The notes beneath the pieces are model-generated. The model was not told the origin of the DNA, searched no databases, and saw only the letters and a program-made list of their open reading frames with translations. Below are positions 1 through 64,000 of a stretch of DNA of 64,000 nt, in pieces. Source of the DNA: a virus; IMG/VR virus record IMGVR_UViG_3300027969_003844, positions 41,200-105,199 of that record. One strand, 5' to 3'. The first letter of the stretch is position 1; each line of letters opens with the position of its first letter. A program made the translations under genes and the position numbers.

Positions 1-44
1 CCTTCAATAAAAAGTTCCTGGATGTCGTAATCCAATTCTGCCAT
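1..44 (-). CDS. Hypothetical protein, 5' part only (MAELDYDIQELFIE...), runs off the window edge
   Basis: ATG at 44 just after the stop of the upstream gene; open to position 1. Confidence 0.5.
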   Translation of the reverse strand, partial: MAELDYDIQELFIE

Positions 45-49
45 TTTAC

Positions 50-286
50 TCATTTTGTTTCCGTTTCAAGTTGTTGAATTTGAGCTTCTAAAAGATTAGC
101 ATGAGCATTGCATAGCCCTGCTATCACTTTCATGATGCGTTGACGAGTTTGCAAATCAGTAGTCTGATATTGCGTTAGTCCATTGTTAATCATCTTAACC
201 AGTTCATTTATGTTAGCATGACAACCGGTAGTACAATCATTGAGTTTGTCATTGGCTGCCTGCTGTTTGCTACGGTATCCACTCAT
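50..286 (-). CDS. Hypothetical coiled-coil protein (start MSGYRSKQ)
   Basis: ATG at 286 overlaps the upstream stop (ATGA coupling), AAGGA RBS; the longer track start overlaps the upstream gene. Confidence 0.6.
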   Translation of the reverse strand: MSGYRSKQQAANDKLNDCTTGCHANINELVKMINNGLTQYQTTDLQTRQRIMKVIAGLCNAHANLLEAQIQQLETETK

Positions 287-747
287 ACTGTTTCCTTTAA
301 TGCGGCCAATGCTTCTTTCAATGAAACCAACTTGTTGCCTTTGTATGGCGAGCCAACAAACCATTCGCCGTCACGCATGATATAATAGTATTCGGCATCA
401 CACGCATCTACGCGATCAAGAAAGTCTGCAAAGGAATGATCTACCTTAAATTCTACATTTTTCTCACCGCGGTCACGACCGTAGAAGGTAGTCATCTTGC
501 CGTACTTTTCGGCATACTCGCTAGTAGAGATACTTGGAGTAATATCAAATTGGCTGAATGGATGCTCTTCGCCGATCTGTTCTTTGAGACTAGAGATATC
601 ACCAAGTGCAACCAAATGATTGGCCTTAGAAGAATCATAGTGCTCTTGCAGGATCTTGCCATTATGCTCGAGATAACCGTCCCAATGACAATAAACACTT
701 TTACAAACTGTACCATGCATAACTGCGATGCGACTACGAGTACCCAT
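283..747 (-). CDS. Conserved phage hypothetical protein (MGTRS...YCHWDGY family)
   Basis: 154 aa ORF, AGGAG RBS, directly behind a sigma70 promoter; YCHWDGY motif recurrent in large phages. Confidence 0.8.
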   Translation of the reverse strand: MGTRSRIAVMHGTVCKSVYCHWDGYLEHNGKILQEHYDSSKANHLVALGDISSLKEQIGEEHPFSQFDITPSISTSEYAEKYGKMTTFYGRDRGEKNVEFKVDHSFADFLDRVDACDAEYYYIMRDGEWFVGSPYKGNKLVSLKEALAALKETV

Positions 748-779
748 TTTAAACTCCTGTTTTGTTTGCGTATGTATGT

Positions 780-843
780 ATTATAGCACCGAACCAATAA
801 CTCGTCAACCTGACGGGTTATTAAGTGTTGTTTTTATGCCACA
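780..843 (-). promoter_or_regulatory. sigma70-type early promoter TTGACG-N17-TATAAT with an imperfect upstream palindromic box
   Basis: -10 at 780-785, -35 at 803-808; TGTTG-N8-CCACA at 826-843. Confidence 0.8.
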
Positions 844-1115
844 ACTTCTAGCATGTTGGCAGGGACATTAAACAACCCGAGACCAGTACGAACAAGAACA
901 AACTTGGTTTTAATCTTGTCAACTGTGCCGGTGTACGTGGTACCGTTGCGGTTGCTAGTAAACTTAACGGTACATCCATTTCGTAGTTGGCGTTTGGTTG
1001 ACTTTGCGAGTTGAGTGCGAGCAACTTGTACCGCTGAAAGTATGCTACTCAATTGCTCGTTTGTAAAAGTTTGCGTCATGATTGCGTAATTGATGTCTTG
1101 GATAGATAGACTCAT
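834..1115 (-). CDS. Hypothetical protein, possible C-terminal SH3-like beta barrel
   Basis: 93 aa ORF with AGGAG RBS; TVKF...YTGTVDKIKTKFVLV pattern. Confidence 0.7.
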   Translation of the reverse strand: MSLSIQDINYAIMTQTFTNEQLSSILSAVQVARTQLAKSTKRQLRNGCTVKFTSNRNGTTYTGTVDKIKTKFVLVRTGLGLFNVPANMLEVVA

Positions 1116-1126
1116 TTTGGTTCTCC

Positions 1127-1399
1127 TTAAACTAAATCAACTTGAATTTGTTTGCCACGAATCGTAGTACCAAGTCCAGTGGGCATTGGCCTGCGAAGTG
1201 CTTTAGCAAGACCTCGATCAACTGCTAGCAGGTTCATAGCATCATAGCAAAGGCTACGAGCGTTGACTGTAGCAAACTGCTCGCTCATTTGCTTGATTGT
1301 AAGGTACATACCAATGTCATTTTCACTGCCATCGCCCTTGAAAATGACACGGAATTTTTGGCTGTTTTTGAAGCCGTCAACGATAGTTGGTGTACGCAT
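1127..1399 (-). CDS. Hypothetical protein
   Basis: 90 aa ORF with AAGGA RBS behind a promoter. Confidence 0.7.
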   Translation of the reverse strand: MRTPTIVDGFKNSQKFRVIFKGDGSENDIGMYLTIKQMSEQFATVNARSLCYDAMNLLAVDRGLAKALRRPMPTGLGTTIRGKQIQVDLV

Positions 1400-1430
1400 T
1401 TCAAAGTCCTTTTTGTTTCGCTATGTATGT

Positions 1431-1516
1431 ATTATAAAGCAAAGCAGGTCCAGAGTCAACCGTTTTTTGGCAAATTCTCAGATATTTTTGGTGATTTTTG
1501 TTGTTTTTTAACAACA
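1431..1516 (-). promoter_or_regulatory. sigma70-type early promoter TTGACT-N17-TATAAT plus TGTTG-N8-CAACA box
   Basis: -10 1431-1436, -35 1454-1459, palindrome 1499-1516. Confidence 0.85.
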
Positions 1517-1526
1517 ATCTCCAAAT

Positions 1527-1805
1527 TTATGCAGTTTTACTGACTTTAATGTCTTGGATCTTGAGAATTTGATGTTTTACAGTAGTCTTGACTGTCTTTT
1601 TATTAAATTCGCCGTTAATGTAGTATTTTACCAGCTTGCTTTTAATATGGTATACTACATCAAAACTTCCATCATCAATGGCCCATTGATAGGGACAATT
1701 CTTCCAACTGTTGGTACGTTCAAACTCGTAAAAATATTTACGGTGATCACTGTTTGATGGATCAAACACTCGGACGGGTCTAAGTAAAGCATTAATAGTC
1801 ATCAT
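1527..1805 (-). CDS. Hypothetical protein
   Basis: 92 aa ORF with AAGGA RBS. Confidence 0.7.
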   Translation of the reverse strand: MMTINALLRPVRVFDPSNSDHRKYFYEFERTNSWKNCPYQWAIDDGSFDVVYHIKSKLVKYYINGEFNKKTVKTTVKHQILKIQDIKVSKTA

Positions 1806-1820
1806 AAGAATTTTCCTTCT

Positions 1821-2021
1821 TTAATTGTAATTACTGTAATCGGGGTAATTAAAAAATTGCTCTATAAAATTGCTAATGTTTCCATACACTATGGCTTCCA
1901 GGTGTGCTTGTTGTTCTTCACTAAGTGATACATTATTATCAATTTCTTCGTGTAAAGTCAACAACCATGAATTAATTAAATCCATGTGTACCTGTTCAAA
2001 TGCAATTTTATTCTTGCTCAT
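1821..2021 (-). CDS. Hypothetical protein (start MSKNK), probably leaderless
   Basis: ATG lies 6 nt downstream of a perfect promoter; the longer track ORF would overlap the HNH gene. Confidence 0.65.
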   Translation of the reverse strand: MSKNKIAFEQVHMDLINSWLLTLHEEIDNNVSLSEEQQAHLEAIVYGNISNFIEQFFNYPDYSNYN

Positions 2022-2027
2022 AAGGCT

Positions 2028-2056
2028 ATTATAGCGTATACTAGTGAACTTGTCAA
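2028..2056 (-). promoter_or_regulatory. Perfect sigma70 promoter TTGACA-N17-TATAAT
   Basis: -35 2051-2056, -10 2028-2033. Confidence 0.85.
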
Positions 2057-2088
2057 CGATAAGTAATATACAATAATATTGTGATCCT

Positions 2089-2652
2089 ATGTTATCAAAT
2101 TCTGAATATCCTGCCCTTTTATTAAATGCCGATTGGCAGCCGGTCCATATGCATCCATTGAGCACAATTACATGGCAAGATGCAGTCAAAGCAGTTTATA
2201 TGGACCGAGTAACTGTAGTCGAAGAATATGATATTGAGGTACATAGTGCCACAAGAGCCTGGCGCTTGCCATCTGTTGTGGCTCTTAAAGAATATGTTCG
2301 ACGAGACCAAACTCCTACATTTAGTCGTTACAATGTTTACCTGCGTGATGAATTTAATTGCCAATACTGCGGCAAAAGATTTGAAACACGATTATTGACA
2401 TTTGACCACGTTATTCCACGTGCTCATGGTGGCCGTAGCTCATGGCAAAATGTGGTGGCGGCATGCAGTCCTTGTAATCACAAGAAAGGTTCATTGCTTC
2501 CCAAAGAAGCAAATATGTTTCCTATTAATACTCCTTGTGAGCCTACAATGTGGGACTTATACGGTAAGGGTAGAAAACTTCCCAGCAAGTTTACTAACCT
2601 GCACGACACTTGGAGAGACTACTTGTATTGGGATAGTGAACTAGAAGCTTAA
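2089..2652 (+). CDS. HNH endonuclease (McrA-like)
   Basis: LLLNAD N-terminus, RD..CQYCG, TFDHVIPRAHGG, NVVAACSPCNHKKG. Confidence 0.9.
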   Translation: MLSNSEYPALLLNADWQPVHMHPLSTITWQDAVKAVYMDRVTVVEEYDIEVHSATRAWRLPSVVALKEYVRRDQTPTFSRYNVYLRDEFNCQYCGKRFETRLLTFDHVIPRAHGGRSSWQNVVAACSPCNHKKGSLLPKEANMFPINTPCEPTMWDLYGKGRKLPSKFTNLHDTWRDYLYWDSELEA

Positions 2653-2891
2653 GAAGTAAGTTTCTTGATCATTAGTTCTTCGGCATTTTGTCGAGATGAC
2701 TCTGCCTTTGCTTCTATTAATAAAGGCAGAGTCGCTTTTATTACTGCCAAGACATATCTTTCGCCGTCTGATTTTAACTCAGAAAACATAGGACTGTTGA
2801 TGTTTATATAGGTCAGATTGGGGTCATTTAATAATTCATTCAACGACCCCATAATAATCTTAGTTACTATTGCAGTCTTATCTACGGACAT
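2649..2891 (-). CDS. Hypothetical protein
   Basis: 80 aa ORF at the end of the operon; stop overlaps the HNH stop. Confidence 0.6.
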   Translation of the reverse strand: MSVDKTAIVTKIIMGSLNELLNDPNLTYININSPMFSELKSDGERYVLAVIKATLPLLIEAKAESSRQNAEELMIKKLTS

Positions 2892-2892
2892 G

Positions 2893-3501
2893 TTACCTGA
2901 CTAACCATTCGCTTAATGATACACCATTAAGCATTTCTGATACTGCATTGAGTCGTATCCAACGTGGATTGGTTGCACAGTTATCTCGCATGACCACACG
3001 ACCCAATAGTACAACCATGCCCCATTCATTTCTTTCCCACCGCGGCAAATACGGATCAATATGTTTGCCAGGATTTTTATATTCCTCGCTTAGTATCTCT
3101 CTCATCAATGGATGACCATTGGTTGGATGAATATTATGATATACTGCGTCAGGTGCTGGAACAATACCTTCAGGAATACGGTCCGCTTCGTACCAGTGTC
3201 GGAAGCCCTTGTCAATCCATTCAACCATTACTTGCTTTTCCCAAAGTAATCTATTCATTGGATCGCGAAGATGTTTACCATGCCATTCTCCTGGAGAACC
3301 ATTGGTGATAATTGCTGTAGAAGTATTGTCTCCGGCAACTACACCAATTATATCTTCATCTTGGTTAACAAGATGTGGCGAGTTACCTTGTATATAAATT
3401 TTTCCTCGATAAAGGACTACTGGCAATCCTGCTCGGTCTTCATTACTGGGGTTTCCATCACCCCATTCAAACATTTCTGCATAACCTGATGGTGCGCTCA
3501 T
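2893..3501 (-). CDS. Stand-alone Peptidase_G2-like intramolecular chaperone (autoproteolytic) domain protein
   Basis: YAEMFEWGDGNP..EDRAG, IIGVV, YLPRWERNEWGMVVLLGRVVMRD motifs. Confidence 0.75.
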   Translation of the reverse strand: MSAPSGYAEMFEWGDGNPSNEDRAGLPVVLYRGKIYIQGNSPHLVNQDEDIIGVVAGDNTSTAIITNGSPGEWHGKHLRDPMNRLLWEKQVMVEWIDKGFRHWYEADRIPEGIVPAPDAVYHNIHPTNGHPLMREILSEEYKNPGKHIDPYLPRWERNEWGMVVLLGRVVMRDNCATNPRWIRLNAVSEMLNGVSLSEWLVR

Positions 3502-4055
3502 TTTTCTATTAGTTCCACATTTAATTCAGCCAAAACTTTTCTATAAAGTTGTTCACCGGCAGCAACTGAGCGTTGCCAATGATCTGGTGCATCCTTATCG
3601 GCTGCGTCACTGATGTATTTCCAGACTTCACATTCTACGTTGAGTATTTTACAAGCTTTGGCCACGCTATATGCTTCCATTTCAACAATGTCGCAGTTAA
3701 CTCTGAGTTTGCCAGGCTCTGTTACAAACAAGTCTCCACTGGCACAAGTTTTGCCTTCTCCTGCAAATGTAATTGTAGAAAGACTATCTTTAAGATGCTG
3801 ACCTGGTGCCAATCCCATTGCCATTAAATTCACATCATGTTGCACAATTTTGTTGATTCTGTGAATGCCAGCAGTGACACGAATGCCACCAGCAGTTCCT
3901 AGATTAATAACACGTCGTGGATTATAGTAACTGATTAGTCTTGCTGTGCCAATGGCAGCATTGACTTTACCCACACTAATTTCAAAAACATTTTTATAGT
4001 TTTCAAATAGACCAGGTGCTTCGTCGCGCAATGCAAATAAAATTAGATCATTCAT
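3498..4055 (-). CDS. pfs: MTA/SAH (5'-deoxyadenosine) nucleosidase, PNP_UDP_1 family
   Basis: ALRDE, VGKVNAA, INLGTAGG, SGDLFV, VEMEAY, KYISDAAD motifs. Confidence 0.8.
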   Translation of the reverse strand: MNDLILFALRDEAPGLFENYKNVFEISVGKVNAAIGTARLISYYNPRRVINLGTAGGIRVTAGIHRINKIVQHDVNLMAMGLAPGQHLKDSLSTITFAGEGKTCASGDLFVTEPGKLRVNCDIVEMEAYSVAKACKILNVECEVWKYISDAADKDAPDHWQRSVAAGEQLYRKVLAELNVELIEK

Positions 4056-4608
4056 TTATCATCCCTATGATATTAACGCCAAGGTCTCTTAGCTTTTGTT
4101 CACCGCCCAATGGTACAATGTTAACAAGAACAGCAACTGTCATTGATGCATACTCAATGCCAAGGTTGTTGTGTAATAATTTGCAAATCGCTTCAGCGGT
4201 GCCACCTGTTGCTAGAACATCATCTACAATCATTACTGGTCTGTTACCAGCAGGCACAGATGACATTAACTCCAACGTGTCAGTGCCGTACTCGAGTTCA
4301 TAAGTTTGCTTCCATGTATCGCCAGGCAACTTCCCAGGCTTACGTACAGTGTGCATGGGAATCATTAAACGATTTGCAAGAACCGAGCCCCATATGAATC
4401 CACGGGCATCAGCCGCGAATACATCATTGATTTTTTTAATACCAGCATGGAAAGAAAACCACCTGACGCTGTTATTAAAGCCCACAGGGTTAGCACATAA
4501 CTCTACAGTATTGAGATAGTTGATGCCTGGTTTTGGCCAGTCTGGGTAAACTGGAATGCTTGCACGAACAGCTTCGGCAAGTAACGGGTTGAAGAGTGTA
4601 TTGTCCAT
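4048..4608 (-). CDS. apt: Adenine phosphoribosyltransferase
   Basis: PDWPKPGI, DARGFIWG, VRKPGKLPG, YELEYGTDTLE, IVDDVLATGGT; start MDNTL. Confidence 0.92.
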   Translation of the reverse strand: MDNTLFNPLLAEAVRASIPVYPDWPKPGINYLNTVELCANPVGFNNSVRWFSFHAGIKKINDVFAADARGFIWGSVLANRLMIPMHTVRKPGKLPGDTWKQTYELEYGTDTLELMSSVPAGNRPVMIVDDVLATGGTAEAICKLLHNNLGIEYASMTVAVLVNIVPLGGEQKLRDLGVNIIGMINE

Positions 4609-4664
4609 ACACTTAATTATCTTGACTAACAATGCAATGTTAATCAAAATATATAACTGAAAAA

Positions 4665-5360
4665 TTATAACTTGATTTTTACACGAGTCAACCGAGTTTC
4701 TTGATTTGTTTGAAAATCATGACCATGTGATTTAACTACTCCAACTATAGGAAACTCTTCAGGAGTATCTGGCCACATATCAACTGTCATTGAACTGGTC
4801 CAAAAATATAAATTTGTACCATCTGTTGCACGAACCACTGAACCAGGAAAGGCCTTGCCAGCAAATTTAGCAATTAGCCTTACTGTTAATTCTAGCTTTT
4901 CACCAATGGTCCCTTGATGTATGCTACTGTAAGACAATTTAGCAAGTTGTTCGGCTCGTTCCTCTTTGACTATTTCCCTGCGATAGCGTACAGCCATACA
5001 TGCCAAGTATGCCATGTCTGTGCGTGAATGAATTTCAGTTTTGGTAATTGTATTAATAATTTTCTGGTCGAACTCGCTCAATTTACCACTAATTGCATCC
5101 ATGGCAATGTACTGGAAATGATTACTCATTAGCTCGCCAAATTTGTAATCTTCAGCTGTTACATTGACCATGTCCAGTTTAAGTTGGTCAGCAATGACTT
5201 CTCTGTTTGGACGTAAAGTAACATTGCCAGTCTCTTGATCAAACTCTGCAAATTTTACATATTGACCTTTATTGATACGGTCTGCCATTGACACCAACGC
5301 CCATGCATCAGCAATAGGTATCAAATTAGATAGACGCTGTTTAATTTTTGCCTTTTCCAT
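4665..5360 (-). CDS. Hypothetical protein with probable C-terminal OB-fold
   Basis: 231 aa; HQGTIGEK...GVVKSH...QETRLTRVK pattern. Confidence 0.7.
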   Translation of the reverse strand: MEKAKIKQRLSNLIPIADAWALVSMADRINKGQYVKFAEFDQETGNVTLRPNREVIADQLKLDMVNVTAEDYKFGELMSNHFQYIAMDAISGKLSEFDQKIINTITKTEIHSRTDMAYLACMAVRYRREIVKEERAEQLAKLSYSSIHQGTIGEKLELTVRLIAKFAGKAFPGSVVRATDGTNLYFWTSSMTVDMWPDTPEEFPIVGVVKSHGHDFQTNQETRLTRVKIKL

Positions 5361-5361
5361 A

Positions 5362-5556
5362 TTAGCGACTTAAAATATCAATGACACGTTGTTGTAAAAT
5401 GTCTATTTCTTCTTGGCCAACATAAAAATCAGTGGTAGGATCATAATATTGATTTTCCTTGGTATCGTAGTACAACACGCGATCAACAAACCAGAAAGGG
5501 CCTTGTAGTCCCTTTCTGGGTTTCCACTTGTCCAGTACATTGTACGACATTAGCAA
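5362..5556 (-). CDS. Small conserved phage hypothetical protein
   Basis: 64 aa; LQGPF...VLYYD..ENQYYDPTTDFY. Confidence 0.7.
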   Translation of the reverse strand: MLMSYNVLDKWKPRKGLQGPFWFVDRVLYYDTKENQYYDPTTDFYVGQEEIDILQQRVIDILSR

Positions 5557-5948
5557 GCCTTGTAAAATAGATCCACTGATTCCGAATAGTAGCCGTTGCT
5601 TTCACCTAACCAACGAACGTCCACGTAGCCCCGGCGGGTTGCAAACTTGTAGAAGGTGTAGCTGTAGCTGTCGGCGTACTCTGGCTCTGGACCAATGTAT
5701 CCGCTCACTTCCACAGCCATCAACATGGGCTCACCTACCAGGTCCTGTAGGTCACCTACTATATCTTCAATGTTTACTGATTCACAGCAGTCCTGGTAGT
5801 GGGCAAATACGAAACGTTCGCCCTCTGCGGTTACGAAAGTCATCTCGCTATCGCCAACTGAACCAGTTACTTGGACAAAGATCTTGCCCTTCATCAGCTC
5901 TAGTCCTTTTGCAGTATCGATCATGTTATCGTAGTTCAACTGGTTCAC
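5550..5948 (-). CDS. Conserved phage hypothetical protein (HYQDCCESV motif); start uncertain (GTG 5948 or ATG 5924)
   Basis: HYQDCCESVNIEDIVGDL...WLGESNGYYSESV; the track start lies inside the promoter. Confidence 0.75.
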   Translation of the reverse strand: MNQLNYDNMIDTAKGLELMKGKIFVQVTGSVGDSEMTFVTAEGERFVFAHYQDCCESVNIEDIVGDLQDLVGEPMLMAVEVSGYIGPEPEYADSYSYTFYKFATRRGYVDVRWLGESNGYYSESVDLFYKAC

Positions 5949-5972
5949 CTTATTTTGTTCCGTTATGATGCT

Positions 5973-6028
5973 ATTATGCATTAAGTAGACCAAAATGTCA
6001 ACCAGATTTTAGTTGTATTTTTACAACA
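5973..6028 (-). promoter_or_regulatory. sigma70-type promoter TTGACA-N17-CATAAT plus AGTTG-N8-CAACA box
   Basis: -10 5973-5978, -35 5996-6001, box 6011-6028. Confidence 0.8.
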
Positions 6029-6031
6029 AAA

Positions 6032-6475
6032 TTACCCAGAAATCCCCAGTTTAACACCGTGTTGTTTCATTGTGTCTTTCCAGATGAAAAACGTAGTTTG
6101 ACCGTGAGTCATTACTTCGTGTGTTTCCCATTCCCATTGATGGACCATTTCATGAGCAACAACATTGATAAATTTTTGAAAATTGGGCCAGTGTTTTTGT
6201 AGCCGAATGTATTTGGTATACGGCTCACCCCATCTACTCTTTCGGGCAAATCCTTCACATTCTCCCCAAAAATTTTTAGTTTTGTAATCACGTACAATTA
6301 ATTTTGGTCTTGGAAGAGTGTTTCCAAAAATGCTTCTGTTTAGTGCGTCGTATACAATTTCAGCACTTTCCTGCGATGCTATATACGGAACATTTTTACC
6401 TAAGATATCAGCCTGACTCACCAGAGTCTGTAATCGTGGCTGACGTGTTTGTTTTAATTGAAGCCGAGTTGACAT
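6032..6475 (-). CDS. SprT-like zinc metalloprotease
   Basis: LNRSIFGNTLP, AHEMVHQW (HExxH), downstream HG. Confidence 0.8.
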   Translation of the reverse strand: MSTRLQLKQTRQPRLQTLVSQADILGKNVPYIASQESAEIVYDALNRSIFGNTLPRPKLIVRDYKTKNFWGECEGFARKSRWGEPYTKYIRLQKHWPNFQKFINVVAHEMVHQWEWETHEVMTHGQTTFFIWKDTMKQHGVKLGISG

Positions 6476-6560
6476 AAATCCCCTGCTAAAGCCATAGTAG
6501 CTAGAAGTATTTATTGTATGTCAATGTTTATAAAGTACTGCTGAAGTGTATGATAAACTG

Positions 6561-7175
6561 CTAACTTAATTGTTCTCTTAGCATGACTTCACCAATTTCA
6601 AACCAATTATTAAAACGACGGACTCTTAAATCAGAAAAATCATGATTCCATGGCTGGCTTATTAAGTAAGTTGCATGACCAGCATCTGCACTTGCTATTG
6701 CAGTGGCGGTTGTAGCAGTTACACATATAGAAGGATCATGTTCCTTCAGCATTGGATAAAGTGTTACTTCTCTGTTGACAACATAGACATCATTGAACAC
6801 GCCCGGAAATACTAATTCTAAATTTGCACGTCTAAGAATTGCACGATTCATATCGTTGCTGGCGCGACTATAACCTACAATATGCCATCCTTGCTTTTTT
6901 AAAGTTGGCAAGACTTTCTCAGCTGACATGCAAGGATATAATGCACCCCATTGCCAAGATTGTTCACAAAATTCTTTATTCCAAAGACTTGCATGTTCGT
7001 TACTTACGCCTAGCCAAGACCCGAAATTTTCTCTACTAGATATTTTTTCTTGTGAGACATTATTTAAACGTCCCAGTAGTCCAAGCCATTTTACAAAAGC
7101 TGTCAACGTGTCGAGGCACGTATCATCGACGTCGATGATTAGCTTTAAGGGGACCTCATCATCCTGCAAGTTCAA
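6561..7175 (-). CDS. HAD-superfamily 5'(3')-deoxyribonucleotidase-like protein
   Basis: IIDVDDTCLD (DxD motif I), QPWNHDF C-terminus; likely TTG start at 7175 with a GGGAG RBS inside clpS. Confidence 0.7.
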   Translation of the reverse strand: MNLQDDEVPLKLIIDVDDTCLDTLTAFVKWLGLLGRLNNVSQEKISSRENFGSWLGVSNEHASLWNKEFCEQSWQWGALYPCMSAEKVLPTLKKQGWHIVGYSRASNDMNRAILRRANLELVFPGVFNDVYVVNREVTLYPMLKEHDPSICVTATTATAIASADAGHATYLISQPWNHDFSDLRVRRFNNWFEIGEVMLREQLS

Positions 7176-7467
7176 CGCTGACTCCCAAAGGATGGCCATT
7201 GGTGCGAGCAATTTGTGTAGATTCTAGTGCCTTTTGTTCTGCTACTTCAAACGTGTAGATACCTGCTGTACCTTTACCTTTTTCATGAACTTCTAACATA
7301 ACTGCAACTGCGGCTTCGTGACCATGATGAAAGATTACTTTTAATAATTCAATTACAAATTCCATTGGCGTTTGATTGTCATTTAAAATAACAACACGAA
7401 ATCGTTCTGGTTCTTTTACACCAGTAATATTTTCAGTTTTCTTAAGTGTGTCGGTTGCAGTACTCAT
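7159..7467 (-). CDS. clpS: ATP-dependent Clp protease adaptor ClpS
   Basis: VVILNDNQTPMEFV, MLEVHEKGKGTAGIYTFEVAEQK, ARTNGHPL. Confidence 0.93.
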   Translation of the reverse strand: MSTATDTLKKTENITGVKEPERFRVVILNDNQTPMEFVIELLKVIFHHGHEAAVAVMLEVHEKGKGTAGIYTFEVAEQKALESTQIARTNGHPLGVSVELAG

Positions 7468-7501
7468 TTTATTCCTAATTTAACTTGACTAACAATACTT
7501 A

Positions 7502-7531
7502 TCAAGGGTAACCTGTTATAGCTACCCTTGA
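7502..7531 (-). terminator. Hairpin downstream of ibpA, followed by an ATAAGTA late-like motif for clpS
   Basis: TCAAGGGTA (7502-7510) / TACCCTTGA (7523-7531) inverted repeat. Confidence 0.5.
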
Positions 7532-7541
7532 CAATAATCAA

Positions 7542-7970
7542 TTATTCCTTGATTAATGGGATTTTTTTTGGTTTATGTTGTTCAGGAACTAGTTTTTCTA
7601 GATCAATTACCAACATTCCATCTTTTAGACTTGCTGACTTTACTTCAACGTGATCTGCTAACACAAATTCCTGACGGAAATTGCGCTTTGCTATACCACG
7701 ATAAACATAATTGCGTTCTACATCATCTTCTGACTTGCGTCCTTCAACCAGTAGCACATTTTGTTGTTGTGTAATATCAACTTCACTTTCGCTGAATCCT
7801 GCAACTGCCATAGTAATACAGGTGCCAAACTCTCCGACTTTTTCTACATTTACAGGCGGATATCCTGCTTTGCCACCTGGTTGATTTGTGGCCATCAGAC
7901 GTTCCAGGTCTTCGAACATACGATCGAAGCCGATACCAAAGTGATGTTGTGGGAATCTTAGATTTGTCAT
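7542..7970 (-). CDS. ibpA: Small heat shock protein Hsp20/IbpA
   Basis: IGFDRMF, YPPVNVEK, AVAGFS, YRGIAKRNFRQEFVLADHVEV, DGMLVIDL, PEQHKPKKIPL. Confidence 0.93.
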   Translation of the reverse strand: MTNLRFPQHHFGIGFDRMFEDLERLMATNQPGGKAGYPPVNVEKVGEFGTCITMAVAGFSESEVDITQQQNVLLVEGRKSEDDVERNYVYRGIAKRNFRQEFVLADHVEVKSASLKDGMLVIDLEKLVPEQHKPKKIPLIKE

Positions 7971-8061
7971 AATAATCTCCTAATAATTAAGCGAGTTTAA
8001 ATTTAACAACCCCTTCATGGGCATTGTTTTTGCACTTTACTAACCCTCTTGGCATTAGTAT
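7971..8061 (-). ncRNA. ROSE-like RNA thermometer in the ibpA 5' UTR
   Basis: Two hairpins (UACUAAUGCC/GGGUUAGUA; AACAAUGCCC/GGGGUUGUU), then CUCGCUUAAU-U-AUUAGGAG in which UCGCU pairs with the AGGAG SD. Confidence 0.7.
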
Positions 8062-8067
8062 CGTACA

Positions 8068-8096
8068 ATTATATTTATCATTGACCAAGGTGTCAA
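8068..8096 (-). promoter_or_regulatory. sigma70 promoter TTGACA-N17-TATAAT overlapping an ATAAATA late-like motif (ibpA)
   Basis: -35 8091-8096, -10 8068-8073. Confidence 0.8.
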
Positions 8097-8099
8097 TAA

Positions 8100-8378
8100 T
8101 CAATAAAGCCGTTTTCTTCCACCTTCTTTTGGAGGTCTACGTCCTTCTAATTCATCACGTTCGACCTGCTTGAGCCATCTGCGTCTTGCTGAGTTTGCTT
8201 TTTTTGTGCGCTCAATGTTGGGTTTAACATATTCCATTCTTTCGCGTACTTCTTCTAGTAGACCGCTGTCTTGTATCTTGTTTTTAAATTTACGTAATGC
8301 TTTTTCTACATTGCCGTCTCTGACTTCTACCTTTGACCCTTTTATTAAAGGTTGACTGTCCCTTTGATCTCTACTCAT
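8100..8378 (-). CDS. rpsU: 30S ribosomal protein bS21
   Basis: VEVRDGNVEKALRKFK...GLLEEVRERMEYVKP...ARRRW. Confidence 0.88.
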   Translation of the reverse strand: MSRDQRDSQPLIKGSKVEVRDGNVEKALRKFKNKIQDSGLLEEVRERMEYVKPNIERTKKANSARRRWLKQVERDELEGRRPPKEGGRKRLY

Positions 8379-8385
8379 GATAATA

Positions 8386-9615
8386 TTATGCTGATGATTC
8401 TATATTTTTAAATATTTTAACTGGCAGGTGGTCTTCCACTGCCTTTTCGTTAATTATAACTTTACTTAATCCTTCTCGGGACAATTCTGGTAGATTAAAT
8501 TGTGTATCCAATAGAATTTGTTCAATAATATTACGCAATCCACGTGCTCCAGTTTTTTTAGTTATACTTAGATTTGCAATTGCCAGTCTGGCGTCGGGTG
8601 TAAATTCTAAATCAACCCCGTCCATTTTAAAAACTTCTTTGTATTCGTTTTCAATGCTGTCATCAGGATCTCTCATAACACGCACCAGGTCTTTGCTACT
8701 CAATGATTCTAATGCAGTAATAACAGGAATCCGTCCCATAAACTCTGGTATCATTCCAAACTTGACAAAGTCTTCGGGTTCTACTTCGTTTAACCAATAA
8801 TCAACATTTACTTTAGAGGCAGTAACATCCGCGGCAAACCCAATCTTGGTGCCACCTTTGATTCTCTTTTTTACTTCTTCATCCAGACCAACAAATGCAC
8901 CACCTAAAATGAATAGTATGTTCTTTGTGTTAATGACATTTGAATCTTGGCCTGGATGCTTACGGCCGCCGCCGACTGGAACCCTGCATTCAGTTCCTTC
9001 AATTAATTTTAGTAATGCTTGCTGAACACCTTCACCAGACACATCTCTGGTAATACTTGCACTTTCACTTTTGCGACCTTTTTTGTCAATTTCATCAATA
9101 TAAACAATACCTGTCTCGGCACGTTTAATGTCGCCGCCGGCGTTTTGTAATAGTCGATGAATAACACTTTCAACGTCTTCGCCTACATATCCGCTTTCGG
9201 TCAATGTAGTTGCATCAGCTACTGCAAATGGTACGTTGAGTTTTTCAGATAATTTTTGTGCCAATAATGTTTTACCGCTACCAGTTGGACCAATCAGTAA
9301 AACATTACTTTTCTTAATAAGATTAGTTGAAGCACTATTATGTAATCTTTTATAATGATTACGTACTGCAACACTTAACGCTCTTTTTGCAACATCTTGG
9401 CCAATCACAAATCGGTCAAGGTAAGATTTAATTTCGCTTGGAGTGGTTGTATTATCAAATGATGATTTTTGTTCTTTACTGTCAGACAATGCTTCTAAAC
9501 ATAAATTTATACATTCATTGCAAATATAAGCCTTGTCACCTGCAATTAGAGCCTGAACACTATCTCTATGTTTGTTACAAAAACTGCAATTTAAGTTAGA
9601 GGATTTATCAGCCAA
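8386..9615 (-). CDS. clpX: ATP-dependent Clp protease ATPase ClpX
   Basis: C4 zinc finger CSFC...[42 protein letters not shown]; TTG start at 9615 with GGAGG RBS. Confidence 0.96.
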
Positions 9616-10027
9616 ACAGAGCCTCCAGTAGTGTTGGTAAATCATCAACGTCTGAGAAGTGCAAAATTTCAGATGCTTTTAACAATGCAATAAACTCATC
9701 ATTGCCTGGCTTTACATAAAATATAATTGGATGCTCTAATTTTGCAATGGCTAATGCTACTCGTACTTCATGCTCTGTGCAACTTGCTACATCACACAGC
9801 ACCATGTTGCAATTATCAACAATATGCCAGTACCATACCCATGCTTTTGGATCTTTGACTCCTGAATCATTGGCATAGAATGTAATTTGATCTTGTATGC
9901 CACTTTCAATGATTTCAACAATCTTATCTTGCCAAGACTTATCATTGCTTATTAAGCAAATTGCAACACCACCAGTGGGCATATATAGTGTGGGTGGACT
10001 TACCACATAGACATTAGAATCGCTCAA
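9608..10027 (-). CDS. Hypothetical alpha/beta protein
   Basis: 139 aa ORF coupled to clpX. Confidence 0.7.
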
Positions 10028-10043
10028 AGTAAACCTTTAATTT

Positions 10044-11354
10044 TTAGTTGTCATTCTTAGGAAATACAGCTTGAAACCAACCTCGATTACGATGTTGTTT
10101 TGCAAGTTCTTCAGCACTTGCTTTATATATTTTATCAATATTGCTAGGTGCTTGTTGCTCAGATTGATCTGGCGCAGTCCATGCTTCTCCGGGTGTTCCA
10201 GGAGGGGCAAATTCTACAGGTGTAGATGCAACAAGTGGCACATTATCTGCAGGATTGCTGTTGGTGACTACCAGTGGGATTGGTGTTGTAGTAGCTGTTT
10301 CAACAGTTGATTTTTGCTCAACTATTTCTTCCTGGCGTACCTCTGCTTTGGCAACTTTTATAGCATCTGCTAACTCATCAATGTCTTCGTCGTTGGCAGG
10401 ATATACTGGAACAACGGTGACCACATCAGGTATGCTTTCGCTATGTATTTCTTCTGGCAATGTATCAGGGGAGTCTACTAACTTATCTGCCGCGGCTTCT
10501 TCATCTAATTTACGTGCAACTTCTTTACCACGTTTAAAAAACTCTTCAATGTCGTCAGTGGTTGATTCTTCTTCTTCCTCTCTGAACCATTGAAAGCTGT
10601 ACTGACTGGCAAGTAATAGTACAACTGCCAGCGGATCAAATACAATAACAATAATAACAATGACCCATGTTACTGCTTTATCTAAAATATTAGCATTTGG
10701 ATTATCACCATAGATAAAGTTAGCAATATATTTGATGGGTCCTACTTCGGCTTCTACTTTACGTACTTCTGCGGCAATAGGGGCACGTTCTTCATTTAGT
10801 TTGCTAATTGCTTTCTGGTCGGCCACTATTTCAGACTGTAGTCTTGCTCGTTCTTTTGCCTGTGCCTTGCGAATAGCAACTGCTTTGTCAGCCCCTGTTT
10901 CCGACGTACTACGACCCATAACTTGGTCAACTGCTTCATCCATTTGTTTAAGAGCCTTGCGATTGGCATCTATATTTTCTTTTGCTGTTTTAATCTTTTC
11001 ATCATACACACTAATCTTTGCCTGTACATCGCCTGACACCAGGCTTTGATCACTGTGTGCTTTACTTAGGAATCCAAAGATACCCATACTTGTAATCAAC
11101 ATTAAAACTGCAATTGCAATCAGCAGATATGATTTAATTAAAAATGGTGCTCTTTTCCAATTTGTTTTAATCCAAACAGTGGCAACCAACTTGCTAATAC
11201 CAAGTGCAACACCCATAATAATAATAGGAATAACTGCCGCGGCAAAGATTGCCATCAACCCCATGATGGAGTAGTATTCAGCAACTGCTGAAATGCATAA
11301 CCCACTTAACAATGTTAGATAGGCAATGATCCTATCAGTCGCTGATGCTTTCAT
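10044..11354 (-). CDS. Membrane protein with coiled coil and low-complexity acidic tail
   Basis: Three N-terminal TM segments (ITSMGIFGFLSKAH), coiled coil, EVGPIKYIA, TM VFDPLAV, acidic/Pro-rich tail. Confidence 0.8.
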   Translation of the reverse strand: MKASATDRIIAYLTLLSGLCISAVAEYYSIMGLMAIFAAAVIPIIIMGVALGISKLVATVWIKTNWKRAPFLIKSYLLIAIAVLMLITSMGIFGFLSKAHSDQSLVSGDVQAKISVYDEKIKTAKENIDANRKALKQMDEAVDQVMGRSTSETGADKAVAIRKAQAKERARLQSEIVADQKAISKLNEERAPIAAEVRKVEAEVGPIKYIANFIYGDNPNANILDKAVTWVIVIIVIVFDPLAVVLLLASQYSFQWFREEEEESTTDDIEEFFKRGKEVARKLDEEAAADKLVDSPDTLPEEIHSESIPDVVTVVPVYPANDEDIDELADAIKVAKAEVRQEEIVEQKSTVETATTTPIPLVVTNSNPADNVPLVASTPVEFAPPGTPGEAWTAPDQSEQQAPSNIDKIYKASAEELAKQHRNRGWFQAVFPKNDN

Positions 11355-11695
11355 TCTTCATCCTCCTCCTCAGGGGCTTGGAAGTTAGTGGCCAAGCCTT
11401 GTTCAACTAATACTTCATTTATATTTAATGTTGGGTCGCCAGATTCGTTAGCAATATATGCCCAACCTAGAACTCTACCAAGTTTTGCTCTTTTAGTAAT
11501 GATAGGCTCAACAATAAGCCCGTCTTTACATAACTCTGTAAGTACAATACGTACTTCAGCATCTTTGCCAGAGCTTGCTACACCAAACAATCTAATTTTT
11601 TGTCTGCTGTAAACATTAAAACCAAGGTCTAGTTCTACGTCAAGTGTATCTGCACCGCGTACTTCTAACAACTTAGCTGGATATAATCTTCTCAT
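11351..11695 (-). CDS. Thermonuclease (SNase)-like protein, catalytic residues apparently degenerate
   Basis: DTLDVELDLGF, IRLFGV, GRVLG, NINEVLVEQGLA. Confidence 0.7.
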   Translation of the reverse strand: MRRLYPAKLLEVRGADTLDVELDLGFNVYSRQKIRLFGVASSGKDAEVRIVLTELCKDGLIVEPIITKRAKLGRVLGWAYIANESGDPTLNINEVLVEQGLATNFQAPEEEDEE

Positions 11696-12375
11696 TATTG
11701 TTCTCTCGGTTTGATTCTATAAAATACATGATTGCCAATTTGACTCACAGAATCTTTGACTCTTTTGAAACTTGACCTCCATGCAATATATGTAGCATGA
11801 AAGTGAGTGGCACCGTTAGTCGGATCCTCTAATGCATCTGGGTCGTCAACTACTAAAGAAGCAATACCCGCGGCTTGGTACCAAAGATATCCATGAGGAG
11901 GCACTTTTGTACGATCGCATACCCATGCAAATTGGCATCCTGCTGGATTTCTTTGCTTTACTACACCACATAGGGTACTGGCATACCCTTCATTGAAGCG
12001 ATTCATTGTTACCTTTGCAACTGCTAGTTGCCCGGTAATGCTTTCGCCTCTACTTTCATAATAGATGTTTTCTGCCACACATCTAATTTGATTATCTGCT
12101 ACAACCTTATTAAGGCCGCCAGCATCATCAATTTTGGATTGAATTAACCTGGCAATTTTTTTGTCCCAGGTTTCATGTTTATGTCCACGATAGCGATCTG
12201 CTACCCAGTCTGAATATGACGAATACGTTGGATCGCCACTTATGCCATATGCATAAGATTTTGTATTGATACCAAATACAGTTATCAATACCAATAAGGC
12301 TACAATAGCAACCTTTGTTAGCAAACGTGTTACCGGTTGCTTTGACATGCCCGAAGTAATGGGGGTCATGTGCAT
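11695..12375 (-). CDS. SleB/Hydrolase_2 cell wall hydrolase with N-terminal membrane anchor
   Basis: CVAENIYYESRGE, AVAKVTMNR, CQFAWVCD, DPTNGATHFHA, IGNHVFY. Confidence 0.9.
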   Translation of the reverse strand: MHMTPITSGMSKQPVTRLLTKVAIVALLVLITVFGINTKSYAYGISGDPTYSSYSDWVADRYRGHKHETWDKKIARLIQSKIDDAGGLNKVVADNQIRCVAENIYYESRGESITGQLAVAKVTMNRFNEGYASTLCGVVKQRNPAGCQFAWVCDRTKVPPHGYLWYQAAGIASLVVDDPDALEDPTNGATHFHATYIAWRSSFKRVKDSVSQIGNHVFYRIKPREQ

Positions 12376-12407
12376 GTTACACCTCCTTTCTCAAGGATTG
12401 CCTCCAG

Positions 12408-12926
12408 TCAGGCCTTTGATGCTAATATAGCATCTAAAACTTCACCTGGGCTCTGGTATCCATAATCAACCTGGGTGTAGGTTATATCATGCTTGGCCAA
12501 GAGCACCGCAATCCGCCGATCGATCTCCAAGCTAGCTTGAAGATTATGCACACGGCCGCGATCATCGAACCACGGGCCGCGCTCTAGAAGCCCAACATAG
12601 TTGTTGTAACGCTTCCAAAGTTCTACTACCACAGTCTCCCAATGTTGAGGATAATCCTCGGGAGCATAGATAGCACTTAATAACACAGGACTGTCGGTAA
12701 TAACTATATCTACCGTTCCTTCTAGCCTATGTATCCTTTGCATTTGTCTACCAAATACATAAGCCTGATTTGAAAGAGCACAATGTCTACCTTCCCATAC
12801 TAGATCTTTAGCAACTTCCGTTACTAATTCTGCATTCCACCCTCTGCGTTTTGCCTCATGGTAAAGGCCTGACGCTAGGGTGCTTTTTCCAGCACCTGGT
12901 CCAGCAATAACATTGATAACTTTCAT
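12408..12926 (-). CDS. P-loop NTPase/kinase (NadR/AAA_28-like)
   Basis: GPGAGKST, ELVTEVAKDLVWE, VITDSP. Confidence 0.8.
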   Translation of the reverse strand: MKVINVIAGPGAGKSTLASGLYHEAKRRGWNAELVTEVAKDLVWEGRHCALSNQAYVFGRQMQRIHRLEGTVDIVITDSPVLLSAIYAPEDYPQHWETVVVELWKRYNNYVGLLERGPWFDDRGRVHNLQASLEIDRRIAVLLAKHDITYTQVDYGYQSPGEVLDAILASKA

Positions 12927-12932
12927 AGTGTT

Positions 12933-12961
12933 ATTGTAGCATAATATTTATCTTAAGTCAA
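12933..12961 (-). promoter_or_regulatory. sigma70 promoter TTGACT-N17-TACAAT (leaderless start at 12926)
   Basis: -35 12956-12961, -10 12933-12938. Confidence 0.7.
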
Positions 12962-13002
12962 TAAATTTAAATGCCCAACTGCTATGTTAAAGTTAGTTTT
13001 AA

Positions 13003-13365
13003 TTAGCCAATATCCCAATACATCTTGTTATGCAATTGATAAAACAAGTCTTTTTTCAATTCTATCATATCATCAGGTGATATTCTATACTGGTGCCCAA
13101 TGCCATTATGATATACAGAAATCCTTACATACGCACATGGTATTCGTGGTTCTGGTGATTGCATTTTAAGTTGAACTAGCCAATAACTTCCGTTTATTTC
13201 TTTATCAAATCCTTTGCCAAGGATGCTATAGTTATCTAGCATCTCTTGTAATACCAGCGTAGGCAAGTTAAAGGTCTGAGCATACTGTTCGCTTACTTTA
13301 ATGGTAAGATCGCTAGTGCCTTTGTCTTTGAAAACGTAAAGCTTAAATGTTTTAGAAAATTCCAT
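13003..13365 (-). CDS. Hypothetical protein
   Basis: 120 aa ORF. Confidence 0.65.
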   Translation of the reverse strand: MEFSKTFKLYVFKDKGTSDLTIKVSEQYAQTFNLPTLVLQEMLDNYSILGKGFDKEINGSYWLVQLKMQSPEPRIPCAYVRISVYHNGIGHQYRISPDDMIELKKDLFYQLHNKMYWDIG

Positions 13366-13369
13366 AATA

Positions 13370-14503
13370 TTATTGCTTTACAAAGGTCAGGCCACCAAAA
13401 TCAGACATGATTGCTCCATTCCTTTCAATGATCCAATCAATCCAAGTTGAATATCCATCTCTGGGGTCAACAAAGGTAGGATTGGAATATACAACCGTGC
13501 TAGTTTTGTCAGTAACTGAAAACTTTTGTATCCACACTCCTTTGTATAAATCATTTGCATCTGCGGCAGTCCCGCCTGTTCTTAACACATATACAGAGTT
13601 TGTATTTTTAGAATACACAAAGTCTAAAATAATCCTGGCACCGTCAACTGCTGGAATTATCATTGTTGGTGTTCCAGTGAATTTGTTACTGCCAGGGTTT
13701 ATTTCAATGGCAGTTGGTTCAGCATATCCCCATTCAATTGCACCATATACCAGATCAAATTTGCCGTCATTGTTTACATCAATGGCTTCAATTTGAAATA
13801 CAGTTTTCTGTGTTGATGGTAATGCATATTCAGTTGAGCGAACAAACTTTCCAGTTTTATCATTTAGATAAACAACCAGTCCATTGAAGGTAGTGACAAT
13901 TACATCAGGATATCCATCGCTGTTAAAATCATTTGCGCTACCACCATGATAAAATCCAGTGTCGGAGTTTGATGTTGTTAAGTAGTCTGTTTTATATCTG
14001 CCATTGGATTGACTTAATACAATACGATTACGCTCGCCAGGAAAGGGCGGAGCATCATATCCGTGACAAACAATTATAAAGTCTAAAACACCATCTTGAT
14101 TGTAATCTGCAGGCAATACTTTTCTTGGATGAATACACATTGGGACTGCTTCATCAATTAAAGAGTTAGAGGACCATGTTCCGTTTGCTTGTTTCCATAG
14201 TGTCAATGTTGCAGGTGGTGAATTGCTGGCAGTGTGTTGATTCACTACATAATTGAGACTTGTGGTTATTAGTCCTGCTGTACCATCTGTATATTTAAAA
14301 AATGTTCGAGCATTTATCTGGCGTTGCAGTTGAAGTGAATCTACATAAAATCCTGGATTCTTTGAATTCTCATAAGAACTCAAACTGTACGTGATATTTT
14401 GCACAGGTGGCTGTACAGGTGGCGTAACAATAGTTGATCCGCCTCCACCACATGCGGTTAATACTACTGCCAGAGATCCAATTAAAAAATTACAAAGTTT
14501 CAT
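13370..14503 (-). CDS. Lipoprotein with FG-GAP/VCBS repeats
   Basis: Lipobox LTAC-GGGGS; DYNQDGVLD, DFNSDGYPD, DVNNDGKFD Ca-binding repeats. Confidence 0.85.
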   Translation of the reverse strand: MKLCNFLIGSLAVVLTACGGGGSTIVTPPVQPPVQNITYSLSSYENSKNPGFYVDSLQLQRQINARTFFKYTDGTAGLITTSLNYVVNQHTASNSPPATLTLWKQANGTWSSNSLIDEAVPMCIHPRKVLPADYNQDGVLDFIIVCHGYDAPPFPGERNRIVLSQSNGRYKTDYLTTSNSDTGFYHGGSANDFNSDGYPDVIVTTFNGLVVYLNDKTGKFVRSTEYALPSTQKTVFQIEAIDVNNDGKFDLVYGAIEWGYAEPTAIEINPGSNKFTGTPTMIIPAVDGARIILDFVYSKNTNSVYVLRTGGTAADANDLYKGVWIQKFSVTDKTSTVVYSNPTFVDPRDGYSTWIDWIIERNGAIMSDFGGLTFVKQ

Positions 14504-14533
14504 AAAATTACCTATTAAGAAAAACTTGACCTA

Positions 14534-14562
14534 ATTGTAGCAATTTATATGAAACTTGTCAA
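14534..14562 (-). promoter_or_regulatory. sigma70 promoter TTGACA-N17-TACAAT
   Basis: -35 14557-14562, -10 14534-14539. Confidence 0.7.
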
Positions 14563-14565
14563 TCT

Positions 14566-15381
14566 TTATTTGCAAGCGGCTCGTTTTGCGTTGGTCAATG
14601 CACCAAAATCAACGATCCACTCTTTTCCAACTTGGACCTCTTTGGCGTTTTTAGGAAATTCAAACTGGACCTTTGCATTGGCCATGATTTCTTTGATTGG
14701 CTTACGGAACACGGTCAGATCATTTCCCAAGTTTGGATATGGTACTGTGTGTGGGAATGCCCAACCTGCTACTTCGCCGGTAGTTTTGTTGATCACAATC
14801 TTATAATACCCGTGCGGCACAATTACTCCATTTCCAATTTGTTTGTCATTGTTATCATAGTAGGCACCAACATAAATGATAAATGTTTGTTTATATTGTA
14901 CCGCCCAACCGCGAACACTGGTTTCTAGTAATTTCCAAATTCCTCGATTTAATGATCCTGCTTGAGGATACATATTGGTCATTAAAAAACTTTCGTATTC
15001 AACTTGAGTATCCCAGCTTTGGTCGCCATCAGGAGTAGCATGTCCCTTATCATAACCAGTGCCTACATAGTCATCAGGACGAGCACCGTTTTTGATACTT
15101 TGGTCAGCAACAAAAGCATCAGTCCGAGGAACACATCCAATGGCATTCTGTGGCAATAGCTCATAGGTCACATACTGTGGTATCTTGGCTTCTGCATCGT
15201 AACCTACCAGGTACCCCTGGCGACAAATTGGTACTAATGTTTTTGTTGAATCAGGAAACCCAAATGGTGAATGTGCTTTGCAGGCCTTGAGTGGTAAAGG
15301 AGGACGTTGTGTCCATGCAACAGCTGGTTGTGTAAGTAGTGCCATTAGCAGTACACCAAACACAATAATAAATTTTTTCAT
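14566..15381 (-). CDS. Secreted DNA/RNA non-specific endonuclease (NucA-like)
   Basis: Signal peptide; GYDKGH, ESFLMTNMYPQ, LNRGIWKLLE, VPHGYYKIV. Confidence 0.9.
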   Translation of the reverse strand: MKKFIIVFGVLLMALLTQPAVAWTQRPPLPLKACKAHSPFGFPDSTKTLVPICRQGYLVGYDAEAKIPQYVTYELLPQNAIGCVPRTDAFVADQSIKNGARPDDYVGTGYDKGHATPDGDQSWDTQVEYESFLMTNMYPQAGSLNRGIWKLLETSVRGWAVQYKQTFIIYVGAYYDNNDKQIGNGVIVPHGYYKIVINKTTGEVAGWAFPHTVPYPNLGNDLTVFRKPIKEIMANAKVQFEFPKNAKEVQVGKEWIVDFGALTNAKRAACK

Positions 15382-15407
15382 AAAGGTTCCTTAAAAACAG
15401 TAGTTAT

Positions 15408-16868
15408 CTAAAATATTGAAATCTGATGCAGGTCTTGAAATTTTCTAGCATTTGCCCAGGTGTTGACCAAGGGCTCGCCCTTGATATTTAAACTGGTATT
15501 CATTAATACTGGACACCCACTTGCATCATACCATCTCTCTAGCAATTGTCTGAATACAGGGTTATCAAGACCATTGACTGTCTGAACACGGCTACTGTTA
15601 TCAACATGGCACACTCCCGGTAATATATCTGGTACCTTGCATTGAGCAACAAACTGCATGTAAGGACTAGATACAATTGGCATATCAAAATAATCAGCGG
15701 CATGTTCTTCTAAGATAGCAGGCGCAAACGGTCTAAATTGTTCGCGCTTTTTAATAGTATTCATTCTTGGCTTGGCTTCTTTGCCTCTAGGATCACATAA
15801 TAAACTACGATTGCCTAGTGCCCGTGGCCCAAACTCTGCACGACCATTTGCCACTGCCACCACTTCGCCTGCTAGAAGCTTTTTAACAATACCATCAATG
15901 TCTAATTCTCTATCAATGTTTGTACCCAGATATGGATGTTCCCATTTTAAATGTTGACCAGTATAAGCAGCCACGGCGCCAATTGCACTGCCAGCATCTC
16001 CGGGATTTGGCATTATCCATACATTATTGAATACCTTAGATTTTGCAATCCTACTGTTGGCAACACAATTAAGTGCAACACCGCCCATGAATACTAAATT
16101 TTCACTTGTGGTGTTCATACGCATGTTAATAACAGTTTCCATCAGGTAGTCTTCAACAATGCTTTGTACACATGCGGCAATGGTGAACTTATCAGCAGTC
16201 ACAGGAGGCTTCCACCACAAACAGCCCCTGTGCAAATTGTGTCTTAACTTAAACTTGGGTGCTGAAAATTCAATGAAGAATTCTTTTAATATTTCAGATT
16301 TTAGCAATTGATCAACATGTCCGTATGCTGCCATGCCCATAAGAATATATTCTTCCTCATTGGGTTTGAGTCCCAGGTACTGAGTAAATGCAGAATAAAA
16401 TAGGCCAATGCTGTCAGGATAACGCTTGCGCCATTTAGATTTTATCTTGTGGCCATGTCCTTCCCAAATGCTAACACTATCCCATTCTCCAATTGCATCA
16501 ACAACTAAGATCGCGGCGTTATCAAAGCCACTGGTATAATATCCTGCGGCTGCATGACTTTTATGGTGTTTACCATAATGCAAAGGTATGTTGTTAAGGC
16601 CAACACGTTTTAATTCTTCTTTGGCACTTTCGTAATACGGACGCTGACCAGCATAAAGATTACGTGTACTTTTTAGTAATGGGCTTTCGAACCAGACAAT
16701 GTCAGTGGGAGTACCATAATCAAACATTTCCTGTACCATGTCATAATTTAAAACACGGTCATTTTTATTTCTGCTGTACCGCTCTGCATGTCCAGCCCAT
16801 ACTATACGATTTCCGTTGATAAGAGCTAAACTGGCATCGTGATTTAATCCTGTTGCTCCTAGAATCAT
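15408..16868 (-). CDS. Carbamoyltransferase (NodU/CmcH/TobZ family)
   Basis: NHDAS, ERYSRNKND, HHKSHAA, DAIGE, MGMAAYG, GGVALNC, GDAGSAIG, EFGPRALGNRSLL, FRPFAP, NTSLN. Confidence 0.95.
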   Translation of the reverse strand: MILGATGLNHDASLALINGNRIVWAGHAERYSRNKNDRVLNYDMVQEMFDYGTPTDIVWFESPLLKSTRNLYAGQRPYYESAKEELKRVGLNNIPLHYGKHHKSHAAAGYYTSGFDNAAILVVDAIGEWDSVSIWEGHGHKIKSKWRKRYPDSIGLFYSAFTQYLGLKPNEEEYILMGMAAYGHVDQLLKSEILKEFFIEFSAPKFKLRHNLHRGCLWWKPPVTADKFTIAACVQSIVEDYLMETVINMRMNTTSENLVFMGGVALNCVANSRIAKSKVFNNVWIMPNPGDAGSAIGAVAAYTGQHLKWEHPYLGTNIDRELDIDGIVKKLLAGEVVAVANGRAEFGPRALGNRSLLCDPRGKEAKPRMNTIKKREQFRPFAPAILEEHAADYFDMPIVSSPYMQFVAQCKVPDILPGVCHVDNSSRVQTVNGLDNPVFRQLLERWYDASGCPVLMNTSLNIKGEPLVNTWANARKFQDLHQISIF

Positions 16869-16869
16869 G

Positions 16870-18942
16870 TTAAACTCTTTTCCATTTGCTTATTGAAATG
16901 TCTGCTCCGCAATGGCATCGTAGGCTATTGCAAATAACAGGATTAGATAATGTATTCCAATTAAGCTGGTCAAAATCCTTGACTGTTCCAATTACACCAC
17001 CCACATCACAATTGCCTCGTTTGATATGACCATTTTGATGAATGAACAGACTCTCTACACCAATGTTACAATTAAAATCGTAAAAGTTTGTTTGTCCTCT
17101 GTTAATTAATTCTTGTTCATTGTCAATGATTGCACGACTGCCATCACTGAATGTAGCAGTTGGGCTCCATGGTGGGAATGGACGATATATTGGATTAGTA
17201 ACAGAAATATTGTCAGGCGATGACCGTGTTTCGACTTGCTTAAAATTCTTGAAGAATTGATTTTGTTCTTCAGAATAATTAATTTTGGCCAACTTGGTTC
17301 TAGAACTACCGTATTGATCGTCGATATAAACTAGTTCAATTCTAGCAGTTGTAGTTTTCTTTGCTTGGTCGATAAACTCTAATGTTTCTTCCCAGTACAG
17401 TGGATCCATCATTATACGCAATGACACCATGGTTTGCATTGTGGCAATACGTATGCGATCTAAATAATCTTTGGCTGTGCCATTGGCAAATTCTTGTGCA
17501 GGATGAAAACTACATGCCGCATAGGTCAGATACTTAAAATTTTCTTTAATGAATCGAGGTGTTCTTGCCAGGTTAGTGGTAATGCCAACATTGCCACCCA
17601 AGCTATGTATCTTTTGAACCATTTGAGGGAAGAACGGGCTCATTGTTGGTTCCCCACCACTGAGTGAAAAATTAATGTACTTTCCATCCCAGTGCTCAAA
17701 CATCTTATCCAAGAAAGGTTCAATTTGTTCCCAATTAAACAAATGATTCTTTCCATTATGCAAAGACGATGGACAATATCTACAAGAATAATTACAGATA
17801 TCGTTAAGAATCCAAGTTACTATCACACGCTGTTCATTTTTAACTCCAACAATTTTTTTCCCTTGTACTGGGATTGGAAACTTCCATTGTGGGATTCTTG
17901 CTCTGGGATTTTCAATGCTTGAGTACATTTGAATATCGTCAACAATTTCAACATCCTGAATACTTCTAAATTTATTTAAATTAATGGTAATGCCAGTCAC
18001 TGGAGAATAGATTTTTTCAAGCTGAACATCAACCAATCGTCCAATGCCCATAAAACCATCTCTATTATCTGGGTTGCGCCACTGGTAATCTAAATGCTTG
18101 TCCTCATCAAGTTCTTTGAACTTTTTCCAGTCATTGGTCAATGTGTACGGATCATAGGAGTCGTGGATTAGATAGCATAGTATTTCATTAGACCAAGATT
18201 CTTGACGAGTAATAGAATTGTTATCAACTGCCACTCCATCCCCGTCGGCCACAACCCGGCTTAGATTTTTACCTTCTCCGTTGTAGCCCAGTACAAGATC
18301 ACCAAATCTTAAATGCGACATAAAACTGGCGGCATCTTCGTTGGTGATTTCAAAATCACGGCGTGGATTAAAACTAATTAATAAATTTGCTTCAGTTGAC
18401 GATGTTGTTTCAATTGTGGGCTTCTCATCCGACGCAGATGCTGCCAATGTTTCTGCAATGGTAATGGCATCATTTAGTTGATTAAATGTTGTGTGGAAGT
18501 CTTCGTTGAATGTAATACCTGGCCATTGTAATGCTTCTGGACTATCTGCAGGGATTCGTTGATACGCAGTATCCCACCATTTTTTAGATAACTTTTCTGC
18601 TACTCTTCCTTGATACTCATCAAATTGTTTATACAAATAATCAATAGCAGCCTGGTCGTATTTTTTAAAAATTGTCAATGGCTTGTCATAGAAAAGATTA
18701 ATCTTACGAATGATGTTGGTCAGACGCTCTTCAAATGCCATGTCTTTGGTTAAAAGAGTACGAGTAAATTTAATACGTTTATCCCTGAAACTTTTTTCTC
18801 CAAATTTCATATCTTCCAGTAACTGGCACCATTTAGCAGACAGCTTGGTATTATACAATCTGTAATACAGATCATAACATTCCCAGTTTTCTGGATTTAC
18901 CAATGTAATCCTAACATTTTTATTGTCAATAAACTTTCCCAT
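16870..18942 (-). CDS. Fusion: N-terminal uncharacterised domain + radical SAM + C-terminal twitch/SPASM-like domain
   Basis: CNYSCRYC, SGGEPT, TTNL, CNIG...GNC...C...CHC; start MGKFI with GAGG RBS. Confidence 0.88.
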   Translation of the reverse strand: MGKFIDNKNVRITLVNPENWECYDLYYRLYNTKLSAKWCQLLEDMKFGEKSFRDKRIKFTRTLLTKDMAFEERLTNIIRKINLFYDKPLTIFKKYDQAAIDYLYKQFDEYQGRVAEKLSKKWWDTAYQRIPADSPEALQWPGITFNEDFHTTFNQLNDAITIAETLAASASDEKPTIETTSSTEANLLISFNPRRDFEITNEDAASFMSHLRFGDLVLGYNGEGKNLSRVVADGDGVAVDNNSITRQESWSNEILCYLIHDSYDPYTLTNDWKKFKELDEDKHLDYQWRNPDNRDGFMGIGRLVDVQLEKIYSPVTGITINLNKFRSIQDVEIVDDIQMYSSIENPRARIPQWKFPIPVQGKKIVGVKNEQRVIVTWILNDICNYSCRYCPSSLHNGKNHLFNWEQIEPFLDKMFEHWDGKYINFSLSGGEPTMSPFFPQMVQKIHSLGGNVGITTNLARTPRFIKENFKYLTYAACSFHPAQEFANGTAKDYLDRIRIATMQTMVSLRIMMDPLYWEETLEFIDQAKKTTTARIELVYIDDQYGSSRTKLAKINYSEEQNQFFKNFKQVETRSSPDNISVTNPIYRPFPPWSPTATFSDGSRAIIDNEQELINRGQTNFYDFNCNIGVESLFIHQNGHIKRGNCDVGGVIGTVKDFDQLNWNTLSNPVICNSLRCHCGADISISKWKRV

Positions 18943-18958
18943 TTTAGCCTCTAAAATT

Positions 18959-20191
18959 TTATATATCAAGTAATTTTGTGTAGTCTGTGCCATGCAGGCG
19001 ATCAAGACCCTGTAGGTAATCCAGTGTTTGTGGGTACAAGTGACTCCAGTCTTCCGAATTCATAAATGTAATTAATCCAGCAAGTCTTTGCATTTGTACG
19101 TTCTTGGGATAACTTGCAAAATATGTTTCTAGTTTTTCCGTTACACGTTTTTTCATTTCTATTGGCAATACCTTGACACAAAGATATTGTGGCCAATGCA
19201 ATGTACCTGGATAGAATATGCCACCAATATTACTTTTACGAACCTTGTCAAGATTTAGGTTTAATAACCATTCGGACATTTCTGGCAACCAATTTATATT
19301 CAATGCTTGAACAGTGCATAACACTTTGACAATGATATTGTCTGGAGTGTCATTGTATAATTTTAAATTACGTTCAACCACTTCCCACTTGGCCGGACGA
19401 CGAATGTAATCATTGACCCAATCGTAACCATCAATACTGAGCATTAGTTCTACTTGCTTAAAGCTTTTCCAAAGCTCAACAATTTCTGGATTGTGTATAG
19501 TACAATTGGTATGGTAACGAAGTGTGATATTTTTAGCTAAATCACGTGCAACCAACTGTTCGATGATTGACTTGTGTTCTTTGATGTACAGTGGTTCGCC
19601 ACCACCAAAAATAATGTGTTGTATAGAGCTTGCATTTTCAAAGAAATCATCCCAAAATACTGGATCTTTATACCACTCAAACTGTTCGGCGGCATAGTTT
19701 TCAATTTTATATTTCCACTCATGTCTTGCGTCAGTTTCTAATGTTTCACTGAGTGTTTTTGCGTCCTTGACCCATTTGCTCGAGTCCTGTGGCCGACACA
19801 TTACACATTGTAGATTACATGTATTACCAAGTCGTAAATCTAGTGTAATCAAATCATGATCAACACGACCATTGCGGCGTGTACTATCAACTAGACCATC
19901 TAGGTACTCTGCATCCAAGTGCTTGTACCAGTATTGATTTTCGTTTTGCCTGTGACTTTTGATACCAGCAGATTCTTCTTTGTAACAAGTGGTACATGCA
20001 GGGAACTCACGTCCATTTAGCATTGCCAGTCTGGCTTCTGCAAAATGACTACTGTTCCAAATCTGTGACCAATTTGATTTATTTAGATTTAAGTTTGAGG
20101 CCTTGGCCACACAACATAACAATGCTGTACCATCATTATAAGTTGCCGCATGTATCCAAGGTAGAATACAAAAAGTTTTAGATTTATCCAT
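18959..20191 (-). CDS. Radical SAM protein with N-terminal twitch domain (subfamily A)
   Basis: FCILPW..CC..CTTC; LDLRLGNTCNLQCVMC; GGGEP; YHTN; SIDG. Confidence 0.92.
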   Translation of the reverse strand: MDKSKTFCILPWIHAATYNDGTALLCCVAKASNLNLNKSNWSQIWNSSHFAEARLAMLNGREFPACTTCYKEESAGIKSHRQNENQYWYKHLDAEYLDGLVDSTRRNGRVDHDLITLDLRLGNTCNLQCVMCRPQDSSKWVKDAKTLSETLETDARHEWKYKIENYAAEQFEWYKDPVFWDDFFENASSIQHIIFGGGEPLYIKEHKSIIEQLVARDLAKNITLRYHTNCTIHNPEIVELWKSFKQVELMLSIDGYDWVNDYIRRPAKWEVVERNLKLYNDTPDNIIVKVLCTVQALNINWLPEMSEWLLNLNLDKVRKSNIGGIFYPGTLHWPQYLCVKVLPIEMKKRVTEKLETYFASYPKNVQMQRLAGLITFMNSEDWSHLYPQTLDYLQGLDRLHGTDYTKLLDI

Positions 20192-21482
20192 TGATCAATT
20201 CTGCTATTCTGCTATCAAGTACTGTGACATCTTGTTCCCTGCTTTTGTCCAGGCTTTTTGTATATGTGCGTAAACGTTGCAATTGTTCTTCCCAGTCATC
20301 GGCTCTTGGTTGTTGTAATAGACCAATTATACCATTAACACTATTACGGGTTAATTCATGTACATTCTTAGGCATCTGATTGTCTCGATAATCCATTAGT
20401 AATTGACACGCTTTGGCTTTAAGATCGTCAGGTAATATGTTTACATTGAGATGATAAGGATGATAATTTATAAGCAGGTCAACAAAAATATCTTTATTGT
20501 GTTTTTTGTTGAGCTCGTCTACCCATAACAACGTTTCAACTAGATTAAAAACATTATAAACCTGCACCGTTGGAGTCACACCTAATTTGACATTTGATAG
20601 CTCTGCAATCTTCTCTACGTTTGCACTCAACTGACTCCACTTACTTGGCGCACGAATGTAATCATTTACAGCACCAATTCCGTCTAAGCTGGCATTAATA
20701 TTAATTTCATCAAATTGACTGATAATATCAAGAAACTTTTTATTAACGTTGGTACAGTTTGTATTAAAAAATAATAAAATATCTTTGCGACCTTGGTCAA
20801 TACAAGATTGCATAAATTTAAAATTGTTGCCAATAAGTGTTGGCTCGCCTCCGGTCATATAGACTTTCTTTAATTCTGGAATTAATGCGATAATCTGGTC
20901 CCATAACACATCGCTTTCAAACCATTCCTGTTGATCCATGACTGATATAGGAAACTTTCCAAATGCTTTACGCCAAACTTGTCCGTATGCTGGGTCTGTT
21001 TCTGTAAGCTCTAAGTGTTCCTTGGCAATCTGACTAGAATTCCATGGGTTGCACATTCTACATTTGAGATTGCACAAGTTGCCTAATCGCAAATCCAAAT
21101 ACACCAAATCAGAATTAACTACGCCACCGTGTATTTTTGCATAACGAACACGTTTGGCCAATTCTTCTTCGCCTAATCTCCAGGCCCATTCATTGTTTGC
21201 ATGTATTCTATTACTGTCTCGACCCGAATCTTCTTGAAGATAACAGACTTTACAACCTTCAATGTTATCACCATTGATCATTGCAGTACGAATATCACGC
21301 ATGTCTTGTCCGTTCCATGCATGTTCAATAAACTGATCCTGGATAGTAAAGAATTTACCATCCTCTTTTTTAAGTTTGTTGGCCGCGCCTTTCACCATGC
21401 AACAATACCGTACAGTTGCATCTGTATTGACCATTAGGCTAACAAAAGGAATAGCGCAAAACGTTTTTGAAATTGGTTTCAT
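20184..21482 (-). CDS. Radical SAM protein with N-terminal twitch domain (subfamily A)
   Basis: FCAIPF..CC..CKVC; CNLKCRMC; TGGEP; NTN; SLDG. Confidence 0.92.
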   Translation of the reverse strand: MKPISKTFCAIPFVSLMVNTDATVRYCCMVKGAANKLKKEDGKFFTIQDQFIEHAWNGQDMRDIRTAMINGDNIEGCKVCYLQEDSGRDSNRIHANNEWAWRLGEEELAKRVRYAKIHGGVVNSDLVYLDLRLGNLCNLKCRMCNPWNSSQIAKEHLELTETDPAYGQVWRKAFGKFPISVMDQQEWFESDVLWDQIIALIPELKKVYMTGGEPTLIGNNFKFMQSCIDQGRKDILLFFNTNCTNVNKKFLDIISQFDEININASLDGIGAVNDYIRAPSKWSQLSANVEKIAELSNVKLGVTPTVQVYNVFNLVETLLWVDELNKKHNKDIFVDLLINYHPYHLNVNILPDDLKAKACQLLMDYRDNQMPKNVHELTRNSVNGIIGLLQQPRADDWEEQLQRLRTYTKSLDKSREQDVTVLDSRIAELING

Positions 21483-21509
21483 TAAACTAAGCTTTAAAGA
21501 TTTGTCTTT

Positions 21510-21516
21510 TACTTAT
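21510..21516 (-). promoter_or_regulatory. Late-like promoter motif (TCG)ATAAGTA inside the rSAM island
   Basis: Same TCGATAAGTA at 35266; resembles T4 late TATAAATA. Confidence 0.45.
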
Positions 21517-21554
21517 CGACAAACTTTATTACGAGTTAGCCAGTAAGATGACAA

Positions 21555-23048
21555 TTATGATGTGCGCGAATCTTCAACAGCAATTTGGTCTTGCCATGTA
21601 TAATCAAGATTCTTGGTTACAATTACATTATTATCAAAATCAACAAGTTCAAGCTTGCAAACATCGTCGTACTCAAACAATTCACGCATGAAATTTTCAG
21701 GATCCGGATCAGACCAATCATCGCGTACAATACGTGCCACTGGAATTTTTCCAATGCTGGTAAACTTACTGTCTGGATCAACGTTTCTTTCGCGTAACCA
21801 TGGGAACATTTTTCTGTTTAAATTGTCAATAAGTTGTGTTTGTAATGCATAACTGTGTTCATGCAAAAACGTAATATTGCATTCGCCACTTAGGTAGCGT
21901 AACCCACTGATGTTCTCATCATGAATTTCTCCGTCTTTGTCATAATACGCTTCCAATGGAGTTTTGCCAAGTTGGCAATAGTGCAAGAGTACATCGCCAA
22001 AGAATTCATATTGTGTAAAATTATCAAAATCGCTTTCAACAAATTTATAACGCTTGACTGGCATAGCAGGCAAAAATACATGGGCATTCCAATACCCTTG
22101 TCCCAATGAGTTTTGTCTATTGCCTTCTATTTCATGACACAAGTTATTGAGCTGTCGAATTGCAAACATAATAGGTAATGGCGAATTGGTAAAGTATCTT
22201 GAAGGATTCCATACCTGCCCAATTAGTAATTCAAAATGATGATGGATCTCATTGAGAATTTGTTGATCTAGAGTGATAGAATCAAACACCTGTGTAATAT
22301 TATAATATGGACGAGTATCTTCATTGCTGCCATCAAAATACTCATTGATTTTACCAATGTACTTGTTTAACTCGTTACACAGGCCTGGAATGTTTCTGGC
22401 AATTGAACTATCATCTCTATACGTCCAGTTCTGTAGCATAAAGTACTTTTCAAACTTGGCTTCGTCAACGCTTAGATAATCATTGTGACAACACCTGGCC
22501 CACTTTTGTGCAATAAAAGAAGTATTAATTTTAAATCGTACTTTCTTTGTTGCGCCGGTATCAACTGCTCTAAAGGTCAACTGAAATTCATTGTATTTTG
22601 TATTTTCGTATGCACTGCCAATGGCTTCGACAATTGCACCATCTGTGGTAATTTCCGTACTAAACAATCTAGTGCGTCGTACACGGTCAACATGTTCATA
22701 ATCTACCAACCAAAGAAAATTGTTGACATGACATTGAGATTCTAAATCATCAAAGAATTCTTGACTGTCGGCTATAAAGAAAGATTGATATATGCTGTTG
22801 CAGTATTTCCAAAATTCATCAAAGACCTGCCGTTCGTTGAAGTAATGAATTAAATTATCAACTTTGCCATCGGGATTTGCCAATGCTTCTTTAATAAAGT
22901 TAATTTCACTTTCAGCATCACATAGAAAAATTAAACGAGTGTTTGAATCTCGTTGTAGTGTTGCAAATGCTAATAGTCCAGGCAGAGACACACCATAAAC
23001 ATAATAGTTCTCAACATAGGTTTCGGGATTTGTAAATTGTGTTTGCAT
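21555..23048 (-). CDS. Uncharacterised protein; C-terminal part paralogous to 26178-27119 and to the N-terminus of 16870-18942
   Basis: IAQKW, LNEIHHHFE, LNNLCHEIE, FGDVLLHYCQLGK. Confidence 0.8.
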   Translation of the reverse strand: MQTQFTNPETYVENYYVYGVSLPGLLAFATLQRDSNTRLIFLCDAESEINFIKEALANPDGKVDNLIHYFNERQVFDEFWKYCNSIYQSFFIADSQEFFDDLESQCHVNNFLWLVDYEHVDRVRRTRLFSTEITTDGAIVEAIGSAYENTKYNEFQLTFRAVDTGATKKVRFKINTSFIAQKWARCCHNDYLSVDEAKFEKYFMLQNWTYRDDSSIARNIPGLCNELNKYIGKINEYFDGSNEDTRPYYNITQVFDSITLDQQILNEIHHHFELLIGQVWNPSRYFTNSPLPIMFAIRQLNNLCHEIEGNRQNSLGQGYWNAHVFLPAMPVKRYKFVESDFDNFTQYEFFGDVLLHYCQLGKTPLEAYYDKDGEIHDENISGLRYLSGECNITFLHEHSYALQTQLIDNLNRKMFPWLRERNVDPDSKFTSIGKIPVARIVRDDWSDPDPENFMRELFEYDDVCKLELVDFDNNVIVTKNLDYTWQDQIAVEDSRTS

Positions 23049-23049
23049 G

Positions 23050-23151
23050 TTAGTAAATGAAAGGATCCTGTTTTTTCAACTCTTTCAGACGCCTTTTGTA
23101 TCTGCGCTCGGCCTTGATTCTTTCAATGATGTTTTTAATAAAATTCCACAT
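23050..23151 (-). CDS. 33-aa basic peptide MWNFIKNIIERIKAERRYKRRLKELKKQDPFIY
   Basis: AGGA RBS before the ATG at 23151; fills the gap between neighbouring genes. Confidence 0.75.
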   Translation of the reverse strand: MWNFIKNIIERIKAERRYKRRLKELKKQDPFIY

Positions 23152-23161
23152 TGTATATTTC

Positions 23162-24052
23162 CTATAATGAATATTTAGAAACAAAATAATTAAATGCATT
23201 GTCGGCTGCAATATCGTGTATATATTCCATGACATGGCCACCTGCACAGGCTACTGGTAATTTCTTATCTTGTTTTCCTGCAATATCTTCAAGGTCTATT
23301 AGATAATTAATATCCAATTCTTTAAAAAGCTGTTGAATTGACCAATTTATTGTTGATGGTGATTCCCTTGTTCCTGCTAGTTCAACTAGCCAGTCTGGTG
23401 CCGTTTCAGCAACCGATTTTGCAAAATACAAGTCAATTCCCTTGGCTTGGCAAAATGTTTTTAATAGTAGATTAGACATCAACCACTTGTGTAATCTTGC
23501 ATCTTCGTGTTCGTACATTATTGTGGTTTTGCGTATGGCATCAATTTGACTACTGTTGTATGATATTTCGTTGCTTAACAAAATAGAACTCCAATAATTG
23601 TGTGATTCTTCAAAGTATTGAATCCTATTAACACTGGTCGTTCCAACCAAGAAAATTATTTTTTTACCCTGTGTACGTCCATGTTTTGTTTCGTGCAGGT
23701 ATTGGTCAATGATTTCTCTAGTAATCCATTCTTGACTTGCACCACCACTTGCATGATTATGTACAGTACAGTTTACACCAGGACGGCTAGACAATCTCAT
23801 TCCAATTTTAGCAGGATATGCCCTACTATAATTTTCAATGATTTGTTGTTGCTGTTGATCTGCTGTAAGTTTGATAGTATTTTTACGATTAACCCATGCC
23901 TTGACCAATGCAGGTCTATTAATTTTATGAGTGGTGCCTCGCCACTCGCTGAAAGTTATGTCATCATGATCAATTTTGGGGTAAAATAAATCATCAGACA
24001 ATTCTTCACCAGCAGTAAAACTATCACCACATGCAAAAATTACCATTTCCAT
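23162..24052 (-). CDS. SGNH/GDSL-fold protein (putative O-acyl esterase/transferase)
   Basis: GDSFT block I, NHASGGASQ block II, C-terminal GGH. Confidence 0.7.
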   Translation of the reverse strand: MEMVIFACGDSFTAGEELSDDLFYPKIDHDDITFSEWRGTTHKINRPALVKAWVNRKNTIKLTADQQQQQIIENYSRAYPAKIGMRLSSRPGVNCTVHNHASGGASQEWITREIIDQYLHETKHGRTQGKKIIFLVGTTSVNRIQYFEESHNYWSSILLSNEISYNSSQIDAIRKTTIMYEHEDARLHKWLMSNLLLKTFCQAKGIDLYFAKSVAETAPDWLVELAGTRESPSTINWSIQQLFKELDINYLIDLEDIAGKQDKKLPVACAGGHVMEYIHDIAADNAFNYFVSKYSL

Positions 24053-24054
24053 AA

Positions 24055-24849
24055 TTACATTATTGCCTTTAAACTATCTAACACAATTTGATTAAAAGGA
24101 TCACGGGCGCCACCATGGCTAATCATGTGAATTCTAGGAGTATTGCTATTGTTCCATACACTGTGCAAGTTTCCAATATCTACCAAGCAGGCATTGCCTT
24201 CATTCTTAAAAGGAACATAACCCTTGCCTTCCATTTTGAAATTACAGCCTTCTGGATTGTTCAATGCAACATTGATTGGTAGTAGAAAATGTTCGTTACG
24301 ATCCTTGTGCGGTTGAATATACCCTTGTGGGTCTAACCACATATAACGTAGTCTATGATATCTATGGTTAGGAAATATGTCACGAAAGTATCGTGTGGTT
24401 TCGGGACAACGTTCTGTTATCTCGCCACACCAATGGTAATTGATATCGTTGATTGTTTTACCCTTGTTGTCATCGTATGCTTCCCAGTGACCAGTTCTGT
24501 CCCAAGCTTCACCGTGTAAGCAAATACTTTTCCAACCGCGATTGGCATATTCGGGGTTTTCATCTGGATGTGTTCTGTGCATTTGAAATAGGTCTTGCAT
24601 GGCAAATGCTTCGCGAAGCATGTCTGCGAAGGGAGCACCAGGAAGAATTAGTGGCAAGTAAGGCCAGCCACTTTTCATTATGATCCAATCAACTAGTTCA
24701 TGTTCATGCTCAAACTTTGGCAATTGAACAGTTTTAAAATCCATGGTCCATGGACTATCATTGAAAAATTCTACAATTGCTTTTGGTATCATTTTATTAC
24801 ATTCCCTATATGTGTCCAACCTGGCGTCCCAGTGCTGGTTGTTCCACAA
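24055..24849 (-). CDS. Fe(II)/2-oxoglutarate oxygenase, Asp/Asn beta-hydroxylase-like
   Basis: WKSICLHG, CPET, RLRYMWLDPQGYIQPHKD (HxD), HSVWNNSNTPRIHM. Confidence 0.85.
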   Translation of the reverse strand: MWNNQHWDARLDTYRECNKMIPKAIVEFFNDSPWTMDFKTVQLPKFEHEHELVDWIIMKSGWPYLPLILPGAPFADMLREAFAMQDLFQMHRTHPDENPEYANRGWKSICLHGEAWDRTGHWEAYDDNKGKTINDINYHWCGEITERCPETTRYFRDIFPNHRYHRLRYMWLDPQGYIQPHKDRNEHFLLPINVALNNPEGCNFKMEGKGYVPFKNEGNACLVDIGNLHSVWNNSNTPRIHMISHGGARDPFNQIVLDSLKAIM

Positions 24850-26174
24850 ATTTGCAGGCTGGTGTTGTTTAATTTAAGTTCATTTATAAATGTATCGTAC
24901 ACTGACTTTAACCATGCTGGTTTAAAGTGGCGAAGGCTTGCTTCTGTATAGAAACTGTTACTAAACCAAATTAAGTTATTACCTTGATGTTGATTCATGT
25001 CTGCAATTAATTCACTGCGCTCATAATACAGGTTAGTCTTCAGGAATCTATGCTCAAGGGCGCGGTATCGGTTCCATAAATCTAACCAAGCGGCTTCGCC
25101 ACCAAATACATCCATTGTTTTTTCCCATTGGTCAGTGTATTCTTTTTTCCCAAACCAAATTGGACTAAACGTTGGATCAACATGAGCAATATAATGTTGA
25201 ATAATATCCAAATAATTACGGCCGTCCCAATTCTTTAGTAACCATTCTTTAAATGCCAGTGCAGAATCACTGTAATCAAAATATATAACTCGTGTGGTTG
25301 AGTCCCACTTGCATTGATCTAAGAACTGAATTGGCTTGAAGCCTGCAGCCACACAATACAAATTGTCTAGCTTGGTCGATTTGTCATATGCAATATAATC
25401 GCGATTCATTGAATCAGTATTAAACACATAAACTGAGCCCTGAAAACCAGAAAAGTCTGTTATTCTTACGTAGTCGCGCTGATTAGGTTCAACTGGTTCT
25501 ATTGTAGAATTGCCATCTAAAATCTTTTCAAGATCAGTTCCTACTTCTGGATAGAAGTGCATTTTAAATTTTCTAAGCTCTTCGGAAAAATTACCAATGC
25601 TAAATCCATGTGATAGTAATGTACTAGCAAGATTCCAACCTTCTCTTACAGGGCCAGTGTATTGTCTTGTTTCAGTTGTAGGTAAAATATAAAATGGAGT
25701 ATATCCATCGTGAAAGTCTTCTGTACTACGATTTACCAATGGTAGTGTTACATTATCAACGTTTGTATGATTACCCCATGATGGGCTTCCAACATGCCTC
25801 CAATGGTTTAAATTGATCAATGCACATTGATTATGCAAGGAGTAAAATCCTTGCTCTTTATTCTCTGGATTATCTTCCAGTATGTGTGCTAGAACACTAT
25901 AATTATTATCTTCAGCATACTTAATCATGGCATCTACTAAAAATACATCATAGCTACGATAACCATATGCTACAATATAAAGATAGTCTCCATCTAGTGA
26001 TCTGGCCGCATCAATGATTGAATCTATTGTGTTGCCAACAATCAATTCATCGATTGGTATATTACGCATTGTCAATTGCATAGATACAGCAAAGTCGGTG
26101 ATAGCTCTGACATGGTCTTGATAACCCTGTGATCTATCATTGATCTGGTTTAAAAGTGCAAATTTAATTTTCAT
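24789..26174 (-). CDS. Two-domain hypothetical protein: possible GT-A-like N-terminus and SAM-binding Rossmann-like C-terminus
   Basis: LHNQCALINL; VAAGFK...VIYFDYSDSAL...LIWFSN resemble MTase motifs. Confidence 0.5.
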   Translation of the reverse strand: MKIKFALLNQINDRSQGYQDHVRAITDFAVSMQLTMRNIPIDELIVGNTIDSIIDAARSLDGDYLYIVAYGYRSYDVFLVDAMIKYAEDNNYSVLAHILEDNPENKEQGFYSLHNQCALINLNHWRHVGSPSWGNHTNVDNVTLPLVNRSTEDFHDGYTPFYILPTTETRQYTGPVREGWNLASTLLSHGFSIGNFSEELRKFKMHFYPEVGTDLEKILDGNSTIEPVEPNQRDYVRITDFSGFQGSVYVFNTDSMNRDYIAYDKSTKLDNLYCVAAGFKPIQFLDQCKWDSTTRVIYFDYSDSALAFKEWLLKNWDGRNYLDIIQHYIAHVDPTFSPIWFGKKEYTDQWEKTMDVFGGEAAWLDLWNRYRALEHRFLKTNLYYERSELIADMNQHQGNNLIWFSNSFYTEASLRHFKPAWLKSVYDTFINELKLNNTSLQICGTTSTGTPGWTHIGNVIK

Positions 26175-26177
26175 TGT

Positions 26178-27119
26178 TTACTCTATTAGTCTAACGGCAG
26201 AAACTTTGCCTAGCTCGAGAATTTCGTTTACTTCGGTGTACGTTACTTTATCTCTATTTACTAGCTGTCCCAGTAATGGTCTTGCCACTGCTTGATTTTC
26301 TGGCAATGACATATTTACGTACTCGTCTAGTTCATTATCATGTACCCATTTCTTTACTTCTTCTAAGTGCATTTTTGAAGCACCTGGGTATGGTTCTCTA
26401 TTTCTTTCTGAGAAACTCAGTACTACTTCATTGCTAATAGTACGTTGTGGTCTAATCATATTTTTCTTGACTAATTCAACATCGTTATCAACAAAGCAAT
26501 GGTAAATGTTCTTTCCAACTGTATGATAGCCTAACAATAAGTCACCAAATGATACGTCATGTAAAAAGTATTCGTACAGCGACGGATCAGTGATTTCTTC
26601 TACATGAGTTCCAGTAACAATACCCGCGGATGGACTTGCATGTAAAAAGAAACCTGCACTTATGTCACCACCGTAGTTGTCAATCATTGCTTCAAGGATG
26701 TGAATGTCAACATTTAATCTAATTAAAGGATCATAACCTACAATTAGTCCATCAAGTTCTTCTTCAAACCGATGAAATTCATAGTGTAAATAATTCAATA
26801 TCTGTCGATTGTCTCTGGTCTCATCAAACTCTTCTGGCATGTCAATGAAATCAACTTGAATGTATTCTCCAGAATTTGCTTCGTCTACTAACTTTTTCAT
26901 GCCCTTCCAAATAGCTTTGATTTTTTCCTTGGTCGGCGCACTTGCTATCCACTGATTTTCAAAAATATGGCAATCAGGTTGAGCCATTACCCAACGTACA
27001 CGCTCTAGCCATTTTTCAGCAATGGGTGTGTCTGCAATTTGAAATCGTAATGTTTTTGTTACTTCACCGTCGGTAAAGTCGATTTCATAAAATTTATCTA
27101 AGAAGTTATATGTTGTCAT
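26178..27119 (-). CDS. Uncharacterised protein, His/Glu-motif family (paralog of 21555-23048)
   Basis: IAEKW, LNYLHYEFHRFE, LNVDIHILE, FGDLLLGYHTVGK. Confidence 0.8.
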   Translation of the reverse strand: MTTYNFLDKFYEIDFTDGEVTKTLRFQIADTPIAEKWLERVRWVMAQPDCHIFENQWIASAPTKEKIKAIWKGMKKLVDEANSGEYIQVDFIDMPEEFDETRDNRQILNYLHYEFHRFEEELDGLIVGYDPLIRLNVDIHILEAMIDNYGGDISAGFFLHASPSAGIVTGTHVEEITDPSLYEYFLHDVSFGDLLLGYHTVGKNIYHCFVDNDVELVKKNMIRPQRTISNEVVLSFSERNREPYPGASKMHLEEVKKWVHDNELDEYVNMSLPENQAVARPLLGQLVNRDKVTYTEVNEILELGKVSAVRLIE

Positions 27120-28362
27120 TTAAGTATCCAAAAATAGCAATCTTGCTCATGTCCTTGTTTCTACGTTTTGCAAACTGCTCAAAGAAAGACAGGTAATCTT
27201 TTGCCAGCGGGACTTGATTAGGTGCTTCGCGAACGTCAAGTAATGTCAACAGTCTTTTGTAACGATCTGTTTCGTGACTGTTTAATTGAGGTAATATATC
27301 TAAAAACACTGTTTCATATTTGTTGTGGTAATAGTCAAGCAATTTTTGATCTAAAATCTTGAAGCTTTGGAACTCAGGGTAAGTTAAAAAGTTAAAGTCA
27401 ACTGACACAGGTGTACGCATGGTTTGTCGCAAATTGATTATATCTTCTAAGAAGTTATCAAAGTTTTGTAAACACATTGCACTGATTGTGGTCATTACAA
27501 ATATATGGTCAAGCCCGGCGTCGTCTAAGAATTTAATATTGTCAAGCCACTCTCGATAGTTCATTCCATCTCGCAGTATTTCTGCAACATGGTCAGCACT
27601 TTCGTTACTGGTGTATATAGAAACCTGTTTAATACCTTTGATTTTTTCTTTGAATCTTTCTAATACCAATGGCTTCTGACAGAGATTAGAATTAATTGCA
27701 ATTTTAACATTGGGATTCTTAGTACGAACCTTGTCTAACAAATCAAATGTTTGTTCGTGTAATAACGGCTCTCCACCAGTGATACGAATAATATCAATGT
27801 CGTCAACTACAGTATCAAACCAGGCCCAGAACAAGTCAAAGTCAACTGGAGTATCTTGGTATTGCTCTATTGGTCGTTGGTAATGTTTACGAGCATCTGT
27901 TGTAATGTTTTGATATACTCCGTTGTTTTTGATATCATTTGCCCATTGTGAACTAAAGTCTGCATTACAGTAAGAACAACCTAAATTGCAAGTCTTCTGA
28001 AACGCTAGCTCTAGTACCTTAGGTTTAAAGTTAAAATTAGGATCTAAATACTCAGCTGGAGTTAGATGATCAGGATAGCTAACTGATTTGAATTCTCTGT
28101 CGCTAGTTAATCCTTGTGCTTCCAGCTTCCAGCAATAGCTACAAGGGTCTGGCTTTTCACCAGCAAGCATTGATTTTTGCTGAGTACGCTTCTCGTATGT
28201 ATTATAAAAAGTCTCAACAGTTGATCCAGTGCTGTGAAAAGGATTATGATGGCAACTGGCAATTTTACCACTATACAACCAAATTGTTGCTTCGTGAAAC
28301 TTTGCCATGCAAAAGGTATTGCTGGTATTGGCCCATAAGTTTTCTAGTTGTATTTTTTGCAT
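27106..28362 (-). CDS. Radical SAM protein with N-terminal twitch-like domain (subfamily B)
   Basis: CMAKF..SCHH..CSYCW; CNLGCSYC; ITGGEP; NSN. Confidence 0.92.
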   Translation of the reverse strand: MQKIQLENLWANTSNTFCMAKFHEATIWLYSGKIASCHHNPFHSTGSTVETFYNTYEKRTQQKSMLAGEKPDPCSYCWKLEAQGLTSDREFKSVSYPDHLTPAEYLDPNFNFKPKVLELAFQKTCNLGCSYCNADFSSQWANDIKNNGVYQNITTDARKHYQRPIEQYQDTPVDFDLFWAWFDTVVDDIDIIRITGGEPLLHEQTFDLLDKVRTKNPNVKIAINSNLCQKPLVLERFKEKIKGIKQVSIYTSNESADHVAEILRDGMNYREWLDNIKFLDDAGLDHIFVMTTISAMCLQNFDNFLEDIINLRQTMRTPVSVDFNFLTYPEFQSFKILDQKLLDYYHNKYETVFLDILPQLNSHETDRYKRLLTLLDVREAPNQVPLAKDYLSFFEQFAKRRNKDMSKIAIFGYLNDNI

Positions 28363-29708
28363 TATTGGCCTGTAATGAATGGTTTCATGTCTATATATTC
28401 AGGAAAGACCTCAAAGAAATCTTCTTTTCTATTTTTGTCAAGCCACAACTCGCGATTCCATCCACCTCGTATCCAATCGTCTGTTCTAGCAGGGACTTTT
28501 AATAGATCTATTGCACTTCGATACCCACTTGCGGCACCGTCAAGAGATCTATTCCATTGTATATCAGACTCAGCATCTGACGTGACACGTTTAAAAGTTT
28601 CTAACCAGGCAATTTGCTCGTTGTACAGTGCAGTCAGATTGGCCTTGTGATTGTCGGGTAAGTTAGAAATACACCAGTGTTCTGGACCAAATAATAAGTT
28701 AATAATAATATCACCAGGTTGAATATAACTAAGATTGACCCATTCCTTATGGAACTCTGCAATGTTATATGCTGTCATCATGCTTAAAGTTGCACCAATG
28801 ACAAATTTAACATGTGGCACTTCGGCTATCATTCGTTTTCTATTTTCAATGACCTGTTGCCATGACAAATTTTTACGTGCATATTCGCCTCGACCATAGC
28901 TGCCATCTAGGCTAGCAGAAACTGTTACTCTGCTAAACTTTTTCCAGTATTCAATTACATCAAACTTGGCATGAGTTAACTTGCTGAAATTTGTATTATA
29001 AAAAATATCAATATCTGTGTTTCCTAGGTCCAAGAAGTAATCTAAGATCTCATAATGCTGTGGCATGATTAGAGGCTCGCCGCCTGCAAAATAAATTCGA
29101 TGACAACTTCTCAAATTCTGTTTTAAACTTTCAACAGGCACGCCGGCCTTTCTAAATCTAGTTAAATTGTCATTGACTATAATTCCAGCATCAAGCATTG
29201 CTTGTTCTTCAGGAAACCAAGTCGAGCTATATTCTGGACCACAAGATCTGCATCTTAAATTGCAGGTGTTATCAAATCTTACATCTAGATAATTTATCTC
29301 AGGTTCGGCAACTGTATAATCTTCATTGACAGAGTTGCGAATATTATCATCAACTTTCCAAGTATTCATCCATCCCATCATTGCTTGACGCATACTATGA
29401 GTATTAACTGCTTCGCCTTTCCAGCAGTAGTTACATTGCGAATTTTTTACACCGTTCAATAAGTCTTTGCGTAGTTCTTTAAAAGACTCGCTGTTGTATG
29501 CATTGACAATGCTTTCGTTTGTTGTACCTTCAATCCTGGACAATGATCTTCTAGTGGCTGATTTATGCACACAACATGCCGCTAAACTACCATCTGTGTG
29601 AATGTAGTAAGAGTTAAATGGTGCTGGACAAAATGCACCATTGTTCTTGATCTTGTCCCATTCTGCATCTGTAAATTTTAATTTTTTAGTCATTGTCGTT
29701 GGTCTCAT
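28362..29708 (-). CDS. Radical SAM protein with N-terminal twitch domain (subfamily A)
   Basis: FCPAPF..CC..CNYC; CNLRCRSC; FAGGEP; YNTN; SLDG. Confidence 0.92.
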   Translation of the reverse strand: MRPTTMTKKLKFTDAEWDKIKNNGAFCPAPFNSYYIHTDGSLAACCVHKSATRRSLSRIEGTTNESIVNAYNSESFKELRKDLLNGVKNSQCNYCWKGEAVNTHSMRQAMMGWMNTWKVDDNIRNSVNEDYTVAEPEINYLDVRFDNTCNLRCRSCGPEYSSTWFPEEQAMLDAGIIVNDNLTRFRKAGVPVESLKQNLRSCHRIYFAGGEPLIMPQHYEILDYFLDLGNTDIDIFYNTNFSKLTHAKFDVIEYWKKFSRVTVSASLDGSYGRGEYARKNLSWQQVIENRKRMIAEVPHVKFVIGATLSMMTAYNIAEFHKEWVNLSYIQPGDIIINLLFGPEHWCISNLPDNHKANLTALYNEQIAWLETFKRVTSDAESDIQWNRSLDGAASGYRSAIDLLKVPARTDDWIRGGWNRELWLDKNRKEDFFEVFPEYIDMKPFITGQ

Positions 29709-30915
29709 AACGTGGCAACAGTCCTCTGATATAGTCTAATATCTCTGGTGCAACAAAGTGTCTAGTTTTTTGTTCTCGTGACAAGTCAACCAAATAAAAT
29801 TTATTATAAATTGTTATTAGTTCGTTGTTGCTTGGCAAACGGCTGTTCATATGATTAATCAGTCCCTTGATCACTTCCTTGTCAAGAGCACTTTTATTCC
29901 ACTTGTCTTCAATGAGGTCTTTGGCACCGTCGGGCAATGCCCATAGAGCCATGTGTGCCGGGCTATGAATCAAATTGTACCAAATTGCAAAGGTAGGAGT
30001 ATTGGTTTGTATCCATTCAACAAATTTAGGCAAGTCCCAGGCATTGATCCAACCAATGGTGTGACTAATAGAAATATTTGTGTTGTCTAACTCTCCATTG
30101 GCCTTCATTGCATTGTACTTGATTAGGTTTTCTTGTACTTCATCCCATTTACCAGGATAACGAAGATAATCATAGGTTCGACCAAGACCGTCAATGCTTA
30201 GGCCTAATCCAACTGATTTAAAATTGTCGTTTAGGAATTTAACACGCTCTCCAGAAAAGATTGTGGCATTTGAACTTAATGAAATATTAATTTCCTTACT
30301 ACGGCCACTGGCCACAAACTCATCCCATATATCATTCCATTGCTGAATATAAAATGGTTCGCCACCTACGATTTCTAAGTTTTGTACATGTTGCATCCAC
30401 TCATGTCTATTTTTCCAAAGTAATCCATTCTTGTCACCGCTTTGACTAAATTTCATTTCGTAACCAGTGTTGCCGTAAATTTTCTTGTGTTCGGCTTGCC
30501 ATAGATTACTGTGACTTGGTGAACAACTACGACACTTTAGATTACAAGCATTGTTGATAATCATTTGATATTCATATGGCAGGCCCGGCTCAGCATCAAA
30601 GTCAACTATTGACTCATAGGTGTTATCTACATTTCTGGTATAAATCTGACGCTTGCTTTTGTGGCCATTGTTTTCGTCAATGATGCATGTTTCGCATGCC
30701 AGTGGCTTTTTGCCATCACGGAAATCCTGGCGTAACTTCTTCATGTAGTTACTGGAAAATATTTCCGTTACTGTATTAGTTTGAACATGCATGAACTCGC
30801 CATTGTCATCCTTAATGTAGTCTTTGTAAAGACAGCAGGGACGAACTTTACCGTCAGGATCGTTACTAAATCCCGTCCAGGGCAGGCTACAAAGCCATTT
30901 TTTAGATTGAGTCAT
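29686..30915 (-). CDS. Radical SAM protein with N-terminal twitch domain (subfamily A)
   Basis: LCSLPW..PCC..CETC; CNLKCRSC; VGGEP; SIDG. Confidence 0.92.
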   Translation of the reverse strand: MTQSKKWLCSLPWTGFSNDPDGKVRPCCLYKDYIKDDNGEFMHVQTNTVTEIFSSNYMKKLRQDFRDGKKPLACETCIIDENNGHKSKRQIYTRNVDNTYESIVDFDAEPGLPYEYQMIINNACNLKCRSCSPSHSNLWQAEHKKIYGNTGYEMKFSQSGDKNGLLWKNRHEWMQHVQNLEIVGGEPFYIQQWNDIWDEFVASGRSKEINISLSSNATIFSGERVKFLNDNFKSVGLGLSIDGLGRTYDYLRYPGKWDEVQENLIKYNAMKANGELDNTNISISHTIGWINAWDLPKFVEWIQTNTPTFAIWYNLIHSPAHMALWALPDGAKDLIEDKWNKSALDKEVIKGLINHMNSRLPSNNELITIYNKFYLVDLSREQKTRHFVAPEILDYIRGLLPRYETNDND

Positions 30916-32257
30916 ACCAGTTTATAAACCTTTGATCCAGTGATTCACGGAAATTCTTATTTCGTCTTTTGTCATATTGTGCCACGTATGATTTTAAATC
31001 TTGCAGGGCATCTTCTTCTCTTACATGCTGTTCCCATTTAACATTTGTTTCTGACATGTTAATAATTAGCCGTTCAACGTGGGCAATTTCTGTGTCGTGA
31101 CATAAGCTTTTGTTTTCATTTAGCCATGCAGTAAATTCATTGACCAATTGCATTCTCAACTCAAGTGGAATAAGTTGAACACGCATAAATGCTGGTGAAT
31201 GAACAAAGTTACAATTAAGCTCAACTCTTAACTGACCGTATTTAATCTTAAGGTCTTTGATCATATTTAGATAATCAATCATTGACCATACGCCAAGATT
31301 ATTAATGCTTGTGGTAAAGTTTAATCTATTAATAACATAGCTTGGACTTTCAAGAACTGTGATTACATTCTTCATCCATACATCGCCGTCAAACCCATCT
31401 CGAATGTATTCAGTTTGTAGCAATGAACTTTCAATACTAGTATGCAACACTGTTCTAAAATTGCTACCTACTGCATCAAGCAAACGCTGTAGCACATCTT
31501 CTTTGCAAACAAGATTGGTGTTAATAGAAAGGTCCTTGTTGAATTCGCCTTCTTTTAATCTATCCAGGAATCGCCAAAAGTTTGGACTCATTGTCGGCTC
31601 TCCGCCAGTGACTCGCAGCCACTTTAAGTCTTTTTCTAGCGTTGGCAACCAGTTGAAAAATGCTTCTACGTATGGATTTTCTCCCTGATCAATCATGTCG
31701 TCATCATTTGATGTTATGTAACGTCGATCAGTGATTAGTCCTTCATATGGTCCGTGATTCTTGATATCATTGGCCCATTTGGTGCTAAAAGCTGGACCAC
31801 AGTATGCACATGCCAAATTGCAAATTCTATCAAACGCAATCTCTAGCATATAAGGATTGGTTGTCAATGGTTGGCCGCCAGTGGCCCATTGATGCAATTG
31901 CTTGCCTGGTACCGCCTGTGTTTTAATATAGCGATCACTAAGGCCGCCATCAGCTTCAATACTCCAGCAATAATTACAGCCACTGGGCTTTTCGCCGTCG
32001 AGCATGGCCTGACGTTCTCTCATTTTTTGCGGAGTGTTTTGTAGACTCGACGGATCGTTAGGATCTAATTCAATTTTATGAAATGGATTGTGATGGCAAC
32101 TGGCTGTTGCACCTTGATACAACCAAATTGTACCTTCAAACCATTTAGCCCCACAAAAACTAGGGCTAATCTTGTCCATATGCTCTTCTTTAAAGATTTT
32201 AAATCGAGCAGTTTCTCCTGTTTGATGATTTGATAAGTCTGCCATATTAAAGTTCAA
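30902..32257 (-). CDS. Radical SAM protein (subfamily B)
   Basis: CGAKW..SCHH..CNYCW; CNLACAYC; TGGEP; NTN. Confidence 0.92.
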   Translation of the reverse strand: MNFNMADLSNHQTGETARFKIFKEEHMDKISPSFCGAKWFEGTIWLYQGATASCHHNPFHKIELDPNDPSSLQNTPQKMRERQAMLDGEKPSGCNYCWSIEADGGLSDRYIKTQAVPGKQLHQWATGGQPLTTNPYMLEIAFDRICNLACAYCGPAFSTKWANDIKNHGPYEGLITDRRYITSNDDDMIDQGENPYVEAFFNWLPTLEKDLKWLRVTGGEPTMSPNFWRFLDRLKEGEFNKDLSINTNLVCKEDVLQRLLDAVGSNFRTVLHTSIESSLLQTEYIRDGFDGDVWMKNVITVLESPSYVINRLNFTTSINNLGVWSMIDYLNMIKDLKIKYGQLRVELNCNFVHSPAFMRVQLIPLELRMQLVNEFTAWLNENKSLCHDTEIAHVERLIINMSETNVKWEQHVREEDALQDLKSYVAQYDKRRNKNFRESLDQRFINWYDSI

Positions 32258-33641
32258 TCCCGTTGTACCAATCTGCTAGTCCCGGAAATGCCTCAGTGAA
32301 ATTCTTACCACGACGTTGATCATATTGCTGATAGAAACTCTTGAAATCCTTTTCAAGTTTTTCTCTTTCATATGCACCAGTGTGTGGAGTTTTAACAACA
32401 TCGAGATAATCAATAACTCGTTGTGTTTGATTAATTTCCATTTGATGTAATTTTATATCATCTCTATCTTTGTTGTTGTCAAGCCATAGTTGTAACCTGT
32501 CCTTGCGTACCTGACGCATTTCATCTGGTAACACTGTTAAACTTTGAAAACTAGGGAATCGTAAAAAGTTTAAAGTAAACACGCCAAAGTCTCTTCCGTA
32601 TTGTTTTTTAAATTCTACAACCCAATCTAAAAATTCAGGAAGACTTTCTAAGCAAAGTAAATTAATTGTACACATGATATGCAATGCTCTGAAACGTCCA
32701 CTGCTGGCAAGCTTATGCATATTCATTTTCCACTGCTCGTAATCAAGTCCATCCCGGATGTACTCAGCTTGTAAGCCAATGGATTCATTGCTGGTATAGA
32801 TTTGCAAATCATCAATGTACTGAGCTCGGTCAATTAGTCTATCAATTAATTCGTCTTTGCCGCCAAGGTTGCTATTAACTGCCAACCGCATATTGGGATT
32901 ACGAGTATTTTTAGGATCTGCAAACCAGTCCAATAAACGCCAGGTATGCGGACTCATCAATGGCTCGCCACCAGTGATACGAAGTTCGTACAGTGTACGA
33001 TGTAAATCACTTTCCCACCATTTAAAGAATGCTTCAATGTAAGGATTGCTTGGGTCATGGTCATATACACCAGCTGACTCATGCAAGTGATCAAAGTGTC
33101 CTCGACCATCTGTGTATAATTTTGTGTAAGGACCAAACTTCTTTAAATCATTTACCCAAGTTGTACTAAATGCTGGATTGCAATAAGAACATGCAAATTG
33201 ACATGTACGATCAAAAGCAATTTCTAATGTACGCAAGTCAACATCATTGTTATAGTCACCCTCCCATGCTTCTTTTAAAAGTTCTTCAGTGTAGATTTCA
33301 CTTTTATAAACTCGATCACTGATGTTGTCACGACCAATGTCTTCAACTTTCCAGCAGTACTCACATCCTGACGGACGCTCGCCATCTTGCATTTGTTTTC
33401 TCTCATTTTTCTTATGAGCTGTATTATGAATAGCCTTAGGATTGAATTTGATCTCTTTAAGATCTGCTTGGTGAGGCAATGGGTGATGACAGCTAGTGGT
33501 TTGGCCGCTGCCTAGCCAGATAGTAGAATTATACCACTTGGCCAGACATAAACTTTTACTATGACTATCTAGTAATTTTTTAACTCCATGGTCTGACGCT
33601 TGAATTTCTCTAATTGATAATGGTTGATTTTGTGTTGTCAT
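32247..33641 (-). CDS. Radical SAM protein (subfamily B)
   Basis: CLAKW..SCHH..CEYCW; CQFACSYC; TGGEP; NSN. Confidence 0.92.
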   Translation of the reverse strand: MTTQNQPLSIREIQASDHGVKKLLDSHSKSLCLAKWYNSTIWLGSGQTTSCHHPLPHQADLKEIKFNPKAIHNTAHKKNERKQMQDGERPSGCEYCWKVEDIGRDNISDRVYKSEIYTEELLKEAWEGDYNNDVDLRTLEIAFDRTCQFACSYCNPAFSTTWVNDLKKFGPYTKLYTDGRGHFDHLHESAGVYDHDPSNPYIEAFFKWWESDLHRTLYELRITGGEPLMSPHTWRLLDWFADPKNTRNPNMRLAVNSNLGGKDELIDRLIDRAQYIDDLQIYTSNESIGLQAEYIRDGLDYEQWKMNMHKLASSGRFRALHIMCTINLLCLESLPEFLDWVVEFKKQYGRDFGVFTLNFLRFPSFQSLTVLPDEMRQVRKDRLQLWLDNNKDRDDIKLHQMEINQTQRVIDYLDVVKTPHTGAYEREKLEKDFKSFYQQYDQRRGKNFTEAFPGLADWYNGIEL

Positions 33642-35233
33642 TATTGTTTTCCTGAAATATATTTAGAACTTTGTTCACTTAAAATGTATAACTCTTCTAA
33701 CTCTGGAAATGTTTTTCTAAAGTCTGTGCCGCGTCGCTGATCGTGTTGCGTTACAAATGCAAAGAAATCTGCTCGCGCTAATTGTAGTTTATCTGTTGAT
33801 AAAGGTTGTATTGCCCAATCGTACAAACGTTGTACTTTGTCAATTTCAAAGTCTTTAAATCCTTTGTATGGATTTTCTGAAGTTTCAATGTTTTCTTTCA
33901 TGAACTTGATTGACTCAAGTAACACATCAAAGTAATGTGACGGCAGTAATTTTAAACTTAGCCAAACAGGATCGTTTAGCATTGGAACATCAAACCATAC
34001 CAATTGGCGAGTAGTATTAAATTCTTGACGCAAACGCAAGATATTTTTTACATATTCCATCCAACCAGGAATACTGAGTGCATTAAAAGTAACAATTAAA
34101 TTCAAGCTATGCTTTTTGCCCACTTGCAAATACGTTGATATGTTTTTATGAAGCATTTCAAAGTCTAAGCCAAACCTGCCGTATTCAGCCTGAGGTCCCC
34201 AAGAGTCTAAACTGCAATATAGCATAAAGTGATCAATTGCATTTTTTGTTTCTAGCTCGTTTAACGAAGTTAAAAATTTATCCCACTGATTGCCAGGTGG
34301 GCAACAATTCGACGTTATGCTAAGATGTAAGTCATCTCCCTTGGGATTTGCCGCAACATAATCAAATACCTTAAAGGTATTTTTATCCATCAGTGGCTCG
34401 CCACCAGTCATACGGAATGTTTGTAATGTTGGATAAATTGTTGGGAACCATTCCCAGAATGCTAGCAGATAAGGATTGTCTGGTCCATTGTTTGGAATCA
34501 TGTTTTCATTTTTCATCCAAACTGTGTCGTTATGCTTGCGGCCATTGCTTAATAGATAAGGACCGTATTTGTCAATTTCTTTATGCCATTCAGTGCTTAG
34601 ATGCGGACTACAATAAGAACATTTGAGATTGCAGGCCTGATTGAAATTTACTTCAACATATTTTGGCGTTGGATCTCCGTTGTACCCATCTTTTACTACT
34701 TCATTGAGTATACCAGGGCGCCAAACATCTTTACTACGATATGCACGATCACTGAGCATTTCACCGCTGTCTTCAATTTCCCAACAAAAATTACACTCGT
34801 CTGGTCTTACACCATTGAGCATTTTCTTGCGCTGTTCTTTTTTAAATTTGGTGTTATGAATAGCACCAGAGTCTGCTTGAATTTCTTCTAATGGAATCTT
34901 GTGTGCTGGAGGATGATAACAACTATGAGTCTTTCCAGTGGGAATGTGAATGCTTACATTGTACCATTTGGCAAGGCACATGCTGGGGCTAATCTCATTG
35001 AGAATCTTGAATACTTTCTTTGTATCTTCAAGGTAAACACTCTTGGCAACACCATTTGTAGTAATAGTGCCATCACCTTTTACTTGTTGCAGGTCACCGC
35101 GAAATTCTGCTTTTTCGTCGTCAGACATATAAGCATACAACTTAGGTTCAACCAACTTTGCAATTCGTTGCTTGGCTAGGTCTTCGTTGCTGTTGCCTAG
35201 TTGTTTTGTTTTTAATTTGTCAAAAATATTCAT
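33641..35233 (-). CDS. Radical SAM protein (subfamily B) with N-terminal extension
   Basis: CLAKW..SCYH..CNFCW; CNLKCSYC; TGGEP; TSN. Confidence 0.92.
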   Translation of the reverse strand: MNIFDKLKTKQLGNSNEDLAKQRIAKLVEPKLYAYMSDDEKAEFRGDLQQVKGDGTITTNGVAKSVYLEDTKKVFKILNEISPSMCLAKWYNVSIHIPTGKTHSCYHPPAHKIPLEEIQADSGAIHNTKFKKEQRKKMLNGVRPDECNFCWEIEDSGEMLSDRAYRSKDVWRPGILNEVVKDGYNGDPTPKYVEVNFNQACNLKCSYCSPHLSTEWHKEIDKYGPYLLSNGRKHNDTVWMKNENMIPNNGPDNPYLLAFWEWFPTIYPTLQTFRMTGGEPLMDKNTFKVFDYVAANPKGDDLHLSITSNCCPPGNQWDKFLTSLNELETKNAIDHFMLYCSLDSWGPQAEYGRFGLDFEMLHKNISTYLQVGKKHSLNLIVTFNALSIPGWMEYVKNILRLRQEFNTTRQLVWFDVPMLNDPVWLSLKLLPSHYFDVLLESIKFMKENIETSENPYKGFKDFEIDKVQRLYDWAIQPLSTDKLQLARADFFAFVTQHDQRRGTDFRKTFPELEELYILSEQSSKYISGKQ

Positions 35234-35265
35234 TCGCGTTGGTTACCGTGCTAAAATTATAAAGG

Positions 35266-35272
35266 TACTTAT
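35266..35272 (-). promoter_or_regulatory. Late-like promoter motif (TCG)ATAAGTA
   Basis: Intergenic, heads the 15408-35233 run of coupled genes. Confidence 0.45.
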
Positions 35273-35291
35273 CGAGTTAAATTTGAAAAGT

Positions 35292-36557
35292 TTACTCAGA
35301 TAAGTTTCTATTATACTCGAGTATGGTTTCCATGTCGCGTACTAATTTTGGAAGATTTTCCCTCCACGAAGTTTTTCTAACAGTGTCTTTTTTATCAAGT
35401 TGCCTCATCTGCATTTCAAGTTGAGGAACTATCACCCATTTATTATGATTAGGATGATTTTTAAGTGGGGCTAAAAATTCCTTAAAGGCTCTTCTTCTCT
35501 CTGCAATAGTAAAATGGTCAAAGAAGGGATTGGTAAAATTTTCACTTAAATCTTCTACTTCACGTATTGCTTCCTCTCGCATTGCAGGGGTTAGCACATC
35601 AGTTGAAAGACCTATTGGATAAATCATTGGACCAAAATTAATACGACATCCATTGTTACTGGTCATTCCATCTATCCAGTTTGAAATCTTTCCTATCATT
35701 CTGTAGTTTCCTAGTCCAACTGTTACTGTAAATTGCAATTGAATATGAGGACCTTTACGTTTTAATAATGTTTGTACATTTGATGCAAATTCCTTTGCAT
35801 CAAGTCCGTAACGAAGTTGTTCTCCCCATTTGTCAAATCCATCAACACTGACTGACAGCACAATTGGACCGTTTATCTTATTCCACATATCTATTAGATC
35901 GTAGTGTTTATAAGTCAAATGACTGAAGTTGGTATTGTAAAATAATTCAATGCGTTGTTGGCTATCAATGAACATTTGTAAAAGTTCATAATGATGTTCT
36001 GCTATGGTTGGTTCACCACCTGCAAAGTAAATTTTTTCAATATCTCTATGAAACTCTTTTATTTCATTTAAAACTTTATCACCATCAACATTAATAATTG
36101 GGCTGTCAAGTTTTGTAACTTTAATGCGTTTATCTTCTACTGCATGAGCAGAGCTGTACTTTTCACCACAACCAATACAAGCAAAATTGCATTTGTTAGT
36201 AAATCTGTAGTCTAAATATAATTGTTTAAATTCTGCATGTCCAGATGGCTCAGGTTCTAGCAAAGATATAAATTTTTTCCAACGATTATTTTGATTTTGT
36301 CGCAGTGAGGTTCTGCCAGATGTTTCGAACCTGGTACATGCCGCGCACTCTTTTGGCAAGGAATCAGCAGTAAGCATCTGCTGTCTAATTTCATTGTATT
36401 TTGGACTATGAAAGATCTCCTTTAAGGTATTGTCTTTCAAATTACCCATTGGGGTAGGCGCAGTAAGGCAACAAAGATTTACACTGCTATCTGGATCAAT
36501 TTCTGTGTGCATCCATGGTAGAACGCAAAATGCTTTTGGTAGATTATTATAATCCAT
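35292..36557 (-). CDS. Radical SAM protein with N-terminal twitch domain (subfamily A)
   Basis: FCVLPW..CC..CAAC; CNFACIGC; FAGGEP; YNTN; SVDG; start MDYNN with AAGGA RBS. Confidence 0.92.
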   Translation of the reverse strand: MDYNNLPKAFCVLPWMHTEIDPDSSVNLCCLTAPTPMGNLKDNTLKEIFHSPKYNEIRQQMLTADSLPKECAACTRFETSGRTSLRQNQNNRWKKFISLLEPEPSGHAEFKQLYLDYRFTNKCNFACIGCGEKYSSAHAVEDKRIKVTKLDSPIINVDGDKVLNEIKEFHRDIEKIYFAGGEPTIAEHHYELLQMFIDSQQRIELFYNTNFSHLTYKHYDLIDMWNKINGPIVLSVSVDGFDKWGEQLRYGLDAKEFASNVQTLLKRKGPHIQLQFTVTVGLGNYRMIGKISNWIDGMTSNNGCRINFGPMIYPIGLSTDVLTPAMREEAIREVEDLSENFTNPFFDHFTIAERRRAFKEFLAPLKNHPNHNKWVIVPQLEMQMRQLDKKDTVRKTSWRENLPKLVRDMETILEYNRNLSE

Positions 36558-36565
36558 GTTTATTC

Positions 36566-36598
36566 CTTTAGTCGAGGTATTTAGCACCTCGACTAAAG
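36566..36598 (-). promoter_or_regulatory. 13-bp perfect hairpin overlapping the RBS, with a TAAATA late-like motif in the loop
   Basis: Minus strand CTTTAGTCGAGGT-GCTAAAT-ACCTCGACTAAAG-GAATAAAC-ATG. Confidence 0.7.
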
Positions 36599-36604
36599 TA
36601 TTGA

Positions 36605-37123
36605 CTAAACAACCAAAGCGTTCTTGTGTTTTTCAATAGCTTCTGTTAATGCAAGTTCAACAAACTCATTGAACGTAATATCCATGTCATGTGCCAATTT
36701 CATGTAAGTCAGTAATTCTGAATCTTCAAAATCTACCTGAAGAACTACTCGATCATCATATTCAACACCACGGGCAATTGCAGTGGCTTTTTCTACAAAA
36801 TCTTCTGCAACATCAATGTCGATAAAATTTATATCATCAAATGCAGTTTCCCAAGTAACACTACGAGTAACATGCTCTTGTTTGTACGCATCTAAAAACT
36901 CGGGATTCACCCATCGGTATACCCGATCATTGACATTGTCCCAAGCTTCCATTTCAAACACTGTTTGATCTACGGGACTAAAAACACAAGTGATATTATT
37001 CTTAGTACCATCGCTGTCCCAAGAATCCAAGGAACGTGCTTCACCAAAGCACGACCATACATACTCTGACCCTTCAGTGATTTTGTAATCAATGATTTTC
37101 ATGTAGTCTTTAATTGTTAACAT
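36605..37123 (-). CDS. Conserved phage hypothetical protein
   Basis: YKITEGSEY.W.CFG, YRWVNP, AHDMDITFNEFV; start MLTIK with AGGAG RBS. Confidence 0.75.
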   Translation of the reverse strand: MLTIKDYMKIIDYKITEGSEYVWSCFGEARSLDSWDSDGTKNNITCVFSPVDQTVFEMEAWDNVNDRVYRWVNPEFLDAYKQEHVTRSVTWETAFDDINFIDIDVAEDFVEKATAIARGVEYDDRVVLQVDFEDSELLTYMKLAHDMDITFNEFVELALTEAIEKHKNALVV

Positions 37124-37493
37124 ATTGAATACTCCTAATAAAAATTGAAACCATAACAAGATAAGTTAAGCTATGTGCCAACTGATCTAACCCAAAATGC
37201 TTCCAGTACACTGGATTACTACTGTCTTTACATCCATATCGAACTTTGACCCAGTCAATATGATAATGCAATGCAAAATCTATTGTTGCCATTGCCAATG
37301 CAAACGTAAATCCTGATAAAAATGCAACACCAAAAATAATAAAAGTACACAATGAATGGAGACCACTGTGTTGTAGACCACCTATTGATCCATACACGCC
37401 CTTTTCGTTTAACATCCTTGGTGTCTGCCATACAAAATCGCATAACCAATGTTTGATAAACAGCAAAAGTAAGCTGGCTTCAAAAAGAAACAT
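37110..37493 (-). CDS. DUF3307-like membrane protein
   Basis: KHWLCDFVWQ, HYHIDW, GLDQLAH. Confidence 0.8.
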   Translation of the reverse strand: MFLFEASLLLLFIKHWLCDFVWQTPRMLNEKGVYGSIGGLQHSGLHSLCTFIIFGVAFLSGFTFALAMATIDFALHYHIDWVKVRYGCKDSSNPVYWKHFGLDQLAHSLTYLVMVSIFIRSIQYVNN

Positions 37494-37680
37494 TTTTTGA
37501 ATCCTTATCCTTATCAATTATTTCAATATGATCATATCGATGTTTTTCATTGGCAATAAGACTGTCAACTTCTAGCCAGTTAAAACAAAGTTCAGTGCGT
37601 GTTATTTGTAACTCTGCTCCTTCGTGCAGTCGCCGAAAAAACCTTACTTCAATTATATTAATACCACTTGCTTTCATCAT
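37480..37680 (-). CDS. Hypothetical protein
   Basis: Coupled small ORF (MMKASG...); start uncertain. Confidence 0.45.
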   Translation of the reverse strand: MMKASGINIIEVRFFRRLHEGAELQITRTELCFNWLEVDSLIANEKHRYDHIEIIDKDKDSKNVSF

Positions 37681-37936
37681 AGTTCCAGTGTCTAGTATCA
37701 TATATTGTAGCAGAAACTGTATATCCAAGTAAACCTATTTCTATTCCAAATCCAGCATGATCGCATTTGTAACTTGAATTTATTTGAAAACTTAAAAATT
37801 TGCGTGGATAGTACAGTAGTTCAACTTCAAACATTTTAAATTTTGTCCACAGTACTGCTTTTGCATAACAATAAAGATTTTTAAAGGTGTTATGTTTAGC
37901 AAATGGATTATAGATATCAAAACTTAGATTTAGCAT
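37658..37936 (-). CDS. Hypothetical protein
   Basis: 92 aa; DHAGF...IYDTRHW motif. Confidence 0.7.
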   Translation of the reverse strand: MLNLSFDIYNPFAKHNTFKNLYCYAKAVLWTKFKMFEVELLYYPRKFLSFQINSSYKCDHAGFGIEIGLLGYTVSATIYDTRHWNYDESKWY

Positions 37937-37938
37937 TG

Positions 37939-38184
37939 TTACTCCTCAATCTCAATTGCAAGCTGATGGATAAAAATTTGTTTACCAATTTCAAATAGTC
38001 CTACCCCACCATGAAAATCCACACAACTAACATGAATCTGAGTTTCATTGTCTTTGTCAATGGAGGCAGCAACCAATTCAACAATAGTGCCATCTTCGAT
38101 TTGAGAACGTATGTTGTCAACAACTTCTAACAAGTCTTTCTTACGTTGCTCTGCTTTGTTTTTGTTCAGACTAACTACCTTCAT
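37939..38184 (-). CDS. Hypothetical protein
   Basis: 81 aa with GGGGA RBS. Confidence 0.7.
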   Translation of the reverse strand: MKVVSLNKNKAEQRKKDLLEVVDNIRSQIEDGTIVELVAASIDKDNETQIHVSCVDFHGGVGLFEIGKQIFIHQLAIEIEE

Positions 38185-38219
38185 GTAATCCCCTTATCTT
38201 GGTTAATGCGGTAACTTGA

Positions 38220-38633
38220 TTATCTTCTCATACTTGAGATTTCTTTTGCCTGCTCATCATTGATAACAGGAACTGCATTACTCTTATGCATGGTAGCAAT
38301 ACCTTTAATTAAGGTTCCTGTGTACACTTTATTTGGCACCTTTAAACATGCACCACCTGTAAACGGCAAACTGTTAATTTTAGGAGTCTCTCGCCGATGG
38401 TCAGGTTCCGGCTTAAGATATTCTTTTACCGGCTTTCTATTCTTTTTAACCTTGCCATGAATATAATCAACATATTCATCGTAGCTGATAGGGTCTAGAT
38501 TAATGCTCTTAAGAAATTTATTATGCGACCTGTGGTTTGTTTCCATTTCAGCTACCACCGCCTTGGTCATCTTAGTGGTACGCTTTTTATAACTGGTTGT
38601 GGTCAGGTATGGTCCTACTAAATGCATTGACAT
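38220..38633 (-). CDS. Conserved phage hypothetical protein
   Basis: MSMHLVGPYLTTT...VYTG..IKGIATMHKSNAVPV...EISSMRR. Confidence 0.8.
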   Translation of the reverse strand: MSMHLVGPYLTTTSYKKRTTKMTKAVVAEMETNHRSHNKFLKSINLDPISYDEYVDYIHGKVKKNRKPVKEYLKPEPDHRRETPKINSLPFTGGACLKVPNKVYTGTLIKGIATMHKSNAVPVINDEQAKEISSMRR

Positions 38634-38642
38634 TATATGTCC

Positions 38643-39932
38643 TTAATTGATTGAATTCCACCAGGTTAATATTTCAGGTCGACCCGCTAATATATTAGTC
38701 ATAGTATACACGTCTTTTCTAATTTGTTCAACCTGTATAATACGGCGTTTGCCCATAATCAAGCCCGATTGCCATTTATCAGGCCATTCTTCAGCAAAAG
38801 TGGGCCTTGCTTTAAGCTGAATTAATATATCTTGTAGTGGACCAGTTACTGTTGGAATTAGTTCATCTAACCAAGGATGCAGTAATTCTTTTGGCAATGC
38901 CAATGGTGACATTACAATATCAGGGGAAAAGCTAAAAATTACTTTTGCCAGTACATCTACATCAAGCTCATTGGATAGTTTCTGAATATTTTGAACTTCA
39001 AATAAACCTGGCAACGTAAGAGTAAAATCAAGACGGATCTGTTGATGATGTTGGCGAATTGCAACTCCTTGACGGAAATTTTCCAACCACTGGGGATAGT
39101 TAAGACCTGTCCTAATGTATTCGCCAATTTTGCCAGTACCGTCAATGCTTGCACATATTTGCCAGTCACGTAAATTAGGCAAGATATCAGTGTACAAGTT
39201 AATACCTTTGTAACTGATTCTACTGAGGTTGGTATTGTATCTAGCATACACTGTTGGACCGTCGCCCAGTTCAACGATGCGTTTCATGTAATGCCAATGT
39301 TGCTGGTACATTAATGGTTCGCCACCAACCCAATAGACTTCTTCAACACGATGTTGTTCTACGGCATCCGAAAACTCTTTTTCTACTTGTATACTTTGAA
39401 AGTTTTCAATTTGCTTTTTAACATCAGGGTTCATCCAGGCATTTTTTGGATTGTTCCAATTGATCATATTGTGCTGACGTTGTTCACTTTCTATTGAGCT
39501 AGAAAGCATACCTCCGCACATACGGCATTTGAAATTACATAGGTTACTAAATCGGTAATCCCAACTGATTGGTCTTACAGTGGTAAATCCATCTTTATCT
39601 GTATTGGCAATAACATCATCATACTTGTGACCAAATAGTTGATTAAAATAACTTCGATATACGTCAGTGTTAAGCAATTTATCATTGCATACTTCGCACT
39701 CGGGTAAAGTTTCTCCAGCCATCATTCGGCGACGAACTGAACGCATATGATCGCTGTTCCAGTGCTCTTCTAGTGTAAGAGGAATGTACTTTCCAGTACC
39801 AGGAGCAGTGTCAATGTATTGTTGAAAGTTTTGTGCTGGTTCTCGAGACGCACAACACATCCTGCGTTCGGTTTGCGGACTTAGATAGGTATGCACAAAT
39901 GGTGCCATACAAAATGTAGGTGGTTTGATCAT
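38643..39932 (-). CDS. Radical SAM protein with N-terminal twitch domain (subfamily A), outside the main island
   Basis: FCMAPF..MCC..CEVC; CNFKCRMC; VGGEP; YNTN; SIDG. Confidence 0.92.
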   Translation of the reverse strand: MIKPPTFCMAPFVHTYLSPQTERRMCCASREPAQNFQQYIDTAPGTGKYIPLTLEEHWNSDHMRSVRRRMMAGETLPECEVCNDKLLNTDVYRSYFNQLFGHKYDDVIANTDKDGFTTVRPISWDYRFSNLCNFKCRMCGGMLSSSIESEQRQHNMINWNNPKNAWMNPDVKKQIENFQSIQVEKEFSDAVEQHRVEEVYWVGGEPLMYQQHWHYMKRIVELGDGPTVYARYNTNLSRISYKGINLYTDILPNLRDWQICASIDGTGKIGEYIRTGLNYPQWLENFRQGVAIRQHHQQIRLDFTLTLPGLFEVQNIQKLSNELDVDVLAKVIFSFSPDIVMSPLALPKELLHPWLDELIPTVTGPLQDILIQLKARPTFAEEWPDKWQSGLIMGKRRIIQVEQIRKDVYTMTNILAGRPEILTWWNSIN

Positions 39933-39946
39933 TCAAATTTCCAACA

Positions 39947-40345
39947 TTAATATAGAACAGGTTCGTCTGTGTGCTCACCTTGCAACACCAACATCATTTC
40001 ATCTTCTAATGTAAAAATCAAATCATTGTGTTCTAGCACGGCCCGTCTCTGTTTATCATCTAACTTAGACCAATTATTAATAGCTTGGTAACTTCCATGT
40101 GCTTCTGTTGGTAAAAATTCGGTGATCCAACCTGATAGGGACTTGAATGAATTAACTGTATTGGCAGAATGACTGCTGCCAATAGCACGATGAAAATCAT
40201 TGGCCAGCACTGCTGTAAAACAACTACCAGGATTAAACCCGTAAACAACATAGTTGTACATGGTGTCGGCAAAATCCTTAGGCACATCCCAGCGTTTAAA
40301 AGTTTCTAAGATATTATTACGACTGCATTTTCCAAGACTTAGCAT
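39947..40345 (-). CDS. Conserved phage hypothetical protein
   Basis: GFNPGSCFTAVLANDF motif; AAGGAG RBS; promoter TTGCAA-N17-TACAAT at 40378-40406. Confidence 0.75.
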   Translation of the reverse strand: MLSLGKCSRNNILETFKRWDVPKDFADTMYNYVVYGFNPGSCFTAVLANDFHRAIGSSHSANTVNSFKSLSGWITEFLPTEAHGSYQAINNWSKLDDKQRRAVLEHNDLIFTLEDEMMLVLQGEHTDEPVLY

Positions 40346-40414
40346 TCTAGCTCCTTAAAAGATTTTCCCAATATATTATTGTACACGAATTGGTAAACTT
40401 TTGCAAGACCTTAC

Positions 40415-41506
40415 TTAAAATGCATCATAGTAGCTGAAGCTCTTTTCTTGAACTTTGCTCAGTACCAGTTGAATACCGTCTGCATTAGCAAAAACAAATT
40501 TACCACTTTGACTATCAATCTTCTTTAACTCTGATGTAGTAAATTTAATAGTACCCCAATTCCAATCAAACTCGCCGTCCTCATCCTTTTCAGTTTCGTA
40601 TTCTTTGATATGAATACTAACATGTCCTTGCAGTGGGTTACCACTCCATTCTTGACGTTCTAAATCTTCTGTTTTGACTTCTTCACCGTTGCGGATAACT
40701 TTCATAGTGAACTTGTTACCAGAATCAAATTCTGGCTTAACGTTCAGCATACGCAGAGCATCTTCAGGCGCTTCGTCATATCGATTCATCTCTTCAACTG
40801 TGGCTTTCAGCATGTCAAAGTTAAACTGAGCAAACAGGGCCGCAATTTGGCACAACTTTTCAGCGTGATGCAGAAGTGTTGCTTTCAAGTTGTCAGCACA
40901 GTATTCCATGATAAAGTTGGCATCTAGCCCTTTGTAATCCAGCATGTAGAACAAGCGACCGGGTCGATTACGCATGTGTTGGTCAATGCGCCACTTGTCG
41001 TTACAAGTGAGAACAAACAGTTTCTTGCTTGGGAATACGCCATCCAACAAGGTCAAGGCCTTTTCTTGGTCATCGCTGTCGTAGACCTTTTCAAACTCGT
41101 CAAACAAGACCATGCACGGTTGTTCAATCATTTGCATGAATGCATTGAACTTGTCGCCCACCCAAGGAGCGTTGATAACAATGCATGGAATTCCTAATTG
41201 CACAGCACCTTGAATGGCCAAGTTCTTGGCCAAGAGTGACTTACCAGAACCTTTTTCACCTGCTAGCATAACACCTGTACTTGCGGTACGATCCATAAAC
41301 GTATTCAAAATACGATCAGTATTTTTATCCAAGTCGCCGTAACGCCTACCTTTAATCTCAAAGCTTTCAATGTGTTCAAGGTAAAGAGGACCATCCATAG
41401 GCATTTCTTTGACCACGTAGTTGCCTACGGGCAACTTCTCATGAAGATCCATTGCCTCCTTGGTAGACACTCGAAATGTGTTTCCTGATTTTAAAAAATA
41501 AGACAT
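40415..41506 (-). CDS. AAA+ ATPase
   Basis: GEKGSGKS, VLFDEFEK, LTLLDG, LTCN, RPGR. Confidence 0.88.
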   Translation of the reverse strand: MSYFLKSGNTFRVSTKEAMDLHEKLPVGNYVVKEMPMDGPLYLEHIESFEIKGRRYGDLDKNTDRILNTFMDRTASTGVMLAGEKGSGKSLLAKNLAIQGAVQLGIPCIVINAPWVGDKFNAFMQMIEQPCMVLFDEFEKVYDSDDQEKALTLLDGVFPSKKLFVLTCNDKWRIDQHMRNRPGRLFYMLDYKGLDANFIMEYCADNLKATLLHHAEKLCQIAALFAQFNFDMLKATVEEMNRYDEAPEDALRMLNVKPEFDSGNKFTMKVIRNGEEVKTEDLERQEWSGNPLQGHVSIHIKEYETEKDEDGEFDWNWGTIKFTTSELKKIDSQSGKFVFANADGIQLVLSKVQEKSFSYYDAF

Positions 41507-41533
41507 TCTCTATTATCCTTTCATTTGCAAATT

Positions 41534-41962
41534 TTAATTTGTAGCTTTTGCAACATCTTTAGTAATTCTTCCAATTTCTTTATAGCCCTGGCGAGTAGGG
41601 TGGACACCGTCTTTGCTTACTTCTGGAATGCGTATAATCCAGTCTTTGTTCTTGTTAGCTATCTCTTCAACAATGGCTTGTATTTCTGGCTTGATTGCAG
41701 GCAGAATCCAAAATACTCTTTTAGCATGAACTGCGGCTCGTATGCGTTCAAGTTCTTGACGTGTCTTGACACCCCGATGGTCATTGGATCCAAGACTAAT
41801 AATAATGCTTTCGGCGACCAAGTTATTGCCCTGATCGCCTTCGAGATTTTGCTTATTCCATTGCCAACTGTTGATACCACCTTTGGCATAGGTCACACAC
41901 TCTGGACGAGCCATATGTGTACCTACTGCTATGCTATCCCCTAAAATTAAACAATCAATCAT
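41534..41962 (-). CDS. SGNH/GDSL hydrolase family protein
   Basis: LGDSIAVG, SLGSND, DGVHPT. Confidence 0.85.
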   Translation of the reverse strand: MIDCLILGDSIAVGTHMARPECVTYAKGGINSWQWNKQNLEGDQGNNLVAESIIISLGSNDHRGVKTRQELERIRAAVHAKRVFWILPAIKPEIQAIVEEIANKNKDWIIRIPEVSKDGVHPTRQGYKEIGRITKDVAKATN

Positions 41963-41969
41963 TATGTTC

Positions 41970-42194
41970 CTAATTAGATAACTGCATGATTATGTATTCT
42001 TCATCAGTAACGTGTGCAATGGGTTTAATCCAACCTGCATTAATTGCAGTGGTTAAGATTTTTTTATATTCAGTTGGGCAGTTATTACTAATCTCAAATC
42101 CTGCTCTTGACGCAACCACTAATCCATTGACAATTCTAAAATGCTTCTCACCAGGTCTAATGGCCTTAATACTTGATTGTGCATGTACAAACAT
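41970..42194 (-). CDS. Hypothetical protein
   Basis: 74 aa; RAGFEIS..CP.EY...GWIKP. Confidence 0.7.
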   Translation of the reverse strand: MFVHAQSSIKAIRPGEKHFRIVNGLVVASRAGFEISNNCPTEYKKILTTAINAGWIKPIAHVTDEEYIIMQLSN

Positions 42195-42203
42195 TTTGTA
42201 TTC

Positions 42204-42350
42204 TTAAGCCTTTGAAGCTTCCATCATGTCTTTAATAAATTTGAACAGTTTACGTTGTGTGTCAAACACATAGTCTTTTTCTCCTTCCTCTGACTCTACT
42301 GTTAGTAAAAAGCCATTGGCTACCTTGCGAATTTCCATACGTTCAAACAT
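42204..42350 (-). CDS. 48-aa hypothetical protein (MFERMEIRKVANGF...), absent from the ORF track
   Basis: GGAGA RBS, fills the intergenic gap. Confidence 0.7.
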   Translation of the reverse strand: MFERMEIRKVANGFLLTVESEEGEKDYVFDTQRKLFKFIKDMMEASKA

Positions 42351-42389
42351 ATTATTCTCCATTTAAAAATTAATTAACCAGTTTGTTGT

Positions 42390-43706
42390 TTACAACTTCT
42401 CACCAGGTGCAAATCCTCGAAACCCTTTAAAGCGAGGAAATCTTAGGCTGTATGTGCCATCTTGGTTCTGCGTTATAGCATCAGCACGTACTTCAACAAT
42501 TTGACCAATAACACTAGTGCTATCACTCCAAATGCTATCTCTAATGTCATCGCTAAAGCCACTACCAACATTGACGGTGATATCTTTCCCGTCGTCTTGT
42601 CCTGAGCAAACCAATGCTCCAAGTCGTCCCACATTTTTACCTGTCCCTTCTTCAAGATTGGTAACTTCTAACGAAACCTCAATAAAGGGTTTAAGCTTCA
42701 ACCATGCTACACTGCGCTTGCACTCGTAACCAGCCGAAGGATCTTTCAACATAATACCTTCGTATCCACCTGCAATGGCCTGAGCATTGATTTCTCGATA
42801 ACGAGTTTGACCTGCGGCTGTGTCAAGATCAACTAGTTCTTGTCCAACAACTTGAATGTTGGGTGTTTCTTTGGCCCACAAGTCTTTCCATGCCACAAGT
42901 TTTGCACTGCGCTCTGTTTGAGTACGGTTGCTTTTGCCTGCTTCAAAGTCTTTAAGACTTAGAATGTCAAATACATTTAGGACCGCATCCTGTGCTTGTG
43001 CATCACTTTTACGATGTATCTGCTTCATCAAGTCTTGAAAGCTACCGCTCATGATCTCACCGTCAAGTACCATTGGTTCGGAAAAGCAATGTGCAATCTT
43101 TGCAAGTTGCTCTTTGACATGCGGAAAGTTTACCAGCTCTTTACCGTTACGACTATACTGGTCAACGCGACCACCTGGACGCACCACTGTAATAACTCGG
43201 ACACCATCGAGTTTGACTTCAATGAGCTTTTTACCAATCACTTTAGACTCATGGTTCGCGCTATCGTGAGCAAGCTGACAGCTAAAAACAGGTATAGCAT
43301 ATTGCGGGAACTTCTTTTCAGTTACACGATTGACAGTACCTTCGGTAAAGCCAGCTCGCATGTCCTTGGTCAGGATACGCATGTACCAATCATTCCACTC
43401 TGCTTGTGTTGCAACTGCAAGGCAAAGTTCAATTGCTTTCTTTGCGGCGTCACCTGTGAGCCTGCGGGTTGCAAGATCATCTGCAAGTTTTGCAAAGGCT
43501 ACCCAAGGCAACCCTTGACCGTCGGGACCGCTGTGCTTGGGAACCTTCTTGACTCCGAATGTGATCATAGAGTCATAAGCAAGTCGCATGCCTGCAAAGA
43601 ATGTATCGTTACCAGCTTCAGCTTCTGCAAGAACAATAGCTTCTTTATTCAAGCGGCTTGGATGATCTTCTAAACTGCGGATAACTCGATAACATTGTTC
43701 AGACAT
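42390..43706 (-). CDS. lig: ATP-dependent DNA ligase
   Basis: EVKLDGVR (motif I), YSRNGK, LDGEI, YEGIMLK, WLKLKP, VGSGFSD, SLRFPRF. Confidence 0.95.
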   Translation of the reverse strand: MSEQCYRVIRSLEDHPSRLNKEAIVLAEAEAGNDTFFAGMRLAYDSMITFGVKKVPKHSGPDGQGLPWVAFAKLADDLATRRLTGDAAKKAIELCLAVATQAEWNDWYMRILTKDMRAGFTEGTVNRVTEKKFPQYAIPVFSCQLAHDSANHESKVIGKKLIEVKLDGVRVITVVRPGGRVDQYSRNGKELVNFPHVKEQLAKIAHCFSEPMVLDGEIMSGSFQDLMKQIHRKSDAQAQDAVLNVFDILSLKDFEAGKSNRTQTERSAKLVAWKDLWAKETPNIQVVGQELVDLDTAAGQTRYREINAQAIAGGYEGIMLKDPSAGYECKRSVAWLKLKPFIEVSLEVTNLEEGTGKNVGRLGALVCSGQDDGKDITVNVGSGFSDDIRDSIWSDSTSVIGQIVEVRADAITQNQDGTYSLRFPRFKGFRGFAPGEKL

Positions 43707-43763
43707 TGCAACTTCCTTAAAAATTTGTTGGGGGCCTTAGCCTGCCCCCGGTAGGCGTCACGC

Positions 43764-44054
43764 TTAGGCGGCTTTAGTAACAGGGCCGGTCTTAATAAGA
43801 TCAGCCACTTTGCGCTTTGTACGCTTTGCCAATTCCTCGGCAATTGCCATACCAACGGTACCTGGGATATTCTTGGCATGCAAGAACTCAAGGCCTTCGA
43901 TCTTGGTAACTGGCTTGGGCAAGTCATACAACTGAATGTCAGTATGACCGGTTTTAACTAGGGTCTTGATACGTGTCATGTCTGTAGCAAAACGAGCCTT
44001 AGTTTTACCATCCTTAGTAGAATAGCCTGCAACTGTAAACAACTTATCACTCAT
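43764..44054 (-). CDS. Conserved phage hypothetical protein
   Basis: TVAGYST..GKTKARFA.D..RIK.L.K.GHTDI; AGGAG RBS. Confidence 0.75.
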   Translation of the reverse strand: MSDKLFTVAGYSTKDGKTKARFATDMTRIKTLVKTGHTDIQLYDLPKPVTKIEGLEFLHAKNIPGTVGMAIAEELAKRTKRKVADLIKTGPVTKAA

Positions 44055-44128
44055 AGTATATCTCCTGTGTGAGTGTGATAAACAAGAACCGCTTGTTTGA
44101 CGGATATGAACTTTGTGTCCATATTCTT

Positions 44129-44157
44129 ATTATGCATGAAACGGTTTTGAAAGTCAA
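44129..44157 (-). promoter_or_regulatory. sigma70 promoter TTGACT-N17-CATAAT
   Basis: -35 44152-44157, -10 44129-44134. Confidence 0.75.
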
Positions 44158-44162
44158 CCATT

Positions 44163-44441
44163 TTATGCAAATTTAACCTGTCCTAATTTGGCCAAAAGAA
44201 ACTGGCCCTTGAAGTCGTCGGGCAATACTGTGGTATCATTTGCATCATTGCCAACAAACTTATAACCCTTATCTCTCTTAGAACGCTCAACCTTGGTAAC
44301 TTCATAAACAGAGCTGTACACCTTGAATGCAAGAGTACCTTTGGTCCGTCCCCAAAAACTCAGGGCACCATCATCAGTTTTAATCCAGCCCCAGATCTTG
44401 TCTGACGAATCTTTATTAAAGTGATACAGTGAGAAGTTCAT
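44163..44441 (-). CDS. WGR-like domain protein
   Basis: SDKIWG, FWGR, KRDKGYK. Confidence 0.6.
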   Translation of the reverse strand: MNFSLYHFNKDSSDKIWGWIKTDDGALSFWGRTKGTLAFKVYSSVYEVTKVERSKRDKGYKFVGNDANDTTVLPDDFKGQFLLAKLGQVKFA

Positions 44442-44449
44442 TTACTACC

Positions 44450-44629
44450 TCAGTCTTGATCTTTTGCCGACGATAAAATTCGAATCAACATGTCCACACC
44501 ATCGTTGCTCAATGCAATCAATTGATTGCCAATGGCCAAGGTAACATGTCCATCCAAGGTCTTACCAACCTGGTACACTGGCACAAGATCTGACTCTGTT
44601 TCATTGTTATCGTTGACAGGCTGTAACAT
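44450..44629 (-). CDS. Hypothetical protein (start MLQPV)
   Basis: GGAG upstream; YQVGKT.DG motif. Confidence 0.55.
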   Translation of the reverse strand: MLQPVNDNNETESDLVPVYQVGKTLDGHVTLAIGNQLIALSNDGVDMLIRILSSAKDQD

Positions 44630-44636
44630 TTTACGG

Positions 44637-45011
44637 TTACTCCGCCAGCGCATACGGCTTATTCCACGAGCCAATGCTCAGGTGCGTATAAAATGCAGTA
44701 TGAAAATAATCAGTCATTGCGTCCGACTCATTAAAGAAAACCTTACCACCTGCACGTCCTGGAGCATTGTGCATGATCTCGTTGATTTCGCTCAACGCCT
44801 TGCAGTCGTTTTCATCTTTCCAATGGTCTTTGATATAGTACTGATTGACTTGAGCGTTGGTGTTGCCTTCAAATTTAGCATTACCCTGCAGGATGGTAAC
44901 GTCAACGCTGAGGCTACCAGCACCCTTACGCACGGAGAATTTCCAATTTGGAAAGCGAACTTTGAGCTCTTCACGGATTGCTTTGACGTCGTTTGCACTA
45001 ATGTAAGCCAT
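44637..45011 (-). CDS. Conserved phage protein, LPD29-like
   Basis: IREELK..FP.WKFSVR...SDAMTDYF motif. Confidence 0.65.
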   Translation of the reverse strand: MAYISANDVKAIREELKVRFPNWKFSVRKGAGSLSVDVTILQGNAKFEGNTNAQVNQYYIKDHWKDENDCKALSEINEIMHNAPGRAGGKVFFNESDAMTDYFHTAFYTHLSIGSWNKPYALAE

Positions 45012-45044
45012 GATGTCGAACCTTTCTTAAGTTTCAATATACGT

Positions 45045-45073
45045 ATTATACCGGAATTTGGTTAAGAAGTCAA
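45045..45073 (-). promoter_or_regulatory. sigma70 promoter TTGACT-N17-TATAAT
   Basis: -35 45068-45073, -10 45045-45050. Confidence 0.8.
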
Positions 45074-45164
45074 CCGTTTTACAACTGCTTCTACAATTAA
45101 ATATGCAAGCATGATCCAAATTGGTGCAAGCATAACAGCAAAATTAATCAATGCTTGATTCATA

Positions 45165-45539
45165 TTACACCGCCTTCTTGAAATAACCGTAGGGCAGACC
45201 TACACAATAGCACAGGTACTCGTCGTCACCATTGCTACCTTCTGCTTCGTGAATCCAACGCAGGGCCATAGCACGATCTGTGGCACCCATTTCCATGATG
45301 CTGGTAACACGAACTTCAAATTTTACAATGGCATTGGCCTCAGCTACCAAACGGTCAGCTTCTTCACGTTGGATCACTGCACCCAGGCTTGCAAACTCAT
45401 TTTCAAAGTCTGCCATGGTCCAGCTAGAGGTGTCAATTCCACGTGGACGAACACCGTAGGCATCCTTGTACATGTCCCAGTAGGTGCAAGCGGCTTGCTC
45501 AAGATCTGACATCTCTTCCCAGGTTTTAAATGCTTCCAT
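45165..45539 (-). CDS. Conserved phage hypothetical protein (YKDAYGVRPR)
   Basis: Start MEAFK with AAGGAG RBS. Confidence 0.75.
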   Translation of the reverse strand: MEAFKTWEEMSDLEQAACTYWDMYKDAYGVRPRGIDTSSWTMADFENEFASLGAVIQREEADRLVAEANAIVKFEVRVTSIMEMGATDRAMALRWIHEAEGSNGDDEYLCYCVGLPYGYFKKAV

Positions 45540-45570
45540 CGTGTGCTCCTTATTGCTTAACATACTATGT

Positions 45571-45647
45571 ATTATAGGCTCAAATGCCCGTTTGGTCAAC
45601 CGTTTTTTGGCCTAATTTTGAATTATTTTTGTTGTATTTTTGCAACA
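45571..45647 (-). promoter_or_regulatory. sigma70 promoter TTGACC-N17-TATAAT plus TGTTG-N8-CAACA box
   Basis: -10 45571-45576, -35 45594-45599, box 45630-45647. Confidence 0.85.
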
Positions 45648-45815
45648 TTAAGCAAAAAACTTAGTACCTTCTGCTAATACAACCTTATACGCTTCCATGG
45701 TTTTTTGTGTTTGGGCCAGTGGGCTTTTTTGAATAAACTGCATCATTTCCAAAAAGCCCAAACCCAGGAAATCTGCGTCTTTTTGGATCTGCTTGATTGC
45801 TGTAGTAATTTTCAT
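45648..45815 (-). CDS. 55-aa hypothetical protein (MKITTAIKQIQKDA...), absent from the ORF track
   Basis: ATG 45815 to TAA 45648, fills the gap. Confidence 0.65.
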   Translation of the reverse strand: MKITTAIKQIQKDADFLGLGFLEMMQFIQKSPLAQTQKTMEAYKVVLAEGTKFFA

Positions 45816-45827
45816 ATCAACTCTTGA

Positions 45828-46085
45828 TTAAGCAAATTCATAAAATTTAACGGATGGGTCTAACTTTTGTAATTCACGTGCGGCTCGTGTCAATTCATTG
45901 TAACGTGATTGAACCAGGCTACGTGGCAGTTCACCGTCGCAAGTCAAATTCTCAGGACTCAGGTCTGAGTCAATTGAATTAGCAATGCGTTGACGGTCAG
46001 TGGCATTGTCCAAAGTAAGTTCTTTGGCACCAAAGATTGTACCATAAGCGTTTTTGCGAACCAAGTATGTTTTTAATGCTGACAT
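45828..46085 (-). CDS. Conserved phage hypothetical protein (LSPENLTCDGE)
   Basis: Start MSALK with GAGG RBS. Confidence 0.75.
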   Translation of the reverse strand: MSALKTYLVRKNAYGTIFGAKELTLDNATDRQRIANSIDSDLSPENLTCDGELPRSLVQSRYNELTRAARELQKLDPSVKFYEFA

Positions 46086-46115
46086 TTTGAACCTCTTTTT
46101 GCTGAACATGTGTAT

Positions 46116-46196
46116 ATTATAGGTTCAAAAGTCCGTTTGGTCAACCGTTTTTTTGGTATTTTTGTCAAAAAAAGTGTTGTATTTGTACAACACTTT
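46116..46196 (-). promoter_or_regulatory. sigma70 promoter TTGACC-N17-TATAAT plus an extended palindromic box (may double as a terminator)
   Basis: -10 46116-46121, -35 46139-46144, AAAAGTGTTGTA-TTTG-TACAACACTTTT around 46170-46197. Confidence 0.85.
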
Positions 46197-46210
46197 TGAT
46201 TTTTATAATA

Positions 46211-46489
46211 TTATTTGCTTAAACGTTCTAACGTAAGAATTTGGGCCAAGGCGTCTGCCAAATCCTCATCAGGGGTAACAACATGCAAGGAATTTATATT
46301 GCGATCATTACGCGAATCGTACTTTTTAACTTGAATGATTTGCCCACCACTTGCATTGGTTACAGAAAAATGAATGGAGTTTTCAGAATTAATATCATTG
46401 GCATCGCGGTCAACATATACTGCCGTGGATGATTCTAAATCATCATCATTGAACAACCAATTTTTAATTTTGTGTTTAATCCATCTCAT
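46211..46489 (-). CDS. Hypothetical protein (start MRWIK)
   Basis: AAGGA RBS. Confidence 0.7.
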   Translation of the reverse strand: MRWIKHKIKNWLFNDDDLESSTAVYVDRDANDINSENSIHFSVTNASGGQIIQVKKYDSRNDRNINSLHVVTPDEDLADALAQILTLERLSK

Positions 46490-46490
46490 G

Positions 46491-46757
46491 TTATATCCTT
46501 TGTTGATGAGTTTCTTTTTGCGAGTCTTGTTCAATGACCCAGCAATTCCTGGTGTTGGATACGGCATCGGCCTCATTACCCTGGACAAGGTTGCTCCACT
46601 CATTGTACTCTGCTTGGTATTGTATCCACCTTGCATAATCTATCCTTACGTCAATATTATAATATTCTAAGTTTAATCCAACTTCTCGAAGCAACAGCAC
46701 ATCCATGTTATTGGTTATTTTACTCAAAGCAGGGAACTCTTGTGAATATGGCATCAA
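46491..46757 (-). CDS. Hypothetical protein
   Basis: 88 aa ORF with AGGA RBS. Confidence 0.55.
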   Translation of the reverse strand: MMPYSQEFPALSKITNNMDVLLLREVGLNLEYYNIDVRIDYARWIQYQAEYNEWSNLVQGNEADAVSNTRNCWVIEQDSQKETHQQRI

Positions 46758-46784
46758 TTTCCTATTTGTATATTATATGTGCTA

Positions 46785-47006
46785 TCAGTGATAAAGTAAA
46801 CCAATAATGTACACTGTTACACAAAATAAATTCAATGTCCATAGACTTGGTTGTTTCCAAAGTAAACCTACCGCAGTCCACATACAACTACCAAGTAGGA
46901 ACAGTATCTTGTTTAAAGGCACAACGTCAAATGCATTTGCCAATGTTGCTAAAACAATAATTGCTGTAGCAGTCCACTTTAAGTAAAAGTCTAAATTTCG
47001 AGCCAT
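46785..47006 (-). CDS. Small membrane protein (DUF6552-like)
   Basis: LKWTAT, PLN, W..VG.LWKQPSL..LN; three TM segments. Confidence 0.7.
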   Translation of the reverse strand: MARNLDFYLKWTATAIIVLATLANAFDVVPLNKILFLLGSCMWTAVGLLWKQPSLWTLNLFCVTVYIIGLLYH

Positions 47007-47545
47007 GAGTTCCGTGCCTTAGAGTAAAATATGTGACGTCCAATTTGGGTAATCTTTGCATTGGCATCTGCCCAATGTGGATCTTTAATATAGTCAGCAT
47101 GATAAAACAAACTTTTATCTAAGCTTTCTACGCGATAGCCGTGTATAATATCCCAGGCAATACTTTCGCTTTCGGCATACAACGCAGAATTGGGCTTAGG
47201 AAGCTTCTTTTTTAATGTCCAGGAAAATTGTGCTTTAGAATATACCACATCACATATATTCTTACCCCAATATCCGGTCTTCAAACGATTTAAGGTAATG
47301 TGACCAACAGCATATTTGCCAACTCTGTCTTCAACACCTGCTTCGTAATAAATGTTTTTGGCCAAACATTCAAGCTCTTTGTGATCGTATTTTACAGTTT
47401 CAGTTGTCTTGACCACGCGATTCAAGTCTTCAACTTTGTTATTCAGTGACGAAACAGTTTCTTCAATATTTGAAAGCTTGGTTTCGAGCCGAACCATAAA
47501 AACTATAAATGTGGTACATGCTACTCCTATTAGGAACTTGTTCAT
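46991..47545 (-). CDS. SleB/Hydrolase_2 cell wall hydrolase (second copy)
   Basis: CLAKNIYYEAG, AVGHITLNR, QFSW, YHADYI, IGRHIFY; promoter TTGACC-N17-TATACT at 47580-47608. Confidence 0.9.
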   Translation of the reverse strand: MNKFLIGVACTTFIVFMVRLETKLSNIEETVSSLNNKVEDLNRVVKTTETVKYDHKELECLAKNIYYEAGVEDRVGKYAVGHITLNRLKTGYWGKNICDVVYSKAQFSWTLKKKLPKPNSALYAESESIAWDIIHGYRVESLDKSLFYHADYIKDPHWADANAKITQIGRHIFYSKARNSWLEI

Positions 47546-47609
47546 TGGTTACCTCCTGGTAATGGTTAACAATGAACATAGTATACCTTATAACAAGTAA
47601 AAGGTCAAC

Positions 47610-48614
47610 CTAAAAGATTTCTATAAGGTTCTCTTTAAAGATAGTCCAGCAATTGGTCCAGGTCCAATGCTGACTTTGTTTTTCTACAACTTGGCGATCC
47701 AGCTTTAATGCTTCTTGAACCGCAGTTTGAAGATTAGTGTGCATATAACCTGTTACATCTTGTTCTAATATATCAATTGGTCCTGGCACTGGATACGCGG
47801 CCACTGGTGTGCCAACTGCAAGTGATTCAATAATGACTACGCCAAATGTATCATTCACGCTGGGAAATACAAATACATCAGCATTGGCAAAATATGTAGC
47901 AAGTTCTTTACCTGTTTTTGACCCAAGGAATTGCACATCTGGATAACGCTTTTCTAGTTCAGGTCTATATGGACCGTCACCTATTATAATCTTTACAGCG
48001 CCTGGAATATTAATATTGCAAAAATCATCTAGTCCTTTTTCTTTGCTGACACGACCAACGTTAAGTAGATAAATTTTACCAACTTCCGAGTAGTCGTGAC
48101 GTAGACTGCTTTTAAAAATATTTCTGTCAACCCCGCGTGTCCATGGAATAATATCTGAACGGAATCCATGTTCCTGCAATTCATTGACCATGGTCTGGGT
48201 TGTTGTTAGTACTCGTCCGCTGTGTTTATGAAACCAACGCACATACCAATAAGTCCACGATTCCGGAATATGATAAATCTTTTTCATGAATTCCGGAAAT
48301 TTGGTATGATAGCTGGTGTTGTATTTCCAACCCCTACGATCTAACCAGCAACGTGCCGCAAAGCCAAGCGGCCCTTCTGTTGCAATATGAATATGATCTG
48401 CATCAGCTTCTTGAATCCGTTTACCAATGTTCCATGGAAGTGAAAGCTTGACCTCAGGATACCCAGGAGCATCAATATAATTAAAGAGCCCGGGATGAAT
48501 ATAAACAAAAGTACACCCATCATTGTTAGCAATGATTTCCAGGTTCTTAAAGGTTGTAACGACACCATTTATTTGATCCAATAAATTATCAGTGATAATA
48601 AGAATACGTTTCAT
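47610..48614 (-). CDS. GT4 glycosyltransferase (Agt-like glycolipid synthase)
   Basis: ITD...QINGVVTT, IHIATEGPLG, SYHTKFPE, RGVD, VGRVSKEK, VFVFPS..DTFG.VIIESLA.GTPV. Confidence 0.88.
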   Translation of the reverse strand: MKRILIITDNLLDQINGVVTTFKNLEIIANNDGCTFVYIHPGLFNYIDAPGYPEVKLSLPWNIGKRIQEADADHIHIATEGPLGFAARCWLDRRGWKYNTSYHTKFPEFMKKIYHIPESWTYWYVRWFHKHSGRVLTTTQTMVNELQEHGFRSDIIPWTRGVDRNIFKSSLRHDYSEVGKIYLLNVGRVSKEKGLDDFCNINIPGAVKIIIGDGPYRPELEKRYPDVQFLGSKTGKELATYFANADVFVFPSVNDTFGVVIIESLAVGTPVAAYPVPGPIDILEQDVTGYMHTNLQTAVQEALKLDRQVVEKQSQHWTWTNCWTIFKENLIEIF

Positions 48615-48635
48615 ATACACTACTTAATAGTAGTA

Positions 48636-49391
48636 CTATTTTATAGTAGTCCAATTGACAATTTCCCAGGTACCATCATGATGTTCAACTAATGCACTCA
48701 TTGATTCAACCCAATCACCATCGTTCATGTAAGTGATGCCATTGATTTCTTTTATTTCTGCGTGGTGAATATGCCCGCAGATGACTCCATCAAAGTTTCT
48801 TTTCTTTGCATAATCGGTGATTGTGAGTTCAAATTTAAAAACAAAATCAACTGCTTTCTTGACCTTGTGTTTAAGAAATTGACTTAAACTCCAGTAACCA
48901 AATCCCATACGATGACGTATCCAATTGAACCTGCTGTTGACAGATAAAATAAAGTCATAGGCCTTATCTCCTAAGAACGCTAACCAAGGAGCAATTCTAG
49001 TAACACCGTCGAATAAATCGCCATGCGTTACCAAATACTTCTTACCATCTAATCCAAAGTGAGTTGTTTGATTACAAAGCTCAACAAGTCCAAAACTAAC
49101 TCCGTATGGTATCATTGGGCGCAAGAATTCATCATGATTGCCTGCTATGTAAACTACTCTGGTTTTATTCTTCTTGGCAAGACCCAAAATACGTCTAATG
49201 GCAGTTGTATGAGACTGCCTCCATTTTAATTTATTTTGTTGTATTTTCCAAGCGTCGATGATATCGCCTACCAGATACAAGGTGTCTGCGGTGTTGTGTT
49301 TAAGAAAATTATCAAGCTCCTCGGCCTTGCAATCTTTGGTTCCAAAATGGATATCACTTATAAAAATTGAACGGTAGGTTTTAGCTTTCAT
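48636..49391 (-). CDS. Metallophosphoesterase, LpxH/PlcP (phospholipase C) family
   Basis: FISDIHFG, LVGDIID, GNHDE, HGDLFD, CGHIH, NDGDWVES. Confidence 0.88.
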   Translation of the reverse strand: MKAKTYRSIFISDIHFGTKDCKAEELDNFLKHNTADTLYLVGDIIDAWKIQQNKLKWRQSHTTAIRRILGLAKKNKTRVVYIAGNHDEFLRPMIPYGVSFGLVELCNQTTHFGLDGKKYLVTHGDLFDGVTRIAPWLAFLGDKAYDFILSVNSRFNWIRHRMGFGYWSLSQFLKHKVKKAVDFVFKFELTITDYAKKRNFDGVICGHIHHAEIKEINGITYMNDGDWVESMSALVEHHDGTWEIVNWTTIK

Positions 49392-49416
49392 ACACTATTT
49401 ATTGTGCCTCTAAGAG

Positions 49417-49439
49417 AAGAGGAGCATAATGCTCCTCTT
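49417..49439 (-). terminator. Hairpin terminator
   Basis: AAGAGGAGCA-TAA-TGCTCCTCTT inverted repeat with a pyrimidine tail. Confidence 0.65.
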
Positions 49440-49456
49440 TCAGCCTGTGTATAATA

Positions 49457-49615
49457 TTAAATATTTACAACGGTCCAGCGGGGCGTAAATGGCTTACCTT
49501 CGGCCTTGCGTTTTGCAATTTTTGCAAATTCTTCCCTGCGAAGCTGTGCTTGTTTTTCAACATCGTGCTCCATACAGGCCTTGTATAACGCCATTACTAA
49601 CTTTTTCTGTTTCAT
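49457..49615 (-). CDS. 52-aa basic hypothetical protein ([11 protein letters not shown]...), absent from the ORF track
   Basis: GGAGG RBS; ATAAGTA motif upstream. Confidence 0.7.
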
Positions 49616-49720
49616 AATAGTTCCTCCGACTAATCTGGCATAATTATTATGCTAGTCAATTACTTATTAAAAATACAATAAAAAACAAGTACCTTAGTTG
49701 TACTCGACGAACCACTACAT

Positions 49721-50980
49721 TTACCAATTATTCTTAATGTCTTGTATTGCATCCAATACTGGCTTGTTCAAAATAAATTGGTCTTCAATAAAATATCTAT
49801 GTTGAAGCTGTGCAATGAAATGCCGTTGATTGTAATCACAAATCTCTGACATTTCATTTCTAATCTTAATTAATGCAGCCGGGCCCTTTTCTTTCAGAGA
49901 CTCTAAATTTTTACAAATTATTTCTACTTTTTCTTGAATGGTGTCGTAATCATCATACGACTCATCTATCCATTGATCAAATGTTTTATAACCAAGATCT
50001 TTTAATCTTTTCAACAGTCCCTTGTTTCCTAGAATTATAAAAGGGTGTCCATGCAGTATTGCCCTCATTGTTTTTTCTGTAATGAATATTGAGTTATTAA
50101 AAGTAGTTGTTTCGGTGATCAATGATATGAATGTTTTTTTGTATAAGGAACTATCAACATTAAAATGAGGAACGTTCAAATCACTATTGTCAACATCAAC
50201 AAAGAGTTTTCCTATACTTTTAATTTCTTCTGCATTTTTTAAAATATCTGCTGGCGGCGCCAATGCAGTTAACTCTTCAAAACAATGTTGACTATCTATA
50301 CACTCCATGTTAAAACTGTTTTGTCCATCATCAAATAAATTTTTTGATCTGAGACTTGCCAACAAGTAAAGACGATGAGTCCTTGGCGTTCTGTTTAGAT
50401 TAATGTATAAAAATTTGTCTGCTGGTTCAAATTCTAGTGTAGTATAGTCACTTATATCTTTTTCTATATTAAGTATTGTCCATCCCTCAAATGTGAATAA
50501 GGGGACTACGTGGTATTTGACTTTATCAGACTTGATATCGTTTGATATAAGATTTCCATTAAAGTAATATACATTTGTAGGAGGCAATCCTGCATCATTT
50601 ATCCAGGTTTGGATAATATCTAGATCGTCTTTGAATTTTTTGTCATTGCCACCTGAGAAACCTTCGCCTGCTACATTTATTATAATTTTTGCTTTGTTAT
50701 TTTTTACATCATCTAATACTTGTTGCGGCAATCGTTTAAAACCAACATTTTTATGATTTCTTATAAAATTACAATTGTAGCCATTTATAACAAAGAAGTA
50801 TTTTTCTTCTTTGCCTATTTGCTCTAACTTTTTATAATTTTCTTGAACCGCTAAATCTATAATTGGTTTACGAAGTACATAATTTGAAAAGTTCCATTCA
50901 TGTGTTCCAACAAGATAGTTGCTCTTCGTAAAACTGTCTTGATCCTCTAAAAGAAAAATTAATTCCTTATAAAACTTCAT
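49721..50980 (-). CDS. Glycosyltransferase-like protein (GT-B, FITEKT type common in large phages)
   Basis: [33 protein letters not shown]...IDESYD. Confidence 0.7.
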
Positions 50981-51597
50981 ACTCGTTTTAACATAACACT
51001 ATCAGCTAAACCATATGCAACTGCTTCATCGGCTGACAGGAACGTGTCAAACTTCATGGTCTCAAATAATTCTTCGTATGTTTTTCCTGCTGTGTTATGA
51101 CGTACATATAACTCTGTCAGACGTTTGTTGATACGAACACTTTCTTCAAAACTGCGCTTTGCATCTTCAAATTGAAGATCTTGTACATGAACACTACCGC
51201 TGGTACCGCGTGTGCCGGAACTGACACGATGAATCATAGTACGGCTTTCTGGCAGTACAAATCGCTTGCCCTTTGCACCTGATTGTGCCAAGAATGAACC
51301 CATGCTGGCTGCTTGACCCATGACATAAGTTGCCACATCAGGTTTGATAAATTGCATGGTGTCATAAATTGCAAGACCAGCAGTAACGCTACCGCCTGGA
51401 CTGTTTACAAACAATGTAATATCACGATCAGGATTTTCTGCTTCAAGGTAAAGTAGTTGAGCCACAATCATATTGGCCATTTGATCATGCACTTCGCCTT
51501 CTAGCATAACAATGCGTTCTTTCAGCAATCGACTATAGATGTCATATGCACGTTCACCGGTTCCGGTCTTTTCAATAACCATTGGTACTAAACTCAT
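50977..51597 (-). CDS. clpP: ATP-dependent Clp protease proteolytic subunit
   Basis: [30 protein letters not shown] (catalytic Ser), MIH. Confidence 0.96.
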
Positions 51598-51854
51598 TTT
51601 TTTCCTTTTCGTTGTTTATTTGTTACTAGATGCCAAACAAAACATGCATGAGTATCATCCCATGACACATCTTCAGTATAAAGAGGTATTTCCCAATGGT
51701 TTAATATTGCATTTGCAACTAACATTAAACTTTCAGGATAGTCTTTGTAAGGAGTTAGGCCAGCATACCAAGCATCGCAGAAGATATCCCAGTACACTGG
51801 ATCTACGTGTTGCAGAAATTCTTCAATTTCTGTAGATTCGTTAACAGTTATCAT
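51594..51854 (-). CDS. Hypothetical protein, probably leaderless
   Basis: ATG 6 nt after TTGCAA-N17-TATAAT (51861-51889). Confidence 0.6.
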
Positions 51855-51879
51855 TGTTTGATTATATGATAACTGTCAA

Positions 51880-52227
51880 TCAATTGCAACGAACTTCTTC
51901 CCTAATTGTTTGTCCGTATGCGTCCTGATAAATGTAACGCATACAATTTGCTGGAAGTGGATCAGATGGTTGTACATAGATTGCTGGCGGCTGTGGAGGA
52001 GTGTACACTGTTACTGGAGGACGATTTAATTCATATCCAATCATACCGCCAATGACCAAGGGAGCAACCCAGCGACCGTTGTTCCAATAACCACGATGAC
52101 TATGATGGTGAGCCACTGGTCCACGATAAGCATAACCACCGTGTCCACCATAACGATGGTTACCTGCTTCTGCAGAGACAGAAGTTGCCGCTGTCACTAA
52201 AGCCACAATTGCTAAAATATTCTTCAT
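51880..52227 (-). CDS. Secreted His/Gly-rich, Pro-rich small protein
   Basis: Signal peptide, GGHGG/HHHSH, WVAPLVIGGMIGY, PPQPP, C-terminal Cys pair. Confidence 0.75.
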   Translation of the reverse strand: MKNILAIVALVTAATSVSAEAGNHRYGGHGGYAYRGPVAHHHSHRGYWNNGRWVAPLVIGGMIGYELNRPPVTVYTPPQPPAIYVQPSDPLPANCMRYIYQDAYGQTIREEVRCN

Positions 52228-52269
52228 TTTACTGGTCCTTTCTTACTGGATCAACATGATCCTTTAAAG

Positions 52270-52315
52270 TATTTATAGTATACATATAACGCCTAAGATT
52301 GTCAAGTGGTTTACA
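52270..52315 (-). promoter_or_regulatory. Stacked promoters: ECF-like TGTAAAC-N17-CGTTATA, sigma70 TTGACA-N17-TATACT and T4-late TATAAATA
   Basis: ECF-like 52285-52315; sigma70 52277-52305; TATAAATA 52270-52277. Confidence 0.6.
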
Positions 52316-52322
52316 GGACCAA

Positions 52323-52643
52323 TTATATCTTAAAACTTTCCCCACATCCACATCGATTACGCTCGTTTGGATTGATAAAGTCAAATCCCTCGTTGAGTCC
52401 TTTTCTTACATAATCTACAGTCATACCAGTCAAGTAAATGGAACTTTTAGGATCAATACAAACCGTAAATCCGTTAAATTCCGAAATCTTGTCGTCTACA
52501 TTTAAAGTATCTACATATTCTAGTACATAGGATAATCCCGAACATCCTGTGGTTTTAACACCAATACGAATTCCAATACCAGACCCACGTCTGGTTAGCA
52601 TGGACTGTATCTTCTGTGTGGCTTTTTCAGTTAACTGAATCAT
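52323..52643 (-). CDS. iscA: Fe-S cluster assembly protein IscA
   Basis: GVKTTGCSGLSY, FINPNERNRCGCGESF. Confidence 0.95.
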   Translation of the reverse strand: MIQLTEKATQKIQSMLTRRGSGIGIRIGVKTTGCSGLSYVLEYVDTLNVDDKISEFNGFTVCIDPKSSIYLTGMTVDYVRKGLNEGFDFINPNERNRCGCGESFKI

Positions 52644-53016
52644 GTTTCTTTTTGTAATCCTCTACTGCGGCTTTAATTGCATCTTCTGCTAGAATTGAAC
52701 AATGTATCTTAACTGGAGGTAAGGCTAGTTCTTCGGCAATCTGGCTGTTGCGTATATTAGAAGCATCATCAATATGCATCCCACGAACAAGTTCTGTAAC
52801 CAACGAACTACTAGCGATGGCTGAGCCACAGCCATATGTCTTGAAACGAGCGTCTCTAATAATACCATTTTCATCTACCTTTATTTGTAATTTCATTACG
52901 TCGCCACAGGCTGGTGCGCCGACCATACCAGTACCAACACCCTCTTCATCTTTTCCAAAACTACCCACGTTGCGGGGGTTTTCGTAGTGGTCTACCACTT
53001 TGTCGCTGTATGCCAT
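52627..53016 (-). CDS. iscU: Fe-S cluster scaffold IscU
   Basis: DHYENPRNVG, GAPACGDVM, FKTYGCGSAIASSS, LPPVKIHCS. Confidence 0.97.
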   Translation of the reverse strand: MAYSDKVVDHYENPRNVGSFGKDEEGVGTGMVGAPACGDVMKLQIKVDENGIIRDARFKTYGCGSAIASSSLVTELVRGMHIDDASNIRNSQIAEELALPPVKIHCSILAEDAIKAAVEDYKKKHDSVN

Positions 53017-53040
53017 AGTATTCTCCTGGTAAGCATATAT

Positions 53041-53934
53041 TTATGTATTAACGTATTCTAAATTGGTTTGCCATTGGATAGTAAAATTATTTTGGCTTTT
53101 ACTAGTGGAACAGGTCCTTGTACACATGGCATTTGGAGTAGTCGACTCCCAACTGGCCCTGATGTTTTCAAACTTTTCAATTCCAATACTACGACCAGTT
53201 CCTAGCCAACAACATGGATGAGTTCTTCCAGTAGCACTGATATAAATGCTTTTATCTCTAATTGCTTGGCATACAATTGTGCCATTTATAATTGGTTCAG
53301 GTGCTTTGTATCCCGATGGCGGCTTTATGTGTTCAAGTTCAATCAATGAAAATCGTTTACTAATTTTGGTACTGAATTTTGAAAATCCCATCAGCTCTGC
53401 TAGTTCTTTTGCTGTTTCAACTTGATGTTGGTTATGTTCAAATACAATCATGTCCCATTCGGCACGGCCTCCAGAAGAGATATATGCCATGGCGTTTTCA
53501 ATTATCTTGTTCCATTGTGTGTTTACTCGATAAAGGTGATTTGTATCTTCTAATCCGTCTATACTCCAAACCACATAGTCCCACGGTCTATAAAATAGTT
53601 TGGCAATAGACTTCCACCATTCTGGAGTCCTGACACTGCCATTGGTATGAAGTCCTAGCGTGACTTCTGGGTTAACTGAACGAATATATTCCATGAGTTC
53701 AACAGTTGTTGATCCAGCCGCTGGGTCTCCATAATTCCCACACATAAACACACGTTCAAGATTGCGAATGGTATCTTCACTGACTATGCGTTTAAATTGA
53801 TCAACTGACAGATGCCTAGGCCTATCATTAAATTCAGGATCAATATTACGGGCACATTGCGGACAAGATGCATTGCATACATTAGTTGGTTCAATATGTA
53901 ATACTTTTATTTCGTAATCTACTATTGGATTCAT
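53041..53934 (-). CDS. Radical SAM protein with C-terminal twitch/SPASM domain
   Basis: CNASCPQC, CGNYGDP, HTNG, SIDGL, C...PCCW...CTRTC; start MNPIV. Confidence 0.9.
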   Translation of the reverse strand: MNPIVDYEIKVLHIEPTNVCNASCPQCARNIDPEFNDRPRHLSVDQFKRIVSEDTIRNLERVFMCGNYGDPAAGSTTVELMEYIRSVNPEVTLGLHTNGSVRTPEWWKSIAKLFYRPWDYVVWSIDGLEDTNHLYRVNTQWNKIIENAMAYISSGGRAEWDMIVFEHNQHQVETAKELAELMGFSKFSTKISKRFSLIELEHIKPPSGYKAPEPIINGTIVCQAIRDKSIYISATGRTHPCCWLGTGRSIGIEKFENIRASWESTTPNAMCTRTCSTSKSQNNFTIQWQTNLEYVNT

Positions 53935-53963
53935 TACTGTACTTAATGAAAAAGTTTGGGGTA

Positions 53964-54317
53964 TTAACCCCAAACTTCTTGGTATTTGGCTAGAGCAGTA
54001 GCCCTAGCCTGTTCTAAACGATTTAGAACATATCCTGACAAATTATCATTATCGTTATCTACATCAACTGTAACAAGTTTGGTTAGATCTCGTCGACGAT
54101 AGCCTGTAATTAAACCATCATCGTCAATTTCATCTTCATCGTTGTCGTCGATGTAGAGTAACGATAGCTTTGTAGGATTACTTCTTAGGAGCTTCTGTCT
54201 TAGTATCTGCTGGTTTAGCAGTTTCACTTTTGACAGGCTTGGCTTCAGCTTTCTTAGCGTCTTTTTCAGCTTTCTTTTCAGCTTTCTTTTCAGCTTTCTT
54301 TTCAGCTTTCTTCTCAT
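53964..54317 (-). CDS. ORF overlapping the upstream gene in the +1 frame: basic (RKLK)n head and acidic C-terminal domain
   Basis: C-terminal ~65 aa look protein-like and fill the gap, but there is no start codon outside the upstream gene. Confidence 0.5.
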   Translation of the reverse strand: MRRKLKRKLKRKLKRKLKKTLRKLKPSLSKVKLLNQQILRQKLLRSNPTKLSLLYIDDNDEDEIDDDGLITGYRRRDLTKLVTVDVDNDNDNLSGYVLNRLEQARATALAKYQEVWG

Positions 54318-54468
54318 CAACAACTGCTGGTTTAACTGCTGGAGTAGCTGTTGCAGGTGCTGTTACTGCTGGGGCAGGTGCGGCTGGTGCAGTAGGAGCC
54401 TTGGCTGGTTCAGCGGCAAAGGCAGAAGCGGCAAACAAAGTTGCGATTAGAGTTGCGATCGTTTTCAT
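54178..54468 (-). CDS. Secreted Ala/Pro/Lys-rich low-complexity protein
   Basis: Signal peptide (AFA-A), PAAPA and (EKKA)n repeats; AAGGA RBS. Confidence 0.8.
   Translation of the reverse strand: MKTIATLIATLFAASAFAAEPAKAPTAPAAPAPAVTAPATATPAVKPAVVDEKKAEKKAEKKAEKKAEKDAKKAEAKPVKSETAKPADTKTEAPKK
54263..54310. repeat. 12-bp tandem repeat TTTTCAGCTTTC x4 (encodes EKKA / RKLK)
   Basis: Four exact units read directly. Confidence 0.95.
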
Positions 54469-54520
54469 AGTATTTCCTTAAAGTTTAGAAATTGCACAAA
54501 CATTATTGTCTGTGTACTAT

Positions 54521-54551
54521 TATAACGCCTAGGGTTGACTTAAAGTTGACA
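54521..54551 (-). promoter_or_regulatory. ECF-sigma-like promoter TGTCAAC-N17-CGTTATA
   Basis: Shares TAGGCGTTATA and AAC-N17-CGT with 52285-52315. Confidence 0.5.
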
Positions 54552-54794
54552 CAATCCGGACAATTTGAGTAACGCGGCAACTTCATCTTCTACGTCGGAC
54601 CAAATATCAACAGTAATACTGTGTGAATGCATTGGTCCATTGGTCCAGTACATTTGGTCTGTGGTAATTTTAAATTCTTCCACCACTCGTCGTCCTTGAG
54701 GTTTTTGTGTCCAATCCCATACCGCCGCTGCCGCGTAAATTTCTACATCAGCCGGATCACCAAGAGCCAGATTAACTAATTTTACTCGTCGCAT
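54540..54794 (-). CDS. Hypothetical protein (start MRRVK)
   Basis: LGDPADVEIYAA..VWDW motif. Confidence 0.65.
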   Translation of the reverse strand: MRRVKLVNLALGDPADVEIYAAAAVWDWTQKPQGRRVVEEFKITTDQMYWTNGPMHSHSITVDIWSDVEDEVAALLKLSGLCQL

Positions 54795-55102
54795 TTTATC
54801 ACCAATTTGGCCATAACTAGATCTTCTCGGCAACTAAACCCAATGGCCAGCTTATAAACCCGTTCAAATGATCTGTGGTCATACATTTCGCCTGTCTGGG
54901 CGTTGACAACCTCAATGTTGTGTTCTTGTAGTTCAGCAACTGCCTGTTGTAAAACGGCTCGGATGTGTTGTTTCAGCTGAATAAAGTCGTTGCCCGAATC
55001 ATCATCGTACGAAACAAATGTTTTATAAACTAGCCAATGATCAGTCTTGACATCATTACGCCATGGACCTGCTGGCAAACCGTTAGGTGTTGCAATCGCC
55101 AT
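54782..55102 (-). CDS. Hypothetical protein
   Basis: 106 aa, translationally coupled. Confidence 0.65.
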   Translation of the reverse strand: MAIATPNGLPAGPWRNDVKTDHWLVYKTFVSYDDDSGNDFIQLKQHIRAVLQQAVAELQEHNIEVVNAQTGEMYDHRSFERVYKLAIGFSCREDLVMAKLVIKCDE

Positions 55103-55332
55103 TATTCTAAGGTTTGACGTTTGACGATTGAAGCAATGGTGCTAATAAAAATTCCCACTGATACACACCATGTACCTTGCAGTATCCAAAACATACTATC
55201 GTCTTTGCCCCAATATTCTAATACGTAGATTTCTGTACCAATTGCAAGTCCAATTAAACCAAACAAGAATACTAGGCCAGCAAATTGAAAGATTCTGTTT
55301 AATGCTCGTGCTTCTGCCGCCATATTACGCAT
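55102..55332 (-). CDS. Small two-TM membrane protein
   Basis: Two hydrophobic segments; AGGAG RBS. Confidence 0.65.
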   Translation of the reverse strand: MRNMAAEARALNRIFQFAGLVFLFGLIGLAIGTEIYVLEYWGKDDSMFWILQGTWCVSVGIFISTIASIVKRQTLE

Positions 55333-55546
55333 CAACAGTTTCTCCTGTTTCAGAAGCGCGATGCTGAACAATGTAATTTGCTTTAGGAAATGCAAGACGC
55401 ATGGCCTTATCCATTTTGCGCTCTAGCTCTTCTCTACGATTGGCCTGCATTATATGTTCTTCGGTATCAGAACGCTCAGTGTCTTGCCAATGACCAATCC
55501 ACTTTCCGTTTTCTTTCTCTACACTAACTTTGATATGTACAATCAT
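55325..55546 (-). CDS. Hypothetical protein
   Basis: GAGG RBS; promoter TTGACC-N17-TATAAT at 55570-55598. Confidence 0.65.
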   Translation of the reverse strand: MIVHIKVSVEKENGKWIGHWQDTERSDTEEHIMQANRREELERKMDKAMRLAFPKANYIVQHRASETGETVDA

Positions 55547-55594
55547 ACAATTACCTCTCTTATTGATTAATTATAAACAATTTACTTGATAAGG

Positions 55595-56515
55595 TCAACG
55601 TTTTTGTAAACCAAAAAATTCAATTTCTGGTTCATCATAAAACTCAATCTTCTTCAACACTGATTTACTAGTTATGTAATTCATATAATCTTTAAGATGC
55701 CCAGCAACAACTTTGGTTCGTATTTCCTTTGTCGGACTTCCTAATACAATGATATCAAATTGCTGATTCCCTTGCCGTATGCCCATGTTGATGCAAAATC
55801 CAGCTGGGTTAGTAAATCCGGTTTTACCTATGCGTATGTCATACTCGCCTGCAAAAATATTTGTATTTCGAATTGCTATTTGTTGCCACATACCTTTGTT
55901 ATTTTTTACATGAATATTTGCGGTCCTGCTCATTGCAGAATCTGAAAATACACTGTATTTAAAAAGTTCTTTATTTAAAAGATGCAAGTCCCATACTGTA
56001 CTGGTGTTGAGCAATAATCCAGTGGGCTCAATATAATGTGTATCAAGCATTCCAATGCGATGCGCTGTTGAATTCATTTTTGCAACAAACCCATCGTAAC
56101 CGGAGATATCGTTTAGTGCCAAAGTTTTTGCCGCAAGATTGTCGCTGGCAATTAAACTTAATTCTATTAATACCTGTCTTGATACTTTCATACCAGACCG
56201 TAATACTCTACTGGTTTCAATTTTCTGTGGCTGAATAGTGAGCATTTCGTTTAGGTTGGCCTGACTTTCTAAGACAACATACACTGTCATTAACTTAGTA
56301 ATACTAGCAATGGGCAATACTTTGTGTACGTTGATTGTTTCTTTATAAAGATTACTGGATCGATCGTACAACATGATTGCCTGAACTGCGTCTTGTTGCT
56401 GTGGTATTGCGGCTTTTTTGTTAGTTTTTGCTATTGCAATTGATGCAGTCAAAAGAAAAGGTATAACCAATAAAATGATTAATTTTTTACTGGTTATACC
56501 CTTTAATATATGCAT
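55595..56515 (-). CDS. Peptidase S11 D-Ala-D-Ala carboxy/endopeptidase (PBP7-like)
   Basis: Signal/TM; SITK (SxxK), SDN (SxN), KTG. Confidence 0.9.
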   Translation of the reverse strand: MHILKGITSKKLIILLVIPFLLTASIAIAKTNKKAAIPQQQDAVQAIMLYDRSSNLYKETINVHKVLPIASITKLMTVYVVLESQANLNEMLTIQPQKIETSRVLRSGMKVSRQVLIELSLIASDNLAAKTLALNDISGYDGFVAKMNSTAHRIGMLDTHYIEPTGLLLNTSTVWDLHLLNKELFKYSVFSDSAMSRTANIHVKNNKGMWQQIAIRNTNIFAGEYDIRIGKTGFTNPAGFCINMGIRQGNQQFDIIVLGSPTKEIRTKVVAGHLKDYMNYITSKSVLKKIEFYDEPEIEFFGLQKR

Positions 56516-56528
56516 TCTTTTTCTTATC

Positions 56529-56604
56529 TGGCGCGGCTAGCAGGAATCGAACCCACATCGTACGGTGTAGAAGACCGTTGCCTTATCCATTAGACCATAG
56601 CCGC
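56529..56604 (-). tRNA. tRNA-Arg(TCT)
   Basis: GCGGCTA...ACGGT-CT-TCT-AC-ACCGT...GGTTCGATTCC...GCCA. Confidence 0.95.
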
Positions 56605-56614
56605 AAATTTTGTT

Positions 56615-56698
56615 TGGTGCCCCAGAGGAGACTCGAACTCCTACACCTCTCGATAGTGGCTTCTAAGACCACCGCGTCTACCATTCCGCCACCGGGGC
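56615..56698 (-). tRNA. tRNA-Leu(TAG)
   Basis: GCCCCGG...GTGGT-CT-TAG-AA-GCCAC, long variable arm, ACCA. Confidence 0.95.
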
Positions 56699-56704
56699 TA
56701 TATC

Positions 56705-56872
56705 TTACTTACGTGCTTCTCTTGGTTCTTTCTTGACAATAACCTCCGAAGCCATTTGCGCTTGGATCATCATACGCTTGAATGCGTTGCGCTCTGTTGC
56801 ATCTACAATACTGCACATGAAACGCTTTGTTTGCTTTTTTAATCTAAATGCTTTTCCTGGTGTTAATGTCAT
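56705..56872 (-). CDS. 55-aa basic hypothetical protein (MTLTPGKAFRLKKQTKR...), absent from the ORF track
   Basis: Open frame between two tRNAs. Confidence 0.65.
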   Translation of the reverse strand: MTLTPGKAFRLKKQTKRFMCSIVDATERNAFKRMMIQAQMASEVIVKKEPREARK

Positions 56873-56899
56873 ATGTTCTTTCAGTTAATTTAAAGATCT

Positions 56900-56989
56900 T
56901 GGCGGAGAGCCAGGGAGTCGAACCCTGTCAACCTTTTAAGGGGTTGTACGGATTAGCAATCCGCTGCCTTACCGTTCGGCCAGCTCTCC
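56900..56989 (-). tRNA. tRNA-Ser(GCT)
   Basis: GGAGAGC...GCGGA-TT-GCT-AA-TCCGT, long variable arm, GCCA; promoter TTGACA-N17-TACAAT at 57007-57035. Confidence 0.95.
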
Positions 56990-57021
56990 TATTTGCTAAT
57001 ATATCTATTGTACAATAGTTA

Positions 57022-57888
57022 TCATCTGTTGTCAACGACTTCTTGTGATTTAGGCAAAAAACTTGTAAAAGCTGAATATACAACTTCGTTGTCAAACTTA
57101 TGGTCCATTAACCATTGTATAGTACTGTGTATCCTTGTATCTTCTTCCACAAGGCTACGGTGATGAAATCCAAACAGAAATAATTTTACATCCGTTAAAT
57201 AATCATCTAAGTGTTCGGGCAGTGGCAACTGTTCAGTGTCCCAAAAAATTTGTACGTTTTTATGATTTTTGGAATCAGTGTAAACAACTGGCAATGTTTC
57301 TGAAAAATATCTGTACAGCATAAACTCAGATTGTGCACCAGATTTAAAATTTAAAAAGACGTTGTTGACATTGATTGCATTATGTAATTTTTGCATTGCT
57401 GCCATTCTAATTACAAACGGCGTTTCAGGATGCCAAAATATCATATCTTCGGTGGCTTGACCAGTTAGTTGTTTTACATAATCTAACCACGGATACCATT
57501 TGCCATCTTCAACATCTGGTACACAATGAGTATTGTTGCCTTCATATACTGGCCATTCTGCTAAATCAATTGGCTGTACAAAAAAGTTCTTGCTGTCAAG
57601 GCATAGATAACTGTCAATTTCTAAAATCTTGGATACATTTAATTTAATAATTTGTTGATGTACCCAACCTTCTACTGTTAAATCAGTATCTCGTGGGACA
57701 TTTATAATCCTTAAGGAGTGTTTTGTATAATACGGTGCTAGGTATTCATTCCATTGATCTGGAGACCATTCACTTGATTCAATCACTACCCAATGTGTGC
57801 AAGGTGAGGTCACAAACATATCAATGGAATGCGACTGCAACCTTTGCATTGCTTTATCACGATCGCAAGTAACTGTTAGAATGTCCAT
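57022..57888 (-). CDS. GT-A-like protein (DUF6492-like)
   Basis: GWVHQQIIKL, YLCLDSKNFFV, ETPFVI, SEFMLY. Confidence 0.65.
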   Translation of the reverse strand: MDILTVTCDRDKAMQRLQSHSIDMFVTSPCTHWVVIESSEWSPDQWNEYLAPYYTKHSLRIINVPRDTDLTVEGWVHQQIIKLNVSKILEIDSYLCLDSKNFFVQPIDLAEWPVYEGNNTHCVPDVEDGKWYPWLDYVKQLTGQATEDMIFWHPETPFVIRMAAMQKLHNAINVNNVFLNFKSGAQSEFMLYRYFSETLPVVYTDSKNHKNVQIFWDTEQLPLPEHLDDYLTDVKLFLFGFHHRSLVEEDTRIHSTIQWLMDHKFDNEVVYSAFTSFLPKSQEVVDNR

Positions 57889-57899
57889 GTTAGAATATT

Positions 57900-57924
57900 T
57901 GGTGGTATACTACCACGCTACACC
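57900..57924 (-). pseudogene. Possible tRNA relic or microhelix GGTGTA-GCGTGGTAG-TATACC-ACCA
   Basis: 6-bp acceptor-like stem ending ACCA; flanks resemble those of tRNA-Cys. Confidence 0.3.
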
Positions 57925-57956
57925 TGTTTTAAAATCAGAACAATTATCCCAATGGA

Positions 57957-58166
57957 TCAAGTATTGGTTTTACCCCAGCTAATTCTATTCCATACACGTT
58001 CATGCAACCAGAACAGGCAAATCTTTGTCATAATCTCAGTTAAGGCAATGCCACTGGCCAGTAATAGTTGGCCAGTGATAAGCCATGAAATTATAAAAGT
58101 ATCAATGGTTCCGGTAACTCTCCAGCTGACTGCTTTGGCAAGGCTACGAACTGAAGAGTCGCTCAT
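57957..58166 (-). CDS. DUF2061-like small membrane protein
   Basis: RSLAKAVSWRVTGT, HERVWNRISWG. Confidence 0.85.
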   Translation of the reverse strand: MSDSSVRSLAKAVSWRVTGTIDTFIISWLITGQLLLASGIALTEIMTKICLFWLHERVWNRISWGKTNT

Positions 58167-59023
58167 TATGATAGCCCCAATGACTTTCTAATTTTTGTGG
58201 CCGAAATATCAGTGATGCTTTCGTCAAATGTTTCTTCACCACTTGTATATCCAACACCGCGACCCCATCCGATGTGTACAATGTTAGGTACTACCTGAAT
58301 TTCGTATTGTCCTTGGTATAATGGATCTAAGTCACGTTTGATAAACCCCTTGACCTGGTCAATGGCAAACGGATTACTTCCTTGCCATCCTTGCACGTCT
58401 CGAACCTGAATAACAACTTGTCCAGTCTTGGCAATTAGTCGTTCAAACAATGCGCGATGACCTGGATGCCATGGTTGCCAACGACCTAGCATTTGAACAG
58501 TTTCTTTCTTCCAATCAAACGCTGGTCTACGACGATTGTAAAGAATATGATCGCCAACAAACTCTACCCACTTTTCTGCATTTTGTTCCGTAATACGGAA
58601 ATCATATACTTCCGGTGGAATAAATGCCTTATTTGTATCATCAAAGCGGCCAGATTCAATTGTGTCAATCCAAATTGTCCAATCTGCTTTAAAATTATTA
58701 CGCATTTCTACAAGGGGTGCAACAAAGTCACAGATAACATAATCATCTGTACAAGCAAGTGCAAAGTCAAGCATTCGAATACTCTGACGAATACGACCTT
58801 CTTTGCTAAAGTCCCAGTCATTAAAACGCTTTCTAACTTCATCTGCATTGAACCAATCAACTTTGGAACTATAACTTGACGGCGCAGTTTCCATGGTGCT
58901 TGCTCGCCATAATGGCATTGTTGCCAATGATGAATTGACTTCTAAATACTTTTTCAGCCGTTCTGAGAAATAAGTTTTTCCAGACCCGGGCAATCCCATA
59001 ACTAAAATTCGTGTTGCTGACAT
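58166..59023 (-). CDS. cysC: Adenylylsulfate kinase fused to an HxGH nucleotidyltransferase domain
   Basis: MGLPGSGKT, NADEVR, DFSKEGRIRQ, DFVAP; GRWQPWHPGH; ISATKIR. Confidence 0.78.
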   Translation of the reverse strand: MSATRILVMGLPGSGKTYFSERLKKYLEVNSSLATMPLWRASTMETAPSSYSSKVDWFNADEVRKRFNDWDFSKEGRIRQSIRMLDFALACTDDYVICDFVAPLVEMRNNFKADWTIWIDTIESGRFDDTNKAFIPPEVYDFRITEQNAEKWVEFVGDHILYNRRRPAFDWKKETVQMLGRWQPWHPGHRALFERLIAKTGQVVIQVRDVQGWQGSNPFAIDQVKGFIKRDLDPLYQGQYEIQVVPNIVHIGWGRGVGYTSGEETFDESITDISATKIRKSLGLS

Positions 59024-59052
59024 ATAATATATCCTTTAATTATAAAAATAGT

Positions 59053-59763
59053 TTACTCGGGTAAACTGGCAATGTTAGTCCCAAAGTAAATGCGAACCAT
59101 TTCTTCCATTTCTGCATAATTAGAAAATATTTCTTTATAATTGAAATGAGTTTCTAACATTTCTGTACGTGCATTTGGTAAATTATCAGCCACCCACTGC
59201 GGGGAATCTTCGTAATAAATTATCTTTACTGGAAGTCCTTTGTTCTTAATATAAGAATGTATAAATCTCAATTTAAGCATGTCCAGATCAGTTCCATTAA
59301 ATCGCTTGATATCTGTCACAGGATCAAATGCAAAGCTTCCAGGACCTGGATTGGTTGGAATTGTGTCATCTGTGTATTTGTATACAAAAGCATTCTTACG
59401 AAATGCAACAGATAAACTGCACAATTGGTCTACGATGTTTTTTCGCATTGTGATATAAATCTGATCATACATATCAAACCCAAAATGTTCTAGCTTTTTT
59501 AAATCAGTGACATCTAACTTGTGGCCAACAACATTTGAAGTTTGTATTTTACAAACAAAACCAATGGTAGTTTCTCGCAATGTTTCTGTTATCTTTTCTG
59601 CTGACGCGGCAAACTGTCCAAGACGTTTACCACCTTCGCCTGCAAGAGATCTATACGCTGGTGCATACGGTTCTCCTCGGTTTCTCATGCCATGATGTGT
59701 TGCCAGGCATGAAGCCAAATAATTTGATCGTGATCTAGGTTGACCGATAACTAATATTTTCAT
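59053..59763 (-). CDS. Sulfotransferase-like protein (Stf0-like)
   Basis: IGQPRSRSNYL 5'-PSB-like loop, E-P, RKNIVDQLCS, IYYED. Confidence 0.7.
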   Translation of the reverse strand: MKILVIGQPRSRSNYLASCLATHHGMRNRGEPYAPAYRSLAGEGGKRLGQFAASAEKITETLRETTIGFVCKIQTSNVVGHKLDVTDLKKLEHFGFDMYDQIYITMRKNIVDQLCSLSVAFRKNAFVYKYTDDTIPTNPGPGSFAFDPVTDIKRFNGTDLDMLKLRFIHSYIKNKGLPVKIIYYEDSPQWVADNLPNARTEMLETHFNYKEIFSNYAEMEEMVRIYFGTNIASLPE

Positions 59764-59878
59764 AGTGATACTTATACAGTTGAAGTTTGAGTGAAGTGAC
59801 CAAAATGCTGTGACTCTATAACATTCGTATTATGTAAATGTTCAATTTTGTTTTTAAATATTTCAAAGGAGTAAAGCA

Positions 59879-60136
59879 ATGACAGATGCTGAATTTTTTA
59901 GAGAATACATTAATATTGTTAACGAAGCATTAATGAAAGAAATGTGGAATACAGCCACTAATGTTGCTCCAGAAGAGCGGGGGAAATACAAAGGTAAAAC
60001 AAAGGACGAATTGCTTAAGATGTATAATGCACTTAAAAAGTCAGGTCCTCATAAAAAAGATTCTACAGAATATGGACGTATGCGAGAGCTAGCATTTGCA
60101 ATAAGAGCCAAAAGCGATTGGGGTAAAGTAGAATAA
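59879..60136 (+). CDS. Small late protein, possible internal virion protein
   Basis: TAAATA upstream, AAGGAG RBS; N-terminal IVNE/LMKE resemble T4-type prohead protease sites. Confidence 0.65.
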   Translation: MTDAEFFREYINIVNEALMKEMWNTATNVAPEERGKYKGKTKDELLKMYNALKKSGPHKKDSTEYGRMRELAFAIRAKSDWGKVE

Positions 60137-60137
60137 A

Positions 60138-60881
60138 TTACTTTTCTACAAATGCACGTTCAATTACAAATTGACCAGGCTCTCGTACACTACCTTCTAT
60201 CATGCCTGCTGCCTTGCACCAATCAGCAACCTGATGGTTAAATTCTATATTACCGCATACCATAACTTTATCACTGGCCGGATTAATTTTTAATTGTCCA
60301 GTCTCAAGTTGTGCAACAATCCTAGGATTTCCTTGTCCAGTTAGCACTGGATGATATTCCAGTACGGCAGCTACCATGTCATGCAATTCTCCATCAGTTG
60401 GATGGTCTTTAAATGCTGATGATAATTCTTCTTTGTATGCTAAGTCGTTGGTATTACGAACGCTATGCACAATATGAATCTTGTCCCATGTTTCTAATGT
60501 TTCTAAATCTCGAATCAAACTTAAAAATGGTGCAAGCCCGGTGCCCGTGGCCAACATCCACAAGTCACCACCTTTGTATAAGGCACTGTTGACCAGCGTA
60601 CCTGTTGTTTTTGGCATGATCACAACTTCATCACCTGCTTGGACATGCTGTAGTTTGCTGGTAAGTTCTCCGTCTGTGAGTTTAATACTTAAAAACTCTA
60701 GTTCTTCAGACCACGGAGGGCTTACTACACTGTAGGCTCTAATAACTCTTTTACCATTGATTACTAGTCCAATCATAGCAAACTCACCAGCAACAAATCT
60801 AAATGATGTATTGCGAGTGCATTTAAAACTAAATGTACGATCACTCCAGTGATGTACCCATGTAACTTTTTCCGTTAGCAC
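60138..60881 (-). CDS. fpr: Ferredoxin (flavodoxin)-NADP+ reductase
   Basis: HHW...FSF, RAYS, GELTS, ATGTGLAPF, MVCG, ERAFVEK C-terminus. Confidence 0.93.
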   Translation of the reverse strand: MLTEKVTWVHHWSDRTFSFKCTRNTSFRFVAGEFAMIGLVINGKRVIRAYSVVSPPWSEELEFLSIKLTDGELTSKLQHVQAGDEVVIMPKTTGTLVNSALYKGGDLWMLATGTGLAPFLSLIRDLETLETWDKIHIVHSVRNTNDLAYKEELSSAFKDHPTDGELHDMVAAVLEYHPVLTGQGNPRIVAQLETGQLKINPASDKVMVCGNIEFNHQVADWCKAAGMIEGSVREPGQFVIERAFVEK

Positions 60882-60894
60882 TATTTTTCCAATT

Positions 60895-60986
60895 TGGCGG
60901 AAGCGGTGAGATTCGAACTCACGGGACCTTTTAAAGTCCGACAGTTTTCAAGACTGTTGCAATAAACCGGGCTCTGCCACGCTTCC
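60895..60986 (-). tRNA. tRNA-Ser(TGA)
   Basis: GGAAGCG...ACAGT-CT-TGA-AA-ACTGT, long variable arm, GCCA. Confidence 0.95.
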
Positions 60987-61073
60987 AATATACTATATAT
61001 CTTCCTTGACCACACAAAGTAATCCTATACCATTGTCGTAGTCAAAATATCAATAACCATTCTAAATAAAAGT

Positions 61074-61280
61074 ATGAACACTTTACAACTTTTTATCAAC
61101 CAAAGACTCTGGAAAGAAGTCAACACCACAGTAGATGCTAACGGTAACTACGACTTTGCACCTGCAATTGCAGAAATTACAAAGGCTCAACAAAGCTCAG
61201 ATTTTTTACAATTTGCAGTTCGTCGACCATTAGATTTAGTGTCAATTGAAATACGACCAGTCTTTACATCAACTTACTGA
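61074..61280 (+). CDS. Hypothetical protein, probably leaderless late
   Basis: TAAATA (61063-61068) 5 nt before the ATG. Confidence 0.55.
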   Translation: MNTLQLFINQRLWKEVNTTVDANGNYDFAPAIAEITKAQQSSDFLQFAVRRPLDLVSIEIRPVFTSTY

Positions 61281-61332
61281 TACAGGCAAATGACCGTGCC
61301 CAATAATTGGGTGCTTTGACCAATGGCTTGAA

Positions 61333-61557
61333 TTATAAGTTACGACCAATGCTACGCCAGAAAAACTCGCGTAGTTCCTCGTCAATATTCTGATTCAGAC
61401 CACATTTTTGATACATCTTTTCAATCAGTTGTCGTAGTTCTTCAGGATGGTTCATTTCAAGTTGAATTCCACGACGTTCTAATTCTTCAATCAGATCATC
61501 GTCAGCGAAATCATCAAGGTCAACATCCACTTCGACTTCTGTGTATATAGTTGGCAT
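61333..61557 (-). CDS. Conserved phage hypothetical protein (VEVDVDL.DF.DDDLIEELE.RG)
   Basis: AAGGAG RBS; promoter TTGACA-N17-TATACT at 61590-61618. Confidence 0.75.
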   Translation of the reverse strand: MPTIYTEVEVDVDLDDFADDDLIEELERRGIQLEMNHPEELRQLIEKMYQKCGLNQNIDEELREFFWRSIGRNL

Positions 61558-61686
61558 TATATAACTCCTTAAATTTGCTTACAGCGCACAGTATAACCTA
61601 TAATGATTGAGTTGTCAAGAAGTTTTTTCTTTATATACAATAAATATAAGATATACGCTAGTATACAAATTTAGGAAATTTGTTAA

Positions 61687-62403
61687 ATGTCTTCATTTAT
61701 TATTGGTATTCGTAATTCATCAACAGTTGTGTCGGATGCACAAGTCATGGCGGCTGTGGCAGCCATACAGATACAAATCGACGAGCATTGGGAACCAGCT
61801 TGGAAGTTGTCGGCCAAATTAAGAATTATGTCTACTGCACAAATGAGTAGAAAATTAGGAAGAAGTAATCCTAACTTTTGGATCATTGAGATTTTAGATA
61901 CATCTGACTCGCCGGGCGCACTTGGATACCACAGCGAAAAAAGAAATGGCGTTCCATATGGGCGTGTGTTTGCAAAAACATGTATTGACAGCGGATATAG
62001 CTGGACTGTTACATTAAGTCACGAAGTATTAGAAATGATTGCTGACCCGTATGTTAACTTACTGGCAACACCAACTGATGCAAACAATCATTATCTATAT
62101 GCATACGAAGTTGGAGATCCAGTTGAGTCTGATGCATCCGGCTATACCATTAGTGCTCTTGGACAAAATGTGCTGGTAAGTAACTTTGTTCTTCCCGGTT
62201 GGTTTGACAGTCTTAGCACAGGACCATATGATTATCGTAATCAATTGACAGGACCTTTCCAAGTTCAATCTTCAGGCTATGCCATGGTGTTGGATTTGGG
62301 TAACAAAAAAATCAAATGGGTTGCAATTCGAAGCGATGGCACAACAACTGAACATATCGACGAAGACCTTGCTACCATTGAACGTTTCCGCAGAATTAGA
62401 TAA
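61687..62403 (+). CDS. Putative metallopeptidase-like protein (HExxE type)
   Basis: GALGYH, TLSHEVLEMIADP, YEVGDPVE, VSNFVLP.WF. Confidence 0.65.
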   Translation: MSSFIIGIRNSSTVVSDAQVMAAVAAIQIQIDEHWEPAWKLSAKLRIMSTAQMSRKLGRSNPNFWIIEILDTSDSPGALGYHSEKRNGVPYGRVFAKTCIDSGYSWTVTLSHEVLEMIADPYVNLLATPTDANNHYLYAYEVGDPVESDASGYTISALGQNVLVSNFVLPGWFDSLSTGPYDYRNQLTGPFQVQSSGYAMVLDLGNKKIKWVAIRSDGTTTEHIDEDLATIERFRRIR

Positions 62404-63311
62404 TGAGCAAAATTAACATTGTATCTCTTGGCGGATGCTTGCCGCTGGACATATTAAAATGCGACACAATGTTTTATGAAAAATACAATATAGCAGGTAA
62501 CTATCTTGGTTCTATATCTAGGACCACAATTGGTCCCGGAAAAATAGCTAATAGACTAGAAGAGGACATGTACGGTAAAGATATACCTATTAGGGAACGT
62601 CGTCAGATTAATCTTGTTACTAAAAATTTTACTCCAGCAAGTATATTAGAAAGACAATTTTCCAGTGATACAGTGATACTGGTTGATGTCAGTTACGAAA
62701 TTGCTAATTTTTATTTTGACGGAGATGAAATTTTTGATTTAAAAAAATTTGATAGAAACGTTATGCCAGCATGGTTTGGAGAAACAGTTGATCGTGGTAT
62801 TCATTCGTACGACAATGGCAGTAAAGAGTTAGCAATGTTTCAATATCATGCATTAAATGAAGTTAGTAACAAACTGGTTGCTAAAAACATTCCGGTGATA
62901 TTTTTTGACAACTTCTTTAGTAAGCATCTATATAATATTGAAACAAACAGTGTTGCAACAATTATTTCGCTAGTTGCTGGGAAATCGCCTTTTAAACGTG
63001 GATTTAAAAAAGCAACAGGCCGAAATGTAGTAACTTACGCAGACGAGCTAGAATTGTTTGATTATTCAACTCGGGTCATTGATAAGTTTTACGCACATTT
63101 TAAACAATCTATACCCAAAGATTTCAAGATGTTTTCAGCAAACTCAAATTCTTTGTTTTCTGATCCAACTCATCATTATGGATATCATCCTGCACACCTG
63201 CATCGTACCTGCAGAGAAATGCTACTAGAGCCGTTGACAAACGTAATACATCAAGCAATTGCAGAACATAATGTTCGTCAACTACGATCTAATTTGGTAG
63301 CCTCACTGTGA
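62403..63311 (+). CDS. Hypothetical protein, SGNH/DUF6270-like
   Basis: N-terminal LGGC..LD, C-terminal SDPTHHYGYHPAHL. Confidence 0.55.
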   Translation: MSKINIVSLGGCLPLDILKCDTMFYEKYNIAGNYLGSISRTTIGPGKIANRLEEDMYGKDIPIRERRQINLVTKNFTPASILERQFSSDTVILVDVSYEIANFYFDGDEIFDLKKFDRNVMPAWFGETVDRGIHSYDNGSKELAMFQYHALNEVSNKLVAKNIPVIFFDNFFSKHLYNIETNSVATIISLVAGKSPFKRGFKKATGRNVVTYADELELFDYSTRVIDKFYAHFKQSIPKDFKMFSANSNSLFSDPTHHYGYHPAHLHRTCREMLLEPLTNVIHQAIAEHNVRQLRSNLVASL

Positions 63312-63371
63312 CTCGAACACAGGACCCTTGCCTTATCAAGACAATGCTCTAACCAACTGAGCTATGAGGCT
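63295..63371 (-). tRNA. tRNA-Ile(GAT)
   Basis: AGCCTCA TAGCTCAG...TTGTC-TT-GAT-AA-GGCAA...GTTCGAG...TGAGGCT ACCA. Confidence 0.95.
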
Positions 63372-63432
63372 GTAATATAATTTATGCAAGGTTTACTCTG
63401 GCTGTAAACCATTGCTCATTTCTTTAATGATA

Positions 63433-63627
63433 TTATCCACTGATACTGTCAAAGTGTCCAAGTTGACGCAATAGACCAGCAGTAACAGAAAGATCTGGAT
63501 GAGGATCACGATCACTGTATCCTTCTGTACGCATACATGTAACAAGATACGTGTGTAATGCACGTTTAAGGACTGCAATGTCTTCTGTGCTAAATGATTC
63601 TTTGTTGATTTCAGTTGTCATGTACAT
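63433..63627 (-). CDS. Hypothetical protein
   Basis: 64 aa with AAGGA RBS. Confidence 0.6.
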   Translation of the reverse strand: MYMTTEINKESFSTEDIAVLKRALHTYLVTCMRTEGYSDRDPHPDLSVTAGLLRQLGHFDSISG

Positions 63628-63737
63628 AATTTTTCCTTTGTCAGTTAGAAGTCATCCTAACAGTTAATGTCTTATATAGTAAACTATAATATAGCAAAGG
63701 TCAACCAAAAAGTTTCAAATTTTAAAATTATTTTTAA

Positions 63738-63815
63738 TGGAGTAGGGAGTCGGATTTGAACCGACGGTTTTACGGATTTGCAATCCGTTGCATTGGGCCA
63801 CTCTGCCATCCCTAC
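63738..63815 (-). tRNA. tRNA-Cys(GCA)
   Basis: GTAGGGA...ACGGA-TT-GCA-AA-TCCGT...GGTTCAAATCC...TCCCTAC TCCA. Confidence 0.95.
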
Positions 63816-63841
63816 AGTGTTTTAAAATGAGTTACAAGATA

Positions 63842-63872
63842 TTGACAATCGTATATAGTTGTAGTATAAATA
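63842..63872 (+). promoter_or_regulatory. tmRNA promoter: TTGACA-N17-TATAAA overlapping T4-late TATAAATA
   Basis: -35 63842-63847; TATAAATA 63865-63872. Confidence 0.7.
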
Positions 63873-63877
63873 TAAGT

Positions 63878-64000
63878 TATTGCTGTATGAAGCCGATAAA
63901 AATGGATTCAAGACGCGGGTTCGACTCCCGCCACCTCCACCTAAGTGTATAAGGTATATTTAGGTGGGGGTGACCAGGCTATCGATTGGGTCAGAAGTAT
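63878..64000 (+). ncRNA. ssrA: Circularly permuted (two-piece) tmRNA, truncated by the window end; 5' boundary approximate
   Basis: GAC + T-arm GCGGG-TTCGACT-CCCGC + CACCTCC-A-CC (63912-63941) lies BEFORE the 5' strand GGGGGTG-ACCAGGCTATCGA (63966 onward); G3.U70 pair; P2 helix GATTCAA/TTGGGTC. Confidence 0.85.

Follow-up and report, generated by a model that had tools for sequence, protein, structure and literature searches.

What might a phage build with ten radical SAM (rSAM) enzymes encoded in a single operon? The window analysed here is a 64,000-nucleotide stretch of a huge, uncultured phage, from a contig estimated to cover ~32% of the phage genome. It carries an operon of ~21 kb in which 10 intact rSAM enzymes are accompanied by carbamoyl-, hydroxyl-, methyl- and sugar-handling enzymes. 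A sequence-only reading of this island had proposed a tailoring assembly line that decorates the virion. The present analysis supports the multi-enzyme line, with sugar or glycan chemistry as the best-supported class of substrate, while virion decoration, as argued from late signals, is not supported.

Organisation of the island

The ORF map of the window contains 17 co-oriented, mostly overlapping genes on the minus strand, as had been described, running from 36587 down to 15408 (Table 1). Junctions that do not overlap are mostly 1–14 nt long, and the larger gaps are 58 nt (35234–35291) and 72 nt (21483–21554). The annotated start of the first gene is a GTG at 36587, but an ATG near 36548 sits behind AAAGGA and, from its sequence context, is probably the true start. 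The hairpin over this region has a z-score of -6.9, and 0 of 200 shuffles folded equally well. The island had been thought to be controlled by late-type signals. However, the window has two copies of the T4-type late promoter motif TATAAATA where 5.7 are expected, neither of them near the island, and on this contig the island has no structural gene as a neighbour. The argument for virion decoration is thus unsupported.

Table 1. Features of the island and associated genes in the window.
Feature	Position	Strand	Basis
Hairpin between upstream gene and first rSAM, over Shine-Dalgarno region	36557..36598	-	dG -23.6 kcal/mol
N_Twi rSAM paralog, first gene of operon	35292..36587	-	NF033640 272.9 bits; Pfam SPASM residues 21-85, then Radical_SAM; CNFACIGC + GGEP
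N_Twi rSAM paralog, ~80-aa N-terminal extension	33641..35233	-	NF033640 318.1 bits, residues 82-516
N_Twi rSAM paralog	32247..33641	-	NF033640 311.6 bits
N_Twi rSAM paralog	30902..32257	-	NF033640 257.6 bits
N_Twi rSAM paralog	29686..30915	-	NF033640 274.4 bits
N_Twi rSAM paralog	28362..29708	-	NF033640 320.4 bits
N_Twi rSAM paralog	27106..28362	-	NF033640 258.4 bits
X domain, stand-alone, His/Glu motifs intact	26178..27119	-	Alignment, AF2 model; no Pfam family
Y: GT-A-like + class I methyltransferase-like fold	24789..26174	-	AF2 model, fold matches
AspH-like Fe(II)/2OG oxygenase	24055..24849	-	PF05118 46.7 bits (cut-off 22.6)
SGNH-like protein, assigned by motif only	23162..24052	-	N-terminal GDSFTAGEE
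33-aa basic micropeptide ending DPFIY	23050..23151	-	Sequence read; no Pfam family
~160-aa N-terminal extension + X domain, His motifs kept	21555..23048	-	X profile, BLAST
Core N_Twi rSAM A	20184..21482	-	NF033640 359.7 bits
Core N_Twi rSAM B	18959..20191	-	NF033640 369.6 bits
X domain (both His lost) fused to short rSAM with C-terminal Cys, 711 aa	16870..19005	-	Radical_SAM residues 400-524; X profile
O-carbamoyltransferase, NodU/TobZ/NovN type	15408..16868	-	Carbam_trans_N 159 bits, Carbam_trans_C 179.5 bits
Tenth N_Twi rSAM, 2 kb upstream of island	38643..39932	-	NF033640 284.8 bits
Short rSAM (53041-53973), then IscU (52627-53016) and A-type Fe-S carrier (52323-52643)	52323..53973	-	Radical_SAM 46.9, NifU_N 176, Fe-S_biosyn 68 bits

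None of the island proteins has a hydrophobic stretch of the kind expected for a transmembrane helix, and all of them look soluble. Pfam and NCBIfam profile searches found no DNA-binding or base-flipping domain among them. NDP-sugar synthesis genes are absent from the island, and the nearest clear glycosyltransferase is a GT4 (47610–48620) 11 kb away. A nuclease (14566–15381) and a DNA ligase (42390–43706) also lie near the island.

Most of the gene assignments made earlier were borne out. Pfam recovered both domains of the carbamoyltransferase and placed the 2OG-Fe oxygenase in the AspH-like group, the 33-aa peptide was read directly, the two 'His/Glu-motif' proteins are X-domain proteins (26178–27119 and 21555–23048), and the GT/MTase-like protein (Y) holds at the fold level. 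The SGNH assignment is putative and comes from an N-terminal motif; no SGNH-type Pfam family and no PDB sequence matched this protein, whose sole Pfam line is a sub-threshold Chitin_synth_2.

Radical SAM enzymes

Profile searches against Pfam and NCBIfam assign nine of the ten island rSAMs (18959, 20184, 27106, 28362, 29686, 30902, 32247, 33641 and 35292) to NF033640 (N_Twi_rSAM), with scores of 257–370 bits against a cut-off of 170 bits. In this family, an auxiliary Cys domain lies N-terminal to the CxxxCxxC motif, and the Pfam SPASM/twitch model matches this N-terminal domain. The remaining rSAM forms the C-terminal half of the 711-aa protein, whose halves are separate adjacent genes in two related loci (L060 and L069). 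CxxxCxxC and auxiliary Cys had been reported for all ten; each also has GGEP, with 4–5 auxiliary Cys, as does the copy at 38643. This copy (285 bits) and the rSAM at 53041, both claimed previously, were recovered by profile search. The 53041 protein has CxxxCxxC and C-terminal Cys, while a GGEP-like motif is absent. It adjoins the phage's IscU and IscA genes, and its homologs accompany N_Twi genes in bacterial loci.

The N_Twi paralogs share pairwise identities of only 19–36% (BLAST) and form long, separate tree branches, several of which have their own orthologs in other genomes. Such divergent but motif-intact paralogs point to distinct, retained functions rather than recent duplication. Orthologs of 33641..35233 in Bdellovibrionota are 35–46% identical to it, while 32247..33641 is 50–57% identical to Bdellovibrionota island genes (L164/L165) and 38643..39932 is 49% identical to a Bdellovibrionota gene (L164). 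The clade of 20184..21482 has a support of 1.0, and 487 homologs of 18959..20191 were retrieved by a word-indexed search. No characterised member of the N_Twi family was found, and none has a known reaction. Sequence searches of the PDB gave no relative beyond a weak match to SkfB, and secondary NCBIfam matches to PapB, YhhB and mycofactocin maturase are far below their cut-offs.

Partner proteins

The X domain has no Pfam family and is represented by 1107 clusters among 1.84 billion representatives. In the stand-alone protein, alignment identifies H112, E116, H140 and E143 as conserved, and the AF2 model (pLDDT 82.6) predicts a cyclophilin-like barrel (Z 7.5–9) with a helical insert; Foldseek against the PDB returned no match. 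The protein at 21555..23048 is 26% identical to it over ~230 aa (BLAST) and matches the X profile (E 2.8e-20). In the X domain of 16870..19005, the two motifs show H to Y and H to T replacements.

The AF2 model of Y (pLDDT 79) matches GT-A folds over residues 1–240 (Z 9–10.6) and methyltransferase folds over residues 241–458 (Z 8.6–11.5), and such matches were also seen by Foldseek. Since the sequence has no obvious DxD motif, glycosyltransferase activity is putative only. The AspH-like oxygenase conserves H181-x-D183, H229 and R239, and its nearest solved relative is Cpz10 (E 1.7e-4), a nucleoside-antibiotic beta-hydroxylase (PMC9814697). Enzymes of the AspH family hydroxylate Asp/Asn of proteins and RiPPs (PMC12186529). 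Among 150 X-domain cluster representatives, X is fused to AspH and Y (n=10), to AspH (n=2) or to rSAM (n=5), with X-X-AspH, X-X-AspH-Y, X-Y and Y-X found once each. Because X, AspH and Y are often a single polypeptide elsewhere, they probably act as one functional unit. In some loci, Y is fused to a B12-binding rSAM.

The closest PDB relatives of the carbamoyltransferase are NovN (1.7e-60), GdmN and TobZ (1e-43); NovN, by its PDB name, carbamoylates decarbamoylnovobiocin. The protein scores 141 bits against a NodU equivalog cut-off of 1000 bits. DPFIY-type micropeptides occur in all 15 viral loci with the carbamoyltransferase, abutting it in 11 and lying ~0.8–6 kb away in 4, and are missing from ~63 of 80 loci with the rSAM pair. 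By this pattern of gene content, the micropeptide is a carbamoyltransferase accessory.

A conserved core within a variable shell

When 160 related loci are compared, a core that is conserved can be told apart from a shell that varies. The core comprises two N_Twi rSAMs (20184 and 18959), the X domain, the AspH-like 2OG oxygenase and Y. The shell includes extra N_Twi paralogs, the short rSAM, the NovN/TobZ-type carbamoyltransferase with its micropeptide, and the SGNH-like protein. Many phages and predatory Bdellovibrio-type bacteria share this set of genes, whose core ranges from 177-kb phages to Bdellovibrionota chromosomes. Genes like 20184 and 18959 are neighbours in the majority of the 80 viral loci and also in many of the bacterial ones; in many of the viral loci the pair is followed by X, short rSAM, AspH and Y. 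One 177-kb phage record (scored 100% complete) has the core pair only, while all nine island copies are colinear on the contig of a close relative (L001). Among 121 Bdellovibrionota genomes, 9 have X and 8 of these also have N_Twi, in statistics that ignore shared ancestry.

In some loci, the surroundings of the module involve sugar genes. In T4-like loci, it follows two GT8-like genes (glycogenin, E 3e-7), with Ser/Thr/Gly-rich fibre-like genes just upstream, and UDP-glucose-dehydrogenase-like (UGD-like) genes occur in 14 viral loci. Some Bdellovibrionota genomes have NDP-sugar and GT2 genes around the module. Bdellovibrio sp. HCB2-146 has an N_Twi gene that overlaps a UGD-like one, with epimerase and DegT genes next in line, and 5 of the 11 GT2 genes of the genome lie inside a 36-kb N_Twi island. 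Two other genomes also have DegT genes no more than 20 kb from N_Twi genes. By a BLAST test, sugar genes adjoin the module in 18/80 viral and 19/80 bacterial loci; among the Bdellovibrionota genomes inspected, about half have sugar genes next to it.

Likely function and alternatives

On balance, we favour the view that the island encodes a pathway of soluble, cytoplasmic enzymes for making and editing a sugar-bearing molecule, sugar or glycan chemistry being the best-supported substrate class. From the gene content, motifs, folds, fusions, co-occurrence and contexts observed, we infer a sugar substrate, a reaction for each enzyme and a set of candidate acceptors. Each rSAM would use a 5'-deoxyadenosyl radical for one C-H-directed edit on a sugar, with oxidation, epimerisation, deoxygenation or C-C/C-methyl chemistry as candidates, and the N-terminal auxiliary [4Fe-4S] cluster of the N_Twi enzymes may serve as an electron conduit. 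The phage's own IscU and IscA could supply their Fe-S clusters. Of the other enzymes, the AspH-like oxygenase would add hydroxyl groups, Y would act in transfer, methylation or both, the carbamoyltransferase would carry out O-carbamoylation, and the SGNH-like protein may handle acyl groups. In this phage, eight more N_Twi paralogs of ancient divergence lie around the core, as do the short rSAM fused to a degenerate X domain, the carbamoyltransferase with its micropeptide and the SGNH-like protein. The candidate acceptors are fibre proteins of the virion, a glycan precursor of the host envelope and a free metabolite. Against this reading stand the lack of any known N_Twi reaction, the protein hydroxylases of the AspH family, the missing DxD in Y, the minority of loci in which sugar genes adjoin the module, and an island with no NDP-sugar synthesis gene of its own and a GT4 only at a distance.

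Twitch/SPASM rSAMs often act on peptides, which also counts against a sugar substrate. A phage or host protein could be the direct substrate, its amino-acid residues being crosslinked, epimerised or hydroxylated by the rSAMs and the AspH-like oxygenase in the manner of RiPP maturases and anSME-type enzymes, with sugars not central. The SPASM/twitch match, the weak matches to peptide maturases, the cyclophilin-like X barrel, the fibre-like proteins upstream in T4-like loci and the protein and RiPP hydroxylases related to AspH (PMC12186529) are consistent with this. However, those maturase matches fall far short of the required scores, the solved enzyme nearest to the AspH-like protein has a small nucleoside rather than a protein as its substrate, and in bacteria there is overlap between rSAM and NDP-sugar genes. 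The island has no recognisable precursor-like gene, RRE, leader peptidase or exporter, and no Ser/Cys-tailed or repeat protein is encoded at 36600–41600. The RiPP alternative raised previously is weakened because the sole island peptide tracks the carbamoyltransferase and not the rSAMs, and direct protein modification seems unlikely overall.

The product might also be a diffusible secondary metabolite rather than a decoration, namely an aminoglycoside-like or nucleoside-like small molecule serving as antibiotic, signal or host-takeover effector. In favour of this, aminoglycoside pathways bring together twitch rSAMs (BtrN, NeoN, AprD4), B12-rSAM methyltransferases, DegT aminotransferases, a 2OG oxygenase and a carbamoyltransferase. 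The closest characterised homologs (NovN, GdmN, TobZ and Cpz10) are all natural-product tailoring enzymes, and the soluble proteins and the fusion of Y to B12-binding rSAMs also fit. This is nonetheless rather improbable: neither the island nor related loci have a recognisable enzyme for making a scaffold (cyclitol synthase, NRPS/PKS or a nucleoside-forming enzyme), an exporter or a self-resistance gene, and the module lies among glycosyltransferase and fibre genes in phages and among O-antigen-type genes in bacteria. Tailoring of glycans on phage DNA, another earlier suggestion, is very unlikely. Phages hypermodify DNA with diverse glycans, according to the statement in PMC12619734 that cites Pyle et al. 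2024; the nuclease and ligase lie nearby; and, with only ~32% of the genome on the contig, genes missing here mean little. However, a ThyA-like hydroxymethylase is absent both from the contig and from a core-carrying phage record scored 100% complete (G009), cellular homologs sit in chromosomal polysaccharide loci, and the island lacks detectable DNA-binding or base-flipping domains.

Comparison with known systems

Ten window proteins match NF033640 over nearly the whole model and have its N-terminal Cys domain ahead of CxxxCxxC and GGEP. The family itself is catalogued with no reaction assigned to it, whereas here one phage has ten deeply diverged paralogs that go with a defined set of partners (X, AspH-like and Y). 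BtrN-type aminoglycoside twitch enzymes also join an rSAM core to one auxiliary Cys-ligated cluster domain, and keep similar company (the carbamoyltransferase TobZ, 2OG oxygenase, methyltransferase and aminotransferase-type enzymes). However, their auxiliary domain is C-terminal rather than N-terminal, N_Twi proteins have no significant match to solved twitch enzymes except the weak SkfB, and no cyclitol-forming gene is present here. The carbamoyltransferase shares both Pfam domains with NovN, GdmN and TobZ (E 1e-43 to 1e-60), but has 486 aa against 576–700, and in viral loci the phage-type enzyme is always accompanied by the micropeptide.

Marine T4-like phages can have many rSAM genes in a genome, accompanied by genes for IscU and an A-type carrier, and have rSAM cassettes inside a 'host recognition cluster' beside glycosyltransferases; in pelagimyophages, an AspH-like gene is core (PMC5332604; PMC7029224). 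IscU/IscA genes beside rSAMs are likewise found in rSAM-rich marine phages (PMC5332604). Those genes were recorded in passing, with no family, core module, partner domains or function proposed; the present phage belongs to another lineage, and its island is not beside fibre genes on this contig. The label 'candidate new system' calls for some moderation: literature and database searches found no characterised pathway of this composition, as had been claimed, but the N_Twi family and phage rSAM cassettes were on record.

The X-AspH-Y fusions recall the human collagen-modifying hydroxylase and glycosyltransferase enzymes LH3/PLOD3 and ColGalT1, both among the fold matches of Y, in joining a 2OG oxygenase to a GT-A fold in one protein. 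This likeness is at the level of fold and architecture only (overall TM ~0.2, Z ~10 for the GT-A part), and the phage oxygenase is of AspH rather than lysyl hydroxylase type and is accompanied by additional methyltransferase-like and X domains.

A diverged set of radical SAM enzymes

The source contig (105 kb, with the window covering its bases 41200-105199) is approximately 32% complete according to CheckV, and is therefore a fragment of a huge phage. Almost all genes in the window are located on the minus strand. The island is an intact and widely conserved tailoring system. The sequence-only reading had described it as 17 co-oriented genes, including ten radical SAM (rSAM) enzymes, with two further rSAM genes elsewhere in the window, and this description was borne out. 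The island genes run from 36587 down to 15408, and their junctions overlap or nearly abut. Nine of its rSAM enzymes are full-length members of the NCBIfam family NF033640 (N_Twi), and the tenth is the C-terminal half of a longer protein. The two outlying genes encode another N_Twi enzyme and an rSAM of a different type.

Features of the island and its surroundings (window coordinates)
Feature	Coordinates	Strand	Details
SleB-type cell-wall hydrolase	11695-12375	-	Hydrolase_2
FG-GAP repeat protein	13370-14503	-	
DNA/RNA non-specific endonuclease	14566-15381	-	N-terminal hydrophobic segment
O-carbamoyltransferase	15408-16868	-	Carbam_trans_N 159.2 bits, Carbam_trans_C 179.5 bits, both over Pfam cut-offs
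Tenth island rSAM	16870-19005	-	711 aa; X domain in N-terminal half, rSAM in C-terminal half
Core pair, N_Twi	18959-20191	-	
Core pair, N_Twi	20184-21482	-	
X-domain protein	21555-23048	-	X in C-terminal part
Micropeptide	23050-23151	-	33 aa, ends DPFIY
SGNH-like protein	23162-24052	-	N-terminal GDSFTAGEE; motif-level call
AspH-like 2OG oxygenase	24055-24849	-	PF05118, 46.7 bits vs cut-off 22.6
Y protein	24789-26174	-	No Pfam family; AF2 model pLDDT 79
X-domain protein	26178-27119	-	
DUF3307 protein	37110-37517	-	One hydrophobic segment
Neighbour of DUF3307 gene	38220-38633		
Eleventh rSAM, N_Twi	38643-39932	-	
Second SGNH-looking protein	41534-41962	-	142 aa; starts MIDCLILGDSIAVGT, has DGVHPT
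SleB-type cell-wall hydrolase	46991-47545	-	Hydrolase_2
GT4 glycosyltransferase	47610-48620	-	
Calcineurin-like phosphoesterase	48636-49391	-	
IscU and A-type Fe-S carrier	52323-53016	-	NifU_N, 176 bits; Fe-S_biosyn, 68 bits
Twelfth rSAM, not N_Twi type	53041-53973	-	
tRNA genes (six)	56529-63815		Arg-tct, Leu-tag, Ser-gct, Ser-tga, Ile-gat, Cys-gca
DUF6492 protein	57022-57888		

Ten window proteins (nine in the island and the 38643 paralog) match NF033640 over their full length with 257-370 bits, against a curated cut-off of 170 bits. The 16870 and 53041 proteins score under this cut-off, and a PDB sequence search gave no match for the 53041 rSAM or for the short rSAM half of 16870. Four or five auxiliary cysteines precede CxxxCxxC in all ten N_Twi proteins, five of which match the Pfam SPASM domain at residues ~8-96, with Radical_SAM C-terminal to it. 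CxxxCxxC, GGEP, and four to five auxiliary cysteines are retained in these ten proteins and in the rSAM fused in 16870, giving 11 window rSAMs that carry both CxxxCxxC and the GGE SAM-binding motif. The 53041 protein has CxxxCxxC without a GGEP-like motif.

Pairwise identity among the N_Twi paralogs is just 19-36%, and their branches in the tree are long. The 38643 paralog is 49% identical to a gene of one Bdellovibrionota island, and the 32247 paralog is 50-57% identical to genes there. Low identity, long branches, and separate orthologs elsewhere argue that the set comprises different enzymes of old standing that have been maintained, and not a recent tandem amplification. NF033640 is a catalogued yet unstudied family with ten diverged copies in a single phage. 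No characterised member of NF033640, nor of X or Y, was found in the PDB or the literature, and a literature search found neither a characterised N-terminal-twitch rSAM nor a Bdellovibrio rSAM pathway.

Directly downstream of the 53041 rSAM are genes for IscU and an A-type Fe-S carrier, which probably supply clusters to all twelve rSAM enzymes. Marine phage genomes that are rich in rSAM genes have likewise been described with IscU and A-type carrier genes (PMC5332604).

Core and shell in related loci

With an alignment of 18959 homologs as the query, 80 loci were recovered from viruses and another 80 from species-representative genomes, whereas a single-sequence locus search of viral contigs returned nothing. 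Against 50,697 phage records, the island had no megablast match, and tblastn with 18959-20191 gave only four weak matches (Vibrio phages K566/K567, Ralstonia phage RsoM2USA, and a marine virus SAG).

Genes resembling 20184 and 18959 are adjacent in most of the 80 viral loci. Many of these loci continue with X, a short homolog of the C-terminal rSAM half of 16870, the AspH-like oxygenase, and Y. The partner set of N_Twi (X, AspH-like, and Y) is defined and widely conserved. The two core copies are the only N_Twi genes in a 177-kb phage record scored as 100% complete, while all nine island copies are colinear in the contig of L001, a close relative. Related viral loci also repeatedly encode homologs of the two SleB-type hydrolases (cluster c18). 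A DUF3307 gene is situated between the island and the 38643 N_Twi gene; for its neighbour at 38220, three viral loci (L067-L069) have a homolog of 42% identity upstream of their rSAM pair.

The X domain, the Y protein, and their fusions

X is a domain of ~300 residues without a Pfam model; searching 1.84 billion representatives with its profile returned 1107 clusters. It is common to three island proteins. In a cleaned alignment of 27 proteins, H112, E116, H140, and E143 are conserved on two helices; the rSAM-fused copy in 16870 has lost both histidines. The AF2 model of X (pLDDT 82.6, pTM 0.81) found no match in the PDB by Foldseek, and the Atlas returned nothing for X. Exhaustive structural alignment of the model indicated a beta-barrel that is cyclophilin-like over 130-150 aligned residues (Z 7.5-9) and has an inserted helical bundle.

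In the AF2 model of Y, residues 1-240 resemble many glycosyltransferases of the GT-A fold (Z 9-10.6), and residues 241-458 resemble class I methyltransferases in fold (Z 8.6-11.5). A conserved DxD motif was not found in the alignment of Y (A4).

Domain fusions tie X, the AspH-like oxygenase, Y, and their rSAM partners together. The 150 best X-domain representatives include ten X-AspH-Y, two X-AspH, and five X-rSAM fusions, and one each of X-X-AspH, X-X-AspH-Y, X-Y, and Y-X. A natural X-AspH-Y fusion is encoded at L085:11094-14282. PF05118 occurs in 97% of the members of an Atlas cluster of Y-like, 688-aa viral proteins (lead-level feature score 0.84). In one phage group (L037:13872-17384, L048, L050, L052, and L053), Y and a B12-binding rSAM domain form one polypeptide of ~1170 aa, which likely adds an rSAM of the C-methyltransferase type to the core.

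Carbamoyltransferase, micropeptide, and oxygenase

The nearest solved relatives of the carbamoyltransferase are NovN, GdmN, and TobZ (PDB). The protein misses the NodU equivalog cut-off, and is therefore a member of the NodU/CmcH/TobZ family rather than NodU itself. Carbamoyltransferase genes are present in 15 viral loci, all 15 of which also encode homologs of the DPFIY micropeptide, adjoining the gene in 11 loci and ~0.8-6 kb away in four. The micropeptide occurs in two more loci, both cut off at the locus end. It has no Pfam family, and none of seven micropeptides matched the SxtK/DUF5989-type Pfam model at E up to 10; the likeness to such partners is solely the PFIY-type C-terminal ending and the adjacency to a carbamoyltransferase. 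The micropeptide is read here as a carbamoyltransferase accessory rather than as an rSAM substrate. Just downstream of the carbamoyltransferase gene are genes for an FG-GAP repeat protein and a non-specific endonuclease, the latter syntenic in the L001 contig.

In the AspH-like oxygenase, the HxD...H triad and the 2OG-binding arginine (H181, D183, H229, and R239) are invariant among 20 homologs. Among solved structures, its nearest relative is Cpz10, a hydroxylase acting on an intermediate of a nucleoside antibiotic (PMC9814697), and membership of the AspH family need therefore not mean a protein substrate. Among the SGNH/GDSL blocks (GDS, G, GxND, and DxxH), the clear one in the SGNH-like protein is the N-terminal GDS; the protein had no SGNH-type Pfam match and no PDB sequence match. 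The second SGNH-looking protein resembles a minimal hydrolase by eye only.

Genomic context and the likely substrate

Three independent contexts (T4-like phage loci, Bdellovibrionota loci, and enzymology) point to sugars, and on balance the tailoring system appears to be sugar-directed. In T4-like marine loci, the module is located downstream of fibre-like genes, one with a Peptidase_G2 intramolecular-chaperone domain and others rich in Ser/Thr/Gly/Asn, and also after two copies of a glycogenin-type, GT8-related family (E 3e-7). This arrangement agrees with the pelagimyophage ‘host recognition cluster’, described as containing rSAM cassettes and glycosyltransferases (PMC7029224). UDP-glucose-dehydrogenase-like (UGD-like) genes are present in 14 viral loci. 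The enzymology is likewise consistent with sugars, comprising a NovN/TobZ-type carbamoyltransferase, a GT-A-like and methyltransferase-like protein, and, at the motif level, an SGNH-like protein. Elsewhere in the window, 11 kb from the island, a GT4 glycosyltransferase gene is followed by one for a calcineurin-like phosphoesterase; a DUF6492 protein is also encoded.

The cellular relatives retrieved by the pattern-seeded locus search belong almost throughout to Bdellovibrionota. Above-threshold N_Twi matches were present in 25 of a further 120 Bdellovibrionota genomes (with as many as 11 copies), one of a further 150 Bacteroidota genomes, and none of 14 controls. Several window N_Twi paralogs have 40-57% identical orthologs in Bdellovibrionota, and eight of the nine X-positive genomes are also N_Twi-positive, a count that ignores shared ancestry. 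In Bdellovibrio sp. HCB2-146, N_Twi copies lie within a 36-kb polysaccharide locus at about 1.858-1.895 Mb of NZ_JBLEQP010000001.1. An N_Twi gene and a UGD-like gene overlap there, with epimerase and DegT genes coming next. The locus further contains genes for another UGD, a GDP-mannose-dehydratase-like protein, a polysaccharide lyase, a fatty-acid hydroxylase, and an X-domain protein, as well as five of the genome's 11 GT2 genes. A second genome likewise pairs a polysaccharide lyase and a fatty-acid hydroxylase with N_Twi. Two further genomes have DegT genes no more than 20 kb from N_Twi genes, while three others do not.

Hydrophobic stretches of the kind expected for a membrane helix are missing from all island proteins, and no flippase, polymerase, or initiating transferase was recognised, indicating a cytoplasmic pathway with a soluble substrate. 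The sequence-only reading had argued for virion decoration on the grounds that late-type signals control the island, but this did not hold. The T4-type late promoter TATAAATA occurs twice in 64 kb (at 52270 and 63865) against 5.7 copies expected, with none near 36600, upstream of the operon, and scans for sigma-70 promoters and terminators did not exceed shuffle level. A hairpin at 36557-36598 (dG -23.6 kcal/mol, z -6.9) spans the first rSAM gene's ribosome-binding site, and its loop holds only TAAATA. The families co-conserved upstream in T4-like loci (fibre-like c5 and c9, GT8-like c2, c1, and c3) are absent from the source contig, and so cannot serve as an argument for virion decoration in the present phage. 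The c1 family had no PDB sequence match.

Rival readings are less likely. If the rSAMs were maturases of a ribosomal peptide (RiPP), a co-conserved precursor should accompany them, but the sole peptide covaries with the carbamoyltransferase and is absent from most loci with the rSAM pair; moreover, every curated maturase model scores far under its cut-off. Because the contig is incomplete, tailoring of glycans on phage DNA is only weakened, by the lack of a ThyA-like hydroxymethylase both on that contig and in a complete phage genome carrying the core, and by cellular contexts that are polysaccharide loci. A diffusible aminoglycoside- or nucleoside-like product is possible, as the nearest characterised homologs are natural-product enzymes, but no scaffold-forming or export gene was recognised.

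A speculative protein-glycosylation reading, and the wider significance

A bolder reading, which we consider rather unlikely, is that X-AspH-Y is an unrecognised protein-glycosylation machine whose sugar is edited by the N_Twi array, as a kit common to large phages and predatory Bdellovibrionota for fibres and surfaces. X-AspH-Y would hydroxylate a residue, attach a sugar, and methylate it, after which the N_Twi enzymes would rewrite the attached sugar, one C-H bond after another. The kit might thereby diversify or disguise fibres and surface structures that meet prey. To our knowledge, sugar-acting rSAM enzymes are few, and every characterised one brought new chemistry. If the reading were true, the ten paralogs in one phage would stand for as many as ten carbohydrate-directed radical reactions that are new.

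The N_Twi distribution, in about one in five of the Bdellovibrionota genomes sampled, joins phages and bacterial predators through a common tailoring kit. Bdellovibrio sp. HCB2-146 is a cultured and potentially genetically tractable carrier that could serve to identify the product, and knowledge of that product would reveal the chemistry by which large phages diversify a sugar-bearing structure. New here are the separation of core from shell, the fusions among X, AspH, Y, and rSAM, the folds of X and Y, the peptide-carbamoyltransferase link, the strong bias towards Bdellovibrionota, which include a cultured carrier, and the late-promoter negative.

Beyond the protein-coding genes, ARAGORN found no tmRNA within the window, where six tRNA genes lie between 56529 and 63815.
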